Part shown: piece by piece, positions 1 to 64,000 of the stretch
Position numbering within the stretch: the stretch's first letter is position 1
Layout of the letters: each line of letters opens with the position of its first letter
Position numbers and translations under genes: made by a program
Source of the DNA: Eubacteriales bacterium
GTDB lineage: Bacteria; Bacillota; Clostridia; Oscillospirales; CAG-382
DNA: 64,000 bases
NCBI GenBank assembly: GCA_045595165.1
Contig: JAZNZY010000001.1
Coordinates: forward strand, 467-64,466
Direction: 5' to 3'
The notes under the pieces: model-generated
What the model saw: only the letters and a program-made list of their open reading frames with translations
Databases searched by the model: none
What the model was told of the DNA's origin: nothing

Positions 1-2063
1 TCCGCTTTTATACATTCTTCGGGAATTTCCTCCGCAAAGCGGGAGATGCGGTTTACGTTGGTCTGTCCGTACATCATACGGGTGGCGGTGTGAAGGATGA
101 TAAGCTGTTTTCTCGCTCTGGTCATTGCAACGTAAGCAAGTCTGCGCTCCTCCTCCAGTTCCTTCCTTTCACCCATAGAGCGGGATGAGGGGAACAGACC
201 TTCCTCAAAGCCCGGCAGGAACACGGTGTTGAATTCCAATCCCTTTGCGGAATGGACTGTCATTAAGGTAACGCGGGGTGCATCGGGTTCGTAATCGTCG
301 GTATCCGAAACCAGAGAGATATCCTCCAAAAACGCACGTAAGGAGGGATCTTCCGCGGTTTCTTCGAAAAGTCTGGCAGAGGAAATGAATTCTTCGATAT
401 TCCTCAGCTTGTCCTCGCCGTCCTCGCCGGAGATAAGATACTGCTTGTACTGGGTAAGCTCCATAACCTTATCCACCAGCTCGCCGAGAGTGTGCTTTTG
501 GGAAAATTCACGCAATTCCTCGATAAGCATACAAAAAGCGTTAAGCTTTGGGTATGCTCTTGAAAGGGCGGGAAATTCGTCTGCGCGGGAAGCCGCCTCC
601 AAAAGGCTTATTCCCTCTCTGCCCGAAAGGGCTTCAAGCCCGTCAAGAGTGGTTTTTCCGATACCGCGGGCAGGCACGTTGATAATACGCTTTGCACGGA
701 TATCATCACGGGGATTAAGTATAAGGGAAAGATATGCCACCGCATCCTTTATCTCCTTACGCTCAAAAAAGCGGATACCGCCGTAAACACGGTACGGGAT
801 ATGAGCGTGGGAAAGAGCGTTTTCTATAGCGTTTGACTGAGCGTTTACACGGTAAAGCACGGCGAAATCGCCGTAACCGTTCATACGGGTGCGCACCTTA
901 TCATCAATATAATTTACAATGTACGCCGCTTCCTCAAGCTGGGTGGGAAGCTTTTTAAGGGTTATCTTTTCCCCGTCCCCCGCATCTGTCCACAGAGTTT
1001 TTCCTTTTCTGCCCGTGTTATTTGCAATAACCTCGTTGGCGGCATTAAGAATATTCTGGGTGGAACGGTAGTTTTGCTCAAGGCGGATAACCTTGGCGGC
1101 GGGGAAGGTTTTATCGAAATCAAGTATATTTTCCACAGTTGCGCCGCGGAAGGAATAAATGGACTGGTCGTCATCGCCCACCACGCACACGTTCTGTCTG
1201 TCCCCTGCAAGGGCTTCTATAAGCTGACTCTGGGAGGGGTTTGTATCCTGATATTCGTCCACAAGTATATATTTGAACTGCTTTTGATATTTTTCAAGTA
1301 TATCCGGATAAGCATCGAACAGTATGTTGGTATAGAGAATAATATCGTCAAAATCCAGAGCAGATGCCTGTTTCAAGGCTTTTGAATACTCGGTGTAGAC
1401 CAAGGAAATATGTCTTTCCCTGAAATCGGTGGCGGTCTGCTCATATTCCTCTGCCGTGTAGCCCTTTTCCTTAAGACGGGAAATTTCGTTCTGAAGCACG
1501 GCGGGGGTCATAATATCGTCGCTCAAATTCAGCTTTTTAAGGCAGGCGGTAATGGTTTTTTTGCTGTCGTCGCTATCGTATATGGTAAAGCTGTTGTCAA
1601 AATCAAGTAAGTGAATATGTCTGCGGAGTATGCGCACGCATATGGAATGGAAGGTGCCTGCCCATATCTCCCCCGCGCTGTCGCCCAGAGAGGATTTAAG
1701 ACGGGTACGGAATTCCTCCGCCGCCTTGTTGGTAAAGGTAACGCAAAGCACCTGTGAAGGAAACGCGGGATCGACTGCTGTCTGCTTTAAAAAATCCCGT
1801 ATCTGGATATCATCGCCGTAATCCACAAGATACTGCATATATCCCATATTGATCCCATCGGGAGCTTCGGTTTCGCGGTAATATGCATCGCCGTAATTAA
1901 TTATATGGGAAATTCGGTTTACCAGCACGGTAGTCTTTCCGCTTCCCGCACCCGCAAGCACCAAAACGGGACCGTTTACGGTAAACACGGCTTCTTTTTG
2001 TTTGTTATTCAGATTTCGGTATAACCTGTTAAAAAGTTTTTGTTTCGCCTGAGTGTATGTCAT
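1..2063 (-). CDS. pcrA: ATP-dependent DNA helicase PcrA/UvrD (runs off left edge)
   Basis: Manual translation from ATG at 2063: VLAGAGSGKTT (Walker A), TFTNKAA, LVDEYQDTN, VGDDDQSIY, LEQNYRST, LMTVHSAKGLEF, EERRLAYVAMTRA; open to the window edge. Confidence 0.96.
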   Translation of the reverse strand, partial: MTYTQAKQKLFNRLYRNLNNKQKEAVFTVNGPVLVLAGAGSGKTTVLVNRISHIINYGDAYYRETEAPDGINMGYMQYLVDYGDDIQIRDFLKQTAVDPAFPSQVLCVTFTNKAAEEFRTRLKSSLGDSAGEIWAGTFHSICVRILRRHIHLLDFDNSFTIYDSDDSKKTITACLKKLNLSDDIMTPAVLQNEISRLKEKGYTAEEYEQTATDFRERHISLVYTEYSKALKQASALDFDDIILYTNILFDAYPDILEKYQKQFKYILVDEYQDTNPSQSQLIEALAGDRQNVCVVGDDDQSIYSFRGATVENILDFDKTFPAAKVIRLEQNYRSTQNILNAANEVIANNTGRKGKTLWTDAGDGEKITLKKLPTQLEEAAYIVNYIDDKVRTRMNGYGDFAVLYRVNAQSNAIENALSHAHIPYRVYGGIRFFERKEIKDAVAYLSLILNPRDDIRAKRIINVPARGIGKTTLDGLEALSGREGISLLEAASRADEFPALSRAYPKLNAFCMLIEELREFSQKHTLGELVDKVMELTQYKQYLISGEDGEDKLRNIEEFISSARLFEETAEDPSLRAFLEDISLVSDTDDYEPDAPRVTLMTVHSAKGLEFNTVFLPGFEEGLFPSSRSMGERKELEEERRLAYVAMTRARKQLIILHTATRMMYGQTNVNRISRFAEEIPEECIKA

Positions 2064-2096
2064 TTTTTCTCCGAATATTACAAAGTTAATCAGTAT

Positions 2097-2125
2097 ATTA
2101 TAGCACACAATGTTTTGAAATGCAA
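2097..2125 (-). promoter_or_regulatory. sigmaA-type promoter for pcrA
   Basis: TTGCAT-17 bp-TATAAT with extended -10 TG on minus strand. Confidence 0.7.
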
Positions 2126-2136
2126 GTGATAATAAG

Positions 2137-2198
2137 AATGAGAAATGCGGAATGCGGAATGAGAAATTTCGGTAGTTTTTTGCGTGACGCAAAAAACC
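2137..2198. repeat. H element (heptamer-armed hairpin), one arm
   Basis: AATGAGA/AATGCGG heptamers, ATTTCGGTAG, then hairpin TTTTTTGCG...CGCAAAAAA. Confidence 0.8.
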
Positions 2199-2245
2199 GT
2201 GTAATTGTTTTTGAAATGTGCCGTCTGTAGAACTGAAAGTTTGAA

Positions 2246-2505
2246 GGGCGCGGAGCATTTGGATGCAGAAAACATCTTTCGCGAGTGGAGAGCTGTAGTA
2301 ACCTACTGCCTCCCGAGCGAAAGTGTTTACAAAAACGCAAACAAAATAAAATTTTGGAGACGATTTTCGTCGGAAAAATTTTTACCTATTAATGTGTTAT
2401 TAAAGCGGCGGGGGCAAGCCACCCGCCCTACAAATGGAAAATAACTAAACAGAAATATTTATATATTTTTTGCGTTTTTGGGTCTGCGCCGAATGAACGC
2501 GCTCC
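2246..2505 (+). repeat. L element copy 1
   Basis: GGGCGCGGAGCATTTGGATGCAG...CTGCGCCGAATGAACGCGCTCC; internal GCTGTAG hairpin, AAAAACGCAAA/TTTGCGTTTTT helix, REP-like hairpin ending CCCTAC. Confidence 0.9.
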
Positions 2506-2511
2506 TCATAA

Positions 2512-2537
2512 AAAAACGGCGATTTCTCGCCGTTTTT
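2512..2537 (-). terminator. Intrinsic terminator
   Basis: AAAAACGGCGA-TTTC-TCGCCGTTTTT directly after the stop at 2538. Confidence 0.75.
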
Positions 2538-3398
2538 CTACTTTATATCTTCTATAACCTTTTCAGGCTTTTCATCCAAAACTTCGGGATTGGACAAAAT
2601 GGTGCGGAGGTATTTGAGCGCGGAGGCGAAATAGTGTCCGTCGCAGACGCGCTCGTCGGTAACCACGCAGTAATCCACGTACTTTCTGTCAACGGGAGAG
2701 CCGTTTTTATCCAGCTCTACCGCGCTTCTCTTTGCGCCGAAGGATATAAACAGAGGCACGTTACCGAAATTATATATATGGTGGTAAATGGGAGGAATTC
2801 CCAAAGAGCCCATAGATGTAATTATCATAGATCCGTGGAAGGGGGAAAGCTGAGAAAGCGAGCGGGGCAGCATACGGTGGTAGTCCATCTTCTTAAGCAC
2901 CCACACGGCGAATTTAAGAACAAATCTGGGAAGAGATCCGAGTATTTTTGCAACATCATCAAAGCTGCTCACCTCGTTGCGGGCGGTGTCTATCTCCTTG
3001 TTTACGATACGGTAAACGTCCTCTGCGGTGGCATCCGGCGGGAATTCCATTTTTATGACCGTATCAGGCGCATCGAGGCGCATTTCTTTTTTTATGGTCA
3101 TTGCCACCTCGATATTATTGCGGGCGTACACGCGCTGTCCCCGTACAAAGCGGTTTATTCCGGGGCGCTGGGATACGGTGCGCACGTATGCGGCAATAAG
3201 CAGATGCATTATACCGAATCCCTTTAAGCCTTCTTTTCTCTTTTTAAAAATATAATCGTCTGCTGCGGCGGTTTCGAAGCTGTCCCGTATCTGGTTGCAG
3301 GCGTCGTTGCGCTCTGCCATAATAACACATTCTATGTTCGTCATAGGGGAAATGGTCTTTAATCTTCTGCCTTCTTGCCAGGAGTGCTTTATTTCCAT
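2538..3398 (-). CDS. Stand-alone 2-oxoacid dehydrogenase E2-like acyltransferase catalytic domain protein
   Basis: GSMIITSMGSLG and DERVCDG resemble the E2 catalytic domain (TxSNxG, DHRxxDG); no lipoyl domain; GAGG SD upstream. Confidence 0.75.
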   Translation of the reverse strand: MEIKHSWQEGRRLKTISPMTNIECVIMAERNDACNQIRDSFETAAADDYIFKKRKEGLKGFGIMHLLIAAYVRTVSQRPGINRFVRGQRVYARNNIEVAMTIKKEMRLDAPDTVIKMEFPPDATAEDVYRIVNKEIDTARNEVSSFDDVAKILGSLPRFVLKFAVWVLKKMDYHRMLPRSLSQLSPFHGSMIITSMGSLGIPPIYHHIYNFGNVPLFISFGAKRSAVELDKNGSPVDRKYVDYCVVTDERVCDGHYFASALKYLRTILSNPEVLDEKPEKVIEDIK

Positions 3399-3419
3399 AG
3401 ATATACCTCACTCGTTTTT

Positions 3420-3540
3420 AATGAGAAACGAGGAATGCGGCGCGATGCAAAGCATCGCTAAATGAGGAATTTCGGAAGATTTTTGTTCTGCGAACAAAAA
3501 TCAACCGTAATTCATCATTTCTCATTCATCATTCGTCATT
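3420..3540. repeat. H element with two core hairpins
   Basis: Heptamer arm, GCGATGC-AAA-GCATCGC, GATTTTTGTTC-TGC-GAACAAAAATC, inverted heptamer arm. Confidence 0.9.
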
Positions 3541-3542
3541 TT

Positions 3543-3571
3543 ATTATACTTGTAAAATTGTAAATTGTCAA
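3543..3571 (-). promoter_or_regulatory. Consensus sigmaA promoter for the E2-like gene
   Basis: TTGACA (3571-3566)-17 bp-TATAAT (3548-3543). Confidence 0.85.
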
Positions 3572-3580
3572 CACACCGTC

Positions 3581-3609
3581 TTGATTTTTGGCTTTAACAG
3601 TGTTATAAT
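3581..3609 (+). promoter_or_regulatory. sigmaA promoter for the SBP gene (divergent)
   Basis: TTGATT-17 bp-TATAAT with extended -10 TG. Confidence 0.75.
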
Positions 3610-3653
3610 TGCTCTGTGTCAATAAAAAATTAAAAAACGGAGGAATATTTTTA

Positions 3654-5156
3654 ATGAAAAGAGCATTGGCTGTAATATTGCTTGTTCTGCTCGTAGGTGC
3701 GGCGTTTGCTTCCTGCAACGATACGTCTGAGGAAAATCCCAGTATGAGCGACGTTTCCGATTCCGGCGAATACGTGGCAAACGTGCCCGAAAAGGATTAT
3801 AAGGGCGAGAAGATCATCTTCCTCGCTTCCGGCGTTAACGAAACCGCCAATTCCGAAATTCTCTATAACGAATACGCAGACGGTGATGAAAATCAAATTC
3901 CCGAGGTAGTTAACGATGCGCTTCGTGAAAGAGCTAATATGCTTTACGAGCAGTACGGATTGGTTCTTGAGGAAAAGTACATATACGATAAGAGCCGTCA
4001 TCACGGCGACACTATTAACTATATGCGCGATGACCTTGTAACCGGCGCAAAGTCTTATCACGTTGCGGCTCCCTGCCTTTACGACTGTGCTGCCCTGGCG
4101 GCAGAAGGCATCCTCGTTGACCTGCTCAGCGGCGAGATCCCTTATCTGGATATGTCCCAGCCCTGGTGGGATCAGTCCTTCAACAGCGAAATGACCCTTA
4201 ACGGCGCACTTTATTTCACTATCGGTGATATCGGTATCACCAACAAGGACGCTACTTCCTGTATCGCATTCAATAAGAACCTTATCGTTGAATACGGTCT
4301 TGACAGCCCCTATGATCTGGTTGATAACAACGAATGGACTATTGATAAGGTTATCGAAATGTCCAAGACCATAAAGAACGACCTTAACCAGGACGGTAAG
4401 ATCGACTATCAGGATCAGTTCGGTTACGGCGGACAGTACGACGACATGTGGTTCTTGTTCTATGCTTCCGGTGAGCGTACCGCTTCTATCGGCGCAGACG
4501 GCTGGCCCGAGATCACCATATACAACGACCGTTCCGTTGACGTTATCGAAAACATCCTTGAGCTTATGCAGAACAGAGATTACTACGTTTGCGCAAACGA
4601 TTACTTCGGCGTAGTTCAGTGGCCCTCAGAGCTTGTTACTCAGGCGTTTGTTGAAGGAAGATCCATATTCAACCTTTCCGGCCCCTCTTCCACCAGCGCA
4701 TACAGAGAGATGGAAGACGATTTCGGTCTGGTTCCCTTCCCCAAGTATGACACCGATCAGGAAAACTACCATACCATGGTTAACCCCTGGACCTCCAACG
4801 CATTCTGCGTTCCTATCGGTCTTACCGAAAAGCAGTACGAGATGGTAGGTATCGCCCTCGAAGTTATGGGTGCACACTCCAAGAACAATCTGGCTGTTGC
4901 ATACTATGATATAGCTCTTAAATATCAGAAGACCCGTGATGATGATACCGTAAGAATGCTTGATATAATCTTCGCTTCCCGCGGATGTGATATCGGTATG
5001 ATCTACAAGTGGGGCAATATGGACACTATGCTTCACGATCTTATTACCAAACCCGCAGGCTCTTTCACTTCTACCTTTGAGGCTATAAAGGACAAAGCCG
5101 AATCGGATATGGAAGATACTATCGAATTCTACGAAAACGTACAAAGCAAAAACTAA
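3654..5156 (+). CDS. Extracellular solute-binding lipoprotein (ABC family 1-like), orphan
   Basis: GGAGG SD, lipobox AFASC, PWWDQ, EF-hand-like DLNQDGKIDYQD, FGLVPFPK motif; no permease adjacent. Confidence 0.8.
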   Translation: MKRALAVILLVLLVGAAFASCNDTSEENPSMSDVSDSGEYVANVPEKDYKGEKIIFLASGVNETANSEILYNEYADGDENQIPEVVNDALRERANMLYEQYGLVLEEKYIYDKSRHHGDTINYMRDDLVTGAKSYHVAAPCLYDCAALAAEGILVDLLSGEIPYLDMSQPWWDQSFNSEMTLNGALYFTIGDIGITNKDATSCIAFNKNLIVEYGLDSPYDLVDNNEWTIDKVIEMSKTIKNDLNQDGKIDYQDQFGYGGQYDDMWFLFYASGERTASIGADGWPEITIYNDRSVDVIENILELMQNRDYYVCANDYFGVVQWPSELVTQAFVEGRSIFNLSGPSSTSAYREMEDDFGLVPFPKYDTDQENYHTMVNPWTSNAFCVPIGLTEKQYEMVGIALEVMGAHSKNNLAVAYYDIALKYQKTRDDDTVRMLDIIFASRGCDIGMIYKWGNMDTMLHDLITKPAGSFTSTFEAIKDKAESDMEDTIEFYENVQSKN

Positions 5157-5167
5157 AATATCGCTTC

Positions 5168-5208
5168 AAAAGCACCCCAAGAAAACTGCGTTTTCTCGGG
5201 GTGCTTTT
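5168..5208. terminator. Bidirectional terminator-like hairpin related to the C module
   Basis: AAAAGCACCCC-AAGAAAAC-TGC-GTTTTCTC-GGGGTGCTTTT after SBP stop. Confidence 0.7.
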
Positions 5209-5215
5209 GCATACA

Positions 5216-5244
5216 TTGACAAAATACCGTATATGTGTTAAAAT
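5216..5244 (+). promoter_or_regulatory. sigmaA promoter
   Basis: TTGACA-17 bp-TAAAAT with extended TG. Confidence 0.75.
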
Positions 5245-5287
5245 GCCTCTTGCGTAAGTCGGAAAAACACGTATAAAGGATTTTGTT

Positions 5288-6064
5288 ATGAAAGAATTTT
5301 TCGGTTTCGGCGGGTATGAGCGTATACCCGAAGGGTATTTTTCCCGGCAGCATTTAACATTTGTTTCTTCTTTAATGGTAATTATGGTGCTTTGCGCCGT
5401 TATATTTGGCTTAAAAAACAAAAACAAAGACGAAAAGACCAAAAACCGCGTGCTTTTGTGGGCGGCAATTATTATCGATTCGGCAGAGCTTTTTAAGATA
5501 ATCATTTTGTGCTTTCGCTCTGCTGACCCTTGGGCGTGGCTTTACGATCTTCCATTGTTTTTGTGCAGTATTCAGCTTATTGCCATTCCCCTTGCGGCAC
5601 TTTCTTCGGGCAGATTAAAGCAAGCGGCTTTGGATTTTGTGTTTATCTTCGGGGTGCTGGGCGCGGTTATGGGCACCTACTGCGCAGGGCAGAACTACGC
5701 CGCGTATCCCGTTTTAAGCTTTGATAACGTGGTTTCCGGATTTACCCATTCAATATCCGGCTTTGCGGCGCTGTATATCGGCTTTTCCAAAATGATAAGT
5801 ATGAAAAAGAAAAACATTTGGATAACGTTTACCATTCTTCTGAGCTTTTGCGGAGCCGCCCTCCTTGCAAACAAGATTTTGGATTACAACTATATGTTCC
5901 TCCGCGCGGGGGACGGCACGCCTTACGATATAGTGTATAATCTGGTAAACGGAAACGCCGTTTTGTATCCCCTTTGCGTGGTAGGCTTGTTTTTGGTGTA
6001 TATAGTGGCGTTTTATTATGTGTATTATCTGATAGCGCATTTGGTTGCCAAGAAGAAAAAATAA
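5288..6064 (+). CDS. YwaF/TMEM164-like integral membrane protein
   Basis: Multiple TM segments; LPLFLCSI (cf. LPLHLC), NYMFL near C terminus. Confidence 0.7.
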   Translation: MKEFFGFGGYERIPEGYFSRQHLTFVSSLMVIMVLCAVIFGLKNKNKDEKTKNRVLLWAAIIIDSAELFKIIILCFRSADPWAWLYDLPLFLCSIQLIAIPLAALSSGRLKQAALDFVFIFGVLGAVMGTYCAGQNYAAYPVLSFDNVVSGFTHSISGFAALYIGFSKMISMKKKNIWITFTILLSFCGAALLANKILDYNYMFLRAGDGTPYDIVYNLVNGNAVLYPLCVVGLFLVYIVAFYYVYYLIAHLVAKKKK

Positions 6065-6080
6065 TCACCCCGACAATCAA

Positions 6081-6106
6081 AAACCTCCGAGAAATCGGAG
6101 GTTTTC
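6081..6106 (+). terminator. Intrinsic terminator
   Basis: AAAACCTCCGA-GAAA-TCGGAGGTTTT. Confidence 0.7.
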
Positions 6107-6185
6107 CTTTTAATATTGGAGCGGAAGGGGCAAGCCCCTTACCTGCGTTGTGGGAATTTGCTAAGCAGAACAATTCACATTTTTT

Positions 6186-6250
6186 GCGTTTTTGGGGTGA
6201 TTTTTTTCGGGGTCCCTGAAAACGCGAATAGCGTTTTTGGGGTGATTTTT
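6186..6250 (-). repeat. C module with partial duplication
   Basis: Reverse complement reads ATCACCCCAAAAACGC-TATTC-GCGTTTTCAGGGACCCCG followed by a second ATCACCCCAAAAACGC. Confidence 0.8.
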
Positions 6251-8799
6251 TATTTTACCGAGCGCCCCTTATTCTTTACAATTACTGCCAGGGAGGCGAC
6301 CAGTATCACGCCTACCACACCGCAGGCGATCCACATAACGGTATTATTTTTGCCGTTTTCATCATCGGAAGGCGCGCTTTCGGAAGACGAAGAATCGTTT
6401 TTGTTTTGCTCGTTTTTAATGCTTTCTTCTCTTAAGCTTTCTTCCTTTTTGCTCTCCTCGATACGGCTTTCTTCGGCTTTGCTGCTTTCCTCATAGGAGC
6501 TTTCAAACTCGCTTACGGCGCTGTCATCAATGCCCGTATCGGGAATATCCTCATCGCTTACGACGGTGCGCTGAGTGTTGCTTAAAATTCTTACGATATA
6601 TTCAAGATCGCTCTTTATCACCTTGTCTGCGGCGGAGGTGCCGAGAGATGCGATAATATCCTTCACCGTATTTACGAGAACGTCGTTTTCGGTAGTGGAA
6701 ACCGCGCCCTTGAAGGCTTCAAGCTTTGCTTTTAAGCTTTCGCAATCGGCTTTGGATTTACCGCCGAAGGGAAGAATGATATTTACTATTCTGTCAATAG
6801 CGTAATCCGCCGAGGCGGTAAGGGCTTTTTCTATATCAAGCGTGGGAGTGATGGCTCTGTTTCTGAAAGCACCGTTTTTCACAAGGAAATCCGAGGTGTT
6901 CTTGCCAAGATAGGTGGACGCTTCAAAGAACATAACGCCGTCCGCCCCTTTTTCGTTGGCGAGGATAACGTGAGTAGCCGCATCAAAGCCGCTGTAGGAA
7001 TCTGCGTATACGCCGATACCGGAAGCCAAGAACTTGCCGTTCATTTTTTCAACGTTTTTATCGGTTGCCTCAACGGAATCCCAGGTGTATGACATAGGCT
7101 TGAGCAGATCGATCCAGCCTTTTTTGATCCAAGTTCCGTAGTCCTGATACAAGCCGTTGCGGGCGCCGGAAGCATCGGGACCTACATCTGCGCAGAGGAG
7201 AACGTCTTCCCCGTATTCGTTGAACAGCGTGCGCATTTTGCCTACGAAGCCGGTGATAATATCGCATCGGTACTGTACCCAGTTATCCCAATAGGAAGCG
7301 GAAGTATCGTACTTGGGAGTAACTCCGTATTTTGCCTTGAATCCGCCTACGGTAAGGGCATCGTAGCCGTAATCGTCGTTGATACCGTCCTGATAACGAA
7401 TATAATCCAATTCAAAGCCGTCGATATCGTAATTTTCAAGTATGTATTGATAAGTGCCCAGCAGGAACTCCTGCACCTCGGGATGGGCGGGGTTGAGGAA
7501 GCAGAAATCGTCGTCGTCTTTAACGCAGGTGTCCTTGCCGCTGTTATTTATGTTGCGCCAGGTGGGATTTTTATACCACACGCTTCTTTCAAGGTTGGAG
7601 CAAGTGGTGTGGGAGGAATAGAATATAGGCATCCATACGTGCAGTTCCATTCCTCTTGCGTGGCATTCCTCAATGTAAGCGCCAAGCACGTCAAAACCGT
7701 TAAATTTGGGATTTTGCTCGAAATCGCTTCCCTCGGGCGCGGGGAAAATGAGGGTGGAATCGTAAAGAGTTTCTATACAAAGAGTGTTTATGCCGTTATC
7801 ATAAAGCCGCTGGACGTAATCCGCAACCTCTTGCTTGGTCTTCTGGATAGGTCTTATCCACACGCCGCGGTACTCTACGGTGCGGCTTTCTGCGCAGGCG
7901 GAAAGTCCCGCATTGAGAAGTGCGTTTATATCCGCAATACAGTTTGTCATCTCGGTTTCATCCGTAAGGGTTTCGTACTTCGCACGGAGAGAAACCATTT
8001 GGTTTATGCAGGAATCTAAAAACTCGTAATCGTAATATGCAAAATTCTTTTTACCCGAATCCCGCTTGTCCCTTAACTGCTGAATGCCGGTATCAATAAG
8101 GGAAATATACGCAAAAACATCCATTTCCAGAGTAACTGTCTTTGCGGCGGCATCGTAGGAAGCTTTCATACCCACGCGGGCGTTTTTGGTAAGCCAGTCC
8201 GAATTGACTCCGTGGCCGGAGATTATAAATCCGCCCTTAGGAACTGTATTGTTGTTGCCGCCTACTGCGGTAACGCGTCCGTCCGTGCCGACGATAACCT
8301 CATAGCCCCATTCGTTGGTGCCGGTCTTGCCGCTTTGGTTATATATTACAAGGGCTCCTTCGCCGCGGGTGCCGTTTACACTCGTGATCTCACGCTGTAT
8401 GGTATAATACATTCCGCCGAATGCGGTGGGCTCGGTGGAAAGAAGTATGGTGGAAGAACGGGAATCGTAATAGCAGTACATGCCAACCTTGCAGTTTTGC
8501 TTTATCCAATCGCCCATACTGCTGTGACCGGAAAGGACGAATCCGCCTTCGGGAATGGTTTCGTTACCCATGGTGGTTACACGGATTATCTTGTTATCCG
8601 CATCGACAACCGCTTCCGCACCCCATTGGTTGGTAGCGGTGGACGCACCGAACGCAGGGGTGTATACGATAAGCTCGTCTTCTCCTCTGCCGCGGTTTTC
8701 TGCGTGTACGGTCTGAGTGATCTCCTCAGCGGAAACAGCAAAGGAAAGACAGCCCATACACATAACCAGCGCAAGTAAAATAACAATTATTTTCTTCAT
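6250..8799 (-). CDS. Secreted, C-terminally anchored GHL10/DUF187-type glycoside hydrolase-like protein
   Basis: Signal peptide; EYRGVWIRP, FLNPAHPEVQ, DIDGFELDYIRY; two N-terminal repeats (TNxWG...IPxGGFxxSGH); Ser/Glu-rich linker and C-terminal TM helix. Confidence 0.8.
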   Translation of the reverse strand: MKKIIVILLALVMCMGCLSFAVSAEEITQTVHAENRGRGEDELIVYTPAFGASTATNQWGAEAVVDADNKIIRVTTMGNETIPEGGFVLSGHSSMGDWIKQNCKVGMYCYYDSRSSTILLSTEPTAFGGMYYTIQREITSVNGTRGEGALVIYNQSGKTGTNEWGYEVIVGTDGRVTAVGGNNNTVPKGGFIISGHGVNSDWLTKNARVGMKASYDAAAKTVTLEMDVFAYISLIDTGIQQLRDKRDSGKKNFAYYDYEFLDSCINQMVSLRAKYETLTDETEMTNCIADINALLNAGLSACAESRTVEYRGVWIRPIQKTKQEVADYVQRLYDNGINTLCIETLYDSTLIFPAPEGSDFEQNPKFNGFDVLGAYIEECHARGMELHVWMPIFYSSHTTCSNLERSVWYKNPTWRNINNSGKDTCVKDDDDFCFLNPAHPEVQEFLLGTYQYILENYDIDGFELDYIRYQDGINDDYGYDALTVGGFKAKYGVTPKYDTSASYWDNWVQYRCDIITGFVGKMRTLFNEYGEDVLLCADVGPDASGARNGLYQDYGTWIKKGWIDLLKPMSYTWDSVEATDKNVEKMNGKFLASGIGVYADSYSGFDAATHVILANEKGADGVMFFEASTYLGKNTSDFLVKNGAFRNRAITPTLDIEKALTASADYAIDRIVNIILPFGGKSKADCESLKAKLEAFKGAVSTTENDVLVNTVKDIIASLGTSAADKVIKSDLEYIVRILSNTQRTVVSDEDIPDTGIDDSAVSEFESSYEESSKAEESRIEESKKEESLREESIKNEQNKNDSSSSESAPSDDENGKNNTVMWIACGVVGVILVASLAVIVKNKGRSVK

Positions 8800-8800
8800 A

Positions 8801-9886
8801 TTACACGTTAAAGCGGAACAGTACTATGTCCCCATCCTCCATTACGTATTCTTTTCCTTCGCTTCTTACAAGACCTGCGTCCTTGGCGGCGGTCATAGAA
8901 CCTTTTTCCATAAGGGCATCGTATGCCACTACCTCGGCGCGGATAAATCCGCGCTCGATATCGCTGTGTATCTTTCCTGCCGCCTTGGGCGCCTTGGTGC
9001 CTGCGGGAATTGTCCACGCGCGCACCTCGGGAGTGCCTGCGGTGAGGAAGGAAATGAGTCCCAGTAATTTATAGGAAGTCTTTATAAGACGGTTAAGGCC
9101 GGATTCGGTAAGTCCCATATCCTCAAGGAAAGCTGCCTGCTCGTCCTCGTCCAGCTCTGCGATCTCCGCTTCGGCGGATGCGCATACGATAAGAACTTCG
9201 CTGTTTTCCCCTGCCACAGCCTTTTTCAAGGCTTCGGTGTATTCGTTGCCGTCTACCACGCTGCCCTCGTCCACGTTGGCGGCGTATATAACGGGCTTGA
9301 AGGATATAAGATCCATTACGGAAATATATTCAAGCTGTTTTTCGGTAAATTCAATATTTCTTGCGCTCTTTCCGTCCATAAGACCTGCGTAAAGGACCTC
9401 CAGCGCCTCCAGCTCGTCGGCGGCGGTCTTGTCGCCCTTGAGCTGTTTTTTAACCTTGTCTATACGGCGCTCGGTCATTTCAAGGTCCGCAAGAACAAGC
9501 TCGGTGTTTATGGTTTCCACGTCACGCACAGGGTCTGCCGTTTCGTCCACGTGGACTACCTCGCTTCCGCCGAAGCAGCGTACCACGTGTACTACCGCAT
9601 CCACGTTACGGATGTGGGAAAGAAACTTGTTGCCCAGACCTTCTCCGCTTGCCGCACCGCGGACAAGACCTGCTATATCCACAAATTCAATGGTGGCATA
9701 GGTCTTTTTCTCGGGATTATACATTTCGCACAGACGGTCTATGCGCTCATCGGGCACGGTAACAACGCCCACGTTGGGCTCGATAGTGCAAAAGGGGTAA
9801 TTGGCAGACGCCGCGCCTGCTTTTGTAAGTGCATTAAAAAGAGTGCTTTTACCCACGTTGGGCAAGCCTACTATTCCTAATTTCAT
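8801..9886 (-). CDS. ychF: Obg-like ATPase YchF
   Basis: [28 protein letters not shown], ends [10 protein letters not shown]. Confidence 0.97.
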
Positions 9887-10055
9887 AGTGTATCTCCGCA
9901 GTTTTCATATTTTTACATTTTATTATATAATATAAAAGCGAAAAAAGCAACACAAAAGTTATCGGCAAAAAACCTTTAAGACAAAGCGTTTTTATGTTGA
10001 TATTTTGCCGATACCGTGGTATAATACCCTTGTAAAAAAAGACACGGAGGGCTGT

Positions 10056-10943
10056 ATGGAATATTTATCTGCCGCAAAAATAGCGGAAAAATGGGGAGTT
10101 TCGCCCCGAAGCGTGCGGAATTACTGTGCTTTGGGCAGAATTGAGGGGGCAAAGCTTATCGGCAAGATATGGTACCTGCCCGAAAACGCCCAAAAGCCCG
10201 AAAGGTCCAACAAGAAAAAGCGTTCCCTTGCCCTGCTTGATATATTGAGAGAGCAAAAATCGGCGCACTTCAAGGGCGGCATCTACCACAAAATACAAAT
10301 AGACCTTACCTACAATTCCAACCGCATGGAAGGCAGCCGCCTTACCCACGATCAGACCAGATATATTTTTGAAACAAACACCATAGGATTTGAAAACGGG
10401 GCGGTTAACGTGGATGATATTATCGAAACCGCCAACCACTTCCGCTGTATCGATACGGTGATCGACCGCGGGGGAGAAAAGCTTACCGAAGGCTTTATAA
10501 AAGAGCTTCACGCCATCCTTAAGGCGGGAACCGCTGACAGCCGCAAGGATTGGTTTGCGGTGGGCGAATACAAAAAGCTTCCCAACGAGGTGGGCGGTAA
10601 TGACACGGCGTTGCCCGAAGAGGTAAAGAAAAAAATGCGTTCCCTCCTCTCCGCTTATAACGCCGATCCCCGCAAAAGCTTTGAAGATATAGTGGCGTTT
10701 CACGTTGAATTTGAGCGCATACACCCTTTTCAGGACGGAAACGGCAGAGTGGGACGACTTATTCTGTTTAAGGAATGTCTGAAGCACGGCATTGTACCGT
10801 TTATTATCGAAGACGATCTGAAGCTGTTCTATTACCGCGGCTTAAAGGAATGGGACAGAGAAAAAGGTTTTCTTTTGGACACCTGCCTTACCGCCCAAGA
10901 CAGATTCAAAAAACATCTGGATTATTTCAGAATCGAATATTAA
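10056..10943 (+). CDS. Fic-domain protein with N-terminal HTH
   Basis: HPFQDGNGRVGR Fic motif; SNRMEG putative inhibitory motif; AEKWGVSPRSVRNYC HTH; GGAGG SD before ATG 10056. Confidence 0.9.
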   Translation: MEYLSAAKIAEKWGVSPRSVRNYCALGRIEGAKLIGKIWYLPENAQKPERSNKKKRSLALLDILREQKSAHFKGGIYHKIQIDLTYNSNRMEGSRLTHDQTRYIFETNTIGFENGAVNVDDIIETANHFRCIDTVIDRGGEKLTEGFIKELHAILKAGTADSRKDWFAVGEYKKLPNEVGGNDTALPEEVKKKMRSLLSAYNADPRKSFEDIVAFHVEFERIHPFQDGNGRVGRLILFKECLKHGIVPFIIEDDLKLFYYRGLKEWDREKGFLLDTCLTAQDRFKKHLDYFRIEY

Positions 10944-10946
10944 TCA

Positions 10947-11002
10947 CCCCGAGAAAAATCACCCCAAGAAGCCTTTCGGCTTCTCGGGGACCCCGAGAAA
11001 AA
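10947..11002 (+). repeat. C module flanked by a 12-bp direct repeat
   Basis: CCCCGAGAAAAA-TCACCCCAAGAAGCC-TTTC-GGCTTCTCGGGGA-CCCCGAGAAAAA. Confidence 0.8.
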
Positions 11003-11035
11003 ACGGCGGTGGGACCGAAAAAGTCCCACCGCCGT
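11003..11035. terminator. Hairpin between convergent genes
   Basis: ACGGCGGTGGGAC-CGAAAAA-GTCCCACCGCCGT. Confidence 0.7.
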
Positions 11036-11041
11036 GGTGTT

Positions 11042-13411
11042 TTATTGAACGGGAGTAGCCGCTGTATCAACAATAGCGTAGGTTGAGAGATAGGGGGCTT
11101 CAAAGGTGATAGTGTTGCCGTTTACGGTGGAGGGAACTTCGGTAAGATTTCCGATTCCGTCTACAAAGTATACGCCGTAGGTGCCGCCGTTATTTTCCAG
11201 GGGTACGGTCACCGTAGCGGTTCCGCCATTAAGATCGTTAACGGTACCGCCGTACACAGAGTCGGTGCAGTGTATCCAATAGAGATCCACCACGTCCAGC
11301 TTATTCAAAGCAGGCTGCTGACCGTATTCACACCACTCTATTTCCAGAGGGTACAATACAAGCCAGAGCTCTGAGCCATCGCGGGATTCAACGATACCGT
11401 TCATAGCATCTTGGTCCAGCGTCACAGAGCCGTGCACAAGGGGGATCTGCAAAGAACAGCCCATATCTATTGCCAGTTTTATAACGTCTGTTTGAATCGT
11501 TACTCCGTGTTTTGTTTCGGTATACTTGGAGGTAACCGTGCCGTCGATAATCGGCTGATCCATGAACATAAAATCCATCAACGGACCGATTGCCGTTTGC
11601 ATTTCGACCAGCGGAGTGCCGAAATAAATGTCAACAGATTCTTGCGGAGGTGTCGGTTCGAAATTATCGGAGGGATCGAAAACGCCGACACCGTCCTCGT
11701 TAAGCGGCAGATACCACATTTCGCCCCACTGCTCGGTGTTAACGAGGGTAAATTCCGCCAGCGCATTGTGATCCAGAACAATAGAGCCTTCTGCCAGAGG
11801 CAGTATAAAATCATAAGGAATTGCCAGCATACTTTCGTATGTCCCCGGCATAACGAAGTAGCCGTTGGCGTTTTGGGCCGAAGGCAGAGTAATCTCACCG
11901 TACTCCGGCGCAGACCCCATCAGCATATCGATAATATCGTCGGTTACAATAGGATAAATATCGCGATCGTTGGTGAGGGAAAGCTCCGCCTCTGCTCCAG
12001 AAGGACCGCCTTGATCAAGCGCCGCGTATTCCGCGGGACGGTAAACGTCTCCGAAGTTGACGGTTATCTCAAAGCTGCGTTCGCCGCCGTTGTAGGATGC
12101 ATCGACCCGATTAGTATAGACGATGTGGCAAATGATGTCCGCTTCGCCTTCGCTGTGGCAGGATACCACACCGTTTTCATCCACCGTGGCAACGGAGGGA
12201 TTGCTTGTGGACCAGTATAATTCGTAATCGCTCTCCGCGGGTATGGAACCGCTGTGGAGATCAAATATTTGTCCCTCATAGCTTGCGTCTACGTAAAGAT
12301 TTCCCCACTTCATCATATAGGCTTGCTGAGGAACCAAAAGCTTGTAAGCGACGCCGTGCTCAAAATACAAGGTTTCGCCGTTATGTTGGGCAACGAGGTT
12401 GGACGCCATAAATCCGTTTTCGTACAGATAGTGTACGCTGCCTGCAGAAAAGCCTGTGGCATTACCTGTGGTGAACCAACCGTTGGCGAACAGCTCGCCC
12501 TCCTCGTAATCGGATAAATATATGTAGGCTCCCGCGCCGTCAAGATAGCGGGCTTCGCCGCCCCACTGAGGATCGTAGCCGTAATAATTCAGATCCATGC
12601 AGTAGTTCAGGGGTAAGCTGACAAACTGGGTGACGGGTCCATCGGGAGATACGGCAAAAACCTTTCCGTACGCATAGACGGTTGCACCGTTTTCCCTCAC
12701 AAGGGGCGGAATTGCATTTTTATCGTAGATAGGACTGATACCGCCGACAGAACTTATGTAGAACTCTTTGGCGATCTGCTCTCGGTCGGTAAGGTGTGCG
12801 GTTCCCCAAGTGGGATCGTATAAAGCCCACTCCCCGTCCAGATATACGAAGCACCATGCGTGACCGTCGAGTTCAAGCAGATCCTTCGGAGCGATACTGC
12901 TCATATAACCGCGCCAACCCACGGCAAATTCTGCGGGAATGCCCAGAGTGCGGCATAGATCACGCATCAACATAGTTTTGCCCAGACAGTTTCCCCCGCC
13001 TCCGTAGAGAACGTCGAAGGAAAAAGGAGAAGACAGCTTCCAATACGTGATGTTATTAACGATCCAGTTCTGGATGGCGTTAACCTTTTCTTTGTCCGTG
13101 GTACAGCCCGCTGTGATCTGCTGAGCAAAGGCGGTTATTATACGCTGATCCGCGCCGGTGCCGTACTCCCAGCGCAGAGCCATTTCGGGATATTTTTCAA
13201 CGTATATCTCATCGAGATACCGAAAGGTGTCATCTGCCATCTGAGGCGTGTACAGATAGCAGGCGTTATCTGCAGTCTCACCGTCGGGAGTGCCCACCAG
13301 AGGCGGCGCGTCAATATCGGAAACGGAATTGTCTGTCAGCTCGCACGCCGCGGTGACGAGGCATACCAAAAGAATAAGCGCAAGCAAACGGAATACACGT
13401 GATCGATTCAT
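11042..13411 (-). CDS. Transglutaminase-like lipoprotein with Ig-like (Big_2) domain
   Basis: Lipobox VTAAC; GNCLGKTMLM...LGIPA, GHAW, YDPTW (Cys-His-Asp); WSTSNPSVATVDENGVV Ig-like motif. Confidence 0.8.
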   Translation of the reverse strand: MNRSRVFRLLALILLVCLVTAACELTDNSVSDIDAPPLVGTPDGETADNACYLYTPQMADDTFRYLDEIYVEKYPEMALRWEYGTGADQRIITAFAQQITAGCTTDKEKVNAIQNWIVNNITYWKLSSPFSFDVLYGGGGNCLGKTMLMRDLCRTLGIPAEFAVGWRGYMSSIAPKDLLELDGHAWCFVYLDGEWALYDPTWGTAHLTDREQIAKEFYISSVGGISPIYDKNAIPPLVRENGATVYAYGKVFAVSPDGPVTQFVSLPLNYCMDLNYYGYDPQWGGEARYLDGAGAYIYLSDYEEGELFANGWFTTGNATGFSAGSVHYLYENGFMASNLVAQHNGETLYFEHGVAYKLLVPQQAYMMKWGNLYVDASYEGQIFDLHSGSIPAESDYELYWSTSNPSVATVDENGVVSCHSEGEADIICHIVYTNRVDASYNGGERSFEITVNFGDVYRPAEYAALDQGGPSGAEAELSLTNDRDIYPIVTDDIIDMLMGSAPEYGEITLPSAQNANGYFVMPGTYESMLAIPYDFILPLAEGSIVLDHNALAEFTLVNTEQWGEMWYLPLNEDGVGVFDPSDNFEPTPPQESVDIYFGTPLVEMQTAIGPLMDFMFMDQPIIDGTVTSKYTETKHGVTIQTDVIKLAIDMGCSLQIPLVHGSVTLDQDAMNGIVESRDGSELWLVLYPLEIEWCEYGQQPALNKLDVVDLYWIHCTDSVYGGTVNDLNGGTATVTVPLENNGGTYGVYFVDGIGNLTEVPSTVNGNTITFEAPYLSTYAIVDTAATPVQ

Positions 13412-13500
13412 AATTCATTCCTCCACATTACTGCTTTGATGAATTTTATGTTATATTATACCTTATCCCCTCTGCTTTTTCAATATAAATTTGCCTTTCG

Positions 13501-13530
13501 TTGACAAAAGCAGTGGGTGTGTGGTAAAAT
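13501..13530 (+). promoter_or_regulatory. sigmaA promoter
   Basis: TTGACA-18 bp-TAAAAT with extended TG. Confidence 0.6.
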
Positions 13531-13566
13531 GTTTTCAAGCAAACGTGGAGTAAGGAGAGTAAAAAA

Positions 13567-15873
13567 ATGAAAAAAACGGTATGCTTGCTTCTTATCACTT
13601 TGATTTTTGGAGGTATGCTTATGACAAGCTGTGAAACCAATCCCCCGCTTACAGAGCCGTATGTGCTTGAAAATATACGTGTTTGGCCCGAAAGCGGCAC
13701 GGTTATGATAGAAAATGAGGGCAAGCGGACCTTGACAAGGGACGATTCCGCTCCCGAGGAGCTTACCTTTACCGATTGGTATAACAACACCCACGTGGAA
13801 AAGCTTCCCTTAAGCGGAGTTTCCGTGTTTATAGACATCGGCTTCCCTGCGCAAAGCGGCAAGGTGGAATTAAAGGGTGCGGACTGCTCCTACAAGGTGT
13901 ACGCTTCCGATGACGGATATAATTTCACAAAGTTTTTGGGCGAGTTTGATACCGAAACCTTTGAATTCAACACCGATTGCAAGGCGTTTAATATAGTTTT
14001 TGAAAAAGAAAACGTTACCCTCTCCGCCGTAACGGTTACGGCTTTGCCCTATGCAAAGAAGACCTTGCTTTCTTTGGGCGCTTCTTACGTATGGGAAGGC
14101 GTGGGAATGAAGGCGTATTCCGATAAAGACGGGTTAAAGCTTACCGACGGAGTGTATTTTACGGGGGATGACAGCGTTATCGCCGCAAAGACCGCCCACG
14201 ATACGGATACACGCACGGGCAAAAAGGGAAATATAATTACTATTGATCTGGGAGATATAAAGAATGTTTCCGAGGTGTCTTTTTCCGCCTTCCTCTCGGG
14301 GGATATAAAGGCGGTAATCCCCACACGAATCTCCGTGCGCTATTCCGCAGACGGGGAAAACTGGGAGGATTTCGGACAATCATTCCTTGTGGAAACAAAG
14401 AAAAACTTAAGCCGTTTCACCGTAACCCGCCCCGCAACCGTCAAAGCGAGATACGTTAAAGTGCTCACCTATGCAGACGGAATTTTCGCCACCGATGAAA
14501 TTGAGGTCTGGGGCGCAAACGCTCCCGTTGAAGAAAAATCGTACGCGGTTCTTGACCTGCCCGAAGGCGACGTAAACACGGTTAAGAGCGCGGGGGACAA
14601 AGCGTTAACCGATAATATATTCAACACCGGCGTAAAGGTGGAAAGCGCGCTTACCGTAAAAGCCAAAGGCGCGGTAACGGCTGTGAATATAGTTTCTACC
14701 GCAGAAATCAAGAATATTTCTCCCGCAGGCAAGATGATAAGCAACACCGCCGCAGGACTGCATACTACGCTTATTGTGTTGGAAACCCCCATAGAATCGG
14801 GTGAATTTACCCTTTCCTTCGACTGTGCGGGCGAGGTAAACGAAATACAGACCTACGGAAAGACTGTAGCCCTGCCCGTGGTGGACGGGGGCTTTTACCA
14901 GCTTCCCACCAACGGCGGTAACGACGTTTCCACCCAGAACGACGCATACAGTTGGTATCTTTCCCTTAAAGGTATGCGGGACTTGGGTATGAGCACGGTG
15001 ATAATCCAGTATTCCACCCATTTTAATGCAAAGACTACCCTTATAAACGGCAAAAACATTACCGCCGCAGGATATACCTATACACCCACCTACGGCACGG
15101 AGGATCTGTGCAAGGCGGTGCTTGACGGGGCTGAAAAGCTGGGCATGAAGGTGTTTATCGGCACTATTCACGATGCGGATTTCACCGCCCCTTCAAAAAA
15201 TCAGGCGCAGTACGATGCCATTGTGGCAGACGGCGAAAAGGTGATTAAGGATATTCACGAAATGTACGGGGATCACCCCGCTTTCGGCGGATATTATCTT
15301 TCCGATGAAACCTGCGATTATTGGCTTAACCTTAAAGGCGGCGTGGAGGCTGCCCGCAAGGTTTACGAGGGACAGTCCAAGGTGATACGTTCTCTTGACG
15401 AGGACGCACTTATAATGATCGCACCCGCTATATGGCGTTCCGGCAGCGCAGACAAGATAACGGATAAGCTGTACGAGCTTTTAAAGCCCGCATCCGACGG
15501 AGAGAAGCCGGTAGTGGATATCGTTGCGGTGCAGGACTGCCTCGGCAGAGAGCAGACCCTTACCGTAACCGATAAGGTTTACGGAGATTGGCTTAAATAC
15601 TGTCAGGCTTGGAAAAAGGGAATTGAAAAAGCAGGGGCGGATTTCTGGCACGATGCAGAGGTTTTTGAGATAAATTATTCCTCCAAGCGTTTTGAAGAAA
15701 CCGAAAAATCGCTTACTCTGGAATACCCGCTTTCCGACGGAATTATCGTTTTTGATATCCCCCATTATATGACTCCCATGGCGCTTTGGGGCAAGGACGA
15801 TTGGAAGGGTGTATACAAAATGCACCAAATGAAGCAGTATATAGAATATTACAGTAATCTTACACAGGAATAA
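13567..15873 (+). CDS. Lipoprotein with discoidin/CBM32-like domain(s) and C-terminal DUF4434-type putative glycoside hydrolase
   Basis: Lipobox LMTSC; ITIDLG...YSADGENW...ARYVKV; [32 protein letters not shown]. Confidence 0.7.
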
Positions 15874-15874
15874 T

Positions 15875-16801
15875 ATGGAAAAAATTTACCATTCGGCAGA
15901 TGCGCTGATCGGGCGCACACCGATACTTGAACTGAATAATATAAAAAAAGAATACGGGCTTGAGTGCCGTATTCTTGCAAAGCTTGAATCCTTTAACCCC
16001 GCAGGAAGCGCCAAGGACAGAGTGGCAAAATATATTCTGGACGAGGGAGAAAAGCAAGGTATAATCAATAAAAACACGGTTATTATCGAGCCTACCTCGG
16101 GCAACACGGGTATTGGTCTTGCCGCACTTTGCGCGGTGAGGGGGTATAAATGTGTTATCGTTATGCCCGAAAATATGTCGGAAGAGCGGAAAATGCTTAT
16201 ATCCGCATACGGCGCATCCCTTGTGTTGACACCCAAAAGCGAGGGGATGGACGGCGCCATAAAAAAAGCAAACGAGCTTTTGCGGGAGATCAAAAACAGT
16301 ATAATTGCCGGGCAGTTTACAAACCCCGCAAACCCCAAAGCCCATTACGAAACCACGGGCAGAGAAATATATGAAGATACCGACGGAAACGTGGATATAT
16401 TTGTCTGCGGTGTGGGCACGGGCGGTACGATAACCGGCACGGGCAAGTTTTTAAAAGAGAAAAAGGGCAATATAAAAATAGTGGCTGTTGAGCCAAGCAG
16501 ATCCCCCGTCCTCTCGGGCGGAGAAAAGGGAAGCCACGGCTTGCAGGGGATCGGCGCAGGGTTTGTCCCCGCGGTGCTGGATACCTCCGTTTACGATACG
16601 GTGCAGACCGTAACCGAGGAGGAAGCCTTTGAATGCGCACGAATGCTTGCAAAAACAGAAGGCATCTTAGCGGGAATTTCCTCGGGAGCAGCCCTCCACG
16701 CCGCGATATGCGAAGCAAAAAAGGAAGAAAATATGGGAAAAACCATAGTCGTCCTCCTTCCCGACACGGGAGAAAGATACCTCACAGCAGGACTGTTTTA
16801 A
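15875..16801 (+). CDS. cysK: Cysteine synthase A
   Basis: NPAGSAKDR (PLP Lys), [23 protein letters not shown]. Confidence 0.95.
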
Positions 16802-16886
16802 CGATGAACTATGAACTATGAACGATGAACTATGAACTATGAACTATGAACTATGGAAGTTTTTGGTCAGCAGACCAAAAACTACC
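16801..16886. repeat. H element (ACTATGA/ACGATGA arm), one arm
   Basis: About 8 tandem heptamers starting at the cysK stop, then GTTTTTGGTC-AGCA-GACCAAAAAC-TACC. Confidence 0.85.
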
Positions 16887-16923
16887 TATTAAGATCTTCA
16901 CAGCAGCAAGATAGAAGAAGGTT

Positions 16924-17172
16924 TTAAGACCGGGGATTTGGATGCAGAATGAATTTTTACGAGCGATAGCTGTAGTATTCTACAGCGAGCGAAGTAAAAA
17001 TTTATAGAAACGCGAATAAAAAGGAATTCCGTAGGCGATTTTCGTCTACGGAATTTTTACCTTATTTTGTAATTAAAGCGGCGGGGGCAAGCCACCCGCC
17101 CTACATTGGGGGATTTGCTGAACGGAACTATATATTATTCGCGTTTCGGTCTGCGCCGAATCCACGTCTTAA
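16924..17172 (+). repeat. L element copy 2
   Basis: TTAAGAC..GGATTTGGATGCAG...CTGCGCCGAATCC..GTCTTAA; same internal helices as copy 1. Confidence 0.9.
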
Positions 17173-19448
17173 AACTGGTTCTTGCGCCAGCGGAGGACAA
17201 ATACCGCAGCCCCGCCCACAACCGCCAGAGCGATTATAACCAGCGCGATTATGAGTCCCACGTTAACGGAGGAGGGAGCCTCGAACACTACGGTGAAGGT
17301 GTGATCCTTATCCATGGTTACGGTGTAAACGCCGTCCTCGGCGATATCGATCTCCTCGCCGTCAAGAGTGATCTTTCCTACAACGTATCCCTCGTTGGGA
17401 GTTACGGTGATGGTCTTTGTTTCGCCCAAAGCGACCTTGATGGTGCCGGAGGGGTCTACGGTACCGCATTCGGTGTTATAGGTTACGGTGAGAGTTGCCT
17501 TGTCCTCGGAAACCTCAACGAATACAAGGTCCTTCTGGTTGGAATAATTAACGGTTGCCCAGCCCTTTTCGTCCGCCGTAAGGGTATCGCCTATGGAATT
17601 GAGAGCGCCGGAAAGGAATTCAGCGGGAGAAAGGTCTGCGCCGGAGAATTCGTTGCCCAAGTATATCTCAAGCACGGTGCCTGCGGGGAGTGCGGGAGAA
17701 GTGCAATATACGGTTACGAAGGCGGTGGAAGGATATTCGGTGGAAACCGCATCCTGAATAGCAACGAAATTGGGGCTTCCGTTACGCATAAAATCAAAGG
17801 AAACCGTATCTCCCTCGGGGTTGAACGCACCGCCGCCGGGGATAACAAGGGAAAATTCGCTGTCGTTAATAAGAATCTTCTTTTCGGGATAATTGGAAGC
17901 GGCGCGCTGGAAAATCTCGGTAGAAACGTTGGATTTTTCGGTAACGTCGATAACGATGGTTTCTGCGGTCCAATCAATATCCTCAACGGTGATAGGCGCA
18001 TCGTTTACGGTAGCCTTCTTGAAGGTTGCGCTTATAACCATATTGGCAGATACGTTCTTAATGGTGTATTTACCGCCGGTGAGGGTTACGTCCTCGCCGT
18101 CAACGGTTACGGAATATATTTCGTATCCTTCGTTGGCGGTGATGGTGAAGGTAATATCTCCGCCCTCTTCGATCTCGTTTGCGCCTGCGGGAGTGATAGT
18201 GCCGCCGCCGGAAACGAACGCGGTTACGGTATAGAATACCTCTTCGTTTTCCTCGGTGGAACGGAAGGTTGCGGAAACGGTTGCCGCAGTATCGGTACAT
18301 TCTATGGTATATTCGTTATCCTCGTTAAGCTTTACGGTCTTGCCGCTTACCTTAACGGTGTTGAGCTCGTAATTAACGTGGGGCTCGAAAACGAGAGTGA
18401 TGCTTTCACCAACGGGAACGTATATGTACTTTTTGCTCTCGATCTCGTACAGCTCGTCCTTTACGGTGATAGAGCCGCCGTTGCCGACAGAAAGGGTGAT
18501 CTTGCAGTAATCAACCTTTTCCTTGAAGGTTACGGAAACGGTAATATCTCCCTCGGGAGTGAAGGTGTACTGGTTGTCTTCGATCTCTACGGCTTCTTCG
18601 TTTACAAGCACTTCGTCAACCTCATAGCCTTCATCGGGAACGAAGGTGAGGGTGGAATTTATGCCCTGAGGAACAACGGTTTCGCCGGAAACGGAAACGC
18701 CGTTAAGCAAAACGGAGCCGTTCTCGCCAACGGTAACGGTTGCGCCGTAGGTTTCCAATGCCTCAACAACTACGAGATAACCGGTGTTCTCAACCAGCTT
18801 ATCCTCGTGAGGATTGTCGATATCCATATATCTGGTGCCGGTGAAATATCTGGTCTGCTTGATAGCATAACCGGGCTTTGCGAAAAATTCGATAGTGAAA
18901 TCGGTATTTTCCTCAAGACGTGCATTTCCGTTATAGGATTCGCCGTTAACCTTGAAGTACGCGCCGTCAACGGGAGCGCCGTCGGTATCCACGCACTCAA
19001 CGGTGATGGTGTAGGTGGTAACCTGTCTGAACGTAATTGCAACTTCGTGGTTTGCGGTTACGGTGAAGGTATATGCGCCGTCCTTTGCTTCAACAGCGGT
19101 GCCGTCCACGGTAACGGTATCTACCAGATATCCGTCATTGGAAGTAACGGTAAGAACGGCGGTATCGCCGGTAACGTAATAATATTCGTTCTTGGAGGGA
19201 CGGCTTCCCTCGGTGCTTTCAAGAGTATAATCTCCTCCCGTGCCGCAGGAAACGGTAACGGTGAGATCCTCTTTGACCGCGGGCTCGCTTACCTCGGGGA
19301 TGCTCTCCTCGGGGATGCTCTCCTCGGTTTTGGAAGTATCCTCGATCACTTCGCTTACGTCGCTGGTTTCAGCAAACGCGGCGAAGGGCACGAGCATAAG
19401 AGCTATGATTGCCGCCAGTAAAAAGGCGGTAAGTTTACGTGAAAACAT
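17169..19448 (-). CDS. Cell-surface protein with multiple InlB B-repeat-like domains and C-terminal TM anchor
   Basis: Signal peptide; about six repeats of the type (G/T)xxGx(I/V)...F.PxEGY.(V/I)..V.V(D/N)G; hydrophobic tail plus RWRKNQF. Confidence 0.8.
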   Translation of the reverse strand: MFSRKLTAFLLAAIIALMLVPFAAFAETSDVSEVIEDTSKTEESIPEESIPEVSEPAVKEDLTVTVSCGTGGDYTLESTEGSRPSKNEYYYVTGDTAVLTVTSNDGYLVDTVTVDGTAVEAKDGAYTFTVTANHEVAITFRQVTTYTITVECVDTDGAPVDGAYFKVNGESYNGNARLEENTDFTIEFFAKPGYAIKQTRYFTGTRYMDIDNPHEDKLVENTGYLVVVEALETYGATVTVGENGSVLLNGVSVSGETVVPQGINSTLTFVPDEGYEVDEVLVNEEAVEIEDNQYTFTPEGDITVSVTFKEKVDYCKITLSVGNGGSITVKDELYEIESKKYIYVPVGESITLVFEPHVNYELNTVKVSGKTVKLNEDNEYTIECTDTAATVSATFRSTEENEEVFYTVTAFVSGGGTITPAGANEIEEGGDITFTITANEGYEIYSVTVDGEDVTLTGGKYTIKNVSANMVISATFKKATVNDAPITVEDIDWTAETIVIDVTEKSNVSTEIFQRAASNYPEKKILINDSEFSLVIPGGGAFNPEGDTVSFDFMRNGSPNFVAIQDAVSTEYPSTAFVTVYCTSPALPAGTVLEIYLGNEFSGADLSPAEFLSGALNSIGDTLTADEKGWATVNYSNQKDLVFVEVSEDKATLTVTYNTECGTVDPSGTIKVALGETKTITVTPNEGYVVGKITLDGEEIDIAEDGVYTVTMDKDHTFTVVFEAPSSVNVGLIIALVIIALAVVGGAAVFVLRWRKNQF

Positions 19449-19623
19449 AAATTTTCTCTCCTTCAGACAAGTGGTTTTGTATCAACGCTTGACTTTAACG
19501 TTTTGTTTTGTTATACTTGATTTCAAAGTAGTACCTTGTATTATATAATATAAGTATGAACATTTCAAGTACTAAATTCTAAATTGTAATAAACATCTCT
19601 GCAAAGGAGTTAAAAAATAGGCT

Positions 19624-21321
19624 ATGAAAGTTTCGGTTTTATTGGGCGAAAGATACAAAAACGCCCCTGCGGATTGTATTGTTGAGAGTCAGGCTCTTAT
19701 GGTTCGCGGCGGATATATTAAACAGGTTGGAAGCGGTATATATTCCCTTTTTACCCCCGCACAGCGTATAATGAACAAAATAGAAAACATAATCCGCGAG
19801 GAGATGGACGCGATCGACGGTCAGGAGGTACTCTTCCCCGTGGTAATGCCCGCATCCCTCTGGAAGGAATCCGGCAGATTTGAGAGCATCGGTTCCGAGC
19901 TGCTCCGCTTCAAGGACAGAGGAAACAACGATATGGTTTTGGGTATGACTCACGAGGAGGCGGCTGTTCAGCTTGCCCGCGATACCGCCCAGACCTACAC
20001 AAAATATCCCTTTATGATATACCAGATACAGACAAAGTTCCGTGATGAGCCCCGCGCAAGAGGCGGTCTTATCCGTGTGCGTGAGTTCACTATGAAGGAC
20101 GCATACTCCTTCCACAGAACTCAGGAGGATCTGGAGCAGTACTACGAAAGATGCTACAAGGCGTACGAGCGCATTTTTGCCCGCTGCGGTCTTAAAAACG
20201 TCGTTGCCGTTAAGTCCGATTCGGGTATGATGGGCGGTAAGGTAAGCCACGAGTTTATGCTGCTTACCGATATCGGCGAGGACACGCTGGTTATATGCGA
20301 CGATTGCGATTACCGTTCCAATATGGAAGCGGCGGACAGCATTATCGTTAACGATGAAAAGTACCCCGTTGAACCCCTTTCCGAAATTTACACCCCCGGT
20401 GTAAAGACGATTGACCAGCTTTGCGGCAAGGTGGGCAGAAAATCCAAGTATTTCTGCAAGGCGGTAGTCTACCGTGTTAACGAGGACGACAGCCACGTGG
20501 TAGTATTTATACGCGGCGACCTTGAGGTTAACGAAACCAAGCTCCGCAATTATCTGGGCAAGGAAATTCACCCCGCCGCAGATATTGACGAAAGTCTGCT
20601 TACCGCGGGCTTTATCGGTCCCGTAGGCATAAGCAAGGATGTTAAGGTGGTTTACGATGAATCCCTGAAGGGCGCACACAATCTGGTTTGCGGCGCAAAC
20701 AAGGTTGATTACCACCTCACCGGTCTTGACCTTGAGAGAGATGTGGAGGGGGTTACCTACGTTTCCGTGGCAAAGGCGGTTTCCGGCGGTATATGCCCCG
20801 TTTGCGGCAGAAGAAGCTTGAAGATAAAAAAAGGCGTTGAGATCGGCAATATATTCCAGCTGGGCACCAAGTATTCCCAGGTTATGGGATTACGTTATAC
20901 CGATGAAAACGGCGAACTGCAGACACCTATTATGGGCTGTTACGGTATCGGCGTAGGCAGACTGTGCGCTTGCATTTGTCAGGAAAGCAGAGATAATTAC
21001 GGTCCTATCTGGCCCAAGTCCGTTGCGCCCTGGCAGGTAGAGGTTTGCGCTTTGCGTGCAGATGAGCCCGCAGTAAAGGAATGTGCGGAAAAGCTGGTAA
21101 AAGACCTTGAGGATATGGGAGTTCAGGTATTGTACGATGACAGACCCGTTTCCGCAGGCTTTATGTTCTCGGATGCAGACTTGTTCGGCGTGCCCGTAAG
21201 AGCAATAGTAAGCCCCAAGAATATAGATAACGGCGAGATCGAGATCGCCACCCGCGATAAGAGCGTTAAGGTGAACGTGCCTATGGGCGAGGCATTGGCG
21301 AAGATTAAGGAATTATTGTAA
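19624..21321 (+). CDS. proS: Prolyl-tRNA synthetase (bacterial type with editing insertion)
   Basis: LGMTHEE, QTKFRDEPRARGGLIRVREFTMKDAYSF, EIGNIFQLGTKYS, MGCYGIG. Confidence 0.97.
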   Translation: MKVSVLLGERYKNAPADCIVESQALMVRGGYIKQVGSGIYSLFTPAQRIMNKIENIIREEMDAIDGQEVLFPVVMPASLWKESGRFESIGSELLRFKDRGNNDMVLGMTHEEAAVQLARDTAQTYTKYPFMIYQIQTKFRDEPRARGGLIRVREFTMKDAYSFHRTQEDLEQYYERCYKAYERIFARCGLKNVVAVKSDSGMMGGKVSHEFMLLTDIGEDTLVICDDCDYRSNMEAADSIIVNDEKYPVEPLSEIYTPGVKTIDQLCGKVGRKSKYFCKAVVYRVNEDDSHVVVFIRGDLEVNETKLRNYLGKEIHPAADIDESLLTAGFIGPVGISKDVKVVYDESLKGAHNLVCGANKVDYHLTGLDLERDVEGVTYVSVAKAVSGGICPVCGRRSLKIKKGVEIGNIFQLGTKYSQVMGLRYTDENGELQTPIMGCYGIGVGRLCACICQESRDNYGPIWPKSVAPWQVEVCALRADEPAVKECAEKLVKDLEDMGVQVLYDDRPVSAGFMFSDADLFGVPVRAIVSPKNIDNGEIEIATRDKSVKVNVPMGEALAKIKELL

Positions 21322-21329
21322 GACTCTTA

Positions 21330-21456
21330 AAATGAGAAATGATGAATGATGAATGAGAAATGATGGTTGCTTTTTGCACTGTTGTGCAAAAAGCTTCCGT
21401 AATTCCTCATTTAGCTCTTGCTTGCAAGAGCGTCGCATTCCTCATTCCTCATTCAT
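21330..21456. repeat. H element with two cores
   Basis: GCTTTTTGCAC-TGTT-GTGCAAAAAGC and GCTCTTGC-TT-GCAAGAGC between inverted heptamer arms. Confidence 0.9.
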
Positions 21457-21495
21457 ATATCTCGTTTCATATTTTTTCAGAAAGGATATATCATT

Positions 21496-22287
21496 ATGAG
21501 CAGACTATTGGGTTCTCACGCTGACATCGATGAGCTTGACAGACCGGATCTTAACAAATGTCCGGATTGCAAGTGCTTTTTCGCTTCCGAAAAATGTCCT
21601 CTTTGCGGCAAGGTATGCCCCGAGGAAATGCGGGCAGGCAACCGAAAAGCGGAAAAAAAGCGCCGCAAGCGCGGCGGCGGAAACGGCAGAGTAACCTTTG
21701 TGGAATGGTACCACTCATGGTGGTTTATTCTCATAATGATGTTTACCTTTACCGTTGTGGGAATAATACTCCTTGCCACCAGCCCCAGAGCGAAATGGAA
21801 AAAGATACTGTTCGGCTCTCTTGCGGCGGTGTATATGGTTATGCCTTACGCTTCCTTTGTTTACCCCGGCGGAATTCCCGCCATGGTTTACGAGATAAAA
21901 AGCGTATTTGATAAACCCGTAAACACCTCCCTTTCCAAGGAAGAGTATGAGGCGAAATGCGAATACGTCACGGCAGAGGATTTTTACCGTAATCCCCAAA
22001 AATATGAGGACAAATATCTCCGCCTTGAACTGACGGTGGTTAAAAAAGTCTGGGTTTATGAGGATTATTACGCTTCCGATGAGGATTATTACCTGTGCGG
22101 ATCCGAAGACGGCAGGTTTACTGTTCTGGTAAGAGGCTGTTTCGTTTCGGGGGAAGAATACCTGGTTGAGGGCGATGTTATTTCCGTCTACGGCGAGGGC
22201 GCGGGTAAAAAGACCGCATACGATTCCGAAGGAAATGAAGCGGAAGCGCCGTGCTTGAACGGAGCGTACTTATATTTTACAGATTAA
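21496..22287 (+). CDS. Hypothetical membrane protein with N-terminal Cys cluster and probable OB-fold-like C terminus
   Basis: CPDCKC...CPLCGKVC, basic stretch, two TM helices, GDVISVYG motif; AAAGGA SD. Confidence 0.65.
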   Translation: MSRLLGSHADIDELDRPDLNKCPDCKCFFASEKCPLCGKVCPEEMRAGNRKAEKKRRKRGGGNGRVTFVEWYHSWWFILIMMFTFTVVGIILLATSPRAKWKKILFGSLAAVYMVMPYASFVYPGGIPAMVYEIKSVFDKPVNTSLSKEEYEAKCEYVTAEDFYRNPQKYEDKYLRLELTVVKKVWVYEDYYASDEDYYLCGSEDGRFTVLVRGCFVSGEEYLVEGDVISVYGEGAGKKTAYDSEGNEAEAPCLNGAYLYFTD

Positions 22288-22295
22288 CTATAATT

Positions 22296-22325
22296 AAAAG
22301 AGCAGACGGTGTCTGCTCTTTTTTT
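22296..22325. terminator. Bidirectional terminator
   Basis: AAAAGAGCAGAC-GGT-GTCTGCTCTTTT plus T run. Confidence 0.75.
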
Positions 22326-22452
22326 AATGAGGAATGAGAAATGAGAAATGAGAAATGATGGAAACCTTTTTTCGCGTTTTGCGCGAAAAAAGCTACCGAA
22401 ATTCCTCATTTAGCGATGCTTTGCATCGCGTCGCATTCCTCATTCATCATTT
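22326..22452. repeat. H element with two cores
   Basis: CTTTTTTCGCG-TTTTG-CGCGAAAAAAG and GCGATGC-TTT-GCATCGC; supplies the stop of the 5'-nucleotidase gene. Confidence 0.9.
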
Positions 22453-23970
22453 AAATCCGTTGCTTTTTGCATATTCTGCCAGCAGATCTCTTGCAAACAC
22501 CTCTGCTTCTATTCTGTCGATCTCCGTGAGATTATTGGGGGCGTAAGAGGATGTATAGGAATCCACGATGATGTAATATGTTTCGTTTAAATCTATATTT
22601 TTCCTTACGCTTTCGCCGTATTCGCCGCAAAAGATAAAATAGTTATCGTTGCCCGTTTCAAAGAATTTATTAAGAAGATCCCTGCCCGATACGGCGCATA
22701 AGGTAAGGTAATTATCAAAGGGGAAAAGGGACTGAAGCGAAGCATAGGTTACATCTCCCTTTGCCAGATACCCCGGACTGCGCACGTTTAAAAAACCCCC
22801 GCCCAGGACTATATCGTATTCACTTCCCCATTCTTCCACACCCTTTTGGTAATATAACTGTGCCGCGAGAGCGCGAAGAAAGTTTCTGTTTCTGTCTGCG
22901 GAGTTATAGCCCAGAATATCGTCGGCAAAGCCGATATCCGATTCGTATTTTTCAAGCAGCTGTTCCACTATGGGATCATCCGGCATAGCGGAATAGGAAT
23001 CCGCGGAGATAAGGTCCGCTTTGCTTACCTTAATATTTCCGTTGGCGGTGTTTAACATTATCTCCCCGTGGGAAATACCCTGCTTGTTGTCGCCTCCGTT
23101 TTGCAAATGGTACACGCCGTAATCATCGGTAATGCGGTAATACTGGTGGGAGTGTCCCTCGAAAACTATATCCACGTATCCGTCGGAAAGAGAAACGTCG
23201 TAATAGGAAGAAAGCCGTCCCGCAGAAGCGTACTGCAGGGATTTTGAGCTTTGGTCGTACCCATCGTGAAGCAGGTATACGATAATATCCGCGCCCATTT
23301 CCCGCAAGCGGTCGGATTCCGCCTTGACCAAAGCGGTGAGCGGCGCGCCCGTAATAAAATACACGTCCTCCACCTGCTCGGGAGCGATGGAAGAATAGCA
23401 ATCCCCCATTGCGCCGATAAAGCCGATCTGATATTTGCCCTTGTCCACAAGCACCGAGGGTTGGCAGTAATCCACGGGGGTATCGGTTTCCCGATCATAT
23501 ATATTTATGGCGAGGAAAGGAAAGGACGCATTTTTATCGTTTTGGATAATGGGCTCTTCGCCCCAATCGTATTCGTGGTTGCCCAAGGTCATACACACAA
23601 AGCCCGTTTCGTTCATCCAATCGGTAATAATCGCTCCGTCGGTAAGGTTGGATTCCGCGCTTCCCTGCCACATATCCCCTGCGGAGATAACGAAGGTATT
23701 GGGGTTTTCTATGCGGGCGAATTTTAAAAAGGTGGTAAGCTCGTCCACGCCGATATGGTTGCTTCCGTCCGCCAGCTTGCCGTGGAGATCGTTTACCGAA
23801 TATATATCCACCTCCACCATTACGCTTACGGAACAGATATCGCAGATGCCGTCATCGTTTGTATCTGCGCAGCTGCCGCAGGAAGGATCGAAGGATACAT
23901 CCCCCGAAGGAACAGAGCAGGAAGACAGTATAAATATTAAAATAAGTACAAAAGCAATATATTTTTTCAT
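22447..23970 (-). CDS. Metallophosphoesterase/5'-nucleotidase lipoprotein
   Basis: Lipobox LSSC; NDLHG, AGDMWQG, LGNHEYD, GHSH metal-binding motifs. Confidence 0.88.
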   Translation of the reverse strand: MKKYIAFVLILIFILSSCSVPSGDVSFDPSCGSCADTNDDGICDICSVSVMVEVDIYSVNDLHGKLADGSNHIGVDELTTFLKFARIENPNTFVISAGDMWQGSAESNLTDGAIITDWMNETGFVCMTLGNHEYDWGEEPIIQNDKNASFPFLAINIYDRETDTPVDYCQPSVLVDKGKYQIGFIGAMGDCYSSIAPEQVEDVYFITGAPLTALVKAESDRLREMGADIIVYLLHDGYDQSSKSLQYASAGRLSSYYDVSLSDGYVDIVFEGHSHQYYRITDDYGVYHLQNGGDNKQGISHGEIMLNTANGNIKVSKADLISADSYSAMPDDPIVEQLLEKYESDIGFADDILGYNSADRNRNFLRALAAQLYYQKGVEEWGSEYDIVLGGGFLNVRSPGYLAKGDVTYASLQSLFPFDNYLTLCAVSGRDLLNKFFETGNDNYFIFCGEYGESVRKNIDLNETYYIIVDSYTSSYAPNNLTEIDRIEAEVFARDLLAEYAKSNGFK

Positions 23971-24132
23971 AAAAACCGCCCGGACAACACATACTTCCTA
24001 TTAATTTTACTACACAAACCCTTTTAAAGCAATACAAAAAAAGCAAAAGCGTATGATTTTCTCGTATCATTGACAAACCGCGGGTTTTATTGTAATATAA
24101 AATATGTAAGAAAACGCAAGGAGAAATATAAA

Positions 24133-25698
24133 ATGAAGATAAAAAAGCTTATTTCAGCTTTGCTGGTATCAGCGTTTATATGCGGAATCGTTCCCGCTGT
24201 GGAAGCGGACGCGGCAACCGTAACCTGGAACGCCAATAAGGTGAACGTGAATTCTTATCAATCCGAGGATGCCATACTCTTTACCGCGGATTTCGGCAAG
24301 GATACCATTCCCTTCGGCGCTTACAGCGATTATTCCTGGTGGCGTGTTATCGTGTGCGATTACGATTTTAACGCGGGCGTGTACAAGGTTATAAGCATAA
24401 ACAACACCACGGGAAGCGGTATGTCCAAATGCGCCGTTATTCCCAAAAACGGTTTTGTTATTGCAGACTGCTATTCTTCCTCCTTTGACGGGCTGGTGAA
24501 CGTGCATATCGGGGACGAAGCGTATCTGTATATGAACGGAAAAACCGCCAAGGTAACCTTCGGCGGAAAGGGAAGCGGTACTCCCCACACCCCCGAGGAA
24601 AAGGGATTTAAAATAAGCTCAAATCTTAATCATATGGGTATAACCGCCGCAACAAAGGACGGATTTACCTTAAAGATAGATAACTACGATAAATCCGTGG
24701 GATATTACCTGGTTATAAACGATGCTTCCGTTTGTGATGACGGAAAGGTGATCCAATCTACCAAAAAGCTTACATCCGATACCTACGAAATTCCCGCAAG
24801 CGTGTTTAAAAAGTCCGATATGCTCACCGTTTCTCTGTGGGCAAAGAAGGGGGACGAATATTCATCCGTTATCCGCACCAAGATGGTAGTGTTCAGCGAT
24901 ACGGCGCTGGCAAGCCAGCTTACCGAAAAGACGGTGGTTGCCTTCGGCGACAGCCTTACCGCCTTCACGGGCTGGGTAAAGGGTATGCTTACCGTGATCG
25001 GAACCGACGTTATCAATTCCGGTGTGGGGGGCGACACATCCCTGATGGGCAAAAACCGCTTTAAAAGGGACGTACTGGATAAAAACCCCGATATATGCAT
25101 AATAAACTTCGGTATGAACGACCAGGCGGAGGTGGTTGCCACGGGCGAGCCCAACTACCCCCTGGAATCCTACAAGGCAAACATCAAATATTTTATAGAA
25201 GAACTGCAAAAGATAGGCTGCGAGGTAATTCTGGTAACACCTCATAATCCCCACAAGGCAGAAAATTACTATTCACCCGGTCAGTACGGCTTGGATTACA
25301 CGGGTAAGCATCTGGACGCTTTCCGTCAGGCGGTAAGAGATATTGCGGCGGAATACGGCTGTAAGCTGGTGGATATCGCAAAGTTAAGCGAAAACGAGGA
25401 TATGTCCAAGTTTACTATGCTGTATGACGGACTTCATTGCAGCGAGTACGGTCACAGCAAGTATCTGGAATGGATATCTGAGGCTCTTTTAGAGGATGCG
25501 CTTACTGCAGGCGATATGAATTCCGACGGCAAGGTGGACAACACGGATATAGATTCCCTTAAAGCCGCCCTGCTCGCTCCCACGGAGGAGGATATTTCCC
25601 CTATAGACTTTAACAGAAACGGCAGAGTGGACGCAAACGATTACCTTTACCTTAAACGCCATCTTGAAGGCGACGGTGAAATGCGATGGAAAAAGTAA
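24133..25698 (+). CDS. Secreted SGNH/GDSL hydrolase with C-terminal type I dockerin
   Basis: Signal peptide; FGDSLT, NSGVGGDTS, FGMND, DGLH; dockerin duplicate GDMNSDGKVDNTD...DFNRNGRVDANDYLYLKRHL. Confidence 0.85.
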   Translation: MKIKKLISALLVSAFICGIVPAVEADAATVTWNANKVNVNSYQSEDAILFTADFGKDTIPFGAYSDYSWWRVIVCDYDFNAGVYKVISINNTTGSGMSKCAVIPKNGFVIADCYSSSFDGLVNVHIGDEAYLYMNGKTAKVTFGGKGSGTPHTPEEKGFKISSNLNHMGITAATKDGFTLKIDNYDKSVGYYLVINDASVCDDGKVIQSTKKLTSDTYEIPASVFKKSDMLTVSLWAKKGDEYSSVIRTKMVVFSDTALASQLTEKTVVAFGDSLTAFTGWVKGMLTVIGTDVINSGVGGDTSLMGKNRFKRDVLDKNPDICIINFGMNDQAEVVATGEPNYPLESYKANIKYFIEELQKIGCEVILVTPHNPHKAENYYSPGQYGLDYTGKHLDAFRQAVRDIAAEYGCKLVDIAKLSENEDMSKFTMLYDGLHCSEYGHSKYLEWISEALLEDALTAGDMNSDGKVDNTDIDSLKAALLAPTEEDISPIDFNRNGRVDANDYLYLKRHLEGDGEMRWKK

Positions 25699-26411
25699 GC
25701 ACCCCAAAAACGCAGGGCGTTTTCGGGGACCCCGCGAGTAAACCCGCCGCGGCGGCTGCAAAACCCGATCACTCGGGGCACAGAGAGCGTATCCGCGCCC
25801 GTGTTTACGGCGGCGAGCTTCCCTGCGGAACGGACGATGAGCTGTTGGAGGTTTTGCTGTTTTACGCTATTCCCCGAGGGGACACCCGCCCTATGGCGGA
25901 GGAGCTGATAAACCGTTTCGGCTCTCTGCGGGGTGTGGCAAACGCAACAAAATCCCAGCTTATGTCGGTAAAGGGAATCGGCGAAAAAACGGCGATACTT
26001 ATACAGACCGCCTGCCTGATGGCAAGAAAAACTCCCGTGCCCGAGGAAGCGGTGTATCTTAACACCTATGAAGAAAAGCGCGATTTCTTCTGCAATCTTT
26101 TGTCCTCGCTTCCCCACGAGGAGGTGTGGGCGGCATCCCTTTCGGAAAAGGGACAGCTGCTGGATATAACCCGTCTTTCCCGCGGGACGAGGGCGGGAGC
26201 CAACTTTTCCCACCGCACACTTTTAAACGCGGTGCTTTCCTGCGGGGCGGCGGCGGTAATTCTTGCCCACAACCACCCCGATAGATCCGCCCGCCCTTCT
26301 GCCGACGATATTCTGACCACCCGCGCGGTTTCGGATCTCCTTTCCAAAGTCGCCTGCAGGCTGGAGGAACACATCGTAGTCTGCGGAGATAGAATAATAA
26401 CTGTAAGATAA
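25686..26411 (+). CDS. radC: RadC family (JAB domain) protein
   Basis: HSGHRERIRAR, ELLEVLLFYAIPRGDT, LAHNHP...PSADD; start position uncertain. Confidence 0.88.
   Translation: MEKVSTPKTQGVFGDPASKPAAAAAKPDHSGHRERIRARVYGGELPCGTDDELLEVLLFYAIPRGDTRPMAEELINRFGSLRGVANATKSQLMSVKGIGEKTAILIQTACLMARKTPVPEEAVYLNTYEEKRDFFCNLLSSLPHEEVWAASLSEKGQLLDITRLSRGTRAGANFSHRTLLNAVLSCGAAAVILAHNHPDRSARPSADDILTTRAVSDLLSKVACRLEEHIVVCGDRIITVR
25699..25735 (+). repeat. C module inside the predicted radC 5' coding region
   Basis: GCACCCCAAAAACGC-AGG-GCGTTTTCGGGGACCCCGC. Confidence 0.85.
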
Positions 26412-26412
26412 G

Positions 26413-26440
26413 AAAAAGAGCAGATGTCTGCTCTTTTTTT
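26413..26440. terminator. Bidirectional terminator (same family as 22296)
   Basis: AAAAAGAGCAGA-TG-TCTGCTCTTTTT. Confidence 0.75.
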
Positions 26441-26564
26441 AATGAGGAACGAGAAACGAGGAACGAGGAATTACGGAAGCTTTTTGCACGTTCGTGCAAA
26501 AAGCAACCATCATTCATCATTTAGCACTCGCTTTGCGAGTGCGTCGCATTCATCATTCCTCATT
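26441..26564. repeat. H element with two cores
   Basis: GCTTTTTGCACG-TT-CGTGCAAAAAGC and GCACTCGC-TTT-GCGAGTGC; supplies the U32 stop codon. Confidence 0.9.
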
Positions 26565-28506
26565 TATGGTATCCTCTCGTAAATTCCTTCGGCTTACCCG
26601 AAACCTCTTTCTCGTCCGTAATAACAAACAAGCGGTTATGGGAAACGTTTTTATCCAAAAGATAAGTGGGTACGGAATTGAAGATGAGATTGCGGTGGTT
26701 ATATTCTCCCTGCACGGGGAAGCGGGCGCCCATACGGTCGGTAAGGACGGCTTTGCATCCCTTTACACAGCCGGAAATGTTTTTGATAATACAGTTTTCC
26801 GTATGCATTAAAACCTGCCTGCCGTATACGGGATATTCGCCGATCTCCGTCTTAACCGCCTGCGGCGTGACCTCGGGTGAAACGCACACGCCGGAAAAGC
26901 CCATTTCCTCAAGCATTTTTGCGGTAAACGTGTTGGTAACGTTTAGGTTTCCGTCCCCGTAAACGGCAAAGCCGCGGCAAAGGGAAATATGCCCGATATT
27001 GGTTACGGTAACCCGCTTTACACCAAGCTTTTTCGCTTTTTCAAGGGCTTCCTTTACATCCCTCTCTTCCGAAGTAGTTATAACTCTGGGAAGCAGGAGG
27101 GATATTTTTGATACATCATAACGCTTTACGGTGTTTTCGTTAAACTTCCAAAGGGGTATATCTATACGCACAGCGTTATCGGGCACGTTAAATCCGTTTT
27201 CGGGGTTGTAGATACGGTATATATCCCCTTTTACGGGAAGATATAAAAGGTCTTCTTTTTTAATATTCGGTGTTGCGTTGCTCTTGGCGGGGGAGTTTTT
27301 TAACAGTATCTCTTTTTTGAGCCCCTCCAGCGCTTTACGGCGCATATCGTTTACGGCGGAGGCGGTCATAAATATGCCTTCATCTGCGGTGACGGAAACA
27401 ATCCCCGCCTTAAAGCCGCTTCCCCCCGTTTTGGAAAGACGGCGGACAAGCTCCGCTTCCTCCGTACCCTTGCCCGTGGCGGGAAGACAAGTGCCGAAGA
27501 GGGTAAAGGAATCCTCCCCGCAAAGGGCGGTAACGCAAGCTTCACCGAGGGTAAAATAGCCGAATATATCTACACTTTTTTCTTTTAACGGCGGAATCTC
27601 CGCAACCGTTTCTCTGGTTAACGCTTTGTCCTCTTCCCTGCGGACGCCGAACATATTTTTCCCCTTTTTGGAAAGGTAGTACCCTGCGGAAAAGCCGCTG
27701 CGGGAAAAGATCTTTTGCAGATCCTCATACTCTTTTTCCGTGGCGGGACGGTGCTCGTCCATAAGCGTGCGGTAGGCTTTGGTTACGGAATACACGTATT
27801 CGGGAGATTTCATTCTGCCCTCTATTTTAAAGGAGGCAACTCCCATATCCAAAAGCTCATTTATATACTGTGCAAGGCACATATCCCTTAAAGAAAGGTG
27901 GTATCCGCCATCGTAGGGCAGACGGCAGGGCTGGGCGCATTCGCCCCGATTTCCGCTGCGCTTGCCGATGAAGGATGACATTAAGCATCCCCCGGATTGG
28001 CTTACGCAATACGCACCGTGGACAAATGCTTCTATTTCCACCCCCGTGGAAACGCACTCCTTAATTTCCTCTCTGCTTGCTTCACGGGCGATAACTACCC
28101 GTTCCATTCCCATCTCCTTTGCCTTTAAAACACCGGAAGCGGAATGAACGCACATCTGGGTTGAGCCGTGGAGAGAAAGGCTTGGAAAGTGTTTTTTTAT
28201 CTCACCCGCCAGACCGAGATCCTGAATAATTATCCCGTCGCACACCTTGTTTTCATAAAGAAAACGGGCGAATTCAAGGGCGGAATCAATTTCACGGTCC
28301 GTCACCAGGGTGTTTACGGTAACGTACAGCTTTTTGCCCCAAGAATGCACCTTTTCCGATGCAAGCAAAAGAGAATCGTTATCAAAATTGCCCGCAAAGG
28401 CACGGGCACCGAAAGAGGTGCCTGCCAGATATACCGCATCTGCCCCTGCCGACAAAGCGGCATCAAGACAGGACATATTCCCTGCGGGAGAAAGTAATTC
28501 CGACAT
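26560..28506 (-). CDS. U32 family protein with DUF3656-type region (RlhA-like RNA hydroxylation factor)
   Basis: ELLSPAG, EAFVHGAYCVSQSGGC...NRGECAQPCRLPY Fe-S Cys motif, KIEGRMKSPEYV; long 648 aa form. Confidence 0.85.
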   Translation of the reverse strand: MSELLSPAGNMSCLDAALSAGADAVYLAGTSFGARAFAGNFDNDSLLLASEKVHSWGKKLYVTVNTLVTDREIDSALEFARFLYENKVCDGIIIQDLGLAGEIKKHFPSLSLHGSTQMCVHSASGVLKAKEMGMERVVIAREASREEIKECVSTGVEIEAFVHGAYCVSQSGGCLMSSFIGKRSGNRGECAQPCRLPYDGGYHLSLRDMCLAQYINELLDMGVASFKIEGRMKSPEYVYSVTKAYRTLMDEHRPATEKEYEDLQKIFSRSGFSAGYYLSKKGKNMFGVRREEDKALTRETVAEIPPLKEKSVDIFGYFTLGEACVTALCGEDSFTLFGTCLPATGKGTEEAELVRRLSKTGGSGFKAGIVSVTADEGIFMTASAVNDMRRKALEGLKKEILLKNSPAKSNATPNIKKEDLLYLPVKGDIYRIYNPENGFNVPDNAVRIDIPLWKFNENTVKRYDVSKISLLLPRVITTSEERDVKEALEKAKKLGVKRVTVTNIGHISLCRGFAVYGDGNLNVTNTFTAKMLEEMGFSGVCVSPEVTPQAVKTEIGEYPVYGRQVLMHTENCIIKNISGCVKGCKAVLTDRMGARFPVQGEYNHRNLIFNSVPTYLLDKNVSHNRLFVITDEKEVSGKPKEFTRGYHK

Positions 28507-28526
28507 AAGGCACCTCTTAAAAATTT

Positions 28527-29081
28527 TTATTTTGCGTACATACGCTCAAGCTTTGTGAGCAGCAGTACCAAGGGCACTACCAAAAGTCCTGCGGCGAAAT
28601 TACCTGCAAGATGGTAAATATCGAAGGTAAGCCCTGCGCTTATCCACACAAGAGTCTGTTTAAGATCAAATCCGCGGACAATCGCTTCCCACGGGGCGCA
28701 AAGCACGCCGAAGGAAAGCCCGTACAAGCCGTTCACTATTGCCAAAACGGGATATCCCCACTTAGATGTGTATATCTTTTTGGGAATTAACATTCCCACA
28801 CCCCAAAGGACAGCCCAAACGTAAAGATACATTACCCACCACGTCCCGAATCCGTCGAAAATACCGCACAGTATTACAAAAATGTATATGGGTACCAATG
28901 CTCCCCATCTGTATACGGCGGTAAAGGCAAGTATAAAAAGTCCCACGGGGTGAATGTTGGGCAGGAATTCCACCGCCTCCTTGGCGACGAACATCAAAGC
29001 CCCCAACATTGCGTACAATATGAGGCGGAATAAAAACAGCCTGCTTTTACTTTTCGGCTTTGAATTCATATTCGCCGCCAT
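28527..29081 (-). CDS. ECF transporter S component, CblT-like (probable cobalamin uptake)
   Basis: About 5-6 TM helices, LPNIHPV motif; lies downstream of DUF4430 and the riboswitch. Confidence 0.65.
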   Translation of the reverse strand: MAANMNSKPKSKSRLFLFRLILYAMLGALMFVAKEAVEFLPNIHPVGLFILAFTAVYRWGALVPIYIFVILCGIFDGFGTWWVMYLYVWAVLWGVGMLIPKKIYTSKWGYPVLAIVNGLYGLSFGVLCAPWEAIVRGFDLKQTLVWISAGLTFDIYHLAGNFAAGLLVVPLVLLLTKLERMYAK

Positions 29082-29460
29082 CGGTTATATTAATACCGTC
29101 AGCACCGGTCATAGCGTAGGAGCCGTTCTCGTAAAGAGCCCAGTACATACCGTGAGTTTCATAAACCAAGGTCATACCGTTTACTTCGGTAATATACAAG
29201 CCGTAATCGCCGAGAGTTCCGTCAATAAGGTCAAGATCTGCAAGAGCGTTACCCAGAGTATCCATATCCGTGTTGATGGTAAAGGTTACGGAATAATCCT
29301 CCGCGGTGACGGTAACCTTTATAGTGGTTTCACCCGTGCCGAGAGTGGTATCCTCGGTATAGGCGGCATCATCCCACAGTCCCTCGGGGACGGTCCTGCA
29401 GGAAGCAAGAGTAAATACGGCGAGTAACGCCAAAAGTGTTAAAAGTGTTGCTTTTTTCAT
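29047..29460 (-). CDS. DUF4430 (transcobalamin-like C-terminal) lipoprotein
   Basis: Lipobox LASC; YITEVNG...YWALYENG...GAD motif. Confidence 0.7.
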   Translation of the reverse strand: MKKATLLTLLALLAVFTLASCRTVPEGLWDDAAYTEDTTLGTGETTIKVTVTAEDYSVTFTINTDMDTLGNALADLDLIDGTLGDYGLYITEVNGMTLVYETHGMYWALYENGSYAMTGADGINITDGGEYEFKAEK

Positions 29461-29483
29461 TGTTTTTTCTCCTAAAAATAAAT

Positions 29484-29566
29484 GTTTTTTTGGGGTCCCC
29501 GCAAAAGCGTTTTTCGTGATACGCCGCGTCTGTTGTTACGTAATCAAAAAACCTTTTGTGGGGGAA
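29484..29566 (-). repeat. C module with expanded loop
   Basis: Reverse complement reads CCCCACAAAAG...CTTTTGCGGGGACCCC. Confidence 0.65.
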
Positions 29567-29639
29567 TTCCGCGGAGAAAATCACATTTTCTCTTCTGTGT
29601 GTTCGGGGCACACATTGCCCAAGAGAAATGCGCATTTTA

Positions 29640-29765
29640 CGGAAAGAAAAGTATTCCGGCTTTCACGGCAATGGCTGTTGCGTATGGATTTACACCATGC
29701 TTTCCTTTACGGCGAGGGACGGGTTTTCTACCTCCGCCCGCGCCACGGTAATTACACCGTTTTCC
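29640..29765 (-). ncRNA. Probable short cobalamin riboswitch
   Basis: Minus strand AAAGGAAAGCATGGTGTAAATCCATACGCAACAGCCATTGCCGTGAAAGCCGGAATAC resembles the conserved core (AGGGAA, GGTG-AAAT-CC, B12 box, AAGYCRG.A.AC); followed by hairpin CATTTCTCTT...AAGAGAAAATG; B12-binding genes downstream. Confidence 0.75.
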
Positions 29766-29787
29766 GCTTTTTTCTTTGGATAGGGTA

Positions 29788-29816
29788 ATTATACAACCGA
29801 AAAGAATAAAATGCAA
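29788..29816 (-). promoter_or_regulatory. sigmaA promoter upstream of the riboswitch
   Basis: TTGCAT-17 bp-TATAAT. Confidence 0.75.
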
Positions 29817-29870
29817 CAAGATTTTTAACACGGCTTTATTATATATATTGTAACAAATTTTAAAATTGTC

Positions 29871-29899
29871 TTGATAAATAGGAAAAAATGGAGTATAAT
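29871..29899 (+). promoter_or_regulatory. sigmaA promoter upstream of L copy 3 and gpmI
   Basis: TTGATA-17 bp-TATAAT. Confidence 0.7.
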
Positions 29900-29955
29900 C
29901 TTAGAGATAATGAAGAAGTCTGCACACAGATAGCGGCGAAAAAATAAAAACTGAT

Positions 29956-30232
29956 GGACACGAAGCATTTGGATGCAGAAGGAACTTTTACGAGCGGGAT
30001 ATGGCACCACAAAAATGCGTGGATTTTTGGGGACCCCGTCGGGAGCTGTAGTCGACTACAGCAAGCGAAGTAAAAGTTTCTACAAAAACGCAAATTAAAC
30101 AAATTTAAAGAAATCCGACAGGATTTCTACCTAAACCATTACAGCGGACAGCCGAGGACGTCTGTCCCTACGGTTTTCGAAACATTTATGTGCATTTTGC
30201 GTTTTTGGGTCTGCGCCGAATGAGCGTGTCCC
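29956..30232 (+). repeat. L element copy 3 with nested C module (30004-30039)
   Basis: GGACACG..CATTTGG...CCGAATG..CGTGTCC; 45-bp extra segment flanked by CGGGA direct repeats. Confidence 0.9.
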
Positions 30233-30247
30233 AAAAGGAGTATTATT

Positions 30248-31864
30248 ATGTCTAAAATCAAAACACCCGTAGTTACTATAGTTATGGACGGCGTAGGCCT
30301 TTGTCCCAGAACCGAGGGCAACGCTGTTGCCGCCGCAAGCACACCTACATTGGATATGCTTATGGCGAATTACCCCACCTTTTCTCTTAAGGCTCACGGA
30401 ACGGCGGTAGGTCTTCCCTCCGATGACGATATGGGCAACAGCGAGGTTGGCCACAACGCACTGGGCGCAGGTCAGGTATTTGCTCAGGGCGCAAAGCTGG
30501 TTTCCTCCGCTATTGAGAGCGAAAAGCTGTTTAACAGCGAAAGCTGGAAAAAGGTTGTTGCCAACGTAGGCGACACCGGTTCTGTACATTTTATCGGCTT
30601 GTTTTCCGACGGTAACGTGCATTCCCACATCGACCACCTGAAGGCTATGATAGTTAGAGCCAAGGCGGACGGCGTTAAGAAGGTTCGTATACACATACTG
30701 CTTGACGGCCGCGACGTTGGCGAAACGTCCGCGCTTGAATACGTTGATCCCTTTGAAGCTTGGCTTAAAGACCTTTGCGGCGAAGGCTTCGATGCACGCA
30801 TTGCATCCGGCGGCGGAAGAATGGTTATTACCATGGACAGATACGAAGCAAACTGGTCTATGGTTGAAAAGGGCTGGCACACCCACGTGCTGGGCGAAGG
30901 AAGATATTTTGCATCCGCCCACGAGGCTGTTGTTACCTACCGCGAGGAAACCGGCAAGATCGACCAGGATCTTCCTCCCTTCGTTATTGCCGAGGAAAAT
31001 AAGCCTGTGGGAACTATCGAGGACGGGGACAGCGTAGTATTCTTTAACTTCCGCGGCGACAGAGCTATTGAAATTTCCAAGGCATTTGACGATAAGGATT
31101 TTGATAAATTCGACCGTGTGCGCGTGCCCAACGTAGTTTACGCAGGTATGCTGGAGTATGACGGCGACGCTCACGTTCCCTCGATGTATCTGGTTTCTCC
31201 TCCCGAAATTTCCAACACCATGGGTGAATACCTTGCTTCTCTGGGCGTTAACCAGTACGCGCTGAGCGAAACCCAGAAATACGGCCACGTTACCTATTTC
31301 TGGAACGGAAACAGAAGCGGAAAGTTTAACGAAGAGCTGGAAACCTACGTTGAGGTTCCCTCCGATGTGGTTCCCTTTGAGCAGCGCCCCTGGATGAAGT
31401 GCGCAGAGATCACCGATCTGCTGATCGAAGCTATCGAGAGCGGAAAATACGGTTATCTCCGTGTAAACTTCGCCGACGGCGATATGGTTGGTCACACCGG
31501 CTCCTTTGCCGCTACCAAGATATCTATGGAAGCCCTGGACCTTTGCCTTGCACGTATTCTCAAGGCAGTTGACAAGGCGGGCGCGGTGGCTGTTATTACC
31601 GCAGACCACGGCAACGCCGACGAAATGTACGAATACAACAAGAAAAAGGGCGCAGTTTCTCTTAACGAGGACGGCACTCCCAAGGCAAAGACAAGCCATA
31701 CTCTTAACCCCGTTCCCTGCATTATCTACGATAACACCGGCAGAAACGACTATGAATGTGTAGAAGGTCAGTACGGCCTTGCAAACGTAGCCGCCACGGT
31801 TGTTACGTTGCTGGGCTTTGAGCCTAAAGATATGTGGGAAAGCTCGATGATAAAGATAAAATAA
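30248..31864 (+). CDS. gpmI: 2,3-bisphosphoglycerate-independent phosphoglycerate mutase
   Basis: MDGVG, MGNSEVGH, FSDGNVHSH, NFRGDRA, ETQKYGHVT, DMVGHTG, TADHGNA. Confidence 0.97.
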   Translation: MSKIKTPVVTIVMDGVGLCPRTEGNAVAAASTPTLDMLMANYPTFSLKAHGTAVGLPSDDDMGNSEVGHNALGAGQVFAQGAKLVSSAIESEKLFNSESWKKVVANVGDTGSVHFIGLFSDGNVHSHIDHLKAMIVRAKADGVKKVRIHILLDGRDVGETSALEYVDPFEAWLKDLCGEGFDARIASGGGRMVITMDRYEANWSMVEKGWHTHVLGEGRYFASAHEAVVTYREETGKIDQDLPPFVIAEENKPVGTIEDGDSVVFFNFRGDRAIEISKAFDDKDFDKFDRVRVPNVVYAGMLEYDGDAHVPSMYLVSPPEISNTMGEYLASLGVNQYALSETQKYGHVTYFWNGNRSGKFNEELETYVEVPSDVVPFEQRPWMKCAEITDLLIEAIESGKYGYLRVNFADGDMVGHTGSFAATKISMEALDLCLARILKAVDKAGAVAVITADHGNADEMYEYNKKKGAVSLNEDGTPKAKTSHTLNPVPCIIYDNTGRNDYECVEGQYGLANVAATVVTLLGFEPKDMWESSMIKIK

Positions 31865-32010
31865 CGATGAACGATAAACGATGAACGATGAACGAACCAC
31901 CCCGCAAAACCGCAGGTTTTGTAGGGACCCCGGAATGGAAACCTTTTTTCGCGTCTTTACGCGAAAAAAGCTACCGAAGTTCATAGTTCATAGTTCCCAG
32001 TTCATCGTTT
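31863..32010. repeat. H element with nested C module (31898-31933)
   Basis: ACGATGA arm, CACCCCGCAAAACC-GCA-GGTTTTGTAGGGACCCCGG, CTTTTTTCGCGT..ACGCGAAAAAAG, TCATAGT arm. Confidence 0.9.
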
Positions 32011-32022
32011 GAGAGATAAACT

Positions 32023-32745
32023 ATGATTATATCTTTTATACAATCCTACCTCGCAGGCGTTTCCCCTGCCGAGATCGCAATTTTTGCATCCCTTACCATT
32101 ATATCTCTTTTGTTTTCCCTTACGGTGCACGAATGCGCCCACGGATGGATGGCACACAAATGCGGTGACGATACCGCATATATGAACGGGCGCATATCCC
32201 TTAATCCCCTTGCGCATCTTGACCCTATGGGTGCATTATCCATGCTGCTTGTGGGCTACGGCTGGGCAAAGCCCGTTCCCGTTAACTACCGCAATCTGAG
32301 AAGACCTAAGAGAGATATAGCGTTTGTTGCCCTTGCGGGCCCCGTTTCCAACCTTATACTTGGGTTTATATTCTCCCTGCTCTACACGGCTATAGCTATA
32401 TTTATGCCCGTGAGCACTGCGGGAACGGTACTGTTTTACGCATTCTATATTGCCGCCACCCTTAATATAGGTCTTGCGGTGTTTAACCTTATACCTCTTC
32501 CCCCGTTGGACGGAAGCAAGGTGCTTTCCTGCCTGCTCCCCGGAAGAGTTGCCGCAAAATACCTTATGTGGGAAAGATACTTCTATATAGTAATGCTGGT
32601 GCTTATAGTGGGAGATAACGTTCCCGTGATCGGCAACATTATAAATATAATATGGTGGCCCATTGATTATATACGGGAAACGCTTATAGGCATTTTCTCC
32701 ATTCCCGGCTACGCTTTGTGGTCGCTTATCAGGAGTCTTTTCTGA
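32023..32745 (+). CDS. Site-2 protease family (M50) membrane metalloprotease
   Basis: HECAH, AGPVSN, NLIPLPPLDG. Confidence 0.92.
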   Translation: MIISFIQSYLAGVSPAEIAIFASLTIISLLFSLTVHECAHGWMAHKCGDDTAYMNGRISLNPLAHLDPMGALSMLLVGYGWAKPVPVNYRNLRRPKRDIAFVALAGPVSNLILGFIFSLLYTAIAIFMPVSTAGTVLFYAFYIAATLNIGLAVFNLIPLPPLDGSKVLSCLLPGRVAAKYLMWERYFYIVMLVLIVGDNVPVIGNIINIIWWPIDYIRETLIGIFSIPGYALWSLIRSLF

Positions 32746-32746
32746 T

Positions 32747-33460
32747 ATGGAAGAAAAAATTGTAAAGATAGAGCAGTACGAAGGTCCTCTGGACCTGCTG
32801 CTTGCTCTTATACAAAAGCATAAAATAGATATACTGGATATCCCCATATCCGAAATATGCGAGCAATATATCGAATATATCGAAACTCTGATGTCCCGGC
32901 AGATGGAGGTTACGGGAGATTTTATAGTTATGGGATCCACCCTGATGCTTATAAAATCCCGTATGCTTCTCCCCCGCGAAGAAGGGGAAGAAGACCCCAG
33001 ACAGGTGCTGGTAGACGCACTGCTCGAGCACCGCAAGGCACAGCTTGCGGCGGTGATCTTAAAGGACAGAGCAGAGGAATTTTACGATAGATTTACCCGT
33101 GAGCCCGAGGAATTGCCCCCCGGAAGCTATTCAAGGCTTCACCCCGTTTCCCTTTTGGTGGAAGCGTTCATAAGAATGGGCACACGAATTCCCGAGGACA
33201 GCCAAAAAAACACCCCCGCTTTGTTTGAAAAGCTGGAAAACGAGCGGTATTTTACGGTGGACGAAAAGGTGCTGCACATATCAAAGCGGCTTTCCCGCCT
33301 AAAAAGATGCGTTTTTACCGTCCTTTTTGACGATTGCGGCGGCAGAGGCGAGATCGTCGCCACCTTCCTCGCACTGCTTGAAATGGTGCGGGACGGCGCT
33401 TTGCGTGTAGAAGGCAACGGGGACGACGTTTACCTTGAAATTGTAACGGAGGAGGAGTAA
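32747..33460 (+). CDS. scpA: Segregation and condensation protein A
   Basis: YEGPLDLLLALI, IATFLALLEM; adjacent to scpB. Confidence 0.93.
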   Translation: MEEKIVKIEQYEGPLDLLLALIQKHKIDILDIPISEICEQYIEYIETLMSRQMEVTGDFIVMGSTLMLIKSRMLLPREEGEEDPRQVLVDALLEHRKAQLAAVILKDRAEEFYDRFTREPEELPPGSYSRLHPVSLLVEAFIRMGTRIPEDSQKNTPALFEKLENERYFTVDEKVLHISKRLSRLKRCVFTVLFDDCGGRGEIVATFLALLEMVRDGALRVEGNGDDVYLEIVTEEE

Positions 33461-33464
33461 AAAA

Positions 33465-34028
33465 ATGAACGTATCCGAAATTTCCGCGGCGATGGAAGCG
33501 GTGCTTTTCGCCTGCGGTGCTCCCGTTCAGAAAGAACGCCTTACCGAGCTTTTTGATATAACCTCCGATGAGCTTACTCAGGCGGCAGAGCATTTGCGCG
33601 CCCGTCTGGATTCTCCCGAAAGCGGTATTCAGCTTATATTCCTTGACGGCGCGTACCAGATATGCACAAAAAGCTGTATGGCAGACCTTGTGAGAAAAGC
33701 GCTGGAGATGAAAAAAACTCCCCCTCTTTCCAAGGCGGCTTTGGAAGTGCTGGCGATAATCGCATACAACCAGCCCGTAACCCGTTCATTTATAGAAACG
33801 GTGCGCGGTGTGGATTCCACCTATATCGTGGGTTCTCTGCTGGATAAGGGCTTGATTTGCGAAAAGGGCGTGCTGGATGCACCCGGCAGACCTACACTTC
33901 TGGGCACGGGAGAAAACTTCCTGCGCTGTTTCGGGCTTGAAAGCCTTTCCGAACTGCCCGATACCGGCGTGCTGATGGCGGAAAGCGAAACCGTGGGAAG
34001 CCTTATACCGGAGGACGAGCAGTGTTAG
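33465..34028 (+). CDS. scpB: SMC-Scp complex subunit ScpB
   Basis: LSKAALEVLAIIAYNQPVTR, GRPTLLGT, FGLESL. Confidence 0.95.
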   Translation: MNVSEISAAMEAVLFACGAPVQKERLTELFDITSDELTQAAEHLRARLDSPESGIQLIFLDGAYQICTKSCMADLVRKALEMKKTPPLSKAALEVLAIIAYNQPVTRSFIETVRGVDSTYIVGSLLDKGLICEKGVLDAPGRPTLLGTGENFLRCFGLESLSELPDTGVLMAESETVGSLIPEDEQC

Positions 34029-34648
34029 CTCTTTATATAATACTCGGTATTATCGCGCTTTTTTGTCTTTTCCTATGCCTGCGGGCAAAGGTGTTTGTTA
34101 CTTGGTGTAATGAACTTTTCGTAAGAGTCGCTTTGGGTAAAATTTCCTATGAATTCGCCTTGAACGATTATATTAAAAAGGAAAAGTCCGAAGAAAAGCC
34201 CAAAGAAAAAGCGCCGAAAAAGGAAAAGAAAAAAGCAAAAGGGAAAAAGAAAAAGGAAAAACAAAAAGTTCCCTTTAAAGATCAGCTTGAATTTTTTAAA
34301 AACCTCACTATTGCCGCATTCAAGCATTTCGGCAAAAAGATAAGAATAGAAAAATACGTTTTCAAGGTTTCCGTAGGCACGCCCGATGCGGCGCAGACCG
34401 CCATACTTTACGGCGGTATATGCGGGCTTATGGCAAACCTGAACGAGGTTATACTTAACTACCGCCACAAAAAAGGGGCAAGGATCTATTCCGAATGCAA
34501 GCCCGATTTTCTGAGCGAAAGTATGGATATCTACGTTGATATCGGCGCATCCGTAACGCTGTGGAACGTGGTTATTACGGGAATAGCGGCAGGATTGGTT
34601 TGGCTCAGGTTTAAGTTAAAAACAAGAAAACAAGAAACTAAAAAATAA
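34022..34648 (+). CDS. DUF2953/YtfI-like membrane-anchored protein
   Basis: N-terminal TM, DAAQTAILYG motif, upstream of ytfJ; GTG start with GGAGG SD. Confidence 0.75.
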   Translation: MLALYIILGIIALFCLFLCLRAKVFVTWCNELFVRVALGKISYEFALNDYIKKEKSEEKPKEKAPKKEKKKAKGKKKKEKQKVPFKDQLEFFKNLTIAAFKHFGKKIRIEKYVFKVSVGTPDAAQTAILYGGICGLMANLNEVILNYRHKKGARIYSECKPDFLSESMDIYVDIGASVTLWNVVITGIAAGLVWLRFKLKTRKQETKK

Positions 34649-34655
34649 ATCCGAA

Positions 34656-34890
34656 GGACACGGAGCATTTGGATGCAGAAGGAATTTTCGTTAGCGGTAG
34701 CTGTAGTAAACTACAGCGAGCGACACGAAAATTTCTACAAAAACGCAAATTAAATTATTTTAAAGAAATTCTGTAAGAATTTCTACCTCTGAACCATTAG
34801 AGGCGGGCAGTCGAGGACGCCTGCCCCTACGGTTTTCGAAACATTTGAGTGAATTTTGCGTTTTTGGTTCTGCGCCGAATGAACGTGTCC
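34656..34890 (+). repeat. L element copy 4
   Basis: GGACACGGAGCATTTGG...CCGAATGAACGTGTCC; ends just before the ytfJ SD. Confidence 0.92.
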
Positions 34891-34909
34891 CCAAAAAGGA
34901 GGAAAACAT

Positions 34910-35377
34910 ATGAACGATATTCCTTTGAAGCAAGTTATAGAATCAACTTTAGCAAAAATCGGCTCGGTGGCTGACGTAAACACCGTAGTGGGCGACCCCA
35001 TTACCATTGATGGGGGTATTACTATCGTACCCTTTTCCAAGGTTTCCGTGGGATTTGCATCCGGCGGTGTGGATTACAACGGCAAAAACGAAACGGCAGA
35101 CAAGGCGCCTCATTTTGCAGGCGGAAACGGCGCGGGAGTAAGCGTTGTTCCCCTTGGATTTTTGCTTATTCAAAACGGCGAGGTGCGTATGCTTGACCTT
35201 AAGAACCCCGCCTCCTTTGAATATGCTCCTCAAGACCCCGTGAGCAAAACTATTACTGCGGTGAATTCCCTTATTGACAGAGGTCCCGAATTGGTGCTTA
35301 AGATAAAGGACATTATCGCTCAGCCCAAGGCAGAGGAAGAACCCGTAGGGGACAAAACCGAGGAAACCGCCGAATAA
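34910..35377 (+). CDS. ytfJ: GerW/YtfJ family sporulation protein
   Basis: DVNTVVGDPI, PFSKVSVGFASGG, GGNGAGVSVVPLGFL. Confidence 0.88.
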   Translation: MNDIPLKQVIESTLAKIGSVADVNTVVGDPITIDGGITIVPFSKVSVGFASGGVDYNGKNETADKAPHFAGGNGAGVSVVPLGFLLIQNGEVRMLDLKNPASFEYAPQDPVSKTITAVNSLIDRGPELVLKIKDIIAQPKAEEEPVGDKTEETAE

Positions 35378-36075
35378 TGGAGCGTATACAAAAGTACATT
35401 GCCTCCTGCGGAGTAATGTCCCGCCGTGCCGCAGAAAAAGAGGTGGAAAAAGGGTCCGTTACCGTTAACGGGCAAAAAGCCGTGATCGGTCAGCCCGTGT
35501 GCGAAAAGGACGATATCCGTATAAACGGCGTGCCCGTCAAGCCGGAGAGCGGTAAAATTACGGTTATGCTTAACAAGCCCGGCGGATACGTTACCACTAT
35601 GAGCGACGAATTGGGCAGAAAGACGGTTAACGATCTTATCGACCTGCCGTACCGTCTGTACCCTGCGGGCAGACTGGACAAGGACAGCGAGGGACTGCTG
35701 ATAATGACCAACGACGGGGACTTGGCTAACCGTCTTACCCACCCCAAAAGCGGAAAGAAAAAGATATACCACGTGTATATAAGAGGCAATGCGGACAATA
35801 ACGCATTGGATGCTTTGCGGAATATGCGCACTCTGGAGGGTGAAAAGATAAACCCCGTGGGAGTGGAGCTTATTAAAAGAAGCCCTACGGGAAGCCTGAT
35901 AAAATTCACCCTTACCGAAGGAAAAAACCGCCAGATACGCCGTATGTGCGAAAGCGTGGGAATTACCATTACCCAGCTTAAGAGGGTGCAGATCGGCACG
36001 CTGCGTCTGGGGGATCTAAAAGCGGGACAGTACCGCCGTCTTACAAAAGAAGAAATAGGAGAACTGCTCAAATGA
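35377..36075 (+). CDS. rluB: RluB/RsuA-family rRNA pseudouridine synthase
   Basis: S4 domain RIQKYIASCGVMSRR, GRLDKDSEGLL, EGKNRQIRRM. Confidence 0.85.
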   Translation: MERIQKYIASCGVMSRRAAEKEVEKGSVTVNGQKAVIGQPVCEKDDIRINGVPVKPESGKITVMLNKPGGYVTTMSDELGRKTVNDLIDLPYRLYPAGRLDKDSEGLLIMTNDGDLANRLTHPKSGKKKIYHVYIRGNADNNALDALRNMRTLEGEKINPVGVELIKRSPTGSLIKFTLTEGKNRQIRRMCESVGITITQLKRVQIGTLRLGDLKAGQYRRLTKEEIGELLK

Positions 36076-36374
36076 TAACCACAAAACAGCGGGCGTACCT
36101 TCGCTCCCTTGCCAACAACGTGCAGGCACTGTATATTGCGGGAAAGGGCGAGGTTACGAAAAACCAGCTAAAAGCCTTTGCCGACGGTCTGGAAGCCAGA
36201 GAGCTTATTAAAATAACCGTGCTTGAAACCAGCCCCTATACCCCCAGAGAATTGTGTGATATTCTGGTGGAGGAATTGGGCGCAGAGCCTGTGCAGGTGA
36301 TAGGAAGAAAGGTAGTCCTTTACAAGCAGGCAAAAAATAAAGACAACCGCAAAATAGTCCTTCCCGAAAAATGA
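36072..36374 (+). CDS. yhbY: YhbY/CRM RNA-binding protein
   Basis: TKQRAYLRSLA, ELIKITVL, VQVIGRKVVLYK. Confidence 0.9.
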   Translation: MITTKQRAYLRSLANNVQALYIAGKGEVTKNQLKAFADGLEARELIKITVLETSPYTPRELCDILVEELGAEPVQVIGRKVVLYKQAKNKDNRKIVLPEK

Positions 36375-36925
36375 GCAGGGAAAAACATATTGCGGGCGTG
36401 GTCGCCGCCGCGGAGATGATACGGAGCGAGGTTTTCCCTCATCTTGATAAAGACGAGGTGTTTACCGCCGCTTTCTACCACGATTGCACAAAAAGCGAAG
36501 ACCAGATATCCCTTTTAAAGGAATACGGTATTGAACCGACAGAGGATCTGTTGCGCTCCCCTGCGGTGATACACGCATTCACGGGGGCGGAAAGGTTAAA
36601 AAGAGAAGGCAAAAGCGATTCCGTTGTAAACGCAGTGCGCTACCACACCACCGGCAGACCGAATATGACGGAAATAGAGAAAATTATATTTATTGCCGAT
36701 TATATCGAGGAAAACCGCGAGTACGAGTCTTGCAAAAGCGCAAGAAACGAATATTTGAAAAGCGAAAAAACGGTTAAAAATATAGATAAATTAATTTATA
36801 CCGTATTAAAATATACGGTAGATCATTTAAAAGAAAAGAAAGCATACATTCATCCGCTGACATTGGAAGCAGAGGAATGGTATGGAAGGCGGGCAGTCGA
36901 GGACGCCTGCCCCTACGGTTTGTAA
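36371..36925 (+). CDS. yqeK: YqeK-type HD-domain Ap4A hydrolase
   Basis: AAFYHDCTK, HAFTGA, AVRYHTTG, IFIADYIE; located between yhbY and rsfS. Confidence 0.85.
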   Translation: MSREKHIAGVVAAAEMIRSEVFPHLDKDEVFTAAFYHDCTKSEDQISLLKEYGIEPTEDLLRSPAVIHAFTGAERLKREGKSDSVVNAVRYHTTGRPNMTEIEKIIFIADYIEENREYESCKSARNEYLKSEKTVKNIDKLIYTVLKYTVDHLKEKKAYIHPLTLEAEEWYGRRAVEDACPYGL

Positions 36926-36976
36926 ACAGCCGTGGGATTTCGATAATCGTAGGGACGGGCGTCCTCGACCGTCCGC
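36889..36976. repeat. Pair of oppositely oriented GTAG-type REP hairpins
   Basis: GCGGGCAGTCGAGGACGCCTGCCCCTAC (36889-36916) and GTAGGGACGGGCGTCCTCGACCGTCCGC (36949-36976). Confidence 0.85.
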
Positions 36977-36990
36977 AAAAGGAGATTTTT

Positions 36991-37326
36991 ATGGCAGAAT
37001 TGGCATTACAAGACAAGATCGCAGCAGTTGCTCAGGCGGCTCTTGACAGCAAAAACGGACAGAATATTTCGGCTATCCACGTAGCGAAGCAGACAGTTCT
37101 TGCGGACTGGTTCGTGCTGGCTACGGGTACATCCAACACCCACATAAATACCCTTGCAGACGAGGTGGAGTTTAAGGTTAAGGAAGAGTTGGGCATAGAC
37201 CCGCTCCGCACCGAGGGCAGAGGAAACAATATGTGGATACTGGTGGACTACGGATCTGTTATAGTTCATGTGTTCACAAAAGAAGGCAGAGAGTTTTATA
37301 AATTAGATAAGCTGTGGACGGTTTAA
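36991..37326 (+). CDS. rsfS: Ribosome silencing factor RsfS
   Basis: ADWFVLATGTSNTH, WILVDYGSVIVHVF, REFYKLDKLW; AGGAG SD. Confidence 0.93.
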   Translation: MAELALQDKIAAVAQAALDSKNGQNISAIHVAKQTVLADWFVLATGTSNTHINTLADEVEFKVKEELGIDPLRTEGRGNNMWILVDYGSVIVHVFTKEGREFYKLDKLWTV

Positions 37327-37428
37327 AACTATGAACGATAAACGATGAACGATGAACTAATGGTTGATTTTTGTTCTGCGAACAAAAATCTTCCGAAGTT
37401 CCTAGTTCATAGTTCATAGTTCCTCGTT
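37325..37428. repeat. H element
   Basis: ACGATGA arm, GATTTTTGTTC-TGC-GAACAAAAATC, TCATAGT arm. Confidence 0.9.
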
Positions 37429-37456
37429 ACAATTATATATCAAGTGAGATTTTATT

Positions 37457-39853
37457 ATGAAGTACGACTACAAACATTACGAATCCTACTGGCAAAACAA
37501 ATGGGACGAAGACAAGGTCTTTGTCTGCGATATTGACAAAAGCAAAAAGAAATTTTACGGTCTGGTAGAGTTTCCCTACCCTTCGGGTGCGGGAATGCAC
37601 GTAGGCCACATCAAGGCTTACGGCGGACTTGAGGTCATTACCCGTAAAAAGCGTATGGAGGGATACAACGTTCTGTTCCCCATAGGCTTTGATGCGTTCG
37701 GTCTTCCTACCGAAAACTACGCGATAAAGACCAACACCCACCCCAGAACCGTTACGGATAACAACATTGCAAAGTTCACCTCCCAGATGAAGCGTGTGGG
37801 CTTTGGCTTTGACTGGACGAGAGTTATCGACACCACCGAAGAGGACTACTACAAGTGGACACAGTGGATATTCCTTAAGCTGTTCGAGCACGGATACGTG
37901 TTCCGCGATAAAGCATCCGTAAACTACTGTCCCTCCTGCCGCTGTGTGCTTTCCAACGAGGACAGCCAGGGCGGTAAGTGCGACATATGCCACAGCGACG
38001 TTGTGCAGAAATCCAAGGACGTTTGGTATCTGCGCATAACCAAGTATGCGGACAAGCTGCTGCAGGGTCTTAAGGACGTGGACTATCTTCCCAACATAGT
38101 GCTCCAGCAGGAAAACTGGATCGGCAAGAGCGAGGGCGCGTTCGCATCCTTCCGGCTTAAAGAGGTTGACGAAAAGCTCCGTATCTACACCACCAGACCC
38201 GATACAATGTTCGGCGTTACCTTTATGGTTATGGCGCCCGAGCATCCTCTGATCGACAAATATGCCGAAAAGATAAACAATATGTCCGATGTTCTTGCAT
38301 ACCGCGAGGAATGTGCGAAGAAAACGGAATTCGAGCGCACACAGCTTAACAAGGATAAGACCGGTGTGCGCCTTAACGGTCTTACGGCAATAAATCCCCT
38401 TTCCGGCAAGGAAGTTCCCATATTTATTTCCGATTACGTTATGATGGGCTACGGCACCGGCGCGATTATGGCTGTTCCCGCCCACGATGACCGCGATTTT
38501 GAGTTTGCAAAGAAATTCGGCGTGGATATTATTCCCGTTATCAAGGGCGGCGACGGCGAGAGTGCCTACACCGGCGACGGAGAAATGATAAACTCCGAAT
38601 TCTTAAACGGTATTACCAATAAAAAAGAAGCAGTTTCTGCCGCCATTAAGGTTTTGGAAGAAAAAGGCCTGGGCGAGGGCGGTGTTCAGTTCAAGATGAA
38701 GGACTGGGCGTTCAACCGCCAGCGTTACTGGGGCGAGCCTATTCCCATCGTTCACTGTGAGCATTGCGGCGACGTGGCTGTGCCTTACGATGAACTTCCC
38801 CTCCGTCTGCCCGATATGGAGCAGTTCGTGCCCGGCGAAGGCGGGGAAAGCCCTCTGGCAAAGGTAGAAAGCTTTGTTAACTGCGTCTGTCCCAAGTGCG
38901 GCGCTCCCGCAAAGCGTGAAACCGACACTATGCCTCAGTGGGCAGGTTCTTCCTGGTATTTCCTCCGTTATCTTGACCCGCACAACACCGAGGAATTTTG
39001 CTCCAAAGAAGCGCTGGATTACTGGATGCCCGTAGACTGGTACAACGGCGGTATGGAGCACGTTACCAGACATATGATCTACTCCCGTTTCTGGCATCGG
39101 TTCCTTTACGATATCGGCGAAGTGAACACTGCCGAGCCTTACGCAAAGCGTACCGCTCAGGGACTTATTCTGGGTCCCGACGGAGAGAAGATGTCCAAAT
39201 CCCGCGGCAACGTGGTTGACCCCAACGAAATAGTGGACAAATTCGGCGCAGACGTTCTGCGTGTGTATATAATGTTTATGGGCGATTACGAAAAGGCATC
39301 CCCCTGGAACGATTCTTCCGTGCGCGGATGTAAGAGATTCCTTGACCGTGTGGCAGGTATGGCAGAGCTGCCCGGCTGTGCTTCCGACAGCGCATCCGAA
39401 TCCGCGCTCCATAAGCTTATCAAGAAGGTTACAAGCGATATTGACAATATGAAGTTCAACACCGCTATTGCGGCTATGATGAGCTACATTAACGGCGTGT
39501 ACGAAAAGAACGCAATAAATGGCGATGAACTCAAGATTTTTGTTAAGCTGCTCGCTCCCTTTGCACCTCACCTTGCAGAGGAAATGTGGCACGATCTTGG
39601 CGAAAATTCTTACGTTTCCCTCGCTTCTTGGCCCCTTTACGACGAGAGCAAGACCGTGGACGATACCGTTGAGATCGCGGTGCAGTTCCTGGGCAAGCTG
39701 AAGGGCACCGTAGTGGTTCCCAAGGATGCGGACGAAAACACCGCTTGGGAGATCGTGGAAAAATCCGGCGTGCTGGATCAGGCGCTGGAAGGCAAGACTA
39801 TTGTTAAAAAGATCTATGTAAAAGGACGTATATTTAACGTTGTCGCTCGGTAA
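37457..39853 (+). CDS. leuS: Leucyl-tRNA synthetase
   Basis: FPYPSGAGMHVGH (HIGH-like), editing domain with GTGAIMAVPAHD, KMSKS. Confidence 0.97.
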   Translation: MKYDYKHYESYWQNKWDEDKVFVCDIDKSKKKFYGLVEFPYPSGAGMHVGHIKAYGGLEVITRKKRMEGYNVLFPIGFDAFGLPTENYAIKTNTHPRTVTDNNIAKFTSQMKRVGFGFDWTRVIDTTEEDYYKWTQWIFLKLFEHGYVFRDKASVNYCPSCRCVLSNEDSQGGKCDICHSDVVQKSKDVWYLRITKYADKLLQGLKDVDYLPNIVLQQENWIGKSEGAFASFRLKEVDEKLRIYTTRPDTMFGVTFMVMAPEHPLIDKYAEKINNMSDVLAYREECAKKTEFERTQLNKDKTGVRLNGLTAINPLSGKEVPIFISDYVMMGYGTGAIMAVPAHDDRDFEFAKKFGVDIIPVIKGGDGESAYTGDGEMINSEFLNGITNKKEAVSAAIKVLEEKGLGEGGVQFKMKDWAFNRQRYWGEPIPIVHCEHCGDVAVPYDELPLRLPDMEQFVPGEGGESPLAKVESFVNCVCPKCGAPAKRETDTMPQWAGSSWYFLRYLDPHNTEEFCSKEALDYWMPVDWYNGGMEHVTRHMIYSRFWHRFLYDIGEVNTAEPYAKRTAQGLILGPDGEKMSKSRGNVVDPNEIVDKFGADVLRVYIMFMGDYEKASPWNDSSVRGCKRFLDRVAGMAELPGCASDSASESALHKLIKKVTSDIDNMKFNTAIAAMMSYINGVYEKNAINGDELKIFVKLLAPFAPHLAEEMWHDLGENSYVSLASWPLYDESKTVDDTVEIAVQFLGKLKGTVVVPKDADENTAWEIVEKSGVLDQALEGKTIVKKIYVKGRIFNVVAR

Positions 39854-39857
39854 AACA

Positions 39858-40040
39858 CTGTAGATCGAAACGCAAATTAAATAATCCGTAATAACAAATG
39901 CGAGGGATTTTAATTTATCTCTCGCATTTTTGTTTTCTTTATAGGTAGAAATCTGTAAACAGATTTCTTTTAATTTTGCGTTTTTGTTCTACAGCGTTTT
40001 ACCATCGCTCGTCCCTGCAGACTTTGGGTTCTACAGACGG
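39858..40040 (-). repeat. L element variant (copy 5)
   Basis: AAACGCAAATTAAA/TTTAATTTTGCGTTT helix enclosing AAATGCGAG..CTCGCATTT and AGAAATCTG-TAAA-CAGATTTCT. Confidence 0.7.
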
Positions 40041-40056
40041 TAGTTATGGCAGCGTT

Positions 40057-40180
40057 GTAGGGAATGGGCTTGCCCATTCCGTTGTGTGCGAACAGTTTGC
40101 GGGACGTCGAGGACGACGTCCCCTACGCAGTTGCCACGGCTGTTCGATAACCGTAGGGGATGACGTCCTCGTCATCCCGC
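40057..40180. repeat. Cluster of three alternating GTAG-type REPs
   Basis: GTAGGGAATGGGC-TT-GCCCATTCC; reverse GTAGGGGACGT..ACGTCCC; GTAGGGGATGA..TCATCCC. Confidence 0.85.
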
Positions 40181-40193
40181 ATTAAATAAAAAT

Positions 40194-40251
40194 GTTTTTG
40201 CTCCGCAAAAACTACCATAGTTCATAGTTCATAGTTCACAGTTCATAGTTC
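40194..40251. repeat. H element, one arm
   Basis: GTTTTTGC-TCC-GCAAAAAC-TACC followed by TCATAGT heptamers. Confidence 0.8.
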
Positions 40252-40254
40252 AAA

Positions 40255-40282
40255 AAAATCCGTGGAACGCTCCACGGATTTT
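40255..40282. terminator. Bidirectional terminator
   Basis: AAAATCCGTGGA-ACGC-TCCACGGATTTT. Confidence 0.75.
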
Positions 40283-40285
40283 GAA

Positions 40286-41035
40286 TTATTGCTTTGCAAG
40301 TTTTTTGAGATACAATCCCAAAAGTATAGACGTAACGAAGTGTAAAACTACAGTTCCGCCATAGAAAACGGGGGTAAAGAAATTTAAGAAGAAATCGTAA
40401 ACTGCGCCCGAAGCACTGCCGATACCGTAATCAAGCCACGCTTCCAGAGCCCAGCCGAGATTTTCGAAGGTAACAAAAGTGGTTCTGAGGAAAATAAACG
40501 CGCTTACGAGTGCGGCGATCACAAACAGAACGGTGGAAAGTATCCAAAGGTTCGAGGGCTTCTTGCGGGCGATTATTGCGGTAAGCCCCAGAAGGATAAA
40601 GCCCAAAGCCATGCACAGACCGGTGGCAATATAGGGAACGTAATCGAGAAGAACGCCGGTTTGGAAATCCGCATAGCCCATCAGCGTATTAAACTTCCAT
40701 TCTTCAAGCATAGAAGAAACGTCCAGCATAGCAAACGCGGCGTAAGAAACACCGAGCAGGAACAGAGAAACTATAAGGAAAACATTGCTTTTTTTAAAGA
40801 AGGTTGCCACAGCTACGCACAAAATGCACAGCATGATAAATAAATAGGAAAGAAGGGTGGGGAAATGAAAAACCTTATCAAAAATAACCTGCATGGGCCA
40901 ACCGAGGAGGATGGCTCTCAAATAAGGCACTATCATTTCCGCAAATACGAGGAATACGGAAAGAATAAGGGTAATAGAAGCAATAGCGAAAGGTTTTTTC
41001 TTATTCGCTGCGGGTACGGGAGTAACGGAATCCAT
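40286..41035 (-). CDS. Hypothetical polytopic membrane protein
   Basis: Six or seven hydrophobic segments; GAGGA SD. Confidence 0.7.
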   Translation of the reverse strand: MDSVTPVPAANKKKPFAIASITLILSVFLVFAEMIVPYLRAILLGWPMQVIFDKVFHFPTLLSYLFIMLCILCVAVATFFKKSNVFLIVSLFLLGVSYAAFAMLDVSSMLEEWKFNTLMGYADFQTGVLLDYVPYIATGLCMALGFILLGLTAIIARKKPSNLWILSTVLFVIAALVSAFIFLRTTFVTFENLGWALEAWLDYGIGSASGAVYDFFLNFFTPVFYGGTVVLHFVTSILLGLYLKKLAKQ

Positions 41036-41103
41036 AAAGAATCCTCCTTAATGTTTTGTTAATAAATTATATAATAAACAAGATGATTTGTCAATAAAAC
41101 TTG

Positions 41104-41267
41104 AACGAGGAACTGGGAACTAGAAACGAGAAACTATGGTTGATTTTTGTTCACAGAACAAAAATCTTCCAAAATTCCTCATTTAGCATCGCAAAGCGAT
41201 GCGTCGCATTCCCGGGGTTCCCCGAAAACGCTATGCGTTTTTGGGGTGGGTTCCTCATTCCTCATTT
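41104..41267. repeat. H element with two cores and nested C module (41211-41250)
   Basis: GATTTTTGTTC-ACA-GAACAAAAATC, GCATCGC-AAA-GCGATGC, C module inside the right arm. Confidence 0.9.
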
Positions 41268-41329
41268 CTATTATAAACTTTGATACATATTTTTTATTTG
41301 CAAAATTTAAACGAAATTTATAACATACC

Positions 41330-41358
41330 TTGACAAAACCGTGAATATATGCTAAAAT
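41330..41358 (+). promoter_or_regulatory. sigmaA promoter
   Basis: TTGACA-17 bp-TAAAAT with extended TG. Confidence 0.75.
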
Positions 41359-41415
41359 GCGCTTGAACGGTAAATTGCCGTTTAAAATGATTTTTAAAAC
41401 GGAGGTAAACAACAT

Positions 41416-42105
41416 ATGACAAAAGTATTGGTTATAGACGATGATAACAACATATGCGAGCTGTTAAGAATGTATCTTGAGCGGGAGGGATACGAGGTCC
41501 GCACCGCGAATGACGGTCAGGCAGGTATAAACGCGTTCCGCGCGTACGAGCCCGATATGGTGCTTCTTGACGTTATGATGCCCGTTAAGGACGGTTGGCA
41601 GGTTTGCCGCGAGATACGCGAGCAGTCCTCCCGCCCCATTATAATGATCACCGCAAAGGGAGAAACTATAGATAAAGTCCTTGGTCTTGAGCTGGGCGCA
41701 GACGATTTTATCGTTAAACCCCTTGATATGAAGGAGGTTTTCGCCCGTATAAAGGCTGTCCTTCGCAGATACGTAAACCGCGATGCATCCGACGGAGAGG
41801 TTATCCGTTTTGATAATTTGGAAATTTCCCGCCAGAAATACGAGCTTAAGATAAAAGGCAAGGTTATCGACCTGCCTCCCAAGGAATTGGAGCTGCTGTA
41901 TTTCCTCGCCGCAAACTACAACCGTGTGTTCACCCGCGATCAGCTTTTGGACAAGGTCTGGGGCTTTGATTATCTGGGCGACAGCCGCACTGTTGACGTT
42001 CACATCAAGCGCCTGCGCGAGAAATTGGAGGGCGCATCCGAAAAATGGATACTCAAAACCGTTTGGGGCGTTGGGTATAAGTTTGAGGTGATCACAGAAG
42101 AATGA
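41416..42105 (+). CDS. OmpR/PhoB-family response regulator (no adjacent kinase)
   Basis: VIDDD, LLDVMMP, ITAK, GADDFIVKP, RTVDVHIKRLREK, TVWGVGY. Confidence 0.95.
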   Translation: MTKVLVIDDDNNICELLRMYLEREGYEVRTANDGQAGINAFRAYEPDMVLLDVMMPVKDGWQVCREIREQSSRPIIMITAKGETIDKVLGLELGADDFIVKPLDMKEVFARIKAVLRRYVNRDASDGEVIRFDNLEISRQKYELKIKGKVIDLPPKELELLYFLAANYNRVFTRDQLLDKVWGFDYLGDSRTVDVHIKRLREKLEGASEKWILKTVWGVGYKFEVITEE

Positions 42106-42608
42106 GTACTGCAAGTGTAACCTACCGTATTTCCCCTTCGCTTTTTGCGGAATATTGTTATTTTTCTCTTTTCCGCATAAAGAATTACCGTCTTGCGCGG
42201 ACAATAAGCCTCGTTGCGGTTACCGTGGCAGGCTTGCTTACAGCCCTTGTGGGAATTTTGTATAAGGATATGAATATCACCTTCCTTGGGGGCGCCATCG
42301 TTCTGGTTACGGTGATGGTACCTTTCGTGCAGAAAAAGTATATTAAAAGCCGTTATAAGCTGGTTTACGGAAAATCTCTTACCGTTTATACCGCATCCTT
42401 TGCCAAAAACGGTACTTTTACCATCTCTGCAGGAGAGATTACCGAAAAATACGAAAATAACGATATTAAATGTGTATACTATATAAGAGGCGGATACGCT
42501 GTTTCCACCACGAATAAAGCCACGTTTCTCGTCCCCTTTGCAGATACCCTGCCGGAGAAGGAATGGTTTAAGAATGTGTACGGAAATAAATTTAAAGTAT
42601 GCGCGTAA
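42102..42608 (+). CDS. YcxB-like membrane protein
   Basis: Two TM helices then a soluble domain ending ATFLVP; overlaps the regulator stop (ATGA). Confidence 0.55.
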   Translation: MSTASVTYRISPSLFAEYCYFSLFRIKNYRLARTISLVAVTVAGLLTALVGILYKDMNITFLGGAIVLVTVMVPFVQKKYIKSRYKLVYGKSLTVYTASFAKNGTFTISAGEITEKYENNDIKCVYYIRGGYAVSTTNKATFLVPFADTLPEKEWFKNVYGNKFKVCA

Positions 42609-42611
42609 ATA

Positions 42612-42777
42612 AATGAGAAATGAGGAATGCGACGCGATGCAAAGCATCGCTAAATGAGGAATTTCGGTAGCTTTTTTGCGCCGAAGCGCAAAAAAGGTTT
42701 CCATCCCGGGGTTCCCCGAAAACGCTATGCGTTTTTGGGGTGGGTCATTTCTCATTCATCATTCCTCATTCCTCATT
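42612..42777. repeat. H element with two cores and nested C module (42705-42744)
   Basis: GCGATGC-AAA-GCATCGC, CTTTTTTGCGC-CGAA-GCGCAAAAAAG, C module identical to 41211. Confidence 0.9.
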
Positions 42778-42792
42778 AACAACAGGTGTATT

Positions 42793-44271
42793 ATGATCAA
42801 CAGAGAGAGTGGAGTTCTATTAAACATCTCCTCCCTGCCCGGCAAGTACGGTATCGGAAAGTTCGGCGCGGAGGCAGTGAGTTTTGCTCATTTTATAAAA
42901 AGTATGGGATTTTCCCGCTGGCAGGTGCTGCCCTTTAATCCCATAGGGCCCGGGGACTGCCCTTACGCATCCCCTTCCGCATTCGGCGGAAATATGCTGT
43001 ATATATCCCCCGATATGCTGTGTGAGGACGGATACGTTACCCCCGAAGATATAAAAGAATGTATATATTACGGCTCTCCCCACGTGGCGGACTATGAGTT
43101 CGCCGCCCGTACCACCAAAAGCCTTTTGGAAAAGGCGTACGCGGGGCTTACGGAAGAGAGCAAAAAAAGCTTTTACCCCCTTTTGAACGAGCAGGTGCAG
43201 GGATACTGCAAGTTTCTTGCTTTAAAGGAAAAGCACGGTGACAAGCCTTTCCCCAGGTGGGGCGAGGATGCGTATTTTGAAAAAGCATCACCCGATACAG
43301 ACCGTGTGAACTTTTACGCTTTTTGCCAATGTATGTTTTTTGACCAATGGGCAAGAACGAAAAAGGAGATAAACGAAGCGGGTATAAAGATAATAGGCGA
43401 TATTCCCATATACGTTTATTCCGATTCCGCCGACGTATGGCAGGGCGGAAAGGTGTTTAAGATAAACGAGGATTTTTCCCTTTCCAACGTGGCAGGGGCA
43501 CCGCCCGATTATTTTTCCGAGGACGGTCAGCTTTGGGGAAACCCCTTGTACGATTGGGATTACCTTGCATCCACGGACTTTGATTGGTGGTGCAAGCGTA
43601 TAAAAGCCAGCATGGAACTGTACGATACCGTGCGTATCGACCATTTCCGCGGGCTTGCATCCTACTGGTCTGTGGACGGCAAGGAAGAAACCGCCCGCAA
43701 CGGAAAGTGGGAAAAGGGCCCCGGTATCGCACTTTTTGAGAGTATCGAAAAGGCTGTGCCCGAAGCGGACATTATCGCAGAGGACCTTGGCGAGTTCGGC
43801 GAGGACGTTATTCAGCTCCTTGAGGATACGGGCTACGCAGGTATGCGTATAATTCAGTTCGGCTTTACACCAAACGATAATTCATCTCATATCCCCCACA
43901 ATTATCCCGAGAATTCGGTGGCGTACACCGGCACTCACGATAACGATACTCTTTTGGGCTGGCTGTATTCGGCAAGTCCCGAGGAGAGAGAATTCGCCCT
44001 TAAATACTGCCGTTTTGAAGGCGGCAACTGGGGCGAGGGCGGCGTAAACGCGCCCGCTGTTAAAAGCATTATCGAAACTCTGTGGCGGTCCAACTCCTTT
44101 TTGGCAGTCCTGCCCGTGCAGGATATGCTGGGATTTGGAGAGGATGCCAGAATGAACCGTCCCGGTGTGCCCGAGGGACAGTGGCGGTTCAGAGCAACGC
44201 AGGAATTTCTGGACGCGGTGGACAGGGATAGGTATGCTGAGATGAACAGAATATGTTTTAGATATAATTAA
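42793..44271 (+). CDS. malQ: 4-alpha-glucanotransferase (GH77)
   Basis: SGVLLNISSLP, WQVLP, GAPPDYFSEDGQLWGNP, RIDHFRG, IAEDLG, YTGTHDNDT. Confidence 0.96.
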   Translation: MINRESGVLLNISSLPGKYGIGKFGAEAVSFAHFIKSMGFSRWQVLPFNPIGPGDCPYASPSAFGGNMLYISPDMLCEDGYVTPEDIKECIYYGSPHVADYEFAARTTKSLLEKAYAGLTEESKKSFYPLLNEQVQGYCKFLALKEKHGDKPFPRWGEDAYFEKASPDTDRVNFYAFCQCMFFDQWARTKKEINEAGIKIIGDIPIYVYSDSADVWQGGKVFKINEDFSLSNVAGAPPDYFSEDGQLWGNPLYDWDYLASTDFDWWCKRIKASMELYDTVRIDHFRGLASYWSVDGKEETARNGKWEKGPGIALFESIEKAVPEADIIAEDLGEFGEDVIQLLEDTGYAGMRIIQFGFTPNDNSSHIPHNYPENSVAYTGTHDNDTLLGWLYSASPEEREFALKYCRFEGGNWGEGGVNAPAVKSIIETLWRSNSFLAVLPVQDMLGFGEDARMNRPGVPEGQWRFRATQEFLDAVDRDRYAEMNRICFRYN

Positions 44272-44372
44272 AACTATGAACGAGGAACTATGAACTATGA
44301 ACTATGGTTGATTTTTGCCCAAAAGGCAAAAATCTTCCGAAGTTTCTCGTTTCTCGTTCATCGTTCATCGTT
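44272..44372. repeat. H element
   Basis: ACTATGA arm, GATTTTTGCC-CAAAA-GGCAAAAATC, TCTCGTT/TCATCGT arm. Confidence 0.88.
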
Positions 44373-44393
44373 AATTTTACGGAGTAAAATCTT

Positions 44394-45011
44394 ATGCTTT
44401 CACCACGATTACAAGCAGCAGCCGATCTTATAACCTACGCCGATTCCATCATTGACATCGGTACGGATCACGGATATTTACCCATATATTTGCTTAAAAG
44501 CGGCAAGACGAAGACGGCGTGCGCAGCGGATATACGGATCGGCCCTCTTGACAACGCCAGAGAAAATATATTATCCTATGGCGTGGAGTGCGAATGCATA
44601 CTTTCCGACGGGTTTAAAAATATATGTAAAAAATACTCCCTCGCCTGCATTTGCGGTATGGGAGGAGAAACCATTGCAAATATTATTACCGAAGGTAAAA
44701 ATATCACCCCCGATACGCTGATATTACAGCCAATGACGGGGGCAGACAAGTTGCGCAAATTTTTGTTTGAAAACGGGTATACCGTAACCGACGAAGCCTT
44801 CGTTACCGAGGGTGAAAAGGTATACTGCATAATAAAAGCCCATAAAACGGGGGAAAACACCCCCTATACATATTCCGACTTGTTTTTGGGACATATCCGC
44901 CCGAAAACAGAGGGATATATAAAATGGAAAGAAAAAGTCCGCCTGCAAGCAGAAAAACGGCTTCTGGGCGGAAGGAACAAAGCTGATGAACAGCTTTGCA
45001 ATGAGGAATGA
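44394..45011 (+). CDS. trmK: tRNA (adenine22-N1)-methyltransferase
   Basis: LSPRLQ, DIGTDHGYLP, LSDG, ICGMGGETI, LILQP. Confidence 0.9.
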   Translation: MLSPRLQAAADLITYADSIIDIGTDHGYLPIYLLKSGKTKTACAADIRIGPLDNARENILSYGVECECILSDGFKNICKKYSLACICGMGGETIANIITEGKNITPDTLILQPMTGADKLRKFLFENGYTVTDEAFVTEGEKVYCIIKAHKTGENTPYTYSDLFLGHIRPKTEGYIKWKEKVRLQAEKRLLGGRNKADEQLCNEE

Positions 45012-45156
45012 GGAATGAGGAATGAGGAACGAGTAACCCACCCCAAAAACGCATAGCGTTTTCGGGGAACCCCGGGAACGAGGAATTTCGGAAGATTTTT
45101 GTTCGCAGAACAAAAATCAACCATCATTTCTCATTTATCATTTATCATTCCTCATT
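45000..45156. repeat. H element with nested C module (45036-45076)
   Basis: (AATGAGG)4 arm encodes the trmK end NEE*; GATTTTTGTTC-GCA-GAACAAAAATC. Confidence 0.9.
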
Positions 45157-45160
45157 AAGA

Positions 45161-45328
45161 TCACACTTCCAGCTTTTCTTCAAGCTCCTTAAATGCTCTC
45201 TTTATCTTATCTGCGGGGGTGCGCTTTTTTCTGCAGGACATAACCATACAGATAACGGCGCCGCCCACCATAAGACCCAAAATATGTGCTAAAAGAATAC
45301 GGCACTTTTCTTTTTTACTGCAACGCAT
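45161..45328 (-). CDS. Small hypothetical protein with one TM helix (55-57 aa)
   Basis: AAAGGTGGT SD before GTG 45334/ATG 45328; hydrophobic helix followed by a basic, helical tail. Confidence 0.5.
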   Translation of the reverse strand: MRCSKKEKCRILLAHILGLMVGGAVICMVMSCRKKRTPADKIKRAFKELEEKLEV

Positions 45329-45438
45329 AAACACACAAGACACCACCTTTCGCCCTTATTGTGCGCAAAAGAAAGAGTTTTAATGCAAAAAAACATATAA
45401 AAAATCCCCGTTTTACGCAAATTTCTTTAAAAAAACTG

Positions 45439-45467
45439 TTGACAAATCCAACCCTTGTATATATAAT
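45439..45467 (+). promoter_or_regulatory. Consensus sigmaA promoter for yceD-rpmF
   Basis: TTGACA-17 bp-TATAAT. Confidence 0.85.
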
Positions 45468-45483
45468 GAAAGGTACTGTGCAA

Positions 45484-45981
45484 ATGAAAATTAATATACT
45501 ACCACTCCTGCGCGGAGAAAAAGACAATATCTCTTTTTGCTTTACTGAGGACATGCGGGGATTTTCCTCCGACATTACCGAGGGAAAGTATAATGCCACG
45601 GGAAAGGTTAAAAATTTCTCGGGCTATATGCTCCTTGAGGGAGAGGTGGATATGGAGTTTTCCGCTACCTGCGGTAGATGCTCCTGCAGCACAAAACAAA
45701 ATTTAAAAGCGTGTTTTTCCCGTCCGGTTGCCCAGAGCCTTAACCAAGAGGACGACGATTATATCCTCGCTTCGGAAAACGGAGATATGGATATAAGAGA
45801 AGCTGTTGAGGAAGCGGTTTATATGGAAATGCCGGTGCGCTTTTTGTGCAAAGAGGACTGCAAAGGCCTGTGCCCCAAGTGCGGTGCCAACCTTAATGAC
45901 ACATCTTGCTCCTGTGTCGAGGACAAAACAGATCCCAGACTTGCAAAATTGCGGGAATACCTTAATAATTTGGAAGAATAA
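45484..45981 (+). CDS. yceD: YceD/DUF177 family protein
   Basis: ATCGRC, LCKEDCKGLCPKCGANLN, DPRLAKL; upstream of rpmF. Confidence 0.9.
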   Translation: MKINILPLLRGEKDNISFCFTEDMRGFSSDITEGKYNATGKVKNFSGYMLLEGEVDMEFSATCGRCSCSTKQNLKACFSRPVAQSLNQEDDDYILASENGDMDIREAVEEAVYMEMPVRFLCKEDCKGLCPKCGANLNDTSCSCVEDKTDPRLAKLREYLNNLEE

Positions 45982-46014
45982 AATTTTTACATAACTTAAA
46001 GGAGGCGTCAAGAA

Positions 46015-46197
46015 ATGGCAGTACCTAAGAGAAAAACATCTAAAGCACGCAGAGATAAAAGACGTTCATCTACCTGGAAGCTCACCCTCCCCGGTATGAC
46101 AAAGTGCCCCAAGTGCGGTGAATACGTGCTTAGCCACAGAGTCTGCAAGAAGTGCGGAGTTTATCACGGCAAGGAAGTTCTCGCTGTAGAAGAATAA
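46015..46197 (+). CDS. rpmF: 50S ribosomal protein L32 (zinc-binding form)
   Basis: [21 protein letters not shown]...HRVCKKCG. Confidence 0.98.
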
Positions 46198-46202
46198 GTA
46201 TT

Positions 46203-46231
46203 AAAAAAGGCGGGTATAATACCGCCTTTTT
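46203..46231 (+). terminator. Intrinsic terminator after rpmF
   Basis: AAAAAGGCGG-GTATAATA-CCGCCTTTTT. Confidence 0.8.
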
Positions 46232-46239
46232 AAATTATC

Positions 46240-46394
46240 GGGACGCGTTCATTCGGCGCAGATTATTTAATGAGGAATGAGGAATGAGAAATGAGGAATT
46301 ACGGTAGCTTTTTCGCGTAAAGACGCGAAAAAGGTTTCCATCATTCATCATTTAGCATCGCGTACGCGATGCGTCGCATTTATCATTCATCATT
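46240..46394. repeat. L-terminus fragment fused to an H element
   Basis: GGGACGCGTTCATTCGGCGCAGA, then heptamer arm, CTTTTTCGCGT..ACGCGAAAAAG, GCATCGCG-TA-CGCGATGC. Confidence 0.85.
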
Positions 46395-46407
46395 TTTGGA
46401 GTTACTT

Positions 46408-47706
46408 ATGGTCTTTGTTACTGGTGTTCTACCTCATTCGCCTGCAGAAAAAGCAGGTATCCGTTCCGGAGATGCAATCCTCACGGTAAACGGCAACGAG
46501 GTTAACGACGTATTGGATTATCAATTTTATACATCCGAAGTAGCCCTCTCGCTGGAAGTAAAGCGAGGGGATGGCACTTTACGCATTTTTTTGGGCAAAG
46601 GGGAATACGAGGACCCGGGAATGGAGTTCTGCACCTATCTTATGGACGATAAAAGACGGTGCCGCAACGGATGTATGTTTTGCTTTATTGACCAAAACCC
46701 CAAGGGAATGCGGGAAACCATATATTTTAAAGACGATGACGAGCGCCTCTCCTTCCTGCACGGAAACTACGTAACATTAACCAACCTTACGGAAAAGGAA
46801 ATTGACCGTATTATAAAAATGCGCCTTTCCCCCGTGAACATTTCCGTACACACCACCAACCCCGAGCTGCGTGTGAAGATGATGAAAAACCGCTTTGCGG
46901 GCGAGGTACTCTCCTTTATTCCCCGCCTTAACGATGGGGGCATACAGATAAACGCACAGCTTGTGCTGTGCCGCGGAATTAACGACGGGGCGGAGCTGGA
47001 AAGAAGCCTCAACGACCTTATCTCCTATGAGCATCTGGAATCCTGCGCCTGCGTGCCTGCGGGACTTACCGACCACAGAGAAGGTCTGTACCCTCTCACC
47101 CCTTACGATAAAGAGAGTGCTTTGGAAACTCTCGATATTATCAACAAATATGGGGATAAAACTGTGGAAAAGTTCGGGATGAGAAAGGTTTTCGCATCCG
47201 ATGAATTTTATCTTTTGGCAGGATTACCTATTCCGAGCGCCGAATATTACGAGGACTACCCCCAGATCGAAAACGGAGTTGGTATGTTAAGATCCTTTGA
47301 GGACGAATTTCTGGACGAGCTGGAATACAGTGAAGAATGCTCGGGCGAAAAAGTATATATCGCCACGGGAAAAGCGGCATACCCCACAATGAAAAGACTT
47401 ATAGAAAAAGCAAAAGAGAAATTTACAAACCTTGATTGCACGGTGTTTGAAATAGAAAACCGCTTCTTTGGCAAAAACATTACAGTAAGCGGTCTTATTA
47501 CGGGAAAAGACCTTCTGGACCAGCTTGCGGGCAAGGTGGAAGAGGGCGGATATCTGCTGCTCCCTGCCAATATGTTTAAAGCGGACGAAGAAGTGTTCCT
47601 TGATGACGTTAAATTGCGCCAAGTAAGAAAAAATCTTAAAGTAAAGACAATTATAGCAGGAAAGGACGGATACGAGCTATGTCAAAAGGTGTTGTTGCCG
47701 TCGTAG
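46408..47706 (+). CDS. DUF512 radical-SAM-like protein with N-terminal PDZ
   Basis: PDZ (SPAEKAGIRSGDAI), CRNGCMFCFIDQNP, IENGVGM; typically found upstream of der. Confidence 0.85.
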   Translation: MVFVTGVLPHSPAEKAGIRSGDAILTVNGNEVNDVLDYQFYTSEVALSLEVKRGDGTLRIFLGKGEYEDPGMEFCTYLMDDKRRCRNGCMFCFIDQNPKGMRETIYFKDDDERLSFLHGNYVTLTNLTEKEIDRIIKMRLSPVNISVHTTNPELRVKMMKNRFAGEVLSFIPRLNDGGIQINAQLVLCRGINDGAELERSLNDLISYEHLESCACVPAGLTDHREGLYPLTPYDKESALETLDIINKYGDKTVEKFGMRKVFASDEFYLLAGLPIPSAEYYEDYPQIENGVGMLRSFEDEFLDELEYSEECSGEKVYIATGKAAYPTMKRLIEKAKEKFTNLDCTVFEIENRFFGKNITVSGLITGKDLLDQLAGKVEEGGYLLLPANMFKADEEVFLDDVKLRQVRKNLKVKTIIAGKDGYELCQKVLLPS

Positions 47707-49010
47707 GCAGACCTAACGTAGGTAAATCTACCTTCTTTAATAAAATAACGGGAAAGCGTATTTCCATTGTTGACGATACCCCCGGCGTTACCCGCGACAG
47801 AATATACCACGAGATCACCTGGAACGGCGTTACTATGACACTCATAGATACCGGCGGTATCGAGCCCAAGACCGATTCCAACCTTTTGCGTATGATGCGT
47901 GAGCAGGCGCAAGTGGCTATTTCCCACGCGGACGTTATAATTTTTATGTGCGAGCTTATGACGGGCGTTACCGCCAACGACCGCGATATTGCCACCATGC
48001 TTAAAAAAAGCGGAAAGCCCGTGGTGCTTTGCGTAAACAAGGTGGATTCCGTAGGTGCGCTGCCTCCCGAATTTTATGAATTTTACGAATTGGGATTTGA
48101 TGACGACCCCATCCCCCTTTCCTCCCTCCACGGAACGGGAAGCGGCGATATACTTGATAAAGTTGTGGAATATCTGCCCGACGATGCCGACGGAGCGGAA
48201 AGCGACACGGGTATAAAGGTTGCGGTCATCGGCAAGCCCAACGCAGGCAAAAGCTCTATTGTAAACCGTATTGCGGGAGAAGAGAGAGTTATCGTTTCCG
48301 ATATGCCCGGCACTACCAGAGATGCTATTGATACCTATATAGAAAACAGCTACGGAAAATACACCTTCATAGATACCGCAGGTATACGCAGAAACGCAAA
48401 AATAGAAGATGATATCGAAAGATATTCAGTTCTCCGTGCCAAGATGGCTGTAGAAAAGGCAGACGTTTGCCTGCTGATGGTGGACGCAAACGAAGGCGTT
48501 ACCGCCCAAGACGAGCGTATTGCAGGTATCGCCCACGAAAGCGGAAAGGCGTGTATTATAGTTATAAATAAATGGGACAGTATTGAAAAGGACAACGATT
48601 CCGTAAATGCGTTCCGCCGCAAGGTGTACGAAGCCCTTTCATATATGACCTACGCGCCCCTTATGTTTGTTTCCGCAAAAACGGGACAGAGGGTGGAAAA
48701 GCTGTTCCCCTTAATAAACGAGGTTTACGCCAACAGCGGAAGACGTATTACCACAGGTGTGCTTAACGATCTTCTTAACGATGCCACCAACCGTGTTCAG
48801 CCCCCCTCCGACAGAGGCAGAAGATTAAAGATATACTATATGACCCAGACGGGTGTTAATCCTCCCAACTTTGTAGTGTTTGTAAACTCCGCAGAGCTGT
48901 TCCATTTTTCATACAGAAGATATCTGGAAAACTGCCTGCGGGATGCCTTTGATTTTACCGGAACTCCCATAAGAATGACGGTAAAGCAGAAAGGAGAAAG
49001 CAATAAATGA
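47679..49010 (+). CDS. der: Ribosome biogenesis GTPase Der (EngA)
   Basis: Two GTPase domains: GRPNVGKST and GKPNAGKSS. Confidence 0.97.
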   Translation: MSKGVVAVVGRPNVGKSTFFNKITGKRISIVDDTPGVTRDRIYHEITWNGVTMTLIDTGGIEPKTDSNLLRMMREQAQVAISHADVIIFMCELMTGVTANDRDIATMLKKSGKPVVLCVNKVDSVGALPPEFYEFYELGFDDDPIPLSSLHGTGSGDILDKVVEYLPDDADGAESDTGIKVAVIGKPNAGKSSIVNRIAGEERVIVSDMPGTTRDAIDTYIENSYGKYTFIDTAGIRRNAKIEDDIERYSVLRAKMAVEKADVCLLMVDANEGVTAQDERIAGIAHESGKACIIVINKWDSIEKDNDSVNAFRRKVYEALSYMTYAPLMFVSAKTGQRVEKLFPLINEVYANSGRRITTGVLNDLLNDATNRVQPPSDRGRRLKIYYMTQTGVNPPNFVVFVNSAELFHFSYRRYLENCLRDAFDFTGTPIRMTVKQKGESNK

Positions 49011-49672
49011 TCTATCTCGTTGATCTGATGTTTATCGGAAACTATATCTTTATCCCCTTTTACGGGCAAATGATATATTTCCTCTTGTGTATGGTCTGCG
49101 GTTATCTGCTGGGAAGCATTAACACGGCGATAATCGTGAGCAAGAAAAAGTACGGAAAAGATATACGTAACTTCGGCTCGGGCAACGCGGGTCTTACCAA
49201 TATGAAGCGTGTCTACGGCTGGGGCGCCGCAGGATATACCCTCCTTGGGGATATGGGCAAGCAGGTTGCCGCTGTGGGTATCGGTATGTTTTTGGGACAC
49301 GTGCCCGGCGCATATATTGCAGGTCTGTTTTGCATTATAGGTCATATCCTCCCCTGCTGGTACGGCTTTAAGGGCGGAAAGGGCGTGCTTACCGCCGCCA
49401 CACTTATTCTGCTGCTTGACCCTATGGTGTTTGCCATCCTGCTCATAATCTGGTTTGCTGTACTGCTTCTTACCAGATACGTTTCCCTGGCTTCTATCGT
49501 AGCCGCATTCGCATATCCCGCCGCTATGTACGCAAGATATCAGGGAAAAGACCCGTTCTCCCTCATTTTCGCCCTTGTTATCGGTCTTTTTGTAATATAT
49601 ATGCACAGAAGCAATATTAAGAGATTATTCAATAACCAGGAAAGCAAGTTTACGTTTAAAAATAAAAAGTAG
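49007..49672 (+). CDS. plsY: Glycerol-3-phosphate acyltransferase PlsY
   Basis: GYLLGSI, DIRNFGSGNAGLTN, FKGGKGV, HRSNIKRL; start position uncertain. Confidence 0.93.
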   Translation: MIYLVDLMFIGNYIFIPFYGQMIYFLLCMVCGYLLGSINTAIIVSKKKYGKDIRNFGSGNAGLTNMKRVYGWGAAGYTLLGDMGKQVAAVGIGMFLGHVPGAYIAGLFCIIGHILPCWYGFKGGKGVLTAATLILLLDPMVFAILLIIWFAVLLLTRYVSLASIVAAFAYPAAMYARYQGKDPFSLIFALVIGLFVIYMHRSNIKRLFNNQESKFTFKNKK

Positions 49673-49675
49673 CGG

Positions 49676-49945
49676 GGAGCGCGTTCATTCGGCGCAGAAC
49701 CAAAAACGCAAAAGCAAGAGTAAGATATTTCGATAACCGTAGGGTACGACGTCCTCGTCGTACCGCCTCTCACAGTTTAGAGGTAGAAATTCTTACAGAA
49801 TTTCTTTAAATTTAATTTATTTGCGTTTTTGTAGAAATTTTCGCGTCGCTCGCTGTAGTTTACTACAGCTACCGCTAGCGAAAATTCCTTCTGCATCCAA
49901 ATGCTCCGCGCCCTTCAGACTTTCTGCGCTACAGACGTTACATAT
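49676..49945 (-). repeat. L element copy 6 (inverted) with left extension
   Basis: GGAGCGCGTTCATTCGGCGCAG...CTGCATCCAAATGCTCCGCGCCC; extension matches 2217-2245. Confidence 0.92.
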
Positions 49946-50039
49946 CAAAAATTTAACTTAAAATCCGCGTACAGCGGATTTTTACCGAACCTTTTCACTC
50001 TTCACTTTTCACTCTTAACTTTTTATAGGGGTATATACT

Positions 50040-51278
50040 ATGCCACTTGCCGATTCCATCCGCCCCACGACCCTTGCCGAAATGGCAGGTCAGGAGCATT
50101 TATTACAAAACGGCGCCCCGTTGCGCCGCATATTGGAAAGCGGACATTTGCCCTCCATGATATTTTACGGTCCCCCCGGCACGGGAAAGACCACCCTTGC
50201 AAATATCGCGGCGAAATTGACCGAAAAACAGATTTTCCGCATAAACGCCACCACTGCATCTCTTTCCGACGTAAAAGAGGTTTTACAGGAAACGGACAGT
50301 CTGTTTTCCGCAGGGGGAATACTGCTGTATATCGATGAAATTCAGTATTTCAACAAAAAGCAGCAGCAGGCGCTCCTCGAATACGTGGAGGACGGCAGAG
50401 TTACCCTTATTTGCTCCACCACCGAAAACCCCTATTTCGCCCTGTACGGCGCGTTACTTTCCAGAAGCACGGTTTTTGAATTCAAGCCCGTGTCCCCAAA
50501 GGAATGTCTTAAAACCTTAAAGCGGGGTCTTGAAGCGCTTAACGAGCAAACGAACGGTAACAAAAAGTGCGATGACGCCTTGCTTTTGGATATTGCATCC
50601 GGTTGCGGCGGGGACGTGAGAAAATCTCTTACCGCGCTTGAAAACCTGTATTACGCCAGCGTGGGCGACGAGATCGAAAAGGATTTTGCAAACAGCCTCA
50701 TTCAGAGAAGCGGTATGCGGTTTGACGTTAGCGGCGACGTGCATTACGATATCCTTTCCGCATTCCAGAAATCTATTCGCGGCAGCGACGAAAACGCCGC
50801 TGTCCATTACCTTGCCCGTCTTCTTGCGGGAGGAGATCTCCTTTCCCCCTGCAGACGTCTGCTGGTTATCGCCAGCGAGGATATAGGACTTGCCTACCCT
50901 CAGGCGGTGAGTATGGTAAAAGCCTGCGTGGATTCAGCCCTTCACCTCGGTCTGCCCGAAGCGGGACTCCCTCTGGCTGAGGCTACCATTCTTCTTGCCA
51001 CCGCGCCAAAGAGTAATTCCGCATCTGCCGCATATTGGGCGGCGATGGAGGACGTGGAAAACGGACTTGCCGTTTCTGTTCCCTCTCATTTGCAGGATAC
51101 CCATTATTCCGGCGCGAAAAAATTGGGCAGAGGCGGATATAAATATCCCCACGCATATCCCAATAACTTCGTGGAACAGCAGTACCTGCCCGACGAACTG
51201 AAGGACAAGGTGTACTACGTACCGGGAACCAATAAGACCGAGCAAGCCATGAAGGAATATTGGTTAAAAGTAAAATGA
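50040..51278 (+). CDS. rarA: Replication-associated recombination protein A (RarA/MgsA)
   Basis: PLADSIRP, GPPGTGKTT, IDEIQYFNK, AFQKSIRGSD, ASEDIGLA. Confidence 0.95.
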   Translation: MPLADSIRPTTLAEMAGQEHLLQNGAPLRRILESGHLPSMIFYGPPGTGKTTLANIAAKLTEKQIFRINATTASLSDVKEVLQETDSLFSAGGILLYIDEIQYFNKKQQQALLEYVEDGRVTLICSTTENPYFALYGALLSRSTVFEFKPVSPKECLKTLKRGLEALNEQTNGNKKCDDALLLDIASGCGGDVRKSLTALENLYYASVGDEIEKDFANSLIQRSGMRFDVSGDVHYDILSAFQKSIRGSDENAAVHYLARLLAGGDLLSPCRRLLVIASEDIGLAYPQAVSMVKACVDSALHLGLPEAGLPLAEATILLATAPKSNSASAAYWAAMEDVENGLAVSVPSHLQDTHYSGAKKLGRGGYKYPHAYPNNFVEQQYLPDELKDKVYYVPGTNKTEQAMKEYWLKVK

Positions 51279-51394
51279 GGAATGCGGAATGCGACGCGAT
51301 GCAAAGCATCGCTAAATGAGGAATTTCGGAAGATTTTTGTTCACAGAACAAAAATCAACCATCATTTCTCATTCATCATTCATCATTCCTCATT
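51274..51394. repeat. H element with two cores
   Basis: Near-identical to 3420-3540; supplies the rarA stop. Confidence 0.9.
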
Positions 51395-51401
51395 AAAAAA
51401 T

Positions 51402-51428
51402 AAAATCCCGTGGTGTCCACGGGATTTT
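51402..51428. terminator. Bidirectional terminator (same family as 40255)
   Basis: AAAATCCCGTGG-TGT-CCACGGGATTTT. Confidence 0.75.
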
Positions 51429-51442
51429 GTTTTTGCAAAAAA

Positions 51443-51706
51443 TTATTCAGCGGTTTCTTCCTTGATCATCTTGGGGATACCCATATCGATGGTGCCGAGC
51501 TGAGCCTGGAATTCTTCTTCGGTCATCTGAAGAACCTTGATGCCCTGGATGATACCCATGATACCGTTAATGGTAGCCATAACGCCGAAGGTTACGCAGG
51601 AAAGAACGATTCTGATAACGCCTGCCTTGGTTTGGCCCTGAATGAAGCAGGGAACGCCGTATGCGTTGAACAGAATGGTAAGAATACCGAAAAGTGTCTT
51701 GTTCAT
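51443..51706 (-). CDS. Small TM2-like membrane protein
   Basis: AGGAG SD; LFNAYGVPCFIQGQTKAGVIRI followed by a TM helix, resembling the TM2 pattern. Confidence 0.65.
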   Translation of the reverse strand: MNKTLFGILTILFNAYGVPCFIQGQTKAGVIRIVLSCVTFGVMATINGIMGIIQGIKVLQMTEEEFQAQLGTIDMGIPKMIKEETAE

Positions 51707-51859
51707 AATATGTACTCCTTAATAAATTTACTGTGAATATATTATATATTTAAATGTATAAAATGTCAATATTATTTTAAATTTGTTTTTGTTGCTTTTT
51801 GTTATTCTGCGTGGTATAATTAAACGTTAAAATATATTCTTATCCGGAGAATAGAAGCT

Positions 51860-52246
51860 ATGACAAGACGTGAATCCCGCGAGGCGGCTCTTTGCCTCAT
51901 TTACGAGCAGACTTTTTCCCCCGAAATAAGCACCGACGAGATTATTGAAAAAGCAAGGGAGATCCGCGAAGAGAAGGTTTCGGATTTTGCCGCCACCCTC
52001 TTTAACGGTGTTTGCCAGAATACCCAAAACCTTGACCTGCGTATTTCTGCCGCGGCGGAAAAATGGTCGCTGGACAGAATTTCCCGCGTTTCCCTTTCCG
52101 TACTGCGCCTCGCCGCATACGAGATAATATATCTGGGCACCGAGAAGCAGATCGCCGTTAACGAAGCATTGGAGCTGGCGAGAAAATATGATGATGAGAA
52201 AGCGGTAAGCTTTATTAATGGAGTACTTGCAGGCATAATAAATTAG
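51860..52246 (+). CDS. nusB: Transcription antitermination factor NusB
   Basis: TRRESREAA, WSLDRIS, AVNEALELA, FINGVL. Confidence 0.95.
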   Translation: MTRRESREAALCLIYEQTFSPEISTDEIIEKAREIREEKVSDFAATLFNGVCQNTQNLDLRISAAAEKWSLDRISRVSLSVLRLAAYEIIYLGTEKQIAVNEALELARKYDDEKAVSFINGVLAGIIN

Positions 52247-52483
52247 GACATCCTCATTCGGCGCAGAACCAAAAACGCAAAAGCAAGAGTAAAATGTTTC
52301 GATAACCGTAGGGACAGACGTCCTCGGCTGTCCGCCTCTATTAGTTCAGAGGTAGAAATTCTTACAGAATTTCCTTATATTTTATTTATTTTGCGTTTTT
52401 GTAGAAATTTTCGCGTCGCTCGCTGTAGTTTACTACAGCTACCGCTAACGAAAATTTCTTCTGCATCCAAATGAGTTAGTCCT
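52245..52483 (-). repeat. L element copy 7 (inverted)
   Basis: AGGAC-ATC-CTCATTCGG...CCAAATGAG-TTA-GTCCT. Confidence 0.92.
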
Positions 52484-52510
52484 TAGTATCTATTTTTTTG
52501 GAGTCTTTTC

Positions 52511-53701
52511 TTGGAACAAAAAGCCATCACCGTCACCCAATTAAACAACTACATAAAAGGTATCCTCGAAAACATACCTCCTCTCAGGGACATATACGTT
52601 AAGGGCGAGATAAGCAATTATTCTCCAAACCGCACGGGGCACGTATTTTTTACCCTTAAGGACGAGGGAAGCTTAATTCCCGCGGTGATGTTTAAATATG
52701 ACCTTTCACAGATAACCTTCAAGCCCGAAAACGGCATGAAGGTGATTTGCCGCGGGCGGATTAGCGCATACCCCGCCCAGGGAAAATACCAGCTGTACGT
52801 TTCCGAAATGACACCCGACGGGGTGGGAAGCCTTTATATCGCCTTTGAGCAGTTGAAGGCGAAGCTGGCGGAGGAAGGCTTATTTGACGAGCGTTATAAA
52901 AAGCCCATACCGAAAATTCCCCACCGTATCGGCATTATTACCGCACCCACGGGGGCTGCGGTGAGAGATATGATCACCGTAACGGGCAGGCGCTTTCCTG
53001 CGGCGGAGATACGGCTTTACCCCTCTTTGGTGCAGGGTGAAAACGCCCCTGCGGACCTGATAAAAGCACTGGATTATTTCGATAAAGAGGGCAAGTGCGA
53101 CGTAATAATTATCGGCAGAGGGGGCGGAAGCATTGAGGACCTTTGGGCGTTTAATAACGAAGCGTTAGCCAGAAGGATATTTGCCTGCCGTATTCCCGTA
53201 ATTTCCGCGGTGGGACACGAAACGGATTTCACCATTGCGGATTTCGTGGCGGACAAGCGTGCGCCTACACCGAGCGCGGCGGCGGAGATCGCCGTGCCCG
53301 ACGCAAAGGACACAAAACGACAGCTTTTGAACGTTTCAAAACGGCTGGAGAGCATACTTAATATGTATATTAAGGACAGACGGGTGCACGTTAAGGAGCT
53401 TGCCTCCTCCCGCGCAATGACAGTCCCCAGAAGCGCAATTGACGAAAAGCGGCTTGCTTTAAGCGCCCTTGACAACCGTATGTGCAGGACTATGGACGGT
53501 TACCTGCACCGCGCGGGTGCAAAAAAAGACACGCTGTGCGCAAAGCTGGAGTCCTTAAATCCCCTTGCAATTCTGGCGCGAGGTTACGGCGCCGCGTTTG
53601 ACAAGGACGGAAAGATTATTAAAAGTATCGACCAGATAAATTCGGGTGATATTTTCACTCTGCGGTTATCCGACGGAGAAATGGAGGCTATTAAAAAATG
53701 A
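52511..53701 (+). CDS. xseA: Exodeoxyribonuclease VII large subunit
   Basis: VKGEISNY, GHVFFTLKD, GRGGGSIEDLWAFN, AVGHETD, LARGY; TTG start. Confidence 0.96.
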   Translation: MEQKAITVTQLNNYIKGILENIPPLRDIYVKGEISNYSPNRTGHVFFTLKDEGSLIPAVMFKYDLSQITFKPENGMKVICRGRISAYPAQGKYQLYVSEMTPDGVGSLYIAFEQLKAKLAEEGLFDERYKKPIPKIPHRIGIITAPTGAAVRDMITVTGRRFPAAEIRLYPSLVQGENAPADLIKALDYFDKEGKCDVIIIGRGGGSIEDLWAFNNEALARRIFACRIPVISAVGHETDFTIADFVADKRAPTPSAAAEIAVPDAKDTKRQLLNVSKRLESILNMYIKDRRVHVKELASSRAMTVPRSAIDEKRLALSALDNRMCRTMDGYLHRAGAKKDTLCAKLESLNPLAILARGYGAAFDKDGKIIKSIDQINSGDIFTLRLSDGEMEAIKK

Positions 53702-53919
53702 ACGATAAATATACATTTGAGCAAGCCCTGGCACGTCTTGAAGAGATAGTAAAGGGATTGGAAAACGGTTCTCTGCCGTTGGATAAAAGTATTGAGCTGT
53801 TTGAAGAAGGTAACGCTTTGGTAAAGCTTTGCACACAAAAATTGGATGCGGCAGAGCAAAAGGTGCGTATTCTTACAGAAACCGCCACCGGTATTACGGA
53901 GAGTGATTTTAATGCGTGA
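53698..53919 (+). CDS. xseB: Exodeoxyribonuclease VII small subunit
   Basis: TFEQALARLEEIV, LDKSIELFEEG. Confidence 0.95.
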   Translation: MNDKYTFEQALARLEEIVKGLENGSLPLDKSIELFEEGNALVKLCTQKLDAAEQKVRILTETATGITESDFNA

Positions 53920-54775
53920 AATTATTGCGCAAAAGGTAAACGAATATTTAAAAAAATCCCTTTCCTGCCCATCGGATGCGGCATACAAAAAGCTGTATGA
54001 TTCTATGAATTATTCTGTTGATGCCGGCGGAAAGCGGATCCGCCCCTATTTATGCGCGGAATTTTACTGTATGCTTTCGGGAAGTGAAGATTTCACCCCC
54101 GTCATTCCCTACTGCGCGGCGGTGGAGATGGTACATACATCATCTCTTATTCACGATGACCTGCCTGCAATGGATAACGACGTATTGCGGAGAGGAATTC
54201 CCACAAACCACGTAAAATTCGGGGAAGCCACGGCAATTTTGGCGGGAGATACTCTGCTTCTCAAAGCTTGCCAAGCGGCGGCATCCAACCCGTATCTGGA
54301 CGGAAAGACCAACGCGGCGGCTTGTGCGCTTATTGCGAGAAAAAGCTGCGGTATGATGGCGGGACAGCAAATAGACCTGATATCATCGACTTTTTCTACA
54401 AAATTAGATGAACTTATACAGCTTCAATCATTAAAAACAGGATGCCTGCTTTCTCTTTCCTGTATGCTGGGCGCATTGGCGGCAGGTAAAGATCCCGAGC
54501 CTGCGGAAGCATTCGGAACCGTATACGGTCTGCTGTTCCAGATAACCGATGATCTTCTGGATTCCGACCCCGATTCCGACACGGGCAAAACCCGAGGCAA
54601 GGACGAGCGTGACCATAAAGCCACGTTTGTAACCCTGCTTGGCAGAGAAAAAGCGGAAAAAAGAGCAGACGATCTGCTTAAAGCCGCTATAAAAACGCTG
54701 GATTCCTTTGCTGAAAGCGAAAGCAAGCGCAGACTTACAGAGCTGTGCAACAAAACAAGATACAGAAAAAATTAA
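53912..54775 (+). CDS. ispA: Polyprenyl (farnesyl/geranyl) diphosphate synthase
   Basis: GGKRIRP, LIHDDLPAMDND, RRG, FQITDDLLD. Confidence 0.92.
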   Translation: MREIIAQKVNEYLKKSLSCPSDAAYKKLYDSMNYSVDAGGKRIRPYLCAEFYCMLSGSEDFTPVIPYCAAVEMVHTSSLIHDDLPAMDNDVLRRGIPTNHVKFGEATAILAGDTLLLKACQAAASNPYLDGKTNAAACALIARKSCGMMAGQQIDLISSTFSTKLDELIQLQSLKTGCLLSLSCMLGALAAGKDPEPAEAFGTVYGLLFQITDDLLDSDPDSDTGKTRGKDERDHKATFVTLLGREKAEKRADDLLKAAIKTLDSFAESESKRRLTELCNKTRYRKN

Positions 54776-54796
54776 CCTGCGAGAGCAGGTTTTTTT
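54774..54796 (+). terminator. Intrinsic terminator after ispA
   Basis: AACCTGC-GAGA-GCAGGTT plus T run. Confidence 0.75.
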
Positions 54797-54928
54797 GCAT
54801 CCTGCGGATGCGTGATATGTTGCGTACCGCAACGTGATATGAACACTCCGTGTTCGTGATATGCCACTGCGGGGCGTGATATGTTGCTACGCAACGTTTG
54901 GGTAGTTTTTTGCGAGAACGCAAAAAAC
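54797..54928 (+). repeat. G array copy 1: five triloop hairpins joined by GTGATAT, then an H-type core
   Basis: GCATCC-TGC-GGATGC, GTTGCG-TAC-CGCAAC, GAACAC-TCC-GTGTTC, GCCAC-TGC-GGGGC, GTTGC-TAC-GCAAC. Confidence 0.9.
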
Positions 54929-54950
54929 AATTAATTAAAATTATTGATAT

Positions 54951-55200
54951 GTAACGTCTGTAATAACTAAAAGTCTGATTGAAGCCGGCGGCTGTATAAA
55001 CAAACCAGAATGAATTTTCAGGCGCGGGGTGCTGTAGAAATCTACTGCCCCCCGACTGAAAATTTATAGAAAAACGCAAATAAAAATAAAAAGAAATCCG
55101 TATAAAACGGATTTCTACATTAAGATGAACAAAAAAGAAACGGCAAAGAAAAAAATCTTCTTTGCCGTACTTTTATTTATCTGTTTGCGTTTTTCGGTCT
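54951..55200 (+). repeat. L element variant (copy 8) containing the probable jag terminator hairpin (55140-55168)
   Basis: ATGTAACGTCTGTA extension, TTTTCAG..GCTGTAG-AAAT-CTACTGC..CTGAAAA, AAAAACGCAAA...TTTGCGTTTTT. Confidence 0.75.
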
Positions 55201-55221
55201 GGGAAGTTTAGACAGTCGCCG

Positions 55222-55863
55222 TTACTTTCGATTTTTTTCTTTGCCTTCCAGACATATTACTATGCGTCTTTCCGCATCCTGACCGATAGAATATGTAGCC
55301 ACGCCGGCGATCTTCTGGATCTCGGTATGGATAACACGTCTTTCATAGGGATTCATAGGCTCAAGAGCAAAGCTTCTCTTAAACTTGAGTACCTTTTCTG
55401 CCTGCTTCTGCGCAAGGCGGCGGAGGGTTTCCTCACGCTTTTCGCGGTAGCCCTCAACATCCAGCGTTATGCGGTAAAACCCATCGTAAACGCGGTTTGC
55501 GGCGAGGGAAGCGAGATACTGCAGGGAATCCAAAACTTCGCCGTGGCGTCCGATAAGCGAGCCCAAGCCCTTTCCGGATACTACGAGGGTAGCTTCGTCT
55601 TTCTTTTCTTCCTTGACGCTTACCTGGGCGGTAAGGCCCATATCACCCAAAACCTTTTCAACAAATTCAACTGCTTTGCTTGCGGGGGTTATTTGTATAT
55701 ATACTCTTACCTTTGCGTTGGAAGCGCCGATACCAAGGAAGCCCTTGCTGGGCTGCTCCAGCACCTCAAATTCAACGGAGGTAAGATCTGTGCCAAGCTC
55801 CTGCGCGCCCAATTCAACGGCGGCTTCGATAGTCTTGGCAGATACAATAGCTTCTCTTACCAT
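55222..55863 (-). CDS. jag: Jag/EloR (KhpB) RNA-binding protein
   Basis: Jag_N (AKTIEAAV...SKGFLGIG), KH (LIGRHGEVLDSLQYL), R3H (PMNPYERRVIH). Confidence 0.95.
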   Translation of the reverse strand: MVREAIVSAKTIEAAVELGAQELGTDLTSVEFEVLEQPSKGFLGIGASNAKVRVYIQITPASKAVEFVEKVLGDMGLTAQVSVKEEKKDEATLVVSGKGLGSLIGRHGEVLDSLQYLASLAANRVYDGFYRITLDVEGYREKREETLRRLAQKQAEKVLKFKRSFALEPMNPYERRVIHTEIQKIAGVATYSIGQDAERRIVICLEGKEKNRK

Positions 55864-55866
55864 TGC

Positions 55867-57276
55867 TTACTCCTTATCTGTCTTTTCGGTCTTTTCGTCA
55901 AGACCGGTAGAACGTTTTGCGGGAAGCTCGCTTTCGTCAACGGACAGCATCTTTATTCTTCTGGTGCCGGCAGCGGGCTTTTCTTCTTCGCCCTCCGCAG
56001 CATCGGAAACCTTTAATCCGTCATAGGAATGATCATCCTCGTCTACTTCGATAACGATCTTCTTTTTCTTCTTTGTCTTGGTTACTTCTTTAATAGCCGC
56101 CTTTATCTCTTCCTCGGTATAAGTGGGGATAGGATAAACCTTGGCGAAGATAAGCTGTTTACCCATAGAGAATACGCTTCTCCATACCCAGTAAACGCCC
56201 AGTGCCGCCTGGAAGCTGAATGCAAACCAAAGGGACATAAGGGGCATACCCCATTCCATCATCTTGCCGCCGGGCATCTTGACGGGGTTTCCGTCCGCAT
56301 CCAGATTCTGAGGCTGAAGCTTTCTGGAAAGCCAGGCAGACATAAAGGATGTGAGGAATACCAAAAGGGGAATGATAACCAGCCAGTTTATATTCTTTAT
56401 ACTGGGAGTATCCAGCAGGGATCTTCCGAACATAGAGTAATTGGGAAGTTCCTGAATAGCGTTATAATATACGTCGGTTTCTTCGTAATCGAAAGCGGTC
56501 TTGAGAATATCATCGGTAGAAGCGGAAAGAAATTCGCCGCAGAGTCCTTTTTCCTCAAGAGGTTCGCGGACGTACATATCGAAATACTCCGTCATTGCGA
56601 CCACGCGGTATTCGTTCTTTACGCTCTTTTTTGCGTCTTCGTGGATATCCTCGTCATCGCTGAAATAGAATGTATATTTATCCGCTTCCTCATCGTAATA
56701 GTACTTATCGCACATAGTCTTTTGGTACTCTGTGAGACCTGCGGAGAAATTCTTGATAAATTCTATCTTTTCCTGCTGTTCTTCGGAAGGCTCTTCGATC
56801 TTTAAAAGCTCATCCAATTCGTAATTTACCTGCTCCTTTACGGTTTCGCACAGCTCGATTGAATTTTTATACATTACGTTGAGCTGATCGTCATCCATAA
56901 AAAGGGTGTACTGCAGGGGCTGGCGTACGATACTGTAAAGTATCATAATAATGGGAAGCTGAATAAGGAGGGGAAGACAGCCGCCAAACATATTGTAGCC
57001 GTTCTTCTGATACATTTCCTGTATCTCCATATTCATTTGCTGCTGAGATTCTTTATCCGTTCTGTTCTTGTACTTGCGCTTTATGGCGATCTCCTTGGGA
57101 CGGAGAGTTGCCTGCTTAACGGAAGATTTCTGCTGCTTGATGGAAAGAGGCAAAAGCACAACTTCCATAATGAGAGAAAAAAGGATTATGGCTACCCAGT
57201 AATAATTCTGGCCTACCCAAAGACAACCCTTCATTACATACCCGAACGGTATGTAAAAAATATCCATAATGTTCAA
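55867..57276 (-). CDS. yidC: Membrane protein insertase YidC with a large insertion
   Basis: LPLSIKQQKS, GCLPLLIQLPI, ALGVYW; canonical position; 469 aa. Confidence 0.92.
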   Translation of the reverse strand: MNIMDIFYIPFGYVMKGCLWVGQNYYWVAIILFSLIMEVVLLPLSIKQQKSSVKQATLRPKEIAIKRKYKNRTDKESQQQMNMEIQEMYQKNGYNMFGGCLPLLIQLPIIMILYSIVRQPLQYTLFMDDDQLNVMYKNSIELCETVKEQVNYELDELLKIEEPSEEQQEKIEFIKNFSAGLTEYQKTMCDKYYYDEEADKYTFYFSDDEDIHEDAKKSVKNEYRVVAMTEYFDMYVREPLEEKGLCGEFLSASTDDILKTAFDYEETDVYYNAIQELPNYSMFGRSLLDTPSIKNINWLVIIPLLVFLTSFMSAWLSRKLQPQNLDADGNPVKMPGGKMMEWGMPLMSLWFAFSFQAALGVYWVWRSVFSMGKQLIFAKVYPIPTYTEEEIKAAIKEVTKTKKKKKIVIEVDEDDHSYDGLKVSDAAEGEEEKPAAGTRRIKMLSVDESELPAKRSTGLDEKTEKTDKE

Positions 57277-57309
57277 TTTTGTTTTCTCTTTTCTTTTTTA
57301 ATTTTTTTG

Positions 57310-57443
57310 TTTTTTGCATTTTTGCAAAAAACATACCGAAACGTTGCGAAGCAACATATCACGTGCGTGAAACGCACATATCACGAACACGGAGTGTTCA
57401 TATCACGTTGCGGTACGCAACATATCACGCATCCGAAGGATGC
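57310..57443 (-). repeat. G array copy 2 (inverted relative to copy 1)
   Basis: ATATCAC x4 between GTTGC-GAA-GCAAC, GTGCGT-GAA-ACGCAC, GAACAC-GGA-GTGTTC, GTTGCG-GTA-CGCAAC, GCATCC-GAA-GGATGC. Confidence 0.9.
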
Positions 57444-57668
57444 TCAACGCTTCCTTTTCGGCACCGGATCGTACCCGCCCTTGCAAAGGGGCTGGCAGCG
57501 CAAAAGCCGCCAAAGGCTTAAAAAAATGCCGATAATAACGCCCCATTCCTCGATCGCCTCGATAGCGTATTGAGAGCAGGTGGGATAAAAACGGCAGTTT
57601 GCCCCAAGAGAGGGTGATACGTGTTTTTGATAAAAGCGTATTGGTGCGGTAAAAATTTTTTTAAACAT
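57444..57668 (-). CDS. yidD: Membrane protein insertion efficiency factor YidD
   Basis: [31 protein letters not shown]. Confidence 0.95.
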
Positions 57669-58035
57669 AGTCTTTTTCCGTATCCTCGCAAAGGAGTGCC
57701 GCCCCGGTCAATATATCTTTAAGCTGGGAATACACAACGGCGCTTGTGGAATTCATACAGCCTTGTCGGGCGACTGCCACTATAATATATCCTTCCTTCA
57801 CTTGCGGATAAAGTCGGCGGAACGCCTCTCTTATGATCCGCTTTGCACGGTTTCTTTCTACCGCTTTTCCCCGTTTTTTTGAAACGGTTATGCCAAGCAT
57901 CGTCTTGGCGGAAGCACGGCGGTTTTTTAAAATATATACCGCCAGCGCCTGACGGGTATGGCATTTTCCTTTTGCATACGCCAACCCGAAAAGGTGATTT
58001 TGCTTGAGGGAAATTACTCTTTTTGTTTCTTGCAA
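57661..58035 (-). CDS. rnpA: Ribonuclease P protein component
   Basis: [23 protein letters not shown]; TTG start after AAAGAGGTG. Confidence 0.93.
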
Positions 58036-58087
58036 AATAACCACCTCTTTAAAAAAATTTAAGGGCAAAAAGCAAATGAATAAGGAA

Positions 58088-58110
58088 AAAAACCGACATT
58101 GTCGGTTTTT
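58088..58110 (-). terminator. Hairpin between rpmH and rnpA
   Basis: AAAAACCGAC-ATT-GTCGGTTTTT with U run on the minus strand. Confidence 0.6.
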
Positions 58111-58180
58111 TACCGAAACTATTCATTTTTCACTTTTACTTTTTACTTTCACTTATTAATTTTAAAACTGCGTTTTTAAA

Positions 58181-58315
58181 TTAATAAGTGAGTCTTGCTC
58201 TGCCCTTAGCGCGTCTTCTCTTAAGAACCTTTCTGCCGTTAGCGGTAGCCATTCTCTTTCTGAAGCCGTGTTCTTTCTGTCTGTGGATCTTTTTAGGCTG
58301 ATATGTTCTGAGCAT
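58181..58315 (-). CDS. rpmH: 50S ribosomal protein L34
   Basis: [39 protein letters not shown]; GGAGG SD. Confidence 0.98.
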
Positions 58316-58393
58316 TCGGAATGCACCTCCTGATAAATATTCAAAGTAAATTATTTTTGCGCCGTTTTTCCTGCGTAAAAGCAGGCAAAGGAT

Positions 58394-58423
58394 ATTATAA
58401 CCACAAAAGTTAGAGTTTGTCAA
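58394..58423 (-). promoter_or_regulatory. sigmaA promoter for rpmH
   Basis: TTGACA-18 bp-TATAAT. Confidence 0.7.
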
Positions 58424-58437
58424 GAGTTTTTTAGAAA

Positions 58438-58583
58438 AATGATGAATGAGAAATGATGAATGAGGAATTTCGGTACGTTTTTTGCATTACGCAAAAAACT
58501 TTTTTTGATTATTTAATTATTTAAAATTCGCGTGATGCGAATTTTTACCATAATTTCTCATTTCTCATTCCGAATTCCTCATT
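58438..58583. repeat. H element in the rpmH-dnaA spacer
   Basis: Heptamer arm, TTTTTTGC..GCAAAAAA, AAAATTCGC-GTGAT-GCGAATTTT, inverted arm. Confidence 0.8.
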
Positions 58584-58591
58584 AAAAAAAC

Positions 58592-58620
58592 TTGCTTTTT
58601 TTACACATAGATGTTATAAT
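58592..58620 (+). promoter_or_regulatory. dnaA promoter with a DnaA box in the spacer
   Basis: TTGCTT-17 bp-TATAAT (extended TG); TTTTACACA at 58599-58607. Confidence 0.75.
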
Positions 58621-58661
58621 ATAATATATATAACTATAACTATATATTATAGAGGTGAAAA

Positions 58662-59999
58662 ATGGATTACAACAACCCGGAAAACAGAGAACGGATATAT
58701 GCCGCCGTTCTTGAGGAAATGAAAACCAAATGTTCCGACGCCTCCTTCAACTGGCTTTTTAAAAACACTATTTTAACATATATGTCCCCTACCCAGGCAG
58801 ATCTTCTTACGCCCGACGTGGTGGCGGCAAACACTATTAATAACAGATATCTTACAGCTCTGGAAGAGGCGTTTGCAAAATACACCTTTTCCAACGTGCG
58901 CGTTACGGTAAGCAGTAAGACCGCCGCTCCGAGAGAGCAAAAAAAGGAAGAAACAGAGGACGATAACAAATACACCGCGTACAAGCTTCGTTATAACCCT
59001 AATTTCACCTTTGATAATTTCGTTATCGGATCTTCAAATCAGGTGGCGGCGAAGGCATCCTTTGCCATAGCGGAGCATCCCGCCGAGCTGTATAACCCTC
59101 TCTTTATATACGGCCCTCCGGGACTGGGAAAGACACATTTGCTCTTTGCCATAGTAAACCACCTGCGGGACAGAAATCCACATGCTGACATACTGTATAA
59201 GACGGGTGAGGAATTCACACAGGAAATGGTGGATTCGCTGGTGCAGAAATCCAACGTGGCGTTCCGTGAAAAGTACCGTAATCTGGACGTTTTGCTGATC
59301 GACGATATTCAGTTTATCGAAGGTAAGGACAAAACGCAGGAGGAATTTTTCCACACTATAGACACACTTTTTCAACAGCAAAAGCAGGTGATAATCACAT
59401 CCGACCGTCCGCCCAAGGAAATTAACCTTGAGGACAGGCTTAAAAGCCGTTGCGAAATGGGCTTGATTGCGGACATAAAACCGCCGGATGCAGAGCTGAG
59501 AACCGCTATTTTCAAGAAAAAGAGCGTGGATATGGGTGTAGATATACCCGATAACGTTTTGGGCTTTTTGGCGGAAAATATTAAAACGAATATCCGTCAG
59601 ATAGAAGGCGCGATAAAAAAATTAAAGGCTCATTCCTTTATCGAGGACAGAGAGATCACTTTGGATATGGCTGTTTCGGTATTGAGCGAATATTTGAAAA
59701 CCGCCGAAACGCAGGATAACAAAGTGCAAAATATATTCGATTATATCTGCAAAAAATACTCTGTCAAAAAAGAAGTGCTTACCTCGGGTAAGCGAAACGC
59801 GGATATAGTTTACGCCAGAAACCTTTGTATTTTCGCTCTGCGCTCCTTAACGGATATGTCCCTTAAAAAGATAGGCGCAATGTTCGGCAAGGACCACACC
59901 ACAATTATAAATTCCATTTCCAACGTGGAAAACAAAATGAAAAACGAGCCTGCATACGAGCGCGAGGTAAATCTGATGTTAAAGGAATTGGGAGAATAG
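58662..59999 (+). CDS. dnaA: Chromosomal replication initiator DnaA
   Basis: FTFDNFVIGSSN, YNPLFIYGPPGLGKTHL, IDDIQF, DHTT. Confidence 0.98.
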   Translation: MDYNNPENRERIYAAVLEEMKTKCSDASFNWLFKNTILTYMSPTQADLLTPDVVAANTINNRYLTALEEAFAKYTFSNVRVTVSSKTAAPREQKKEETEDDNKYTAYKLRYNPNFTFDNFVIGSSNQVAAKASFAIAEHPAELYNPLFIYGPPGLGKTHLLFAIVNHLRDRNPHADILYKTGEEFTQEMVDSLVQKSNVAFREKYRNLDVLLIDDIQFIEGKDKTQEEFFHTIDTLFQQQKQVIITSDRPPKEINLEDRLKSRCEMGLIADIKPPDAELRTAIFKKKSVDMGVDIPDNVLGFLAENIKTNIRQIEGAIKKLKAHSFIEDREITLDMAVSVLSEYLKTAETQDNKVQNIFDYICKKYSVKKEVLTSGKRNADIVYARNLCIFALRSLTDMSLKKIGAMFGKDHTTIINSISNVENKMKNEPAYEREVNLMLKELGE

Positions 60000-60003
60000 T
60001 GTA

Positions 60004-60040
60004 TCACCCCACAAAACTTCGTTTTGCGGGGACCCCGAAA
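60004..60040 (+). repeat. C module directly after the dnaA stop
   Basis: ATCACCCCACAAAAC-TTC-GTTTTGCGGGGACCCCG. Confidence 0.85.
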
Positions 60041-60059
60041 AATATCTGTTGACTTTAAT

Positions 60060-60250
60060 TAACAAATATTTTCGGTTTTACACACCTTTTTCAAAAAAAC
60101 CGACATAATTTTACACAGGTTTTCAACATTCTTTCAACAGGAAATTTCACTTTTAAAAAATATAAAAAACGTTTTAAAAATAAATATTTTTTATACTTTT
60201 CCACAAACCTGACACGGTCAATAATCAATAATACCTACAACAAAACCTTT
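60060..60250. other. oriC (dnaA-dnaN intergenic part)
   Basis: Boxes TTTTACACA (60076, 60109), TTTTCAACA (60120), TTTTCCACA (60197); AT-rich 60140-60200; NAN-periodic tract AAT AAT CAA TAA TAC CTA CAA CAA resembling DnaA-trios. Confidence 0.8.
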
Positions 60251-60303
60251 TAACACTTGATTCTTGCTACACTCTGTACACAGACAAGGAGATTTTTGAA
60301 AAA

Positions 60304-61428
60304 ATGGCTATTAAGTTTATAACCGACAGAAAGACACTTCTTTCTTTAATACAGCCGGCTATGACGGCTACTTCAAATAAAAGCACACTCCCCGCTTTGG
60401 AAGGATTACTTTTAAGCCTTGAAAAAGACGGTGTGCTTACCGTTTGCGGATATGACCTTGAAAAAGGCGTAAAGACCTCCTCCCCCGTTTATCCCAAGGA
60501 GGTAGGAAGCGTAATACTCAACGCCCAAAAGATATACGCAATTATTAAAAATATGCCCGAATGTGAAATAGAGATAAATGCGGACGAGAAAAACGCCGTT
60601 ACCATTAAAGGCGGCGCTTCCGAATTTACTATTCACGGTCTGGCGGCAGAGGCGTTCCCGAACCTGCCAGAGCTTATCGGCGACAGATCCTTTACCATCA
60701 CTCAAGGGCTGTTAAAGGAAATGATAAATTCCACCATCTTCGCCGTGGCGCAGATAGACGCCCGCCCCATACTTACGGGAGAGCTTTTCCAGATAGAGGA
60801 AAACAAGCTTACCATAGTTGCTCTTGACGGCGCCCGTCTTGCTCTGCGTGAAGAAAAGAACGCTGTTTTTGATAATAAAGAAACCTTCCGTTTTGTTGTG
60901 CCCGGAAAATCCCTTTCCGACCTGTGCAAGCTGATAACGGATAACGATGAAATGATGAAGGTTGAATTCACACGCAAGCATATCGTGTTCCGTATAGGCG
61001 ATATTATCTTTTTCTCCCGTCTGCTTGAGGGCGAATATCTTGATTACACCCGCGCGCTGCCTCAGCAAAGCAAGATTTTCGTTGAGGTAGAAAGAAGCGA
61101 GTTTATAGAAAGCGTGGAAAGAGCGTCCCTGCTGGTTGACGAAAGACTTAAAACTCCCCTCCGCTTCCGTTTTGAGGATACCTTGCTTCACGTTTACTGT
61201 TCTACCCAGTATGGCAAGGTAAACGATCAGGTAAGAATTAAAAAAGAGGGCGACGATCTGGAGATAAGCTTTAATAACCGTTATCTTTTAGATGCGCTCC
61301 GCGCCTGCAAGGACGAAACCATACTTGCATCTCTTACGGGACCGCTGACATCTATGATGCTCACTCCCGTAGGACACAGAGATTCTTCGTATATATATCT
61401 GGTACTCCCCTGCAGAGTTAAAAGCTGA
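60304..61428 (+). CDS. dnaN: DNA polymerase III beta clamp
   Basis: STLPALEG, ELFQI...VALDGARL, RLLEGEY, FNNRYLLDAL. Confidence 0.96.
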   Translation: MAIKFITDRKTLLSLIQPAMTATSNKSTLPALEGLLLSLEKDGVLTVCGYDLEKGVKTSSPVYPKEVGSVILNAQKIYAIIKNMPECEIEINADEKNAVTIKGGASEFTIHGLAAEAFPNLPELIGDRSFTITQGLLKEMINSTIFAVAQIDARPILTGELFQIEENKLTIVALDGARLALREEKNAVFDNKETFRFVVPGKSLSDLCKLITDNDEMMKVEFTRKHIVFRIGDIIFFSRLLEGEYLDYTRALPQQSKIFVEVERSEFIESVERASLLVDERLKTPLRFRFEDTLLHVYCSTQYGKVNDQVRIKKEGDDLEISFNNRYLLDALRACKDETILASLTGPLTSMMLTPVGHRDSSYIYLVLPCRVKS

Positions 61429-62510
61429 TGCAGATAAACGACCTTTATTTAAAGGATTGGCGTAACGGAGAGGAGAATAAGATATCCTTTTCGCCGGATA
61501 CCACCCTTATCTGCGGCGAGAATGCCGCAGGAAAGACGAATTTGCTGGAGGGTATATGTTTCTTTGCCGCGGGAAAAAGCTTCCGCGGATGCAAGGATAA
61601 GGAGCTTATACGCTTCGGGTGCGATTCCGCCTCCGCAGATATTACCTATACGTCAAGAGGCGTAACCAACAAAATGGGTGTGCGTCTTAAAAAGAACGCC
61701 AAAAAGACATTCCTTAAAAATAACGTGCCCATATCCAAAATGAGCGAATTTTTGGGCGCGTTCAGATGCGTTATATTCACCCCCGATCATCTTGATCTGG
61801 TAAAGGGCGCTCCCGAGGGAAGAAGACGGTTTATAGATATGGCGATATGCCAATCCTTCCCCCGTCACGTAGCCGCATTAAACGAATATAACCGTCTGCT
61901 TATACAAAAAAACGCTCATTTAAAAGGAAACGCTGTGTTCGACGAGCTGCTTGACGTTTACGACGAGCGTATGGCGGCTCTTGCCGCGAATATTACCGTA
62001 AACAGAAAAAAATATATAAAAGCTTTGGAAGAAAGCGGAAAAAGGTTTCTTTACGATATGTCGGTGGAGAGGGAGGAAATGTCCCTTACCTATATCACCC
62101 AAAGCGAGGGTGAAACGGCAAACGAGATAAAAGAAAGCTATACTGCGCTTTTTAAGGAAAAGCGGAGTACGGAAATTGAAAAGAGAATGACTCTGTGCGG
62201 CACTCAAAAGGACGATTTTTTAATACACATAAACCGCAAAAGCGCAAAAAGCTACGGAAGCCAGGGACAGCAGCGAAGCGTGGTCCTTGCCCTTAAGCTG
62301 GCGGAGGGTGAAATTTCAAGATCCCTTACGGGTGAATACCCCGTATTTTTGCTGGACGACGTGCTGAGCGAATTGGATGACAGCCGCAGAGAGTATATTT
62401 TAAAGCGTATCGAGGGCAGACAGGTGATTATCACCGGCTGTGATGAAAGTCTGATCGACATTCTCCCCCGCGCGCAGGTAATAAAGGTGGAAATGGGCAA
62501 ATGTTTGTAA
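61428..62510 (+). CDS. recF: DNA replication and repair protein RecF
   Basis: GENAAGKTNLLE, RRRFIDM, GSQGQQRS, LLDDVLSELD. Confidence 0.96.
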   Translation: MQINDLYLKDWRNGEENKISFSPDTTLICGENAAGKTNLLEGICFFAAGKSFRGCKDKELIRFGCDSASADITYTSRGVTNKMGVRLKKNAKKTFLKNNVPISKMSEFLGAFRCVIFTPDHLDLVKGAPEGRRRFIDMAICQSFPRHVAALNEYNRLLIQKNAHLKGNAVFDELLDVYDERMAALAANITVNRKKYIKALEESGKRFLYDMSVEREEMSLTYITQSEGETANEIKESYTALFKEKRSTEIEKRMTLCGTQKDDFLIHINRKSAKSYGSQGQQRSVVLALKLAEGEISRSLTGEYPVFLLDDVLSELDDSRREYILKRIEGRQVIITGCDESLIDILPRAQVIKVEMGKCL

Positions 62511-62749
62511 ACCCCGGAAATGATATAAGTATAAAAAAGAAAGAAATTATCGGTATTTTTAATATGGATACCGCAACCGTTTCCCCCGTTACCAAGGATT
62601 TTTTGAAAAATGCCGAAAAGGAGCTTAAGGTGGTCTACGCAGGTAAGCGTATGCCCGAGAGCTTCGTGGTGTCGGACGATGGAATATCGGAAAGCGTGTA
62701 TATAAGTTCATTTACGGCGGATACGCTGGTGAACAGAACGGAGAAGTAA
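62501..62749 (+). CDS. DUF370/RemB-like protein
   Basis: IIGIFNMDT, YISSFTADTL; usual position between recF and gyrB. Confidence 0.8.
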   Translation: MFVNPGNDISIKKKEIIGIFNMDTATVSPVTKDFLKNAEKELKVVYAGKRMPESFVVSDDGISESVYISSFTADTLVNRTEK

Positions 62750-62850
62750 TGAGAAATGATAAATGATAAATGATGAATGATGGTTGATTTTTGCGTAAAA
62801 CGCAAAAATCTTCCGTAATTTCTCATTCCTCATTCCTCATTCCTCATTCC
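62749..62850. repeat. H element
   Basis: AATGATA arm, GATTTTTGCG-TAAAA-CGCAAAAATC, (TTCCTCA)n arm ending at the gyrB SD. Confidence 0.9.
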
Positions 62851-62867
62851 AAAAAGGAGTCAAAATT

Positions 62868-64000
62868 ATGAGTGACATCAAAAATTACGACGATAGTCAA
62901 ATCCAAGTCCTGGAAGGCTTGGAGGCGGTGAGAAAGCGTCCGGGTATGTATATCGGTACTACCTCGGCGAGGGGACTTCACCACCTTATATATGAAATTG
63001 TGGATAACTCGATTGACGAGATCCTTGCAGGCTACTGTAAGGACGTTATCGTCGTGCTTGAAAAAGACGGAAGCTGTACCGTAAAGGATAACGGACGCGG
63101 CGTGCCCAGCGGTATTCACCCCACACAGGGCAAGCCTACCTTGGAGGTAATATTCTCCGTGCTCCACGCCGGCGGTAAATTCGGCGGCGGCGGTTACCAG
63201 ATAGCGGGCGGTCTTCACGGCGTCGGCGCATCTGTTGTTAACGCTCTTTCCAAGCGTCTGGAGGCTTACAACCACCGTGACGGAAAGCAGTATTACGTGG
63301 CTTTTGAAAGAGGCGCAATGGTTGAGCCCATGCGTGAAACCGGCAAAACTACCGAGCACGGTCTTACCGTGCGTTTCTGGCCCGATGAAGAGATTTTCGA
63401 AACCGTAGAATTTGATACCGAAACCGTGCGCACCCGTCTGCGCGAGCAGGCGTGTCTTAACGCAGGGGCATCCATTCTCCTCCGTGACGAGAGAGTCGAG
63501 CCCGCAACGGAAGAGCATTTTTGCTTTGAAGGCGGTATAAGAGAGTTCGTATCCTATATAAACGAGCAAAAAGGCGCGGAAAATCTGCACAGCGACGTTA
63601 TTTATATAAACGGTGAAAAGGGCACTTCCGTTGCGGAGGTTGCTTTACAGTACAACGATACTTATAACGACAGCATAATTTCCTTTGCCAACAATATGCA
63701 CACCATAGAGGGCGGTACCCACGAAACGGGATTCCGCAGTGCAATTACCAAGGTTTTAAACGATTACGGCAAAAAATACAATATTTTAAAAGAGGGCGAC
63801 AAGCTGAGCGGTGACGACGTGCGTGAAGGTCTTACCGCCGTTGTAAGCGTAAAGCTGGTTGACGCCCAGTTTGAATCCCAGACAAAGGCAAAACTGGGTA
63901 ACTCCGAGATACGCACCCTTGTAGAAAGTATGGTAAACGAAAAGCTTGCCATATATCTTGAGGAAAACGCTTCCACCGCAAAGATAATTTTGGAAAAGGC
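62868..64000 (+). CDS. gyrB: DNA gyrase subunit B (runs off right edge)
   Basis: LEGLEAVRKRPGMYIG, EIVDNSID, DNGRG, GGLHGVGASVVNALS, EGGTHE; oriC context. Confidence 0.96.
   Translation, partial: MSDIKNYDDSQIQVLEGLEAVRKRPGMYIGTTSARGLHHLIYEIVDNSIDEILAGYCKDVIVVLEKDGSCTVKDNGRGVPSGIHPTQGKPTLEVIFSVLHAGGKFGGGGYQIAGGLHGVGASVVNALSKRLEAYNHRDGKQYYVAFERGAMVEPMRETGKTTEHGLTVRFWPDEEIFETVEFDTETVRTRLREQACLNAGASILLRDERVEPATEEHFCFEGGIREFVSYINEQKGAENLHSDVIYINGEKGTSVAEVALQYNDTYNDSIISFANNMHTIEGGTHETGFRSAITKVLNDYGKKYNILKEGDKLSGDDVREGLTAVVSVKLVDAQFESQTKAKLGNSEIRTLVESMVNEKLAIYLEENASTAKIILEK

Follow-up and report, generated by a model that had tools for sequence, protein, structure and literature searches.

A hairpin repeat of about 40 bp with an ACCCC/GGGGT frame, possibly a new tag class of REP-like mobile DNA

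How repeats of about 40 bp that carry no gene move between sites is a long-standing question, for which REPs offer a candidate enzyme and the CGTC and 'untagged' families none. It is raised here by a short hairpin, called C below, that recurs along the 64,000-nucleotide stretch of a gut Clostridia (Eubacteriales) genome analysed here (the window). A preliminary description had placed C at about 12 sites and taken it to be a very small, recently active, non-autonomous element that inserts into other repeats. The sites are real, although their coordinates were 2-3 nt off, and our count of about 12-13 agrees: nine full or near-full copies, one extension-less hairpin, two hairpin-less footprints and one split copy. 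The exact motif CACCCC-N15-30-GGGGA(A)CCCCG matches the window six times (10960+, 25700+, 41213-, 42707-, 45039+ and 60005+) versus 0 in 100 shuffles, and allowing up to two mismatches in its fixed parts adds three more (6209-, 30007+ and 31900+). The copies, some of which lie in H or L elements, are as follows.

5168..5208 (+), extension-less C-type hairpin, AAAAGCA-CCCC-AAGAAAAC-TGC-GTTTTCTC-GGGG-TGCTTTT
6065..6076 (+), hairpin-less footprint TCACCCCGACAA, abutting the stop codon of 5288-6064, with a terminator next
6209..6242 (-), near-full C, stem of the AAAAACGC type, AGGG in place of GGGG as its one mismatch
10944..10958 (+), hairpin-less unit TCACCCCGAGAAAAA, in tandem with the full C at 10960
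10960..10995 (+), full C (AAGAAGCC/TTTC), between the stop of 10005-10943 and a bidirectional terminator at 11003-11035
25700..25734 (+), full C (AAAAACGC/AGG), 3 nt past the stop of 24070-25698
29492..29564 (-), tentative split C assigned by eye, GGGGTCCCC-GCAAAAG ... CTTTTGT-GGGGG, with an insert of ~45 nt in the loop
30005..30038 (+), degenerate C within an L element, reading CACCAC.. where CACCCC is expected, with CGGGA at 29995 and 30040
31900..31931 (+), near-full C (GCAAAACC/GCA/GGTTTTGT; AGGG for GGGG), after gene 30248-31864
41213..41248 (-), H-type C in an H element, with hairpin B on one side and the right heptamer arm on the other
42707..42742 (-), H-type C in an H element, with hairpin A on one side and the right arm on the other
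45039..45074 (+), H-type C, at the inner edge of a left H arm
60005..60037 (+), full C (ACAAAAC/TTC), in the dnaA-dnaN spacer, 5 nt past the dnaA stop

The C unit is a non-coding hairpin repeat of 41-45 bp in which (A)ATCA-CCCC is followed by a usually unpaired A.C position, an A/T-rich, co-varying stem of 7 bp, a loop of 3-4 nt and GGGG-A(A)-CCCC-GA, with GGGGACCCC as its tag; the copy at 41213, for example, reads AACCCA-CCCC-AAAAACGC-ATA-GCGTTTTC-GGGG-AA-CCCC-GGG. On the opposite strand (the T orientation) the order is TC-GGGGT-CCCC-stem-GGGG-TGAT. There a G.U or G.T pair replaces the A.C mismatch; this, together with the T-rich tail that follows C in the host genus, gives the repeat the look of an intrinsic terminator. 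Co-variation of the stem arms, reported earlier from four arm pairs that all recur in the window, is borne out: pairing at stem positions 2-8 reaches 87.6% of cells across 98 distinct variants, versus 69.3 ± 1.2% (maximum 73%) when stem partners are shuffled, and positions 3, 6 and 7 alternate among GC, AT, TA and CG. Position 1 is unpaired in 65% of the variants and is A.C in 42 of the 98. We found no published description of this hairpin repeat, and permissive Rfam E-values gave nothing significant around 10960 or at the Terriglobus locus.

C is the commonest repeat of the 2.05-Mb genome, with 97 full copies, and the 25 most frequent genome-wide 16-mers all belong to it; a separate GTAG-REP family has 76 copies. 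Copies are nested in H arms, L elements and a GTAG-REP loop, and one lies even in an ORF. Arrays run head-to-tail at a spacing of 40-45 nt (mode 41) and include identical units; neighbours at 40-45 nt share a strand, and the listed genome copies include no inverted pairs. Loss of the hairpin between two ACCCC repeats leaves the footprint ATCACCCCGACAA, of which the genome has nine intergenic examples, and a second split copy of similar kind to that at 29492..29564 lies on another contig (G000:C5 ~31800; G000 is this genome). The same frame, A-CCCC-A..C-GGGG-A-CCCC-GA, occurs in 104 copies in Pullulanibacillus pueri, a cultured Bacillus relative, and in 113, 71, 67 and 161 copies in soil Acidobacteriota genomes (reversed-pattern controls, 0-4), versus 0-4 copies in 400 other genomes of the host phylum. 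In these distant carriers the stems are particular to the lineage, the A.C position is kept and the period is 42 nt. A frame of 15 nt that is kept across phyla while stems are lineage-specific suggests to us a trans-acting factor specific for both sequence and structure.

Comparison with relatives shows a fast turnover of C. About one-third of orthologous loci (9/28 and 9/26) carry C both here and in G006, a species at ~94% coding identity; two exact variants, with 17 and 10 copies in this genome in flanks only 27% identical (random level), have 0 copies in the examined 1.1 Mb (~58%) of G006; and two sites of the window, 60005 and 6065, vary among conspecific or near-identical assemblies. At 60005, a 97%-identical MAG (L200) and G006 have a GTAG-REP in place of C, and the next 250 nt are identical. 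At 6065, the ~99.5%-identical Logan contig L201 has a full C (TAATCACCCCAAGAAGCCTTGCGGCTTCT), and G006 has neither full C nor footprint and reads TGA|TCAAAAAG. The 25700 copy is found only in this genome among five species, G006, G002, G008 and G003 being without it and the last two having a GTAG-REP at the orthologous site; the segment at 29492..29564 is missing from the orthologous site of the same four. The orthologous L element of G008 at 30005 is without C and has different variable stems, and other L elements with C (G000:C12:5124; G007 L004) carry it at the same internal position. The 5168 site is unchanged in a near-identical strain contig; its orthologues are a full C that shares the AAGAAAAC stem and stands behind a different terminator in G006, a hairpin-less footprint plus terminator in G008, and ordinary terminators only in G002 and G003. 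Relatives thus differ in their C sites and do not carry C at all the same ones.

The three H-element copies, as first described, are identical, over 41 nt (ACCCACCCC..AACCCCGGG). They lie in three different places, but always against the inner side of a heptamer arm, whose orientation they share. Their identity had also been read as a sign of recency; however, G006, G002 and G003 share the same 33-mer unchanged, and copies that are also identical in three other species give no date. G006 has a C at exactly the place of 41213, with near-identical flanks and the stem swapped for GCAAAACC-GCA-GGTTTTGT, and a ~95%-identical lineage (L196) has neither H nor C there. At 42707, the same H with C occurs in G006 with the block inverted, H without C in G002, G003 and G004, and no H in G005 and G007. 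At 45039, the difference from G006 is a 49-bp indel, equal to 42 bp plus one heptamer, and the orthologous H has an identical C in G002 and G003 and none in G006, G008 and G004. The presence or absence of C within H elements may reflect exchange (gene conversion) between H copies, not transposition of C.

Clean indels of C span 41-45 bp, and the cleanest pairs of filled and empty sites, at 41-42 bp, have at most 1 nt of ambiguity. Target duplications are thus no general feature, unlike in a MITE with terminal inverted repeats and a fixed-length target duplication. All three flanking repeats quoted in the preliminary description are in the sequence, yet none holds as a target duplication: GAACGAG is part of the heptamer array, and G002 and G003 have C at the same position without the extra heptamer; CCCCGAGAAAAA reflects a hairpin-less unit (10944) followed by a full unit (10960); and CGGGA is one case only. 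What survives of the original reading is an element that is small, non-coding, nested and quick to turn over, but not its target duplications or its identity-based recency. The inserts are not uniform at their ends (one has TC.., TTTC.. or TTGTTGTC.., the other ..TGATTTA or ..TAAT), and microhomology marks some junctions (TTGTTG, which the empty site of C34:28971 already has; TCA at 6065; about 15 nt at G006 C19:32576), a combination that is untypical of a precise transposase. The GGGGT..GGGGT repeat, the nine precise footprints and one strain-level pair of full copy and footprint are compatible with IS200/IS605, but some whole-unit insertions lie at sites without a pre-existing GGGGT.

Insertion is also polar. 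Within 12 nt of C, 69% of copies have an independent closed hairpin of at least -8 kcal/mol in strength on the ACCCC side, and 7% have one on the ATCA side. The GGGGT side always faces the host hairpin, and new copies stand a few bases 3' of a pre-existing one, usually a gene-end terminator with a T tract and otherwise a hairpin in an H, L or REP repeat. This polarity, the terminator-shaped reverse strand and the cross-phylum frame are additional to what had been noticed before. Since a terminator hairpin directly precedes C in 43 of the 48 gene-proximal copies, most C would rarely be transcribed. Landed copies are probably back-up terminators or neutral. The hairpin at 5168..5208, already singled out as clean and terminator-like, is indeed so (-27.8 kcal/mol, z -7.5) and is apparently the intrinsic terminator of gene 3609-5156. 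The copy at 6209..6242 is terminator-like on the + strand in a scan (tail TGATTTTTTA), and that at 10960..10995 on the - strand (12 pairs, tail TGATTTTTCT).

Among known systems, REP/BIME repeats with their RAYTs, and REPINs (PMC3116915, PMC5581495), are like C short, high-copy extragenic palindromes, mostly at gene 3' ends, with a conserved tag beside the hairpin, no target duplication, arrays and lineage-specific expansion, and the genome studied here likewise has a RAYT-like HUH gene. C differs in its tag (GGGGT/ACCCC on both sides of the stem, flanked by ATCA/ACCCCGA, whereas REPs have GTAG), in standing singly or head-to-tail with a 41-nt period rather than as inverted doublets, in landing beside other hairpins with fixed polarity, and in that GTAG-REPs, not C, are the repeats within and around the RAYT-like gene. 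The GTAG and CGTC superfamilies (Di Nocera et al. 2013, PMC3733652) are also cross-phylum, with a short tag under a variable palindrome, and CGTC-tagged repeats are, as C is, without an associated transposase gene; neither tag fits C, however, whose frame is longer, takes in the stem base and the fixed mismatch, and we did not find it in their paper. IS200/IS605 'peel and paste' elements and their gene-less derivatives share with C the dependence on hairpins and the lack of target duplication, and the GGGGT at the 3' end of C, as a repeat of the oligonucleotide that precedes the insertion on its 5' side, would explain the direct repeat and the precise footprint. Unlike them, C has one hairpin only, non-uniform ends, no cognate Y1 transposase that we found and no replication-strand bias (21 vs 17 by local GC skew, p = 0.63, at low power on fragmented contigs). 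The BOX, RUP and SPRITE repeats of pneumococci and the Correia elements of Neisseria are modular intergenic repeats too, some of which terminate or affect neighbours, but they measure 100-150 bp or more, with inverted repeats at their ends, and Correia and RUP also have target duplications, whereas C is one 30-nt hairpin with none. The SDR repeats of filamentous cyanobacteria, reportedly described by Elhai et al. in 2008, are said to be shorter than 50 nt, apparently mobile and nested in other repeats, and we know of no enzyme for them; C would resemble them in being very small, apparently mobile and nested, and differs in sequence and hosts.

Our preferred reading, held at about even odds, is that C is a REP-like, non-coding, non-autonomous family of mobile hairpins that forms a new tag class. 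A trans-acting factor would then recognise the folded single strand of C and cut or join at the GGGGT/ACCCC tags, in a reaction akin to HUH (IS200/RAYT-type) 'peel and paste', with the resident RAYT-like enzyme as a candidate partner. A more specific version, which we consider improbable, makes C the third cross-phylum REP-like tag class, with its core excised and re-inserted between the tags: excision would leave ATCACCCCGACAA as a 'docking site' that a different core could enter, the work of a hairpin-specific single-strand DNA enzyme, possibly a dual-specificity RAYT, and this one cassette mechanism would explain footprints, full/footprint polymorphism between strains and stem swaps at fixed sites. 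It is unlikely, too, that C belongs to the resident REP/RAYT system as a REP proper, with a single RAYT-like HUH enzyme mobilising both C and the GTAG-REPs. The gene is there (G000:C21:134770-135363; NF047646 match, E = 2.9e-16), apparently intact, with best PDB match 4ER8 (TnpA-REP) and HUH and Y..NP motifs conserved; a sample of this genome and 40 relatives has RAYT-like matches in 9/12 genomes with at least ten C copies vs 6/29 with five or fewer; in G004 a C directly adjoins the gene at its 3' end, and here one lies 80 nt beyond its stop; a C-like insert of 45 nt stands in frame within the ORF in this genome and G006; and the Pullulanibacillus and Acidobacteriota carriers encode RAYT-family genes as well. 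Yet C has no GTAG tag, and across 80 RAYT-like loci GTAG-REPs embedded in or flanking the gene occur at no fewer than 34 (two or more in 34) but C at five. The gene-adjacent copy of this genome is missing in G006, and C-rich genomes exist without an orthologue: no match was found in G003 (45 copies) or G010 (18), and G008 (99) has a 38% paralogue only. A cognate RAYT is expected to have as its commonest flanking 16-mer one that recurs many times in the genome (Bertels 2017); the resident gene has in its flanks no 16-mer with more than ten copies and no abundant C 16-mer, and only one of 12 RAYT loci from distant carriers has a C-type copy within 1.5 kb (L320, G047). Single or head-to-tail copies, never inverted REPIN doublets among those listed, weigh in the same direction.

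That C spreads with no enzyme, by template switching at hairpins, seems to us somewhat unlikely. Replication would stall at a hairpin, the nascent T-rich 3' end would switch to a locus with T tract and C, and the strand would copy a unit and return; slippage between ACCCC repeats would delete hairpins, short-patch conversion would swap stems, and hairpin-templated (quasipalindrome) correction would maintain arm complementarity. Template switching can both generate and preserve perfect hairpins (PMC8794818), and variable insert ends, junction microhomology, adjacency to hairpins and T tracts, the lack of target duplication and strand bias, and the absence of C from RAYT flanks would all fit. 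Against this, the frame of ~15 nt, the unpaired position and the 41-42-nt period are common to Bacillota and Acidobacteriota despite different stems, which is not expected of a purely mutational process. The two exact variants together have 27 copies, at unlinked sites of this lineage, and none in the examined part of the sister genome. Switches between loci are rare events. Least convincing, and in our view very unlikely, is a selected RNA or DNA signal, a back-up or bidirectional terminator or a 3' UTR stabiliser. In its favour, intergenic copies lie between convergent genes in 44 cases and between divergent genes in only three, a simple terminator rule accepts 47/96 copies in the T orientation vs 0/96 in the other, RNA folds more strongly in the T orientation (-24.6 vs -19.8 kcal/mol), G.U is preferred there at position 1 (42 vs 7), and the 5168 copy is apparently the sole terminator of its gene. 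However, the independent terminators upstream of most copies, H- and L-type copies in promoter-side spacers, the difference of about two-thirds of sites between close species, tandem arrays of identical units, tails that in Pullulanibacillus (TTGTAATC) and in Acidobacteriota (TGAGAATC) are not rich in U, and the lack of any Rfam family match (covariance models, gathering threshold, window) all speak against selection for such a role.

C is unusually informative in its anatomy: its frame is long and invariant, its mismatch fixed, its footprints precise, and its insertion beside other hairpins polar. Strains naturally differ in carrying filled, empty or footprint alleles. With about 100 copies in cultured, non-pathogenic bacteria (Pullulanibacillus pueri CGMCC 1.12777, Terriglobus), its mechanism could be tested directly. 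In practice, repeats of this kind fragment MAG assemblies, alter terminators and promoter-side spacers (among them the dnaA-dnaN spacer here) and can enter genes in frame.

The C module, a small hairpin repeat, is a genuine, abundant and structured constituent of this genome, which spans 2.05 Mb in 39 contigs at ~46% G+C (window, C1:467-64466) and whose closest relatives are labelled uncultured Oscillospiraceae or Clostridia of ruminant-gut origin. In the window the strict motif CACCCC-N15-30-GGGGA(A)CCCCG has six matches, as against not one in 100 shuffles; together with three relaxed copies (≤2 mismatches in the fixed parts, stem required) and four further forms, this bears out the count of about 12 sites in the preliminary description.

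C copies and related forms in the window
5168-5208: extension-less hairpin with a C core
6065: hairpin-less unit, TCACCCCGACAA
6209, minus strand: relaxed copy
10944: hairpin-less unit, TCACCCCGAGAAAAA
10960, plus strand: strict-motif copy
25700, plus strand: strict-motif copy
near 29492-29564: apparently split copy
30007, plus strand: relaxed copy
31900, plus strand: relaxed copy
41213, minus strand: strict-motif copy
42707, minus strand: strict-motif copy
45039, plus strand: strict-motif copy
60005, plus strand: strict-motif copy

Genome-wide, a structural scan for CCCC-hairpin-GGGG-A(A)-CCCC recovered 97 copies, and all 25 of the commonest 16-mers belong to the C family (≤42 copies each), with the consensus aaAaAATCA-CCCC-[stem-loop-stem]-GGGG-ACCCCGA.AAaAA. 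The covariation of stems that had been claimed from the window is real: among 98 distinct variants drawn from this genome and one congener, 87.6% of cells at stem positions 2-8 are base-paired, compared with 69.3 +/- 1.2% once partners are shuffled, and positions 3, 6 and 7 alternate between GC, AT, TA and CG. Position 1, which adjoins the CCCC/GGGG clamp, lacks a pairing partner in 65% of variants (A.C in 42), and the A.C reads as a G.U or G.T pair on the other strand. Same-strand neighbours 40-45 nt apart (mode 41) form head-to-tail arrays, and an Rfam search returned no family matching C. The loops of C hairpins at 29492-29564 and at about C5:31790-31900 seem to host another repeat of ~45-110 nt, with guest pieces that include GTGATAT/GTGATAC-type sequence and a GTAG-REP (a separate, GTAG-tagged repeat); C would therefore be a target for other modules too.

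Polarity is the decisive feature of C placement. By our own codon-model gene predictions, 44 copies lie between convergent genes and only 3 between divergent genes, and those between tandem genes are antisense in 24 cases and sense in 14. Where a gene is oriented towards the copy (48 cases), its stop codon is separated from C in 43 by a stable hairpin and T tract, an ordinary intrinsic terminator; C begins right behind the T tract (..TTTTGTTGTC followed directly by GGGGT..). Because A-tract/T-tract pairing distorts a simple measure of terminator adjacency, the figures here come from a closed-hairpin test (independent hairpin of -8 kcal/mol or stronger, foot ≤12 nt from C), by which 69% of copies have such a neighbour on the ACCCC side versus 7% on the ATCA side, with median neighbour-hairpin energies of -13.8 and -0.4 kcal/mol, respectively. 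Copies embedded in H and L elements (larger repeats of the same genome) or in REPs follow the same rule, the host hairpin being part of the other repeat; insertion beside other hairpins has a fixed polarity. An alternative interpretation is that C is purely a functional terminator, which fits its shape and location in its own genus: in T orientation (the strand reading TC-GGGGT-CCCC..GGGG-TGAT) 47 of 96 copies pass a T-tail rule versus 0 of 96 in the opposite one, the RNA fold is more stable (-24.6 kcal/mol, with -19.8 for the other strand), and a pattern scan finds terminator-shaped copies at 10989-10962(-) and 6214-6242(+). However, C sits behind terminators that already exist, its arrays and turnover are not those expected of a terminator, and its tails in other phyla are not U-rich.

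The family changes rapidly: units are gained and lost, arrays alter, hairpins drop out and stems are replaced. In a comparison with 1.11 Mb of the closest congener (G006; coding flanks ~94% identical), 9 of the 28 orthologous loci with C in this genome are also filled in G006 and 9 of 26 in the converse comparison. Relatives do not carry C at all the same sites, the pattern that would have told against the preliminary description; arrays differ between the two by whole units. Clean pairs of filled and empty loci differ by 42-bp indels at C21:134664 (GTAACCCA..AACCCCG, within an H element) and C34:28971 (TCGGGGTCCCC..GGGGTGATTTA, behind a terminator T tract), by 41 bp at C19:10112 of G006 and by 44-45 bp at other loci. 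Two exact variants, AAGAAGCC-TTGC-GGCTTCTC (17 copies) and AAGAAGTC-TGC-GACTTCTT (10 copies), are absent from the G006 sample, and their flanks more than 30 nt away are no more alike than random sequence (27% identity); these copies are independent, lineage-specific insertions.

Positional ambiguity in the 41-42-bp pairs is ≤1 nt, and target duplication was rejected as a general feature of C. Among the flanking repeats proposed earlier, GGAACGAG at 45039 does not stand as a target duplication, since G002 and G003 hold C there without the extra heptamer; the arm is a heptamer array, and the difference from G006 is a 49-bp indel of 42 bp plus one heptamer. CCCCGAGAAAAA at 10947/10991 reflects a hairpin-less unit (footprint) followed by a full unit. 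CGGGA at 29995/30040 does fit a 5-nt duplication when set against the L consensus CGAGCGGGGAGCTGTAG, but is a single case.

Window sites in related species
5168: G006, terminator then full C sharing the AAGAAAAC stem; G008, footprint and terminator; G002 and G003, plain terminators
25700: C in this genome only, among five species; GTAG-REP there in G008 and G003
41213: G006, C at the identical position with near-identical flanks and another stem
42707: G006, same H+C with the block inverted; three species, H without C; two species, no H
45039: C missing in G006, G008 and G004; identical C in G002 and G003

The earlier guess that the 5168 hairpin is a C core turned terminator is plausible. At 41213 the stem is GCAAAACC-GCA-GGTTTTGT in G006 and GAAAACGC-TAT-GCGTTTTT here (9 of 19 bases changed), and the H element at 44290-44390 contains C in G006 alone. 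We caution against reading the identity of the three window H copies as a sign of recency, as had been proposed, because an identical 33-mer of the H-element C is common to four species whose coding DNA is 6-18% apart and therefore does not date them. Inversion of the entire H+C at one intergenic site (window 42611-42775 versus L017:1405-1620 of G006) points to a flip through recombination at the inverted heptamer arms that enclose hairpins A and B of the H element; the stem of hairpin B differs there too (GATGC/GCATC versus TCTTGC/GCAAGA in G006). Orthologous L elements at 29950-30220 and in G008 (L187) have wholly different variable stems (ACGAGCGGGAG.. versus TAGGCGTGTGGA..) in conserved framework sequences, the same stem replacement as in C at 41213, and in loci that are ~95% identical or less (L196, L017-L024) the intergenic sites at 41036-41415, 42609-42790 and 44272-44393 hold H, L, both or nothing. 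Over such divergence the entire set of repeats turns over, not C alone.

Strain contigs, found by exact-protein identity in other assemblies, differ as well. The window at 58662-60303 is the rnpA-rpmH-dnaA-dnaN-recF region, which places the C at 60005 in the dnaA-dnaN spacer; cumulative GC skew makes no turn at dnaA. A conspecific MAG (L200; 97% identical, DnaA protein identical) has a GTAG-REP right behind the dnaA stop, in place of the C found here, and G006 has the same GTAG-REP, with the following 250 nt identical; in L200 the dnaA 3' end is tandemly duplicated beside it (15 nt, TTGGGCGAATGATAC x2). Where window 6065 reads TAATCACCCCGACAA, a contig of ~99.5% identity (L201) has at its end TAATCACCCCAAGAAGCCTTGCGGCTTCT, a full C of a burst variant (the 17- and 10-copy variants), so that footprint and full unit differ exactly by the segment between two ACCCC repeats; G006 has neither form at this site. 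The genome contains nine intergenic footprints.

The C pattern is present in eight of nine congeners (34-144 copies) and in a sister genus (18-26). The remaining 29 genomes sampled from the family and order have 0-2 copies, except one with 5, and among 400 genomes sampled evenly across the phylum (278 genera) no other held >4. Three unrelated Bacillota (G102, G184, G142) have 2-4 copies that are well formed (ACCCCACAAAAAGCTTCGCTTTTTGCGGGGACCCCGA is one), so the family exists at low copy number too. A collection scan for TCACCCC-N17-22-GGGGACCCCGA retrieved many Acidobacteriaceae and a Pullulanibacillus record, and whole-genome counts of CCCC-N15-24-GGGGACCCCG (reversed-pattern controls, 0-4) were high in these distant carriers.

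Frame copies in distant carriers
Terriglobus sp.: 113
Acidobacteriaceae MAG: 71
Granulicella: 67
Korobacteraceae MAG: 161
Pullulanibacillus pueri CGMCC 1.12777: 104

Their stems are lineage-specific (AGCGAGC../..GCTCGCC; AACAAGCC../..GGCTTGTC; AAAAAGT-AAAGAAC-ACTTTTC), but the frame A-CCCC-A ... C-GGGG-A-CCCC-GA is the same as here, and shared features also include the A.C position, an 8-nt linker and an array period of 42 nt. In Terriglobus sp. (L206:290-350 and 1990-2050) a second small hairpin, TTCGAG..CTCGAA, precedes the C-type hairpin on the TCA side, an arrangement that differs from that in this genome. The frame is a tag other than GTAG and CGTC, the published REP classes (PMC3733652), and a literature search for the literal tag returned only unrelated eukaryotic papers and no account of it; we place the C family alongside REPs, as a proposed new class of tag.

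That the frame stays invariant across phyla while the stems vary suggests that a conserved factor, specific for both sequence and structure, recognises the folded strand. Hairpin-guided single-strand cutting and joining would leave the GGGGT..GGGGT arrangement and precise footprints. Enzyme-free spread through template switching, slippage and conversion accounts for fuzzy insert ends and microhomologies but leaves the conserved frame unexplained, and we consider it less likely. Readings of C as a DNA-uptake sequence or a restriction-modification site (GGWCC) were set aside on argument, the copies being too sparse and the stems variable. There is no replication-strand bias of C (21 versus 17).

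For such a factor, a RAYT-like gene was considered. Searching this genome with Pfam Y1_Tnp gave nothing above cut-off because the gene scores 22.3 bits against a cut-off of 23; it was found through a weak match in a congener. The 198-aa ORF (C21:134770-135363) matches the NCBIfam 'REP-associated tyrosine transposase' (E = 2.9e-16; 59.7 bits, below the cut-off of 80) and, best in PDB, E. coli TnpA-REP (4ER8), with HUH (MPNHIH) and Y..NP motifs invariant across homologues. Judged by the 16-mers that flank the gene, as in Bertels et al. (PMC5581495), C is not the repeat cognate to this RAYT-like gene. The accompanying repeats, often within the ORF, are GTAG-REPs (GTAGGGACCGGCGTCC..GGTCC), at least two in 34 of 80 homologous loci versus C in 5 of 80; RAYT genes of five distant carriers are also flanked by GTAG-type repeats, with a C-type copy ≤1.5 kb away in 1 of 12 fetched loci. 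G003 and G010 contain C but gave no RAYT-like match, and G008 has 99 copies with a 38% paralogue only. We identified no enzyme for C, and by its flanking repeats the resident RAYT-like protein appears not to be cognate. IS200-like genes of G006 and G007 (L001-L003) have their own end hairpins, unrelated to C. The ORF of this single RAYT-like gene (also L085:1501-2094) contains two in-frame GTAG-REP hairpins coding ..VGTGVPDRP.. and ..TPVPTGE..; in the ORFs of this genome and G006, a 15-residue in-frame insert (KIHPANAKAFAGTPN), missing from the G004 and G012 homologues, is itself a 45-nt C-like hairpin.

Follow-up and report, generated by a model that had tools for sequence, protein, structure and literature searches.

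Two arrays of hairpins that lie on either side of jag-yidC in the window (the whole 64,000-nucleotide stretch of DNA that was analysed) are, as judged from their sequence, copies of Gut-1, an orphan repeat already catalogued from gut Clostridia. They are probably solo, one-armed copies that belong to a dispersed repeat acting at the DNA level and resembling the REP/BIME/REPIN elements. Instead of regulating jag-yidC in a dedicated way, they have the behaviour of an intergenic DNA repeat that is modular and changes fast. What the sequences show directly is the family identity, the copy number, insertions and deletions of whole units, replacement of arms, sharing of units, stems with no G.U excess, and a statistical and physical link between the arrays and PF05635 genes.

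Structure and surroundings of the two arrays

Array 1 on the plus strand and array 2 on the minus strand each consist of five triloop hairpins of 5-6 bp, four GTGATAT linkers and an A/T-clamped core hairpin (Table 1). This architecture had been described in an earlier, sequence-only reading and was confirmed to the base; the differences reported there between the two arrays (hairpin 4 and the loops of hairpins 1 and 5) were correct, as were the starting points, directly after the terminator of the ispA-like gene for array 1 and at the base following the yidD stop codon (57444-57446), which abuts hairpin 1, for array 2. The initial 67 nt of the two arrays form a 99% complementary inverted repeat, and the exact sequence CGTGATATG was found at eight sites in the window, every one within arrays 1 and 2. 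The fold z-scores of the arrays were -6.3 and -5.4 as RNA and -6.8 as DNA. On the minus strand the ispA terminator is followed by TTAATTTTTT.

The spacer of the rnpA-yidD-yidC-jag operon that holds array 2 appears too small for yidC to have a promoter of its own. Transcription of this array together with the operon is therefore presumed, and the array may have an incidental effect on the stability or processing of the operon mRNA. No recognisable promoter was seen next to either of the two arrays in the window. The arrays are located ~1-4 kb from dnaA; a function as DnaA boxes or in oriC was rejected given that GTGATAT is not a DnaA box and that the same arrays are present on many other contigs and in many genomes.

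Table 1. Positions of the two arrays, their parts and the neighbouring genes and signals in the window.
Feature	Position	Strand	Sequence or evidence
Polyprenyl synthetase gene (ispA-like), upstream of array 1	53846-54775	+	Pfam PF00348, 178 bits
ispA bidirectional intrinsic terminator	54774-54796	.	AACCTGC-GAGA-GCAGGTT + T7; terminator scan, both strands
Array 1, hairpins H1-H5 and four GTGATAT linkers	54797-54895	+	sequence, CGTGATATG sites, Rfam Gut-1
Array 1 H1	54797-54811	+	GCATCC-TGC-GGATGC
Array 1 H2	54819-54833	+	GTTGCG-TAC-CGCAAC
Array 1 H3	54841-54855	+	GAACAC-TCC-GTGTTC
Array 1 H4	54863-54875	+	GCCAC-TGC-GGGGC, single A.G mismatch
Array 1 H5	54883-54895	+	GTTGC-TAC-GCAAC
Array 1 GTGATAT linkers	start 54812, 54834, 54856, 54876	+	
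Array 1 terminal word variant, arm-to-core joint	54896-54904	+	GTTTGGGTA; genome's core-linked arms
Array 1 core hairpin, A/T-clamped	54905-54928	.	GTTTTTTGC-GAGAAC-GCAAAAAAC; core census
jag/khpB gene	55222-55863	-	Pfam Jag_N, KH_KhpA-B, R3H
yidC gene	55867-57276	-	Pfam 60KD_IMP; orthologues in L001-L004
Array 2 core hairpin	57309-57332 (57332-57309)	.	GTTTTTTGC-AAAAAT-GCAAAAAAC, - strand reading; sequence, core census
Array 2 terminal word variant	57333-57342	-	GTTTCGGTAT; sequence
Array 2, five hairpins and four GTGATAT linkers, in yidD-yidC spacer, operon sense	57343-57443	-	sequence, Rfam
Array 2 H5	57355-57343	-	loop TTC
Array 2 H4	57377-57363	-	GTGCGT-TTC-ACGCAC
Array 2 H3	57399-57385	-	
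Array 2 H2	57421-57407	-	
Array 2 H1	57443-57429	-	loop TTC
yidD gene	57444-57668	-	Pfam YidD, 105 bits

The arrays belong to the Gut-1 family

The architecture had been taken for one not recognised before, a view that was overturned by comparison with Rfam, in which the pattern is that of Gut-1 (RF01706). Array 1 scored 45.1 bits over positions 54832-54903 and array 2 scored 37 to 44.7 bits, both just below the gathering cut-off of 50 bits, and three sister copies with identical architecture in the same genome scored above it (65.6, 59.7 and 59.1 bits). The linkers and three stems of the model were matched in both arrays. Across the window, none of the other Rfam families had a match at its gathering score. 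Gut-1 is filed as an RNA of unknown function (Gene; sRNA) and was graded as 'RNA: certainly' from covariation, and the 2010 alignment already contained strings of hairpins joined by GUGAUAU and located after terminators (Weinberg et al. 2010, Genome Biol 11:R31, PMC2864571). A match to a described family is one of the outcomes that the sequence-only reading had named as refuting it. The arrays share with the Gut-1 motif the short hairpins closed by C-G, the UNC-type loops, the constant GUGA(A/U)AU linker and the location after terminators in gut Clostridia. They differ in having five hairpins, whereas the Gut-1 model spans three, and in being single-armed, without the mirrored AUAUCAC arm and fused to the core hairpin of a heptamer-armed repeat. 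A further difference concerns classification, since Rfam files Gut-1 as an sRNA gene whereas the evidence on the arrays studied here favours a DNA repeat.

Copy number, distribution and hairpin statistics

At least 12 GTGATAT arrays of 3-6 hairpins each, drawing on a common repertoire of units, were found in this genome and hundreds in the order, and the alternative that only two copies exist as one old duplication therefore fails. The distribution of the motif was patchy (68 of 151 genomes of the order and 44 of 97 genera, with 1 to at least 29 copies per genome), and many matches in this order-wide scan were at contig ends. On viral contigs the pattern matched 119 times, and only 4 of these matches proved to be hairpin arrays.

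A unit is 20-25 nt long and consists of a 7-nt word (here GTGATAT) and a variable mini-hairpin, and exactly four linkers were present in 90 of 107 arrays. In 315 Gut-1 hairpins the pairing was kept across many different stem sequences, with 1917 Watson-Crick pairs (96%), 13 G.U and 22 A.C, and the closing pair was C-G in 272 hairpins. The loops are T..C on the GTGATAT strand, that is UNC/UNNC as RNA, and GNA/GNRA on the complementary strand. With regard to context, for which promoters and terminators at the array flanks were read from the sequences themselves, the arms linked to a core were located downstream of a same-strand gene in 7 out of 8 cases, and other arrays were found in gaps that run from a terminator to the next gene's promoter, and also in convergent gaps.

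Turnover of units and replacement of arms

The arrays show no conservation between orthologous sites. Between yidD and yidC the closest relative (L001) carries four units, equal to array 2 minus unit 4, and the more distant L002 and L004 carry a different repeat. Hairpin 4 of array 2 (H4b) was also present in two further arrays of the closest relative, in one of them in the same H3-H4b order. This suggests that the constant linker is where units are shuffled or lost; the template-driven addition of units that had been put forward earlier is not needed when this unit pre-exists in those arrays. For hairpin 4 of array 1 (H4a), no further copy was found in its own genome or in ~3 Mb of retrieved loci, and H4a together with its linkers had no copy in a metagenome scan. 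Three of the four unit indels within this genome were placed directly before the last unit, and plain tandem amplification of units was seen at L122.

Whole arms were also found to be replaced. At the site of array 1, L001, L002 and L004 have a bare arm of 3-4 heptamers on the same core and with identical flanks. In relatives, the place of the hairpin arm is taken by the heptamers AATGAGG and GAACTAT, which in other copies stand ahead of hairpin 1; words such as AATGATG also act as linkers between hairpins. Among 78 strict cores in the genome, 37 had one or more heptad arms and 8 a Gut-1 arm, and all 8 of these core-linked Gut-1 arms end in GTT[TA][CG]GGTA(A)G. The heptamer-armed palindromic repeats of the genome, to which the cyanobacterial STRR heptamer repeats are comparable, have the A/T-clamped core and the sites in common with arrays 1 and 2, but their arms contain no intercalated hairpins. 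One true extra case of an arm fused to a core (L308) was obtained among 120 loci in a scan for GTGATAT-N-GTTTCGGTA, the matches of which were mostly due to chance.

Association with PF05635 genes

The motif and PF05635 (Avd-like) genes co-occurred in the genomes (58/10/13/70, odds ratio 31, p = 1.7×10−18, Spearman 0.79), these statistics being calculated without phylogenetic correction, and the odds ratio for a control transposase family (rve) was ~1. In ~45 of 73 (~60%) PF05635 genes a word array was located at most 380 nt upstream, and these arrays end 7-60 nt before the gene promoters. The 7-nt word tracks the clade of the PF05635 protein (25 changes vs 44.5 in shuffles), a match that can be explained by plain co-inheritance of a gene and its adjacent array. 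A PF05635 gene was found alongside only 4 of 96 arrays, which is the pattern expected if master copies are few and solo copies many.

The small genes linked to arrays belong to the Avd/PF05635 (TIGR02436) family of four-helix-bundle proteins; the gene beside one master array (C17) matched TIGR02436 with 70 bits and PDB entry 2RLD, which has five chains, with an E value of 3.5×10−11. Avd is an accessory protein of DGRs and a basic oligomer that binds nucleic acid, and related ORFs are present in 23S rRNA intervening sequences. To our knowledge, the four-helix bundle is not a known recombinase and has no known catalytic activity. No reverse-transcriptase gene was seen among the ORFs predicted around the C17 and C19 copies, part of which were scanned against Pfam. 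The genome studied here has arrays of GTGATAT, GTGAAGT and heptamers without an intact cognate PF05635 gene, and because its PF05635 gene beside GTGATAT arrays is frameshifted, arrays 1 and 2 are probably relics. The earlier suggestion of an iterated protein-binding array is still a live candidate, to which the association with PF05635 genes gives indirect support.

Proposed mechanism and alternative explanations

In the explanation that we favour, a Gut-1 arm is in this lineage fused to the A/T-clamped core of a second, normally heptamer-armed repeat family. The arrays settle at gene ends, beside terminators and ahead of promoters, and copies would exchange units with the constant linker CGTGATATG as crossover homology. 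Arrays of close relatives differ by whole units, and an entire arm can also be replaced at a fixed site. The form in which the hairpins matter may be DNA, folded as single strands or as cruciforms, and not a dedicated RNA. A PF05635 protein encoded beside the 'master' copies might recognise the repeated word, a step that, taken alone, we regard as tentative. It is also conceivable, with a similar degree of doubt, that Gut-1 arrays and PF05635 proteins form a partnership like that of REPINs and RAYTs with one 7-nt word per protein clade. The words (GTGATAT, GTGAAGT, GTGAAAT, AATGAAG and others) would then be phased between mini-hairpins or form bare heptamer runs, and solo arms of the type of arrays 1 and 2 would make up the scattered, non-autonomous members of the system, with exchange of units and of entire arms at fixed sites close to terminators.

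It is unlikely that Gut-1 functions as a structured RNA, which in the window would be a 3'-UTR or inter-cistronic module with hairpins that block 3'-to-5' exonucleases or, alternatively, with single-stranded GUGAUAU linkers that bind or titrate an RNA-binding protein or are cut by an endoribonuclease. The 'RNA: certainly' rating based on covariation (Weinberg 2010, PMC2864571), the strong predicted folding and the location of array 2 in an operon spacer where a separate promoter would not fit are in line with an RNA, and the same-strand orientation of 7 of the 8 core-linked arms would also fit an RNA or transcription-coupled role. Against it, the ~2000 pairs show no excess of G.U over A.C, the stable GNA/GNRA loops form on the antisense strand whereas the sense loops are UNC/UNNC, the arrays typically begin past an intrinsic terminator or precede a -35 box, orthologous sites contain unrelated repeats instead of conserved arrays, and the arrays are multi-copy and break assemblies. 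An explanation to which we assign even less weight is that the arrays are double-stranded DNA operators or insulators and not selfish, with a PF05635 oligomer or another protein binding the phased 7-bp words at distances of 20-25 bp and controlling promoters or local topology. Such a role would be compatible with the prevalence of exactly four linkers, with arrays that stop short of the PF05635 gene promoters and with the placement in terminator-to-promoter and convergent gaps, but the arrays in the window are not beside a recognisable promoter, their turnover at orthologous sites is rapid, and binding to the duplex leaves the variable palindromes between the words unexplained.

We consider it very improbable that the arrays are memory-like, with units added singly by a template-driven or fold-back process and with the inverted pair causing inversion of jag-yidC. 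Such a process could account for a unit 4 that is wholly different in otherwise 99% identical arrays and missing in L001, for the lack of other copies of H4a in the sequences searched and for the indels immediately before the last unit. Since H4b pre-exists in arrays of the closest relative, however, recombination at linkers would be enough. At L122 there is simple amplification in tandem, the analysis yielded no candidate enzyme, and the suggested inversion is unsupported given that four relatives have the same gene order and orientation.

Significance and comparison with other repeat systems

The Rfam entry for Gut-1, which dates from 2010, has a one-sentence description that gives no organism, context or function. 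The window places Gut-1 in an assembled Oscillospiraceae-type genome. What is new here is that it varies by whole units and arms among near-identical genomes, that its arms are interchangeable with heptamer arms on a common core hairpin, and that it has a specific candidate partner in the PF05635 four-helix-bundle proteins. If this partner is true, it would explain an abundant and so far unexplained class of intergenic sequences in gut and rumen Clostridia and account for many stand-alone 'Avd-like' genes. The partnership, if true, would define a further, new class of repeat system in bacteria, centred on an oligomer that binds nucleic acid and is not an enzyme, and the Rfam 'sRNA' would be re-assigned as a DNA element. 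For annotation, such arrays should not be taken for gene-specific regulators of flanking genes.

REP, BIME and REPIN elements and their RAYT transposases are reportedly found in Proteobacteria. Like the arrays, these elements lie at gene ends as mosaics in which palindromic units, variable in number, are joined by short constant linkers, and REPIN-RAYT systems also have many solo copies, few copies that flank a small protein gene and a separate repeat type for each protein clade. Unlike REP, the arrays have no conserved GTAG-type palindrome and it is the linker that is constant and the palindrome that varies; unlike in REPIN-RAYT, the associated protein is a four-helix bundle. Mobilisation by a RAYT was rejected because no Y1 transposase (PF01797) was found in the 97%-complete genome, and no other enzyme able to move the repeats was found. 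CRISPR arrays have repeats of 23-50 nt and non-palindromic spacers, whereas here a constant stretch of 7-9 nt alternates with a variable palindrome of 13-15 nt, and the window contained no match at gathering score to any Rfam CRISPR family. Integron attC sites (57-141 nt), in which RYYYAAC...GTTRRRY boxes form the base of a single long imperfect hairpin for each gene cassette, were likewise rejected, the words of the arrays being GTGATAT/GTTATAT in direct, phased repeats with units of 22 nt and the GTT/AAC ends facing outward in mirrored copies. K-turns and UNCG tetraloops were rejected by reasoning from the sequence registers of the arrays, which do not fit them.

Structure and setting of the two arrays

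The sequence-only reading described two strings of five different hairpins joined by a constant GTGATAT linker, and its description of both arrays is borne out by the sequence. Hairpins 1-3 of array 2 are like those of array 1, hairpin 4 is GTGCGT-TTC-ACGCAC (H4b; that of array 1 is called H4a), and hairpins 1 and 5 carry TTC loops. The two arrays form an inverted repeat (67 nt, 99%) and contain all of the exact CGTGATATG sites in the window (8/8), and their predicted fold z-scores (-5.4 to -6.8) are much stronger than those of shuffles. The surrounding genes are a polyprenyl synthetase gene (ispA-like), jag/khpB, yidC, yidD, rnpA and dnaA. Array 1 starts directly 3' of the bidirectional ispA terminator, and the first base of array 2 is the base following the yidD stop codon. 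The YidC encoded between them is long (469 aa) and matches the 60KD_IMP domain in two separated stretches, indicating a large insertion.

Positions of arrays and associated features (window positions unless a contig, C, is named)
Feature	Position	Strand	Basis	Remark
Array 1, five hairpins and four GTGATAT linkers	54797-54895	+	sequence	
Array 1 H1, H2, H3		+	sequence	GCATCC-TGC-GGATGC, GTTGCG-TAC-CGCAAC, GAACAC-TCC-GTGTTC
Array 1 H4, H5		+	sequence	GCCAC-TGC-GGGGC (single A.G mismatch), GTTGC-TAC-GCAAC
Hairpin 3' of array 1	54905-54928		sequence	GTTTTTTGC-GAGAAC-GCAAAAAAC; preceded by GTTTGGGTA
Array 2	57443-57343	-	sequence	
Core 3' of array 2	57332-57309		sequence	preceded by GTTTCGGTAT
yidC	55867-57276			
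Heptamer-armed core element	58438-58590			
AT-rich TATAAT-type repeats	58597-58652			
Arrays and cargo after rlmD-family genes	C19:89750-90500, C19:106890-107080			loci L134, L135; outside window
Mirrored array and PF05635 gene	C17:330-951			locus L136; array between tRNA cluster with terminator and gene
Arrays with other words, own genome	C9:3460, C19:154450, C21:2900-3650, C5:51305, C32:1623, C3:19106, C19:118774, C21:82000, C21:143743			

The arrays belong to the Gut-1 family

The Rfam model of Gut-1 RNA (RF01706), whose consensus is three C-G-closed hairpins with GUGAAAU between them, scored 45.1 bits for array 1 and 37-44.7 bits for array 2, both below the gathering score of 50 bits, which three other copies in the same genome passed (65.6, 59.7 and 59.1 bits). 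Gut-1 was given one sentence and graded 'RNA: certainly' by Weinberg et al. 2010 (PMC2864571), with 43 representatives, all from human gut and none from a sequenced organism. GUGAUAU-linked strings already occur in the alignment of that study: they begin 3' of terminator hairpins, and inverted AUAUCAC-linked strings come after them in the gap between convergent genes. A literature search found no later functional study of Gut-1. The architecture, which the earlier reading did not recognise, is thus that of a repeat family already described: the arrays are real and not random, yet they are copies of Gut-1 and not a new architecture. Those in the window are a lineage-specific form, in which a single arm (a hairpin string) is fused to the core, an A/T-clamped hairpin, of a heptamer-armed repeat family.

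The genome (2.05 Mb, 39 contigs) encodes a YidC that shares 94% identity with the protein of an uncultured Oscillospiraceae MAG; other relatives come from ruminant caeca. It contains at least 12 GTGATAT arrays, each with 3-6 hairpins, which disposes of the possibility that only two copies exist. Eight of these are linked to a core, one-armed and mostly with heptamers ending GAACTAT in front; in all eight GTT[TA][CG]GGTA(A)G joins the arm to the core TTTTTTGC-loop-GCAAAAAA. The arrays combine units from a common repertoire in various ways: GCATCC..GGATGC is the first unit of five, GAACAC..GTGTTC is present in four, and the last unit is GTTGC..GCAAC or GCCGTG..CACGGC. Across the order the motif was found in 68/151 genomes, with 1 to at least 29 copies each, in a patchy distribution (44/97 genera) with many matches at contig ends. 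A pattern scan of species-representative genomes gave more than 119 loci, mostly in Oscillospiraceae, Acutalibacteraceae and other Clostridia gut MAGs.

The genome also has hairpin arrays built on different linker words (a linker word being the constant 7-nt linker), namely GTGAAGT, CATCAT/CATCGT (the heptamer AATGATG in reverse complement) and TATGGAAT/ATTCCATA, so that at least four word types coexist in it. Upstream of dnaA lies a heptamer-armed core element (AATGATG AATGAGA ... TTTCGGTACGTTTTTTGC), followed by the AT-rich repeats, in a spacer that we take to be the expected place of rpmH and of oriC.

Turnover at orthologous sites

At the yidD-yidC site L001, the closest relative, carries array 2 in a four-unit form that lacks unit 4, and two other relatives, L002 (2925-2975) and L004 (2905-2965), have an unrelated GTAG-type palindrome, CCGTAGGGGATGACGTCC..GTCATCCC, which in the window is family D18 (e.g. 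40143-40180). At the ispA-jag site, where flanks are conserved, these three relatives carry 3-4 heptamers (AATGAGG..., AACGAGA...) with the same terminator on one side and a core of the same kind on the other, whereas the five-hairpin arm is present in the window genome only. At a fixed site, therefore, a hairpin arm and a heptamer arm can replace each other, and this exchange is recent.

H4b has no second copy in its own genome; the closest relative's genome has it in two other arrays, one with the same H3-H4b order. No other copy of H4a was found in its own genome or in the loci fetched, about 3 Mb in all, and a search of the metagenome collection for H4a with its flanking linkers gave no exact match. 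Another locus (L122:2490-2976) shows that tandem amplification can expand arrays: there an array of 22 GTGATAT linkers consists of a three-unit, 66-nt block repeated seven times in plain tandem. Loss, gain and exchange of whole units at the constant 9-nt CGTGATATG junction suffice to explain the differences between arrays 1 and 2, and the template-driven unit addition suggested earlier is not needed. Unit number and identity do vary across related genomes, a check the sequence-only reading had proposed; the jag-yidC inversion it considered finds no support, synteny being conserved in four relatives.

RNA element or DNA repeat

The reading that we consider best supported, and probably correct, is that the arrays are a modular, dispersed DNA repeat that turns over through recombination at its constant linker and through replacement of arms, its effects on transcripts being incidental. 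That they act instead as an RNA element would fit the position of core-linked arms, which lie 3' of a same-strand gene in 7/8 cases, and that of array 2, which occupies an operon spacer with no room for its own promoter and is presumably transcribed with the operon. We nevertheless regard this as unlikely, since the 315 hairpins collected from 107 arrays contained 1917 Watson-Crick pairs, 13 G.U, 22 A.C and 48 other mismatches, without the surplus of G.U that selection of the stems as GUGAUAU-sense RNA would be expected to leave. The closing pair was C-G in 272/315 hairpins, and loops on the GTGATAT strand were of the T..C form (TTC, TGC, TAC, TTGC, TTAC, TTTC), so it is the complementary strand that carries GNA/GNRA-type loops (GAA, GCA, GTA, GCAA, GTAA, GAAA). 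Triloops of the d(C-GNA-G) type form unusually stable DNA mini-hairpins. A further argument against an RNA element is that arrays in other genomes typically occupy the interval from an intrinsic terminator, frequently one belonging to a tRNA gene, to the -35 box of the following gene, a stretch that is little transcribed.

Association with PF05635 genes

Genes of the Avd-like four-helix-bundle family PF05635 co-occurred with the motif (both in 58 genomes, motif only in 10, gene only in 13, neither in 70; odds ratio 31, p = 1.7e-18, Spearman 0.79; no phylogenetic correction). The control family rve (PF00665), of similar prevalence, showed no association (motif in 29/65 rve-positive genomes compared with 68/151 overall). 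Of the 80 best hits 73 were recognised as PF05635 genes, and about 45 of these had an array of a repeated 7-mer word within 380 nt upstream, with 7-60 nt between the end of the array and a good -35/-10 promoter. The words (GTGATAT/GTTATAT, GTGAAGT, GTGAAAT/ATGAAAT, GTGATG, AATGATG, AATGAAG, AATGAAT, TGAATTG and GCTAAAT) mapped onto the protein tree with 25 changes versus 44.5 in shuffles (as low in 0/200); the clades were spread over host families, and one genome could have several. Only 4/96 GTGATAT-array loci had a PF05635 gene beside them; GTGAAGT arrays were present in 4/4 genomes with a sampled gene of the GTGAAGT clade, with extra solo loci in 3/4.

REPINs and their RAYT genes likewise have few gene-linked and many solo copies, with repeat type tracking protein clade, but the genome studied here differs in having no Y1/RAYT transposase gene; no other mobilising enzyme for the arrays was identified. 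A word-coded partnership between arrays and PF05635 proteins is a tentative proposal, and the match between word and clade could be simple co-inheritance of neighbours.

Nearly every linker word contains TGA (GTGATAT, GTGAAAT, GTGAAGT, GTGATG, AATGAAG and heptamers such as GAATGAG; in all arrays, e.g. window 54812-54882), which with a 7-nt or 22-nt period places stop codons in all three frames; this may be coincidence.

The sole intact PF05635/TIGR02436 gene of the genome (C17:598-951; 70 bits; PDB 2RLD match, E 3.5e-11) lies directly 3' of a mirrored mini-hairpin array with another word, GTATGTAAT forward and CATACA reverse, and the GTGATAT, GTGAAGT and heptamer arrays are present without an intact cognate gene. 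On contig C19, GTGATAT arrays and small cargo genes lie downstream of each of two paralogous RlmD/TrmA-family (U5-methyltransferase type) genes. The stop codon of the first overlaps the first linker, and its cargo comprises a PF05635 gene with a frameshift and a membrane protein of 176 aa; the second is followed by an unassigned 122-aa ORF and then a DUF2310 zinc-ribbon protein. All the cargo genes share the leader TCCGNCGNAGNCGGACAAAGAAAGGAG. The layout resembles an attachment site for cassettes at the 3' ends of genes of the rlmD family.
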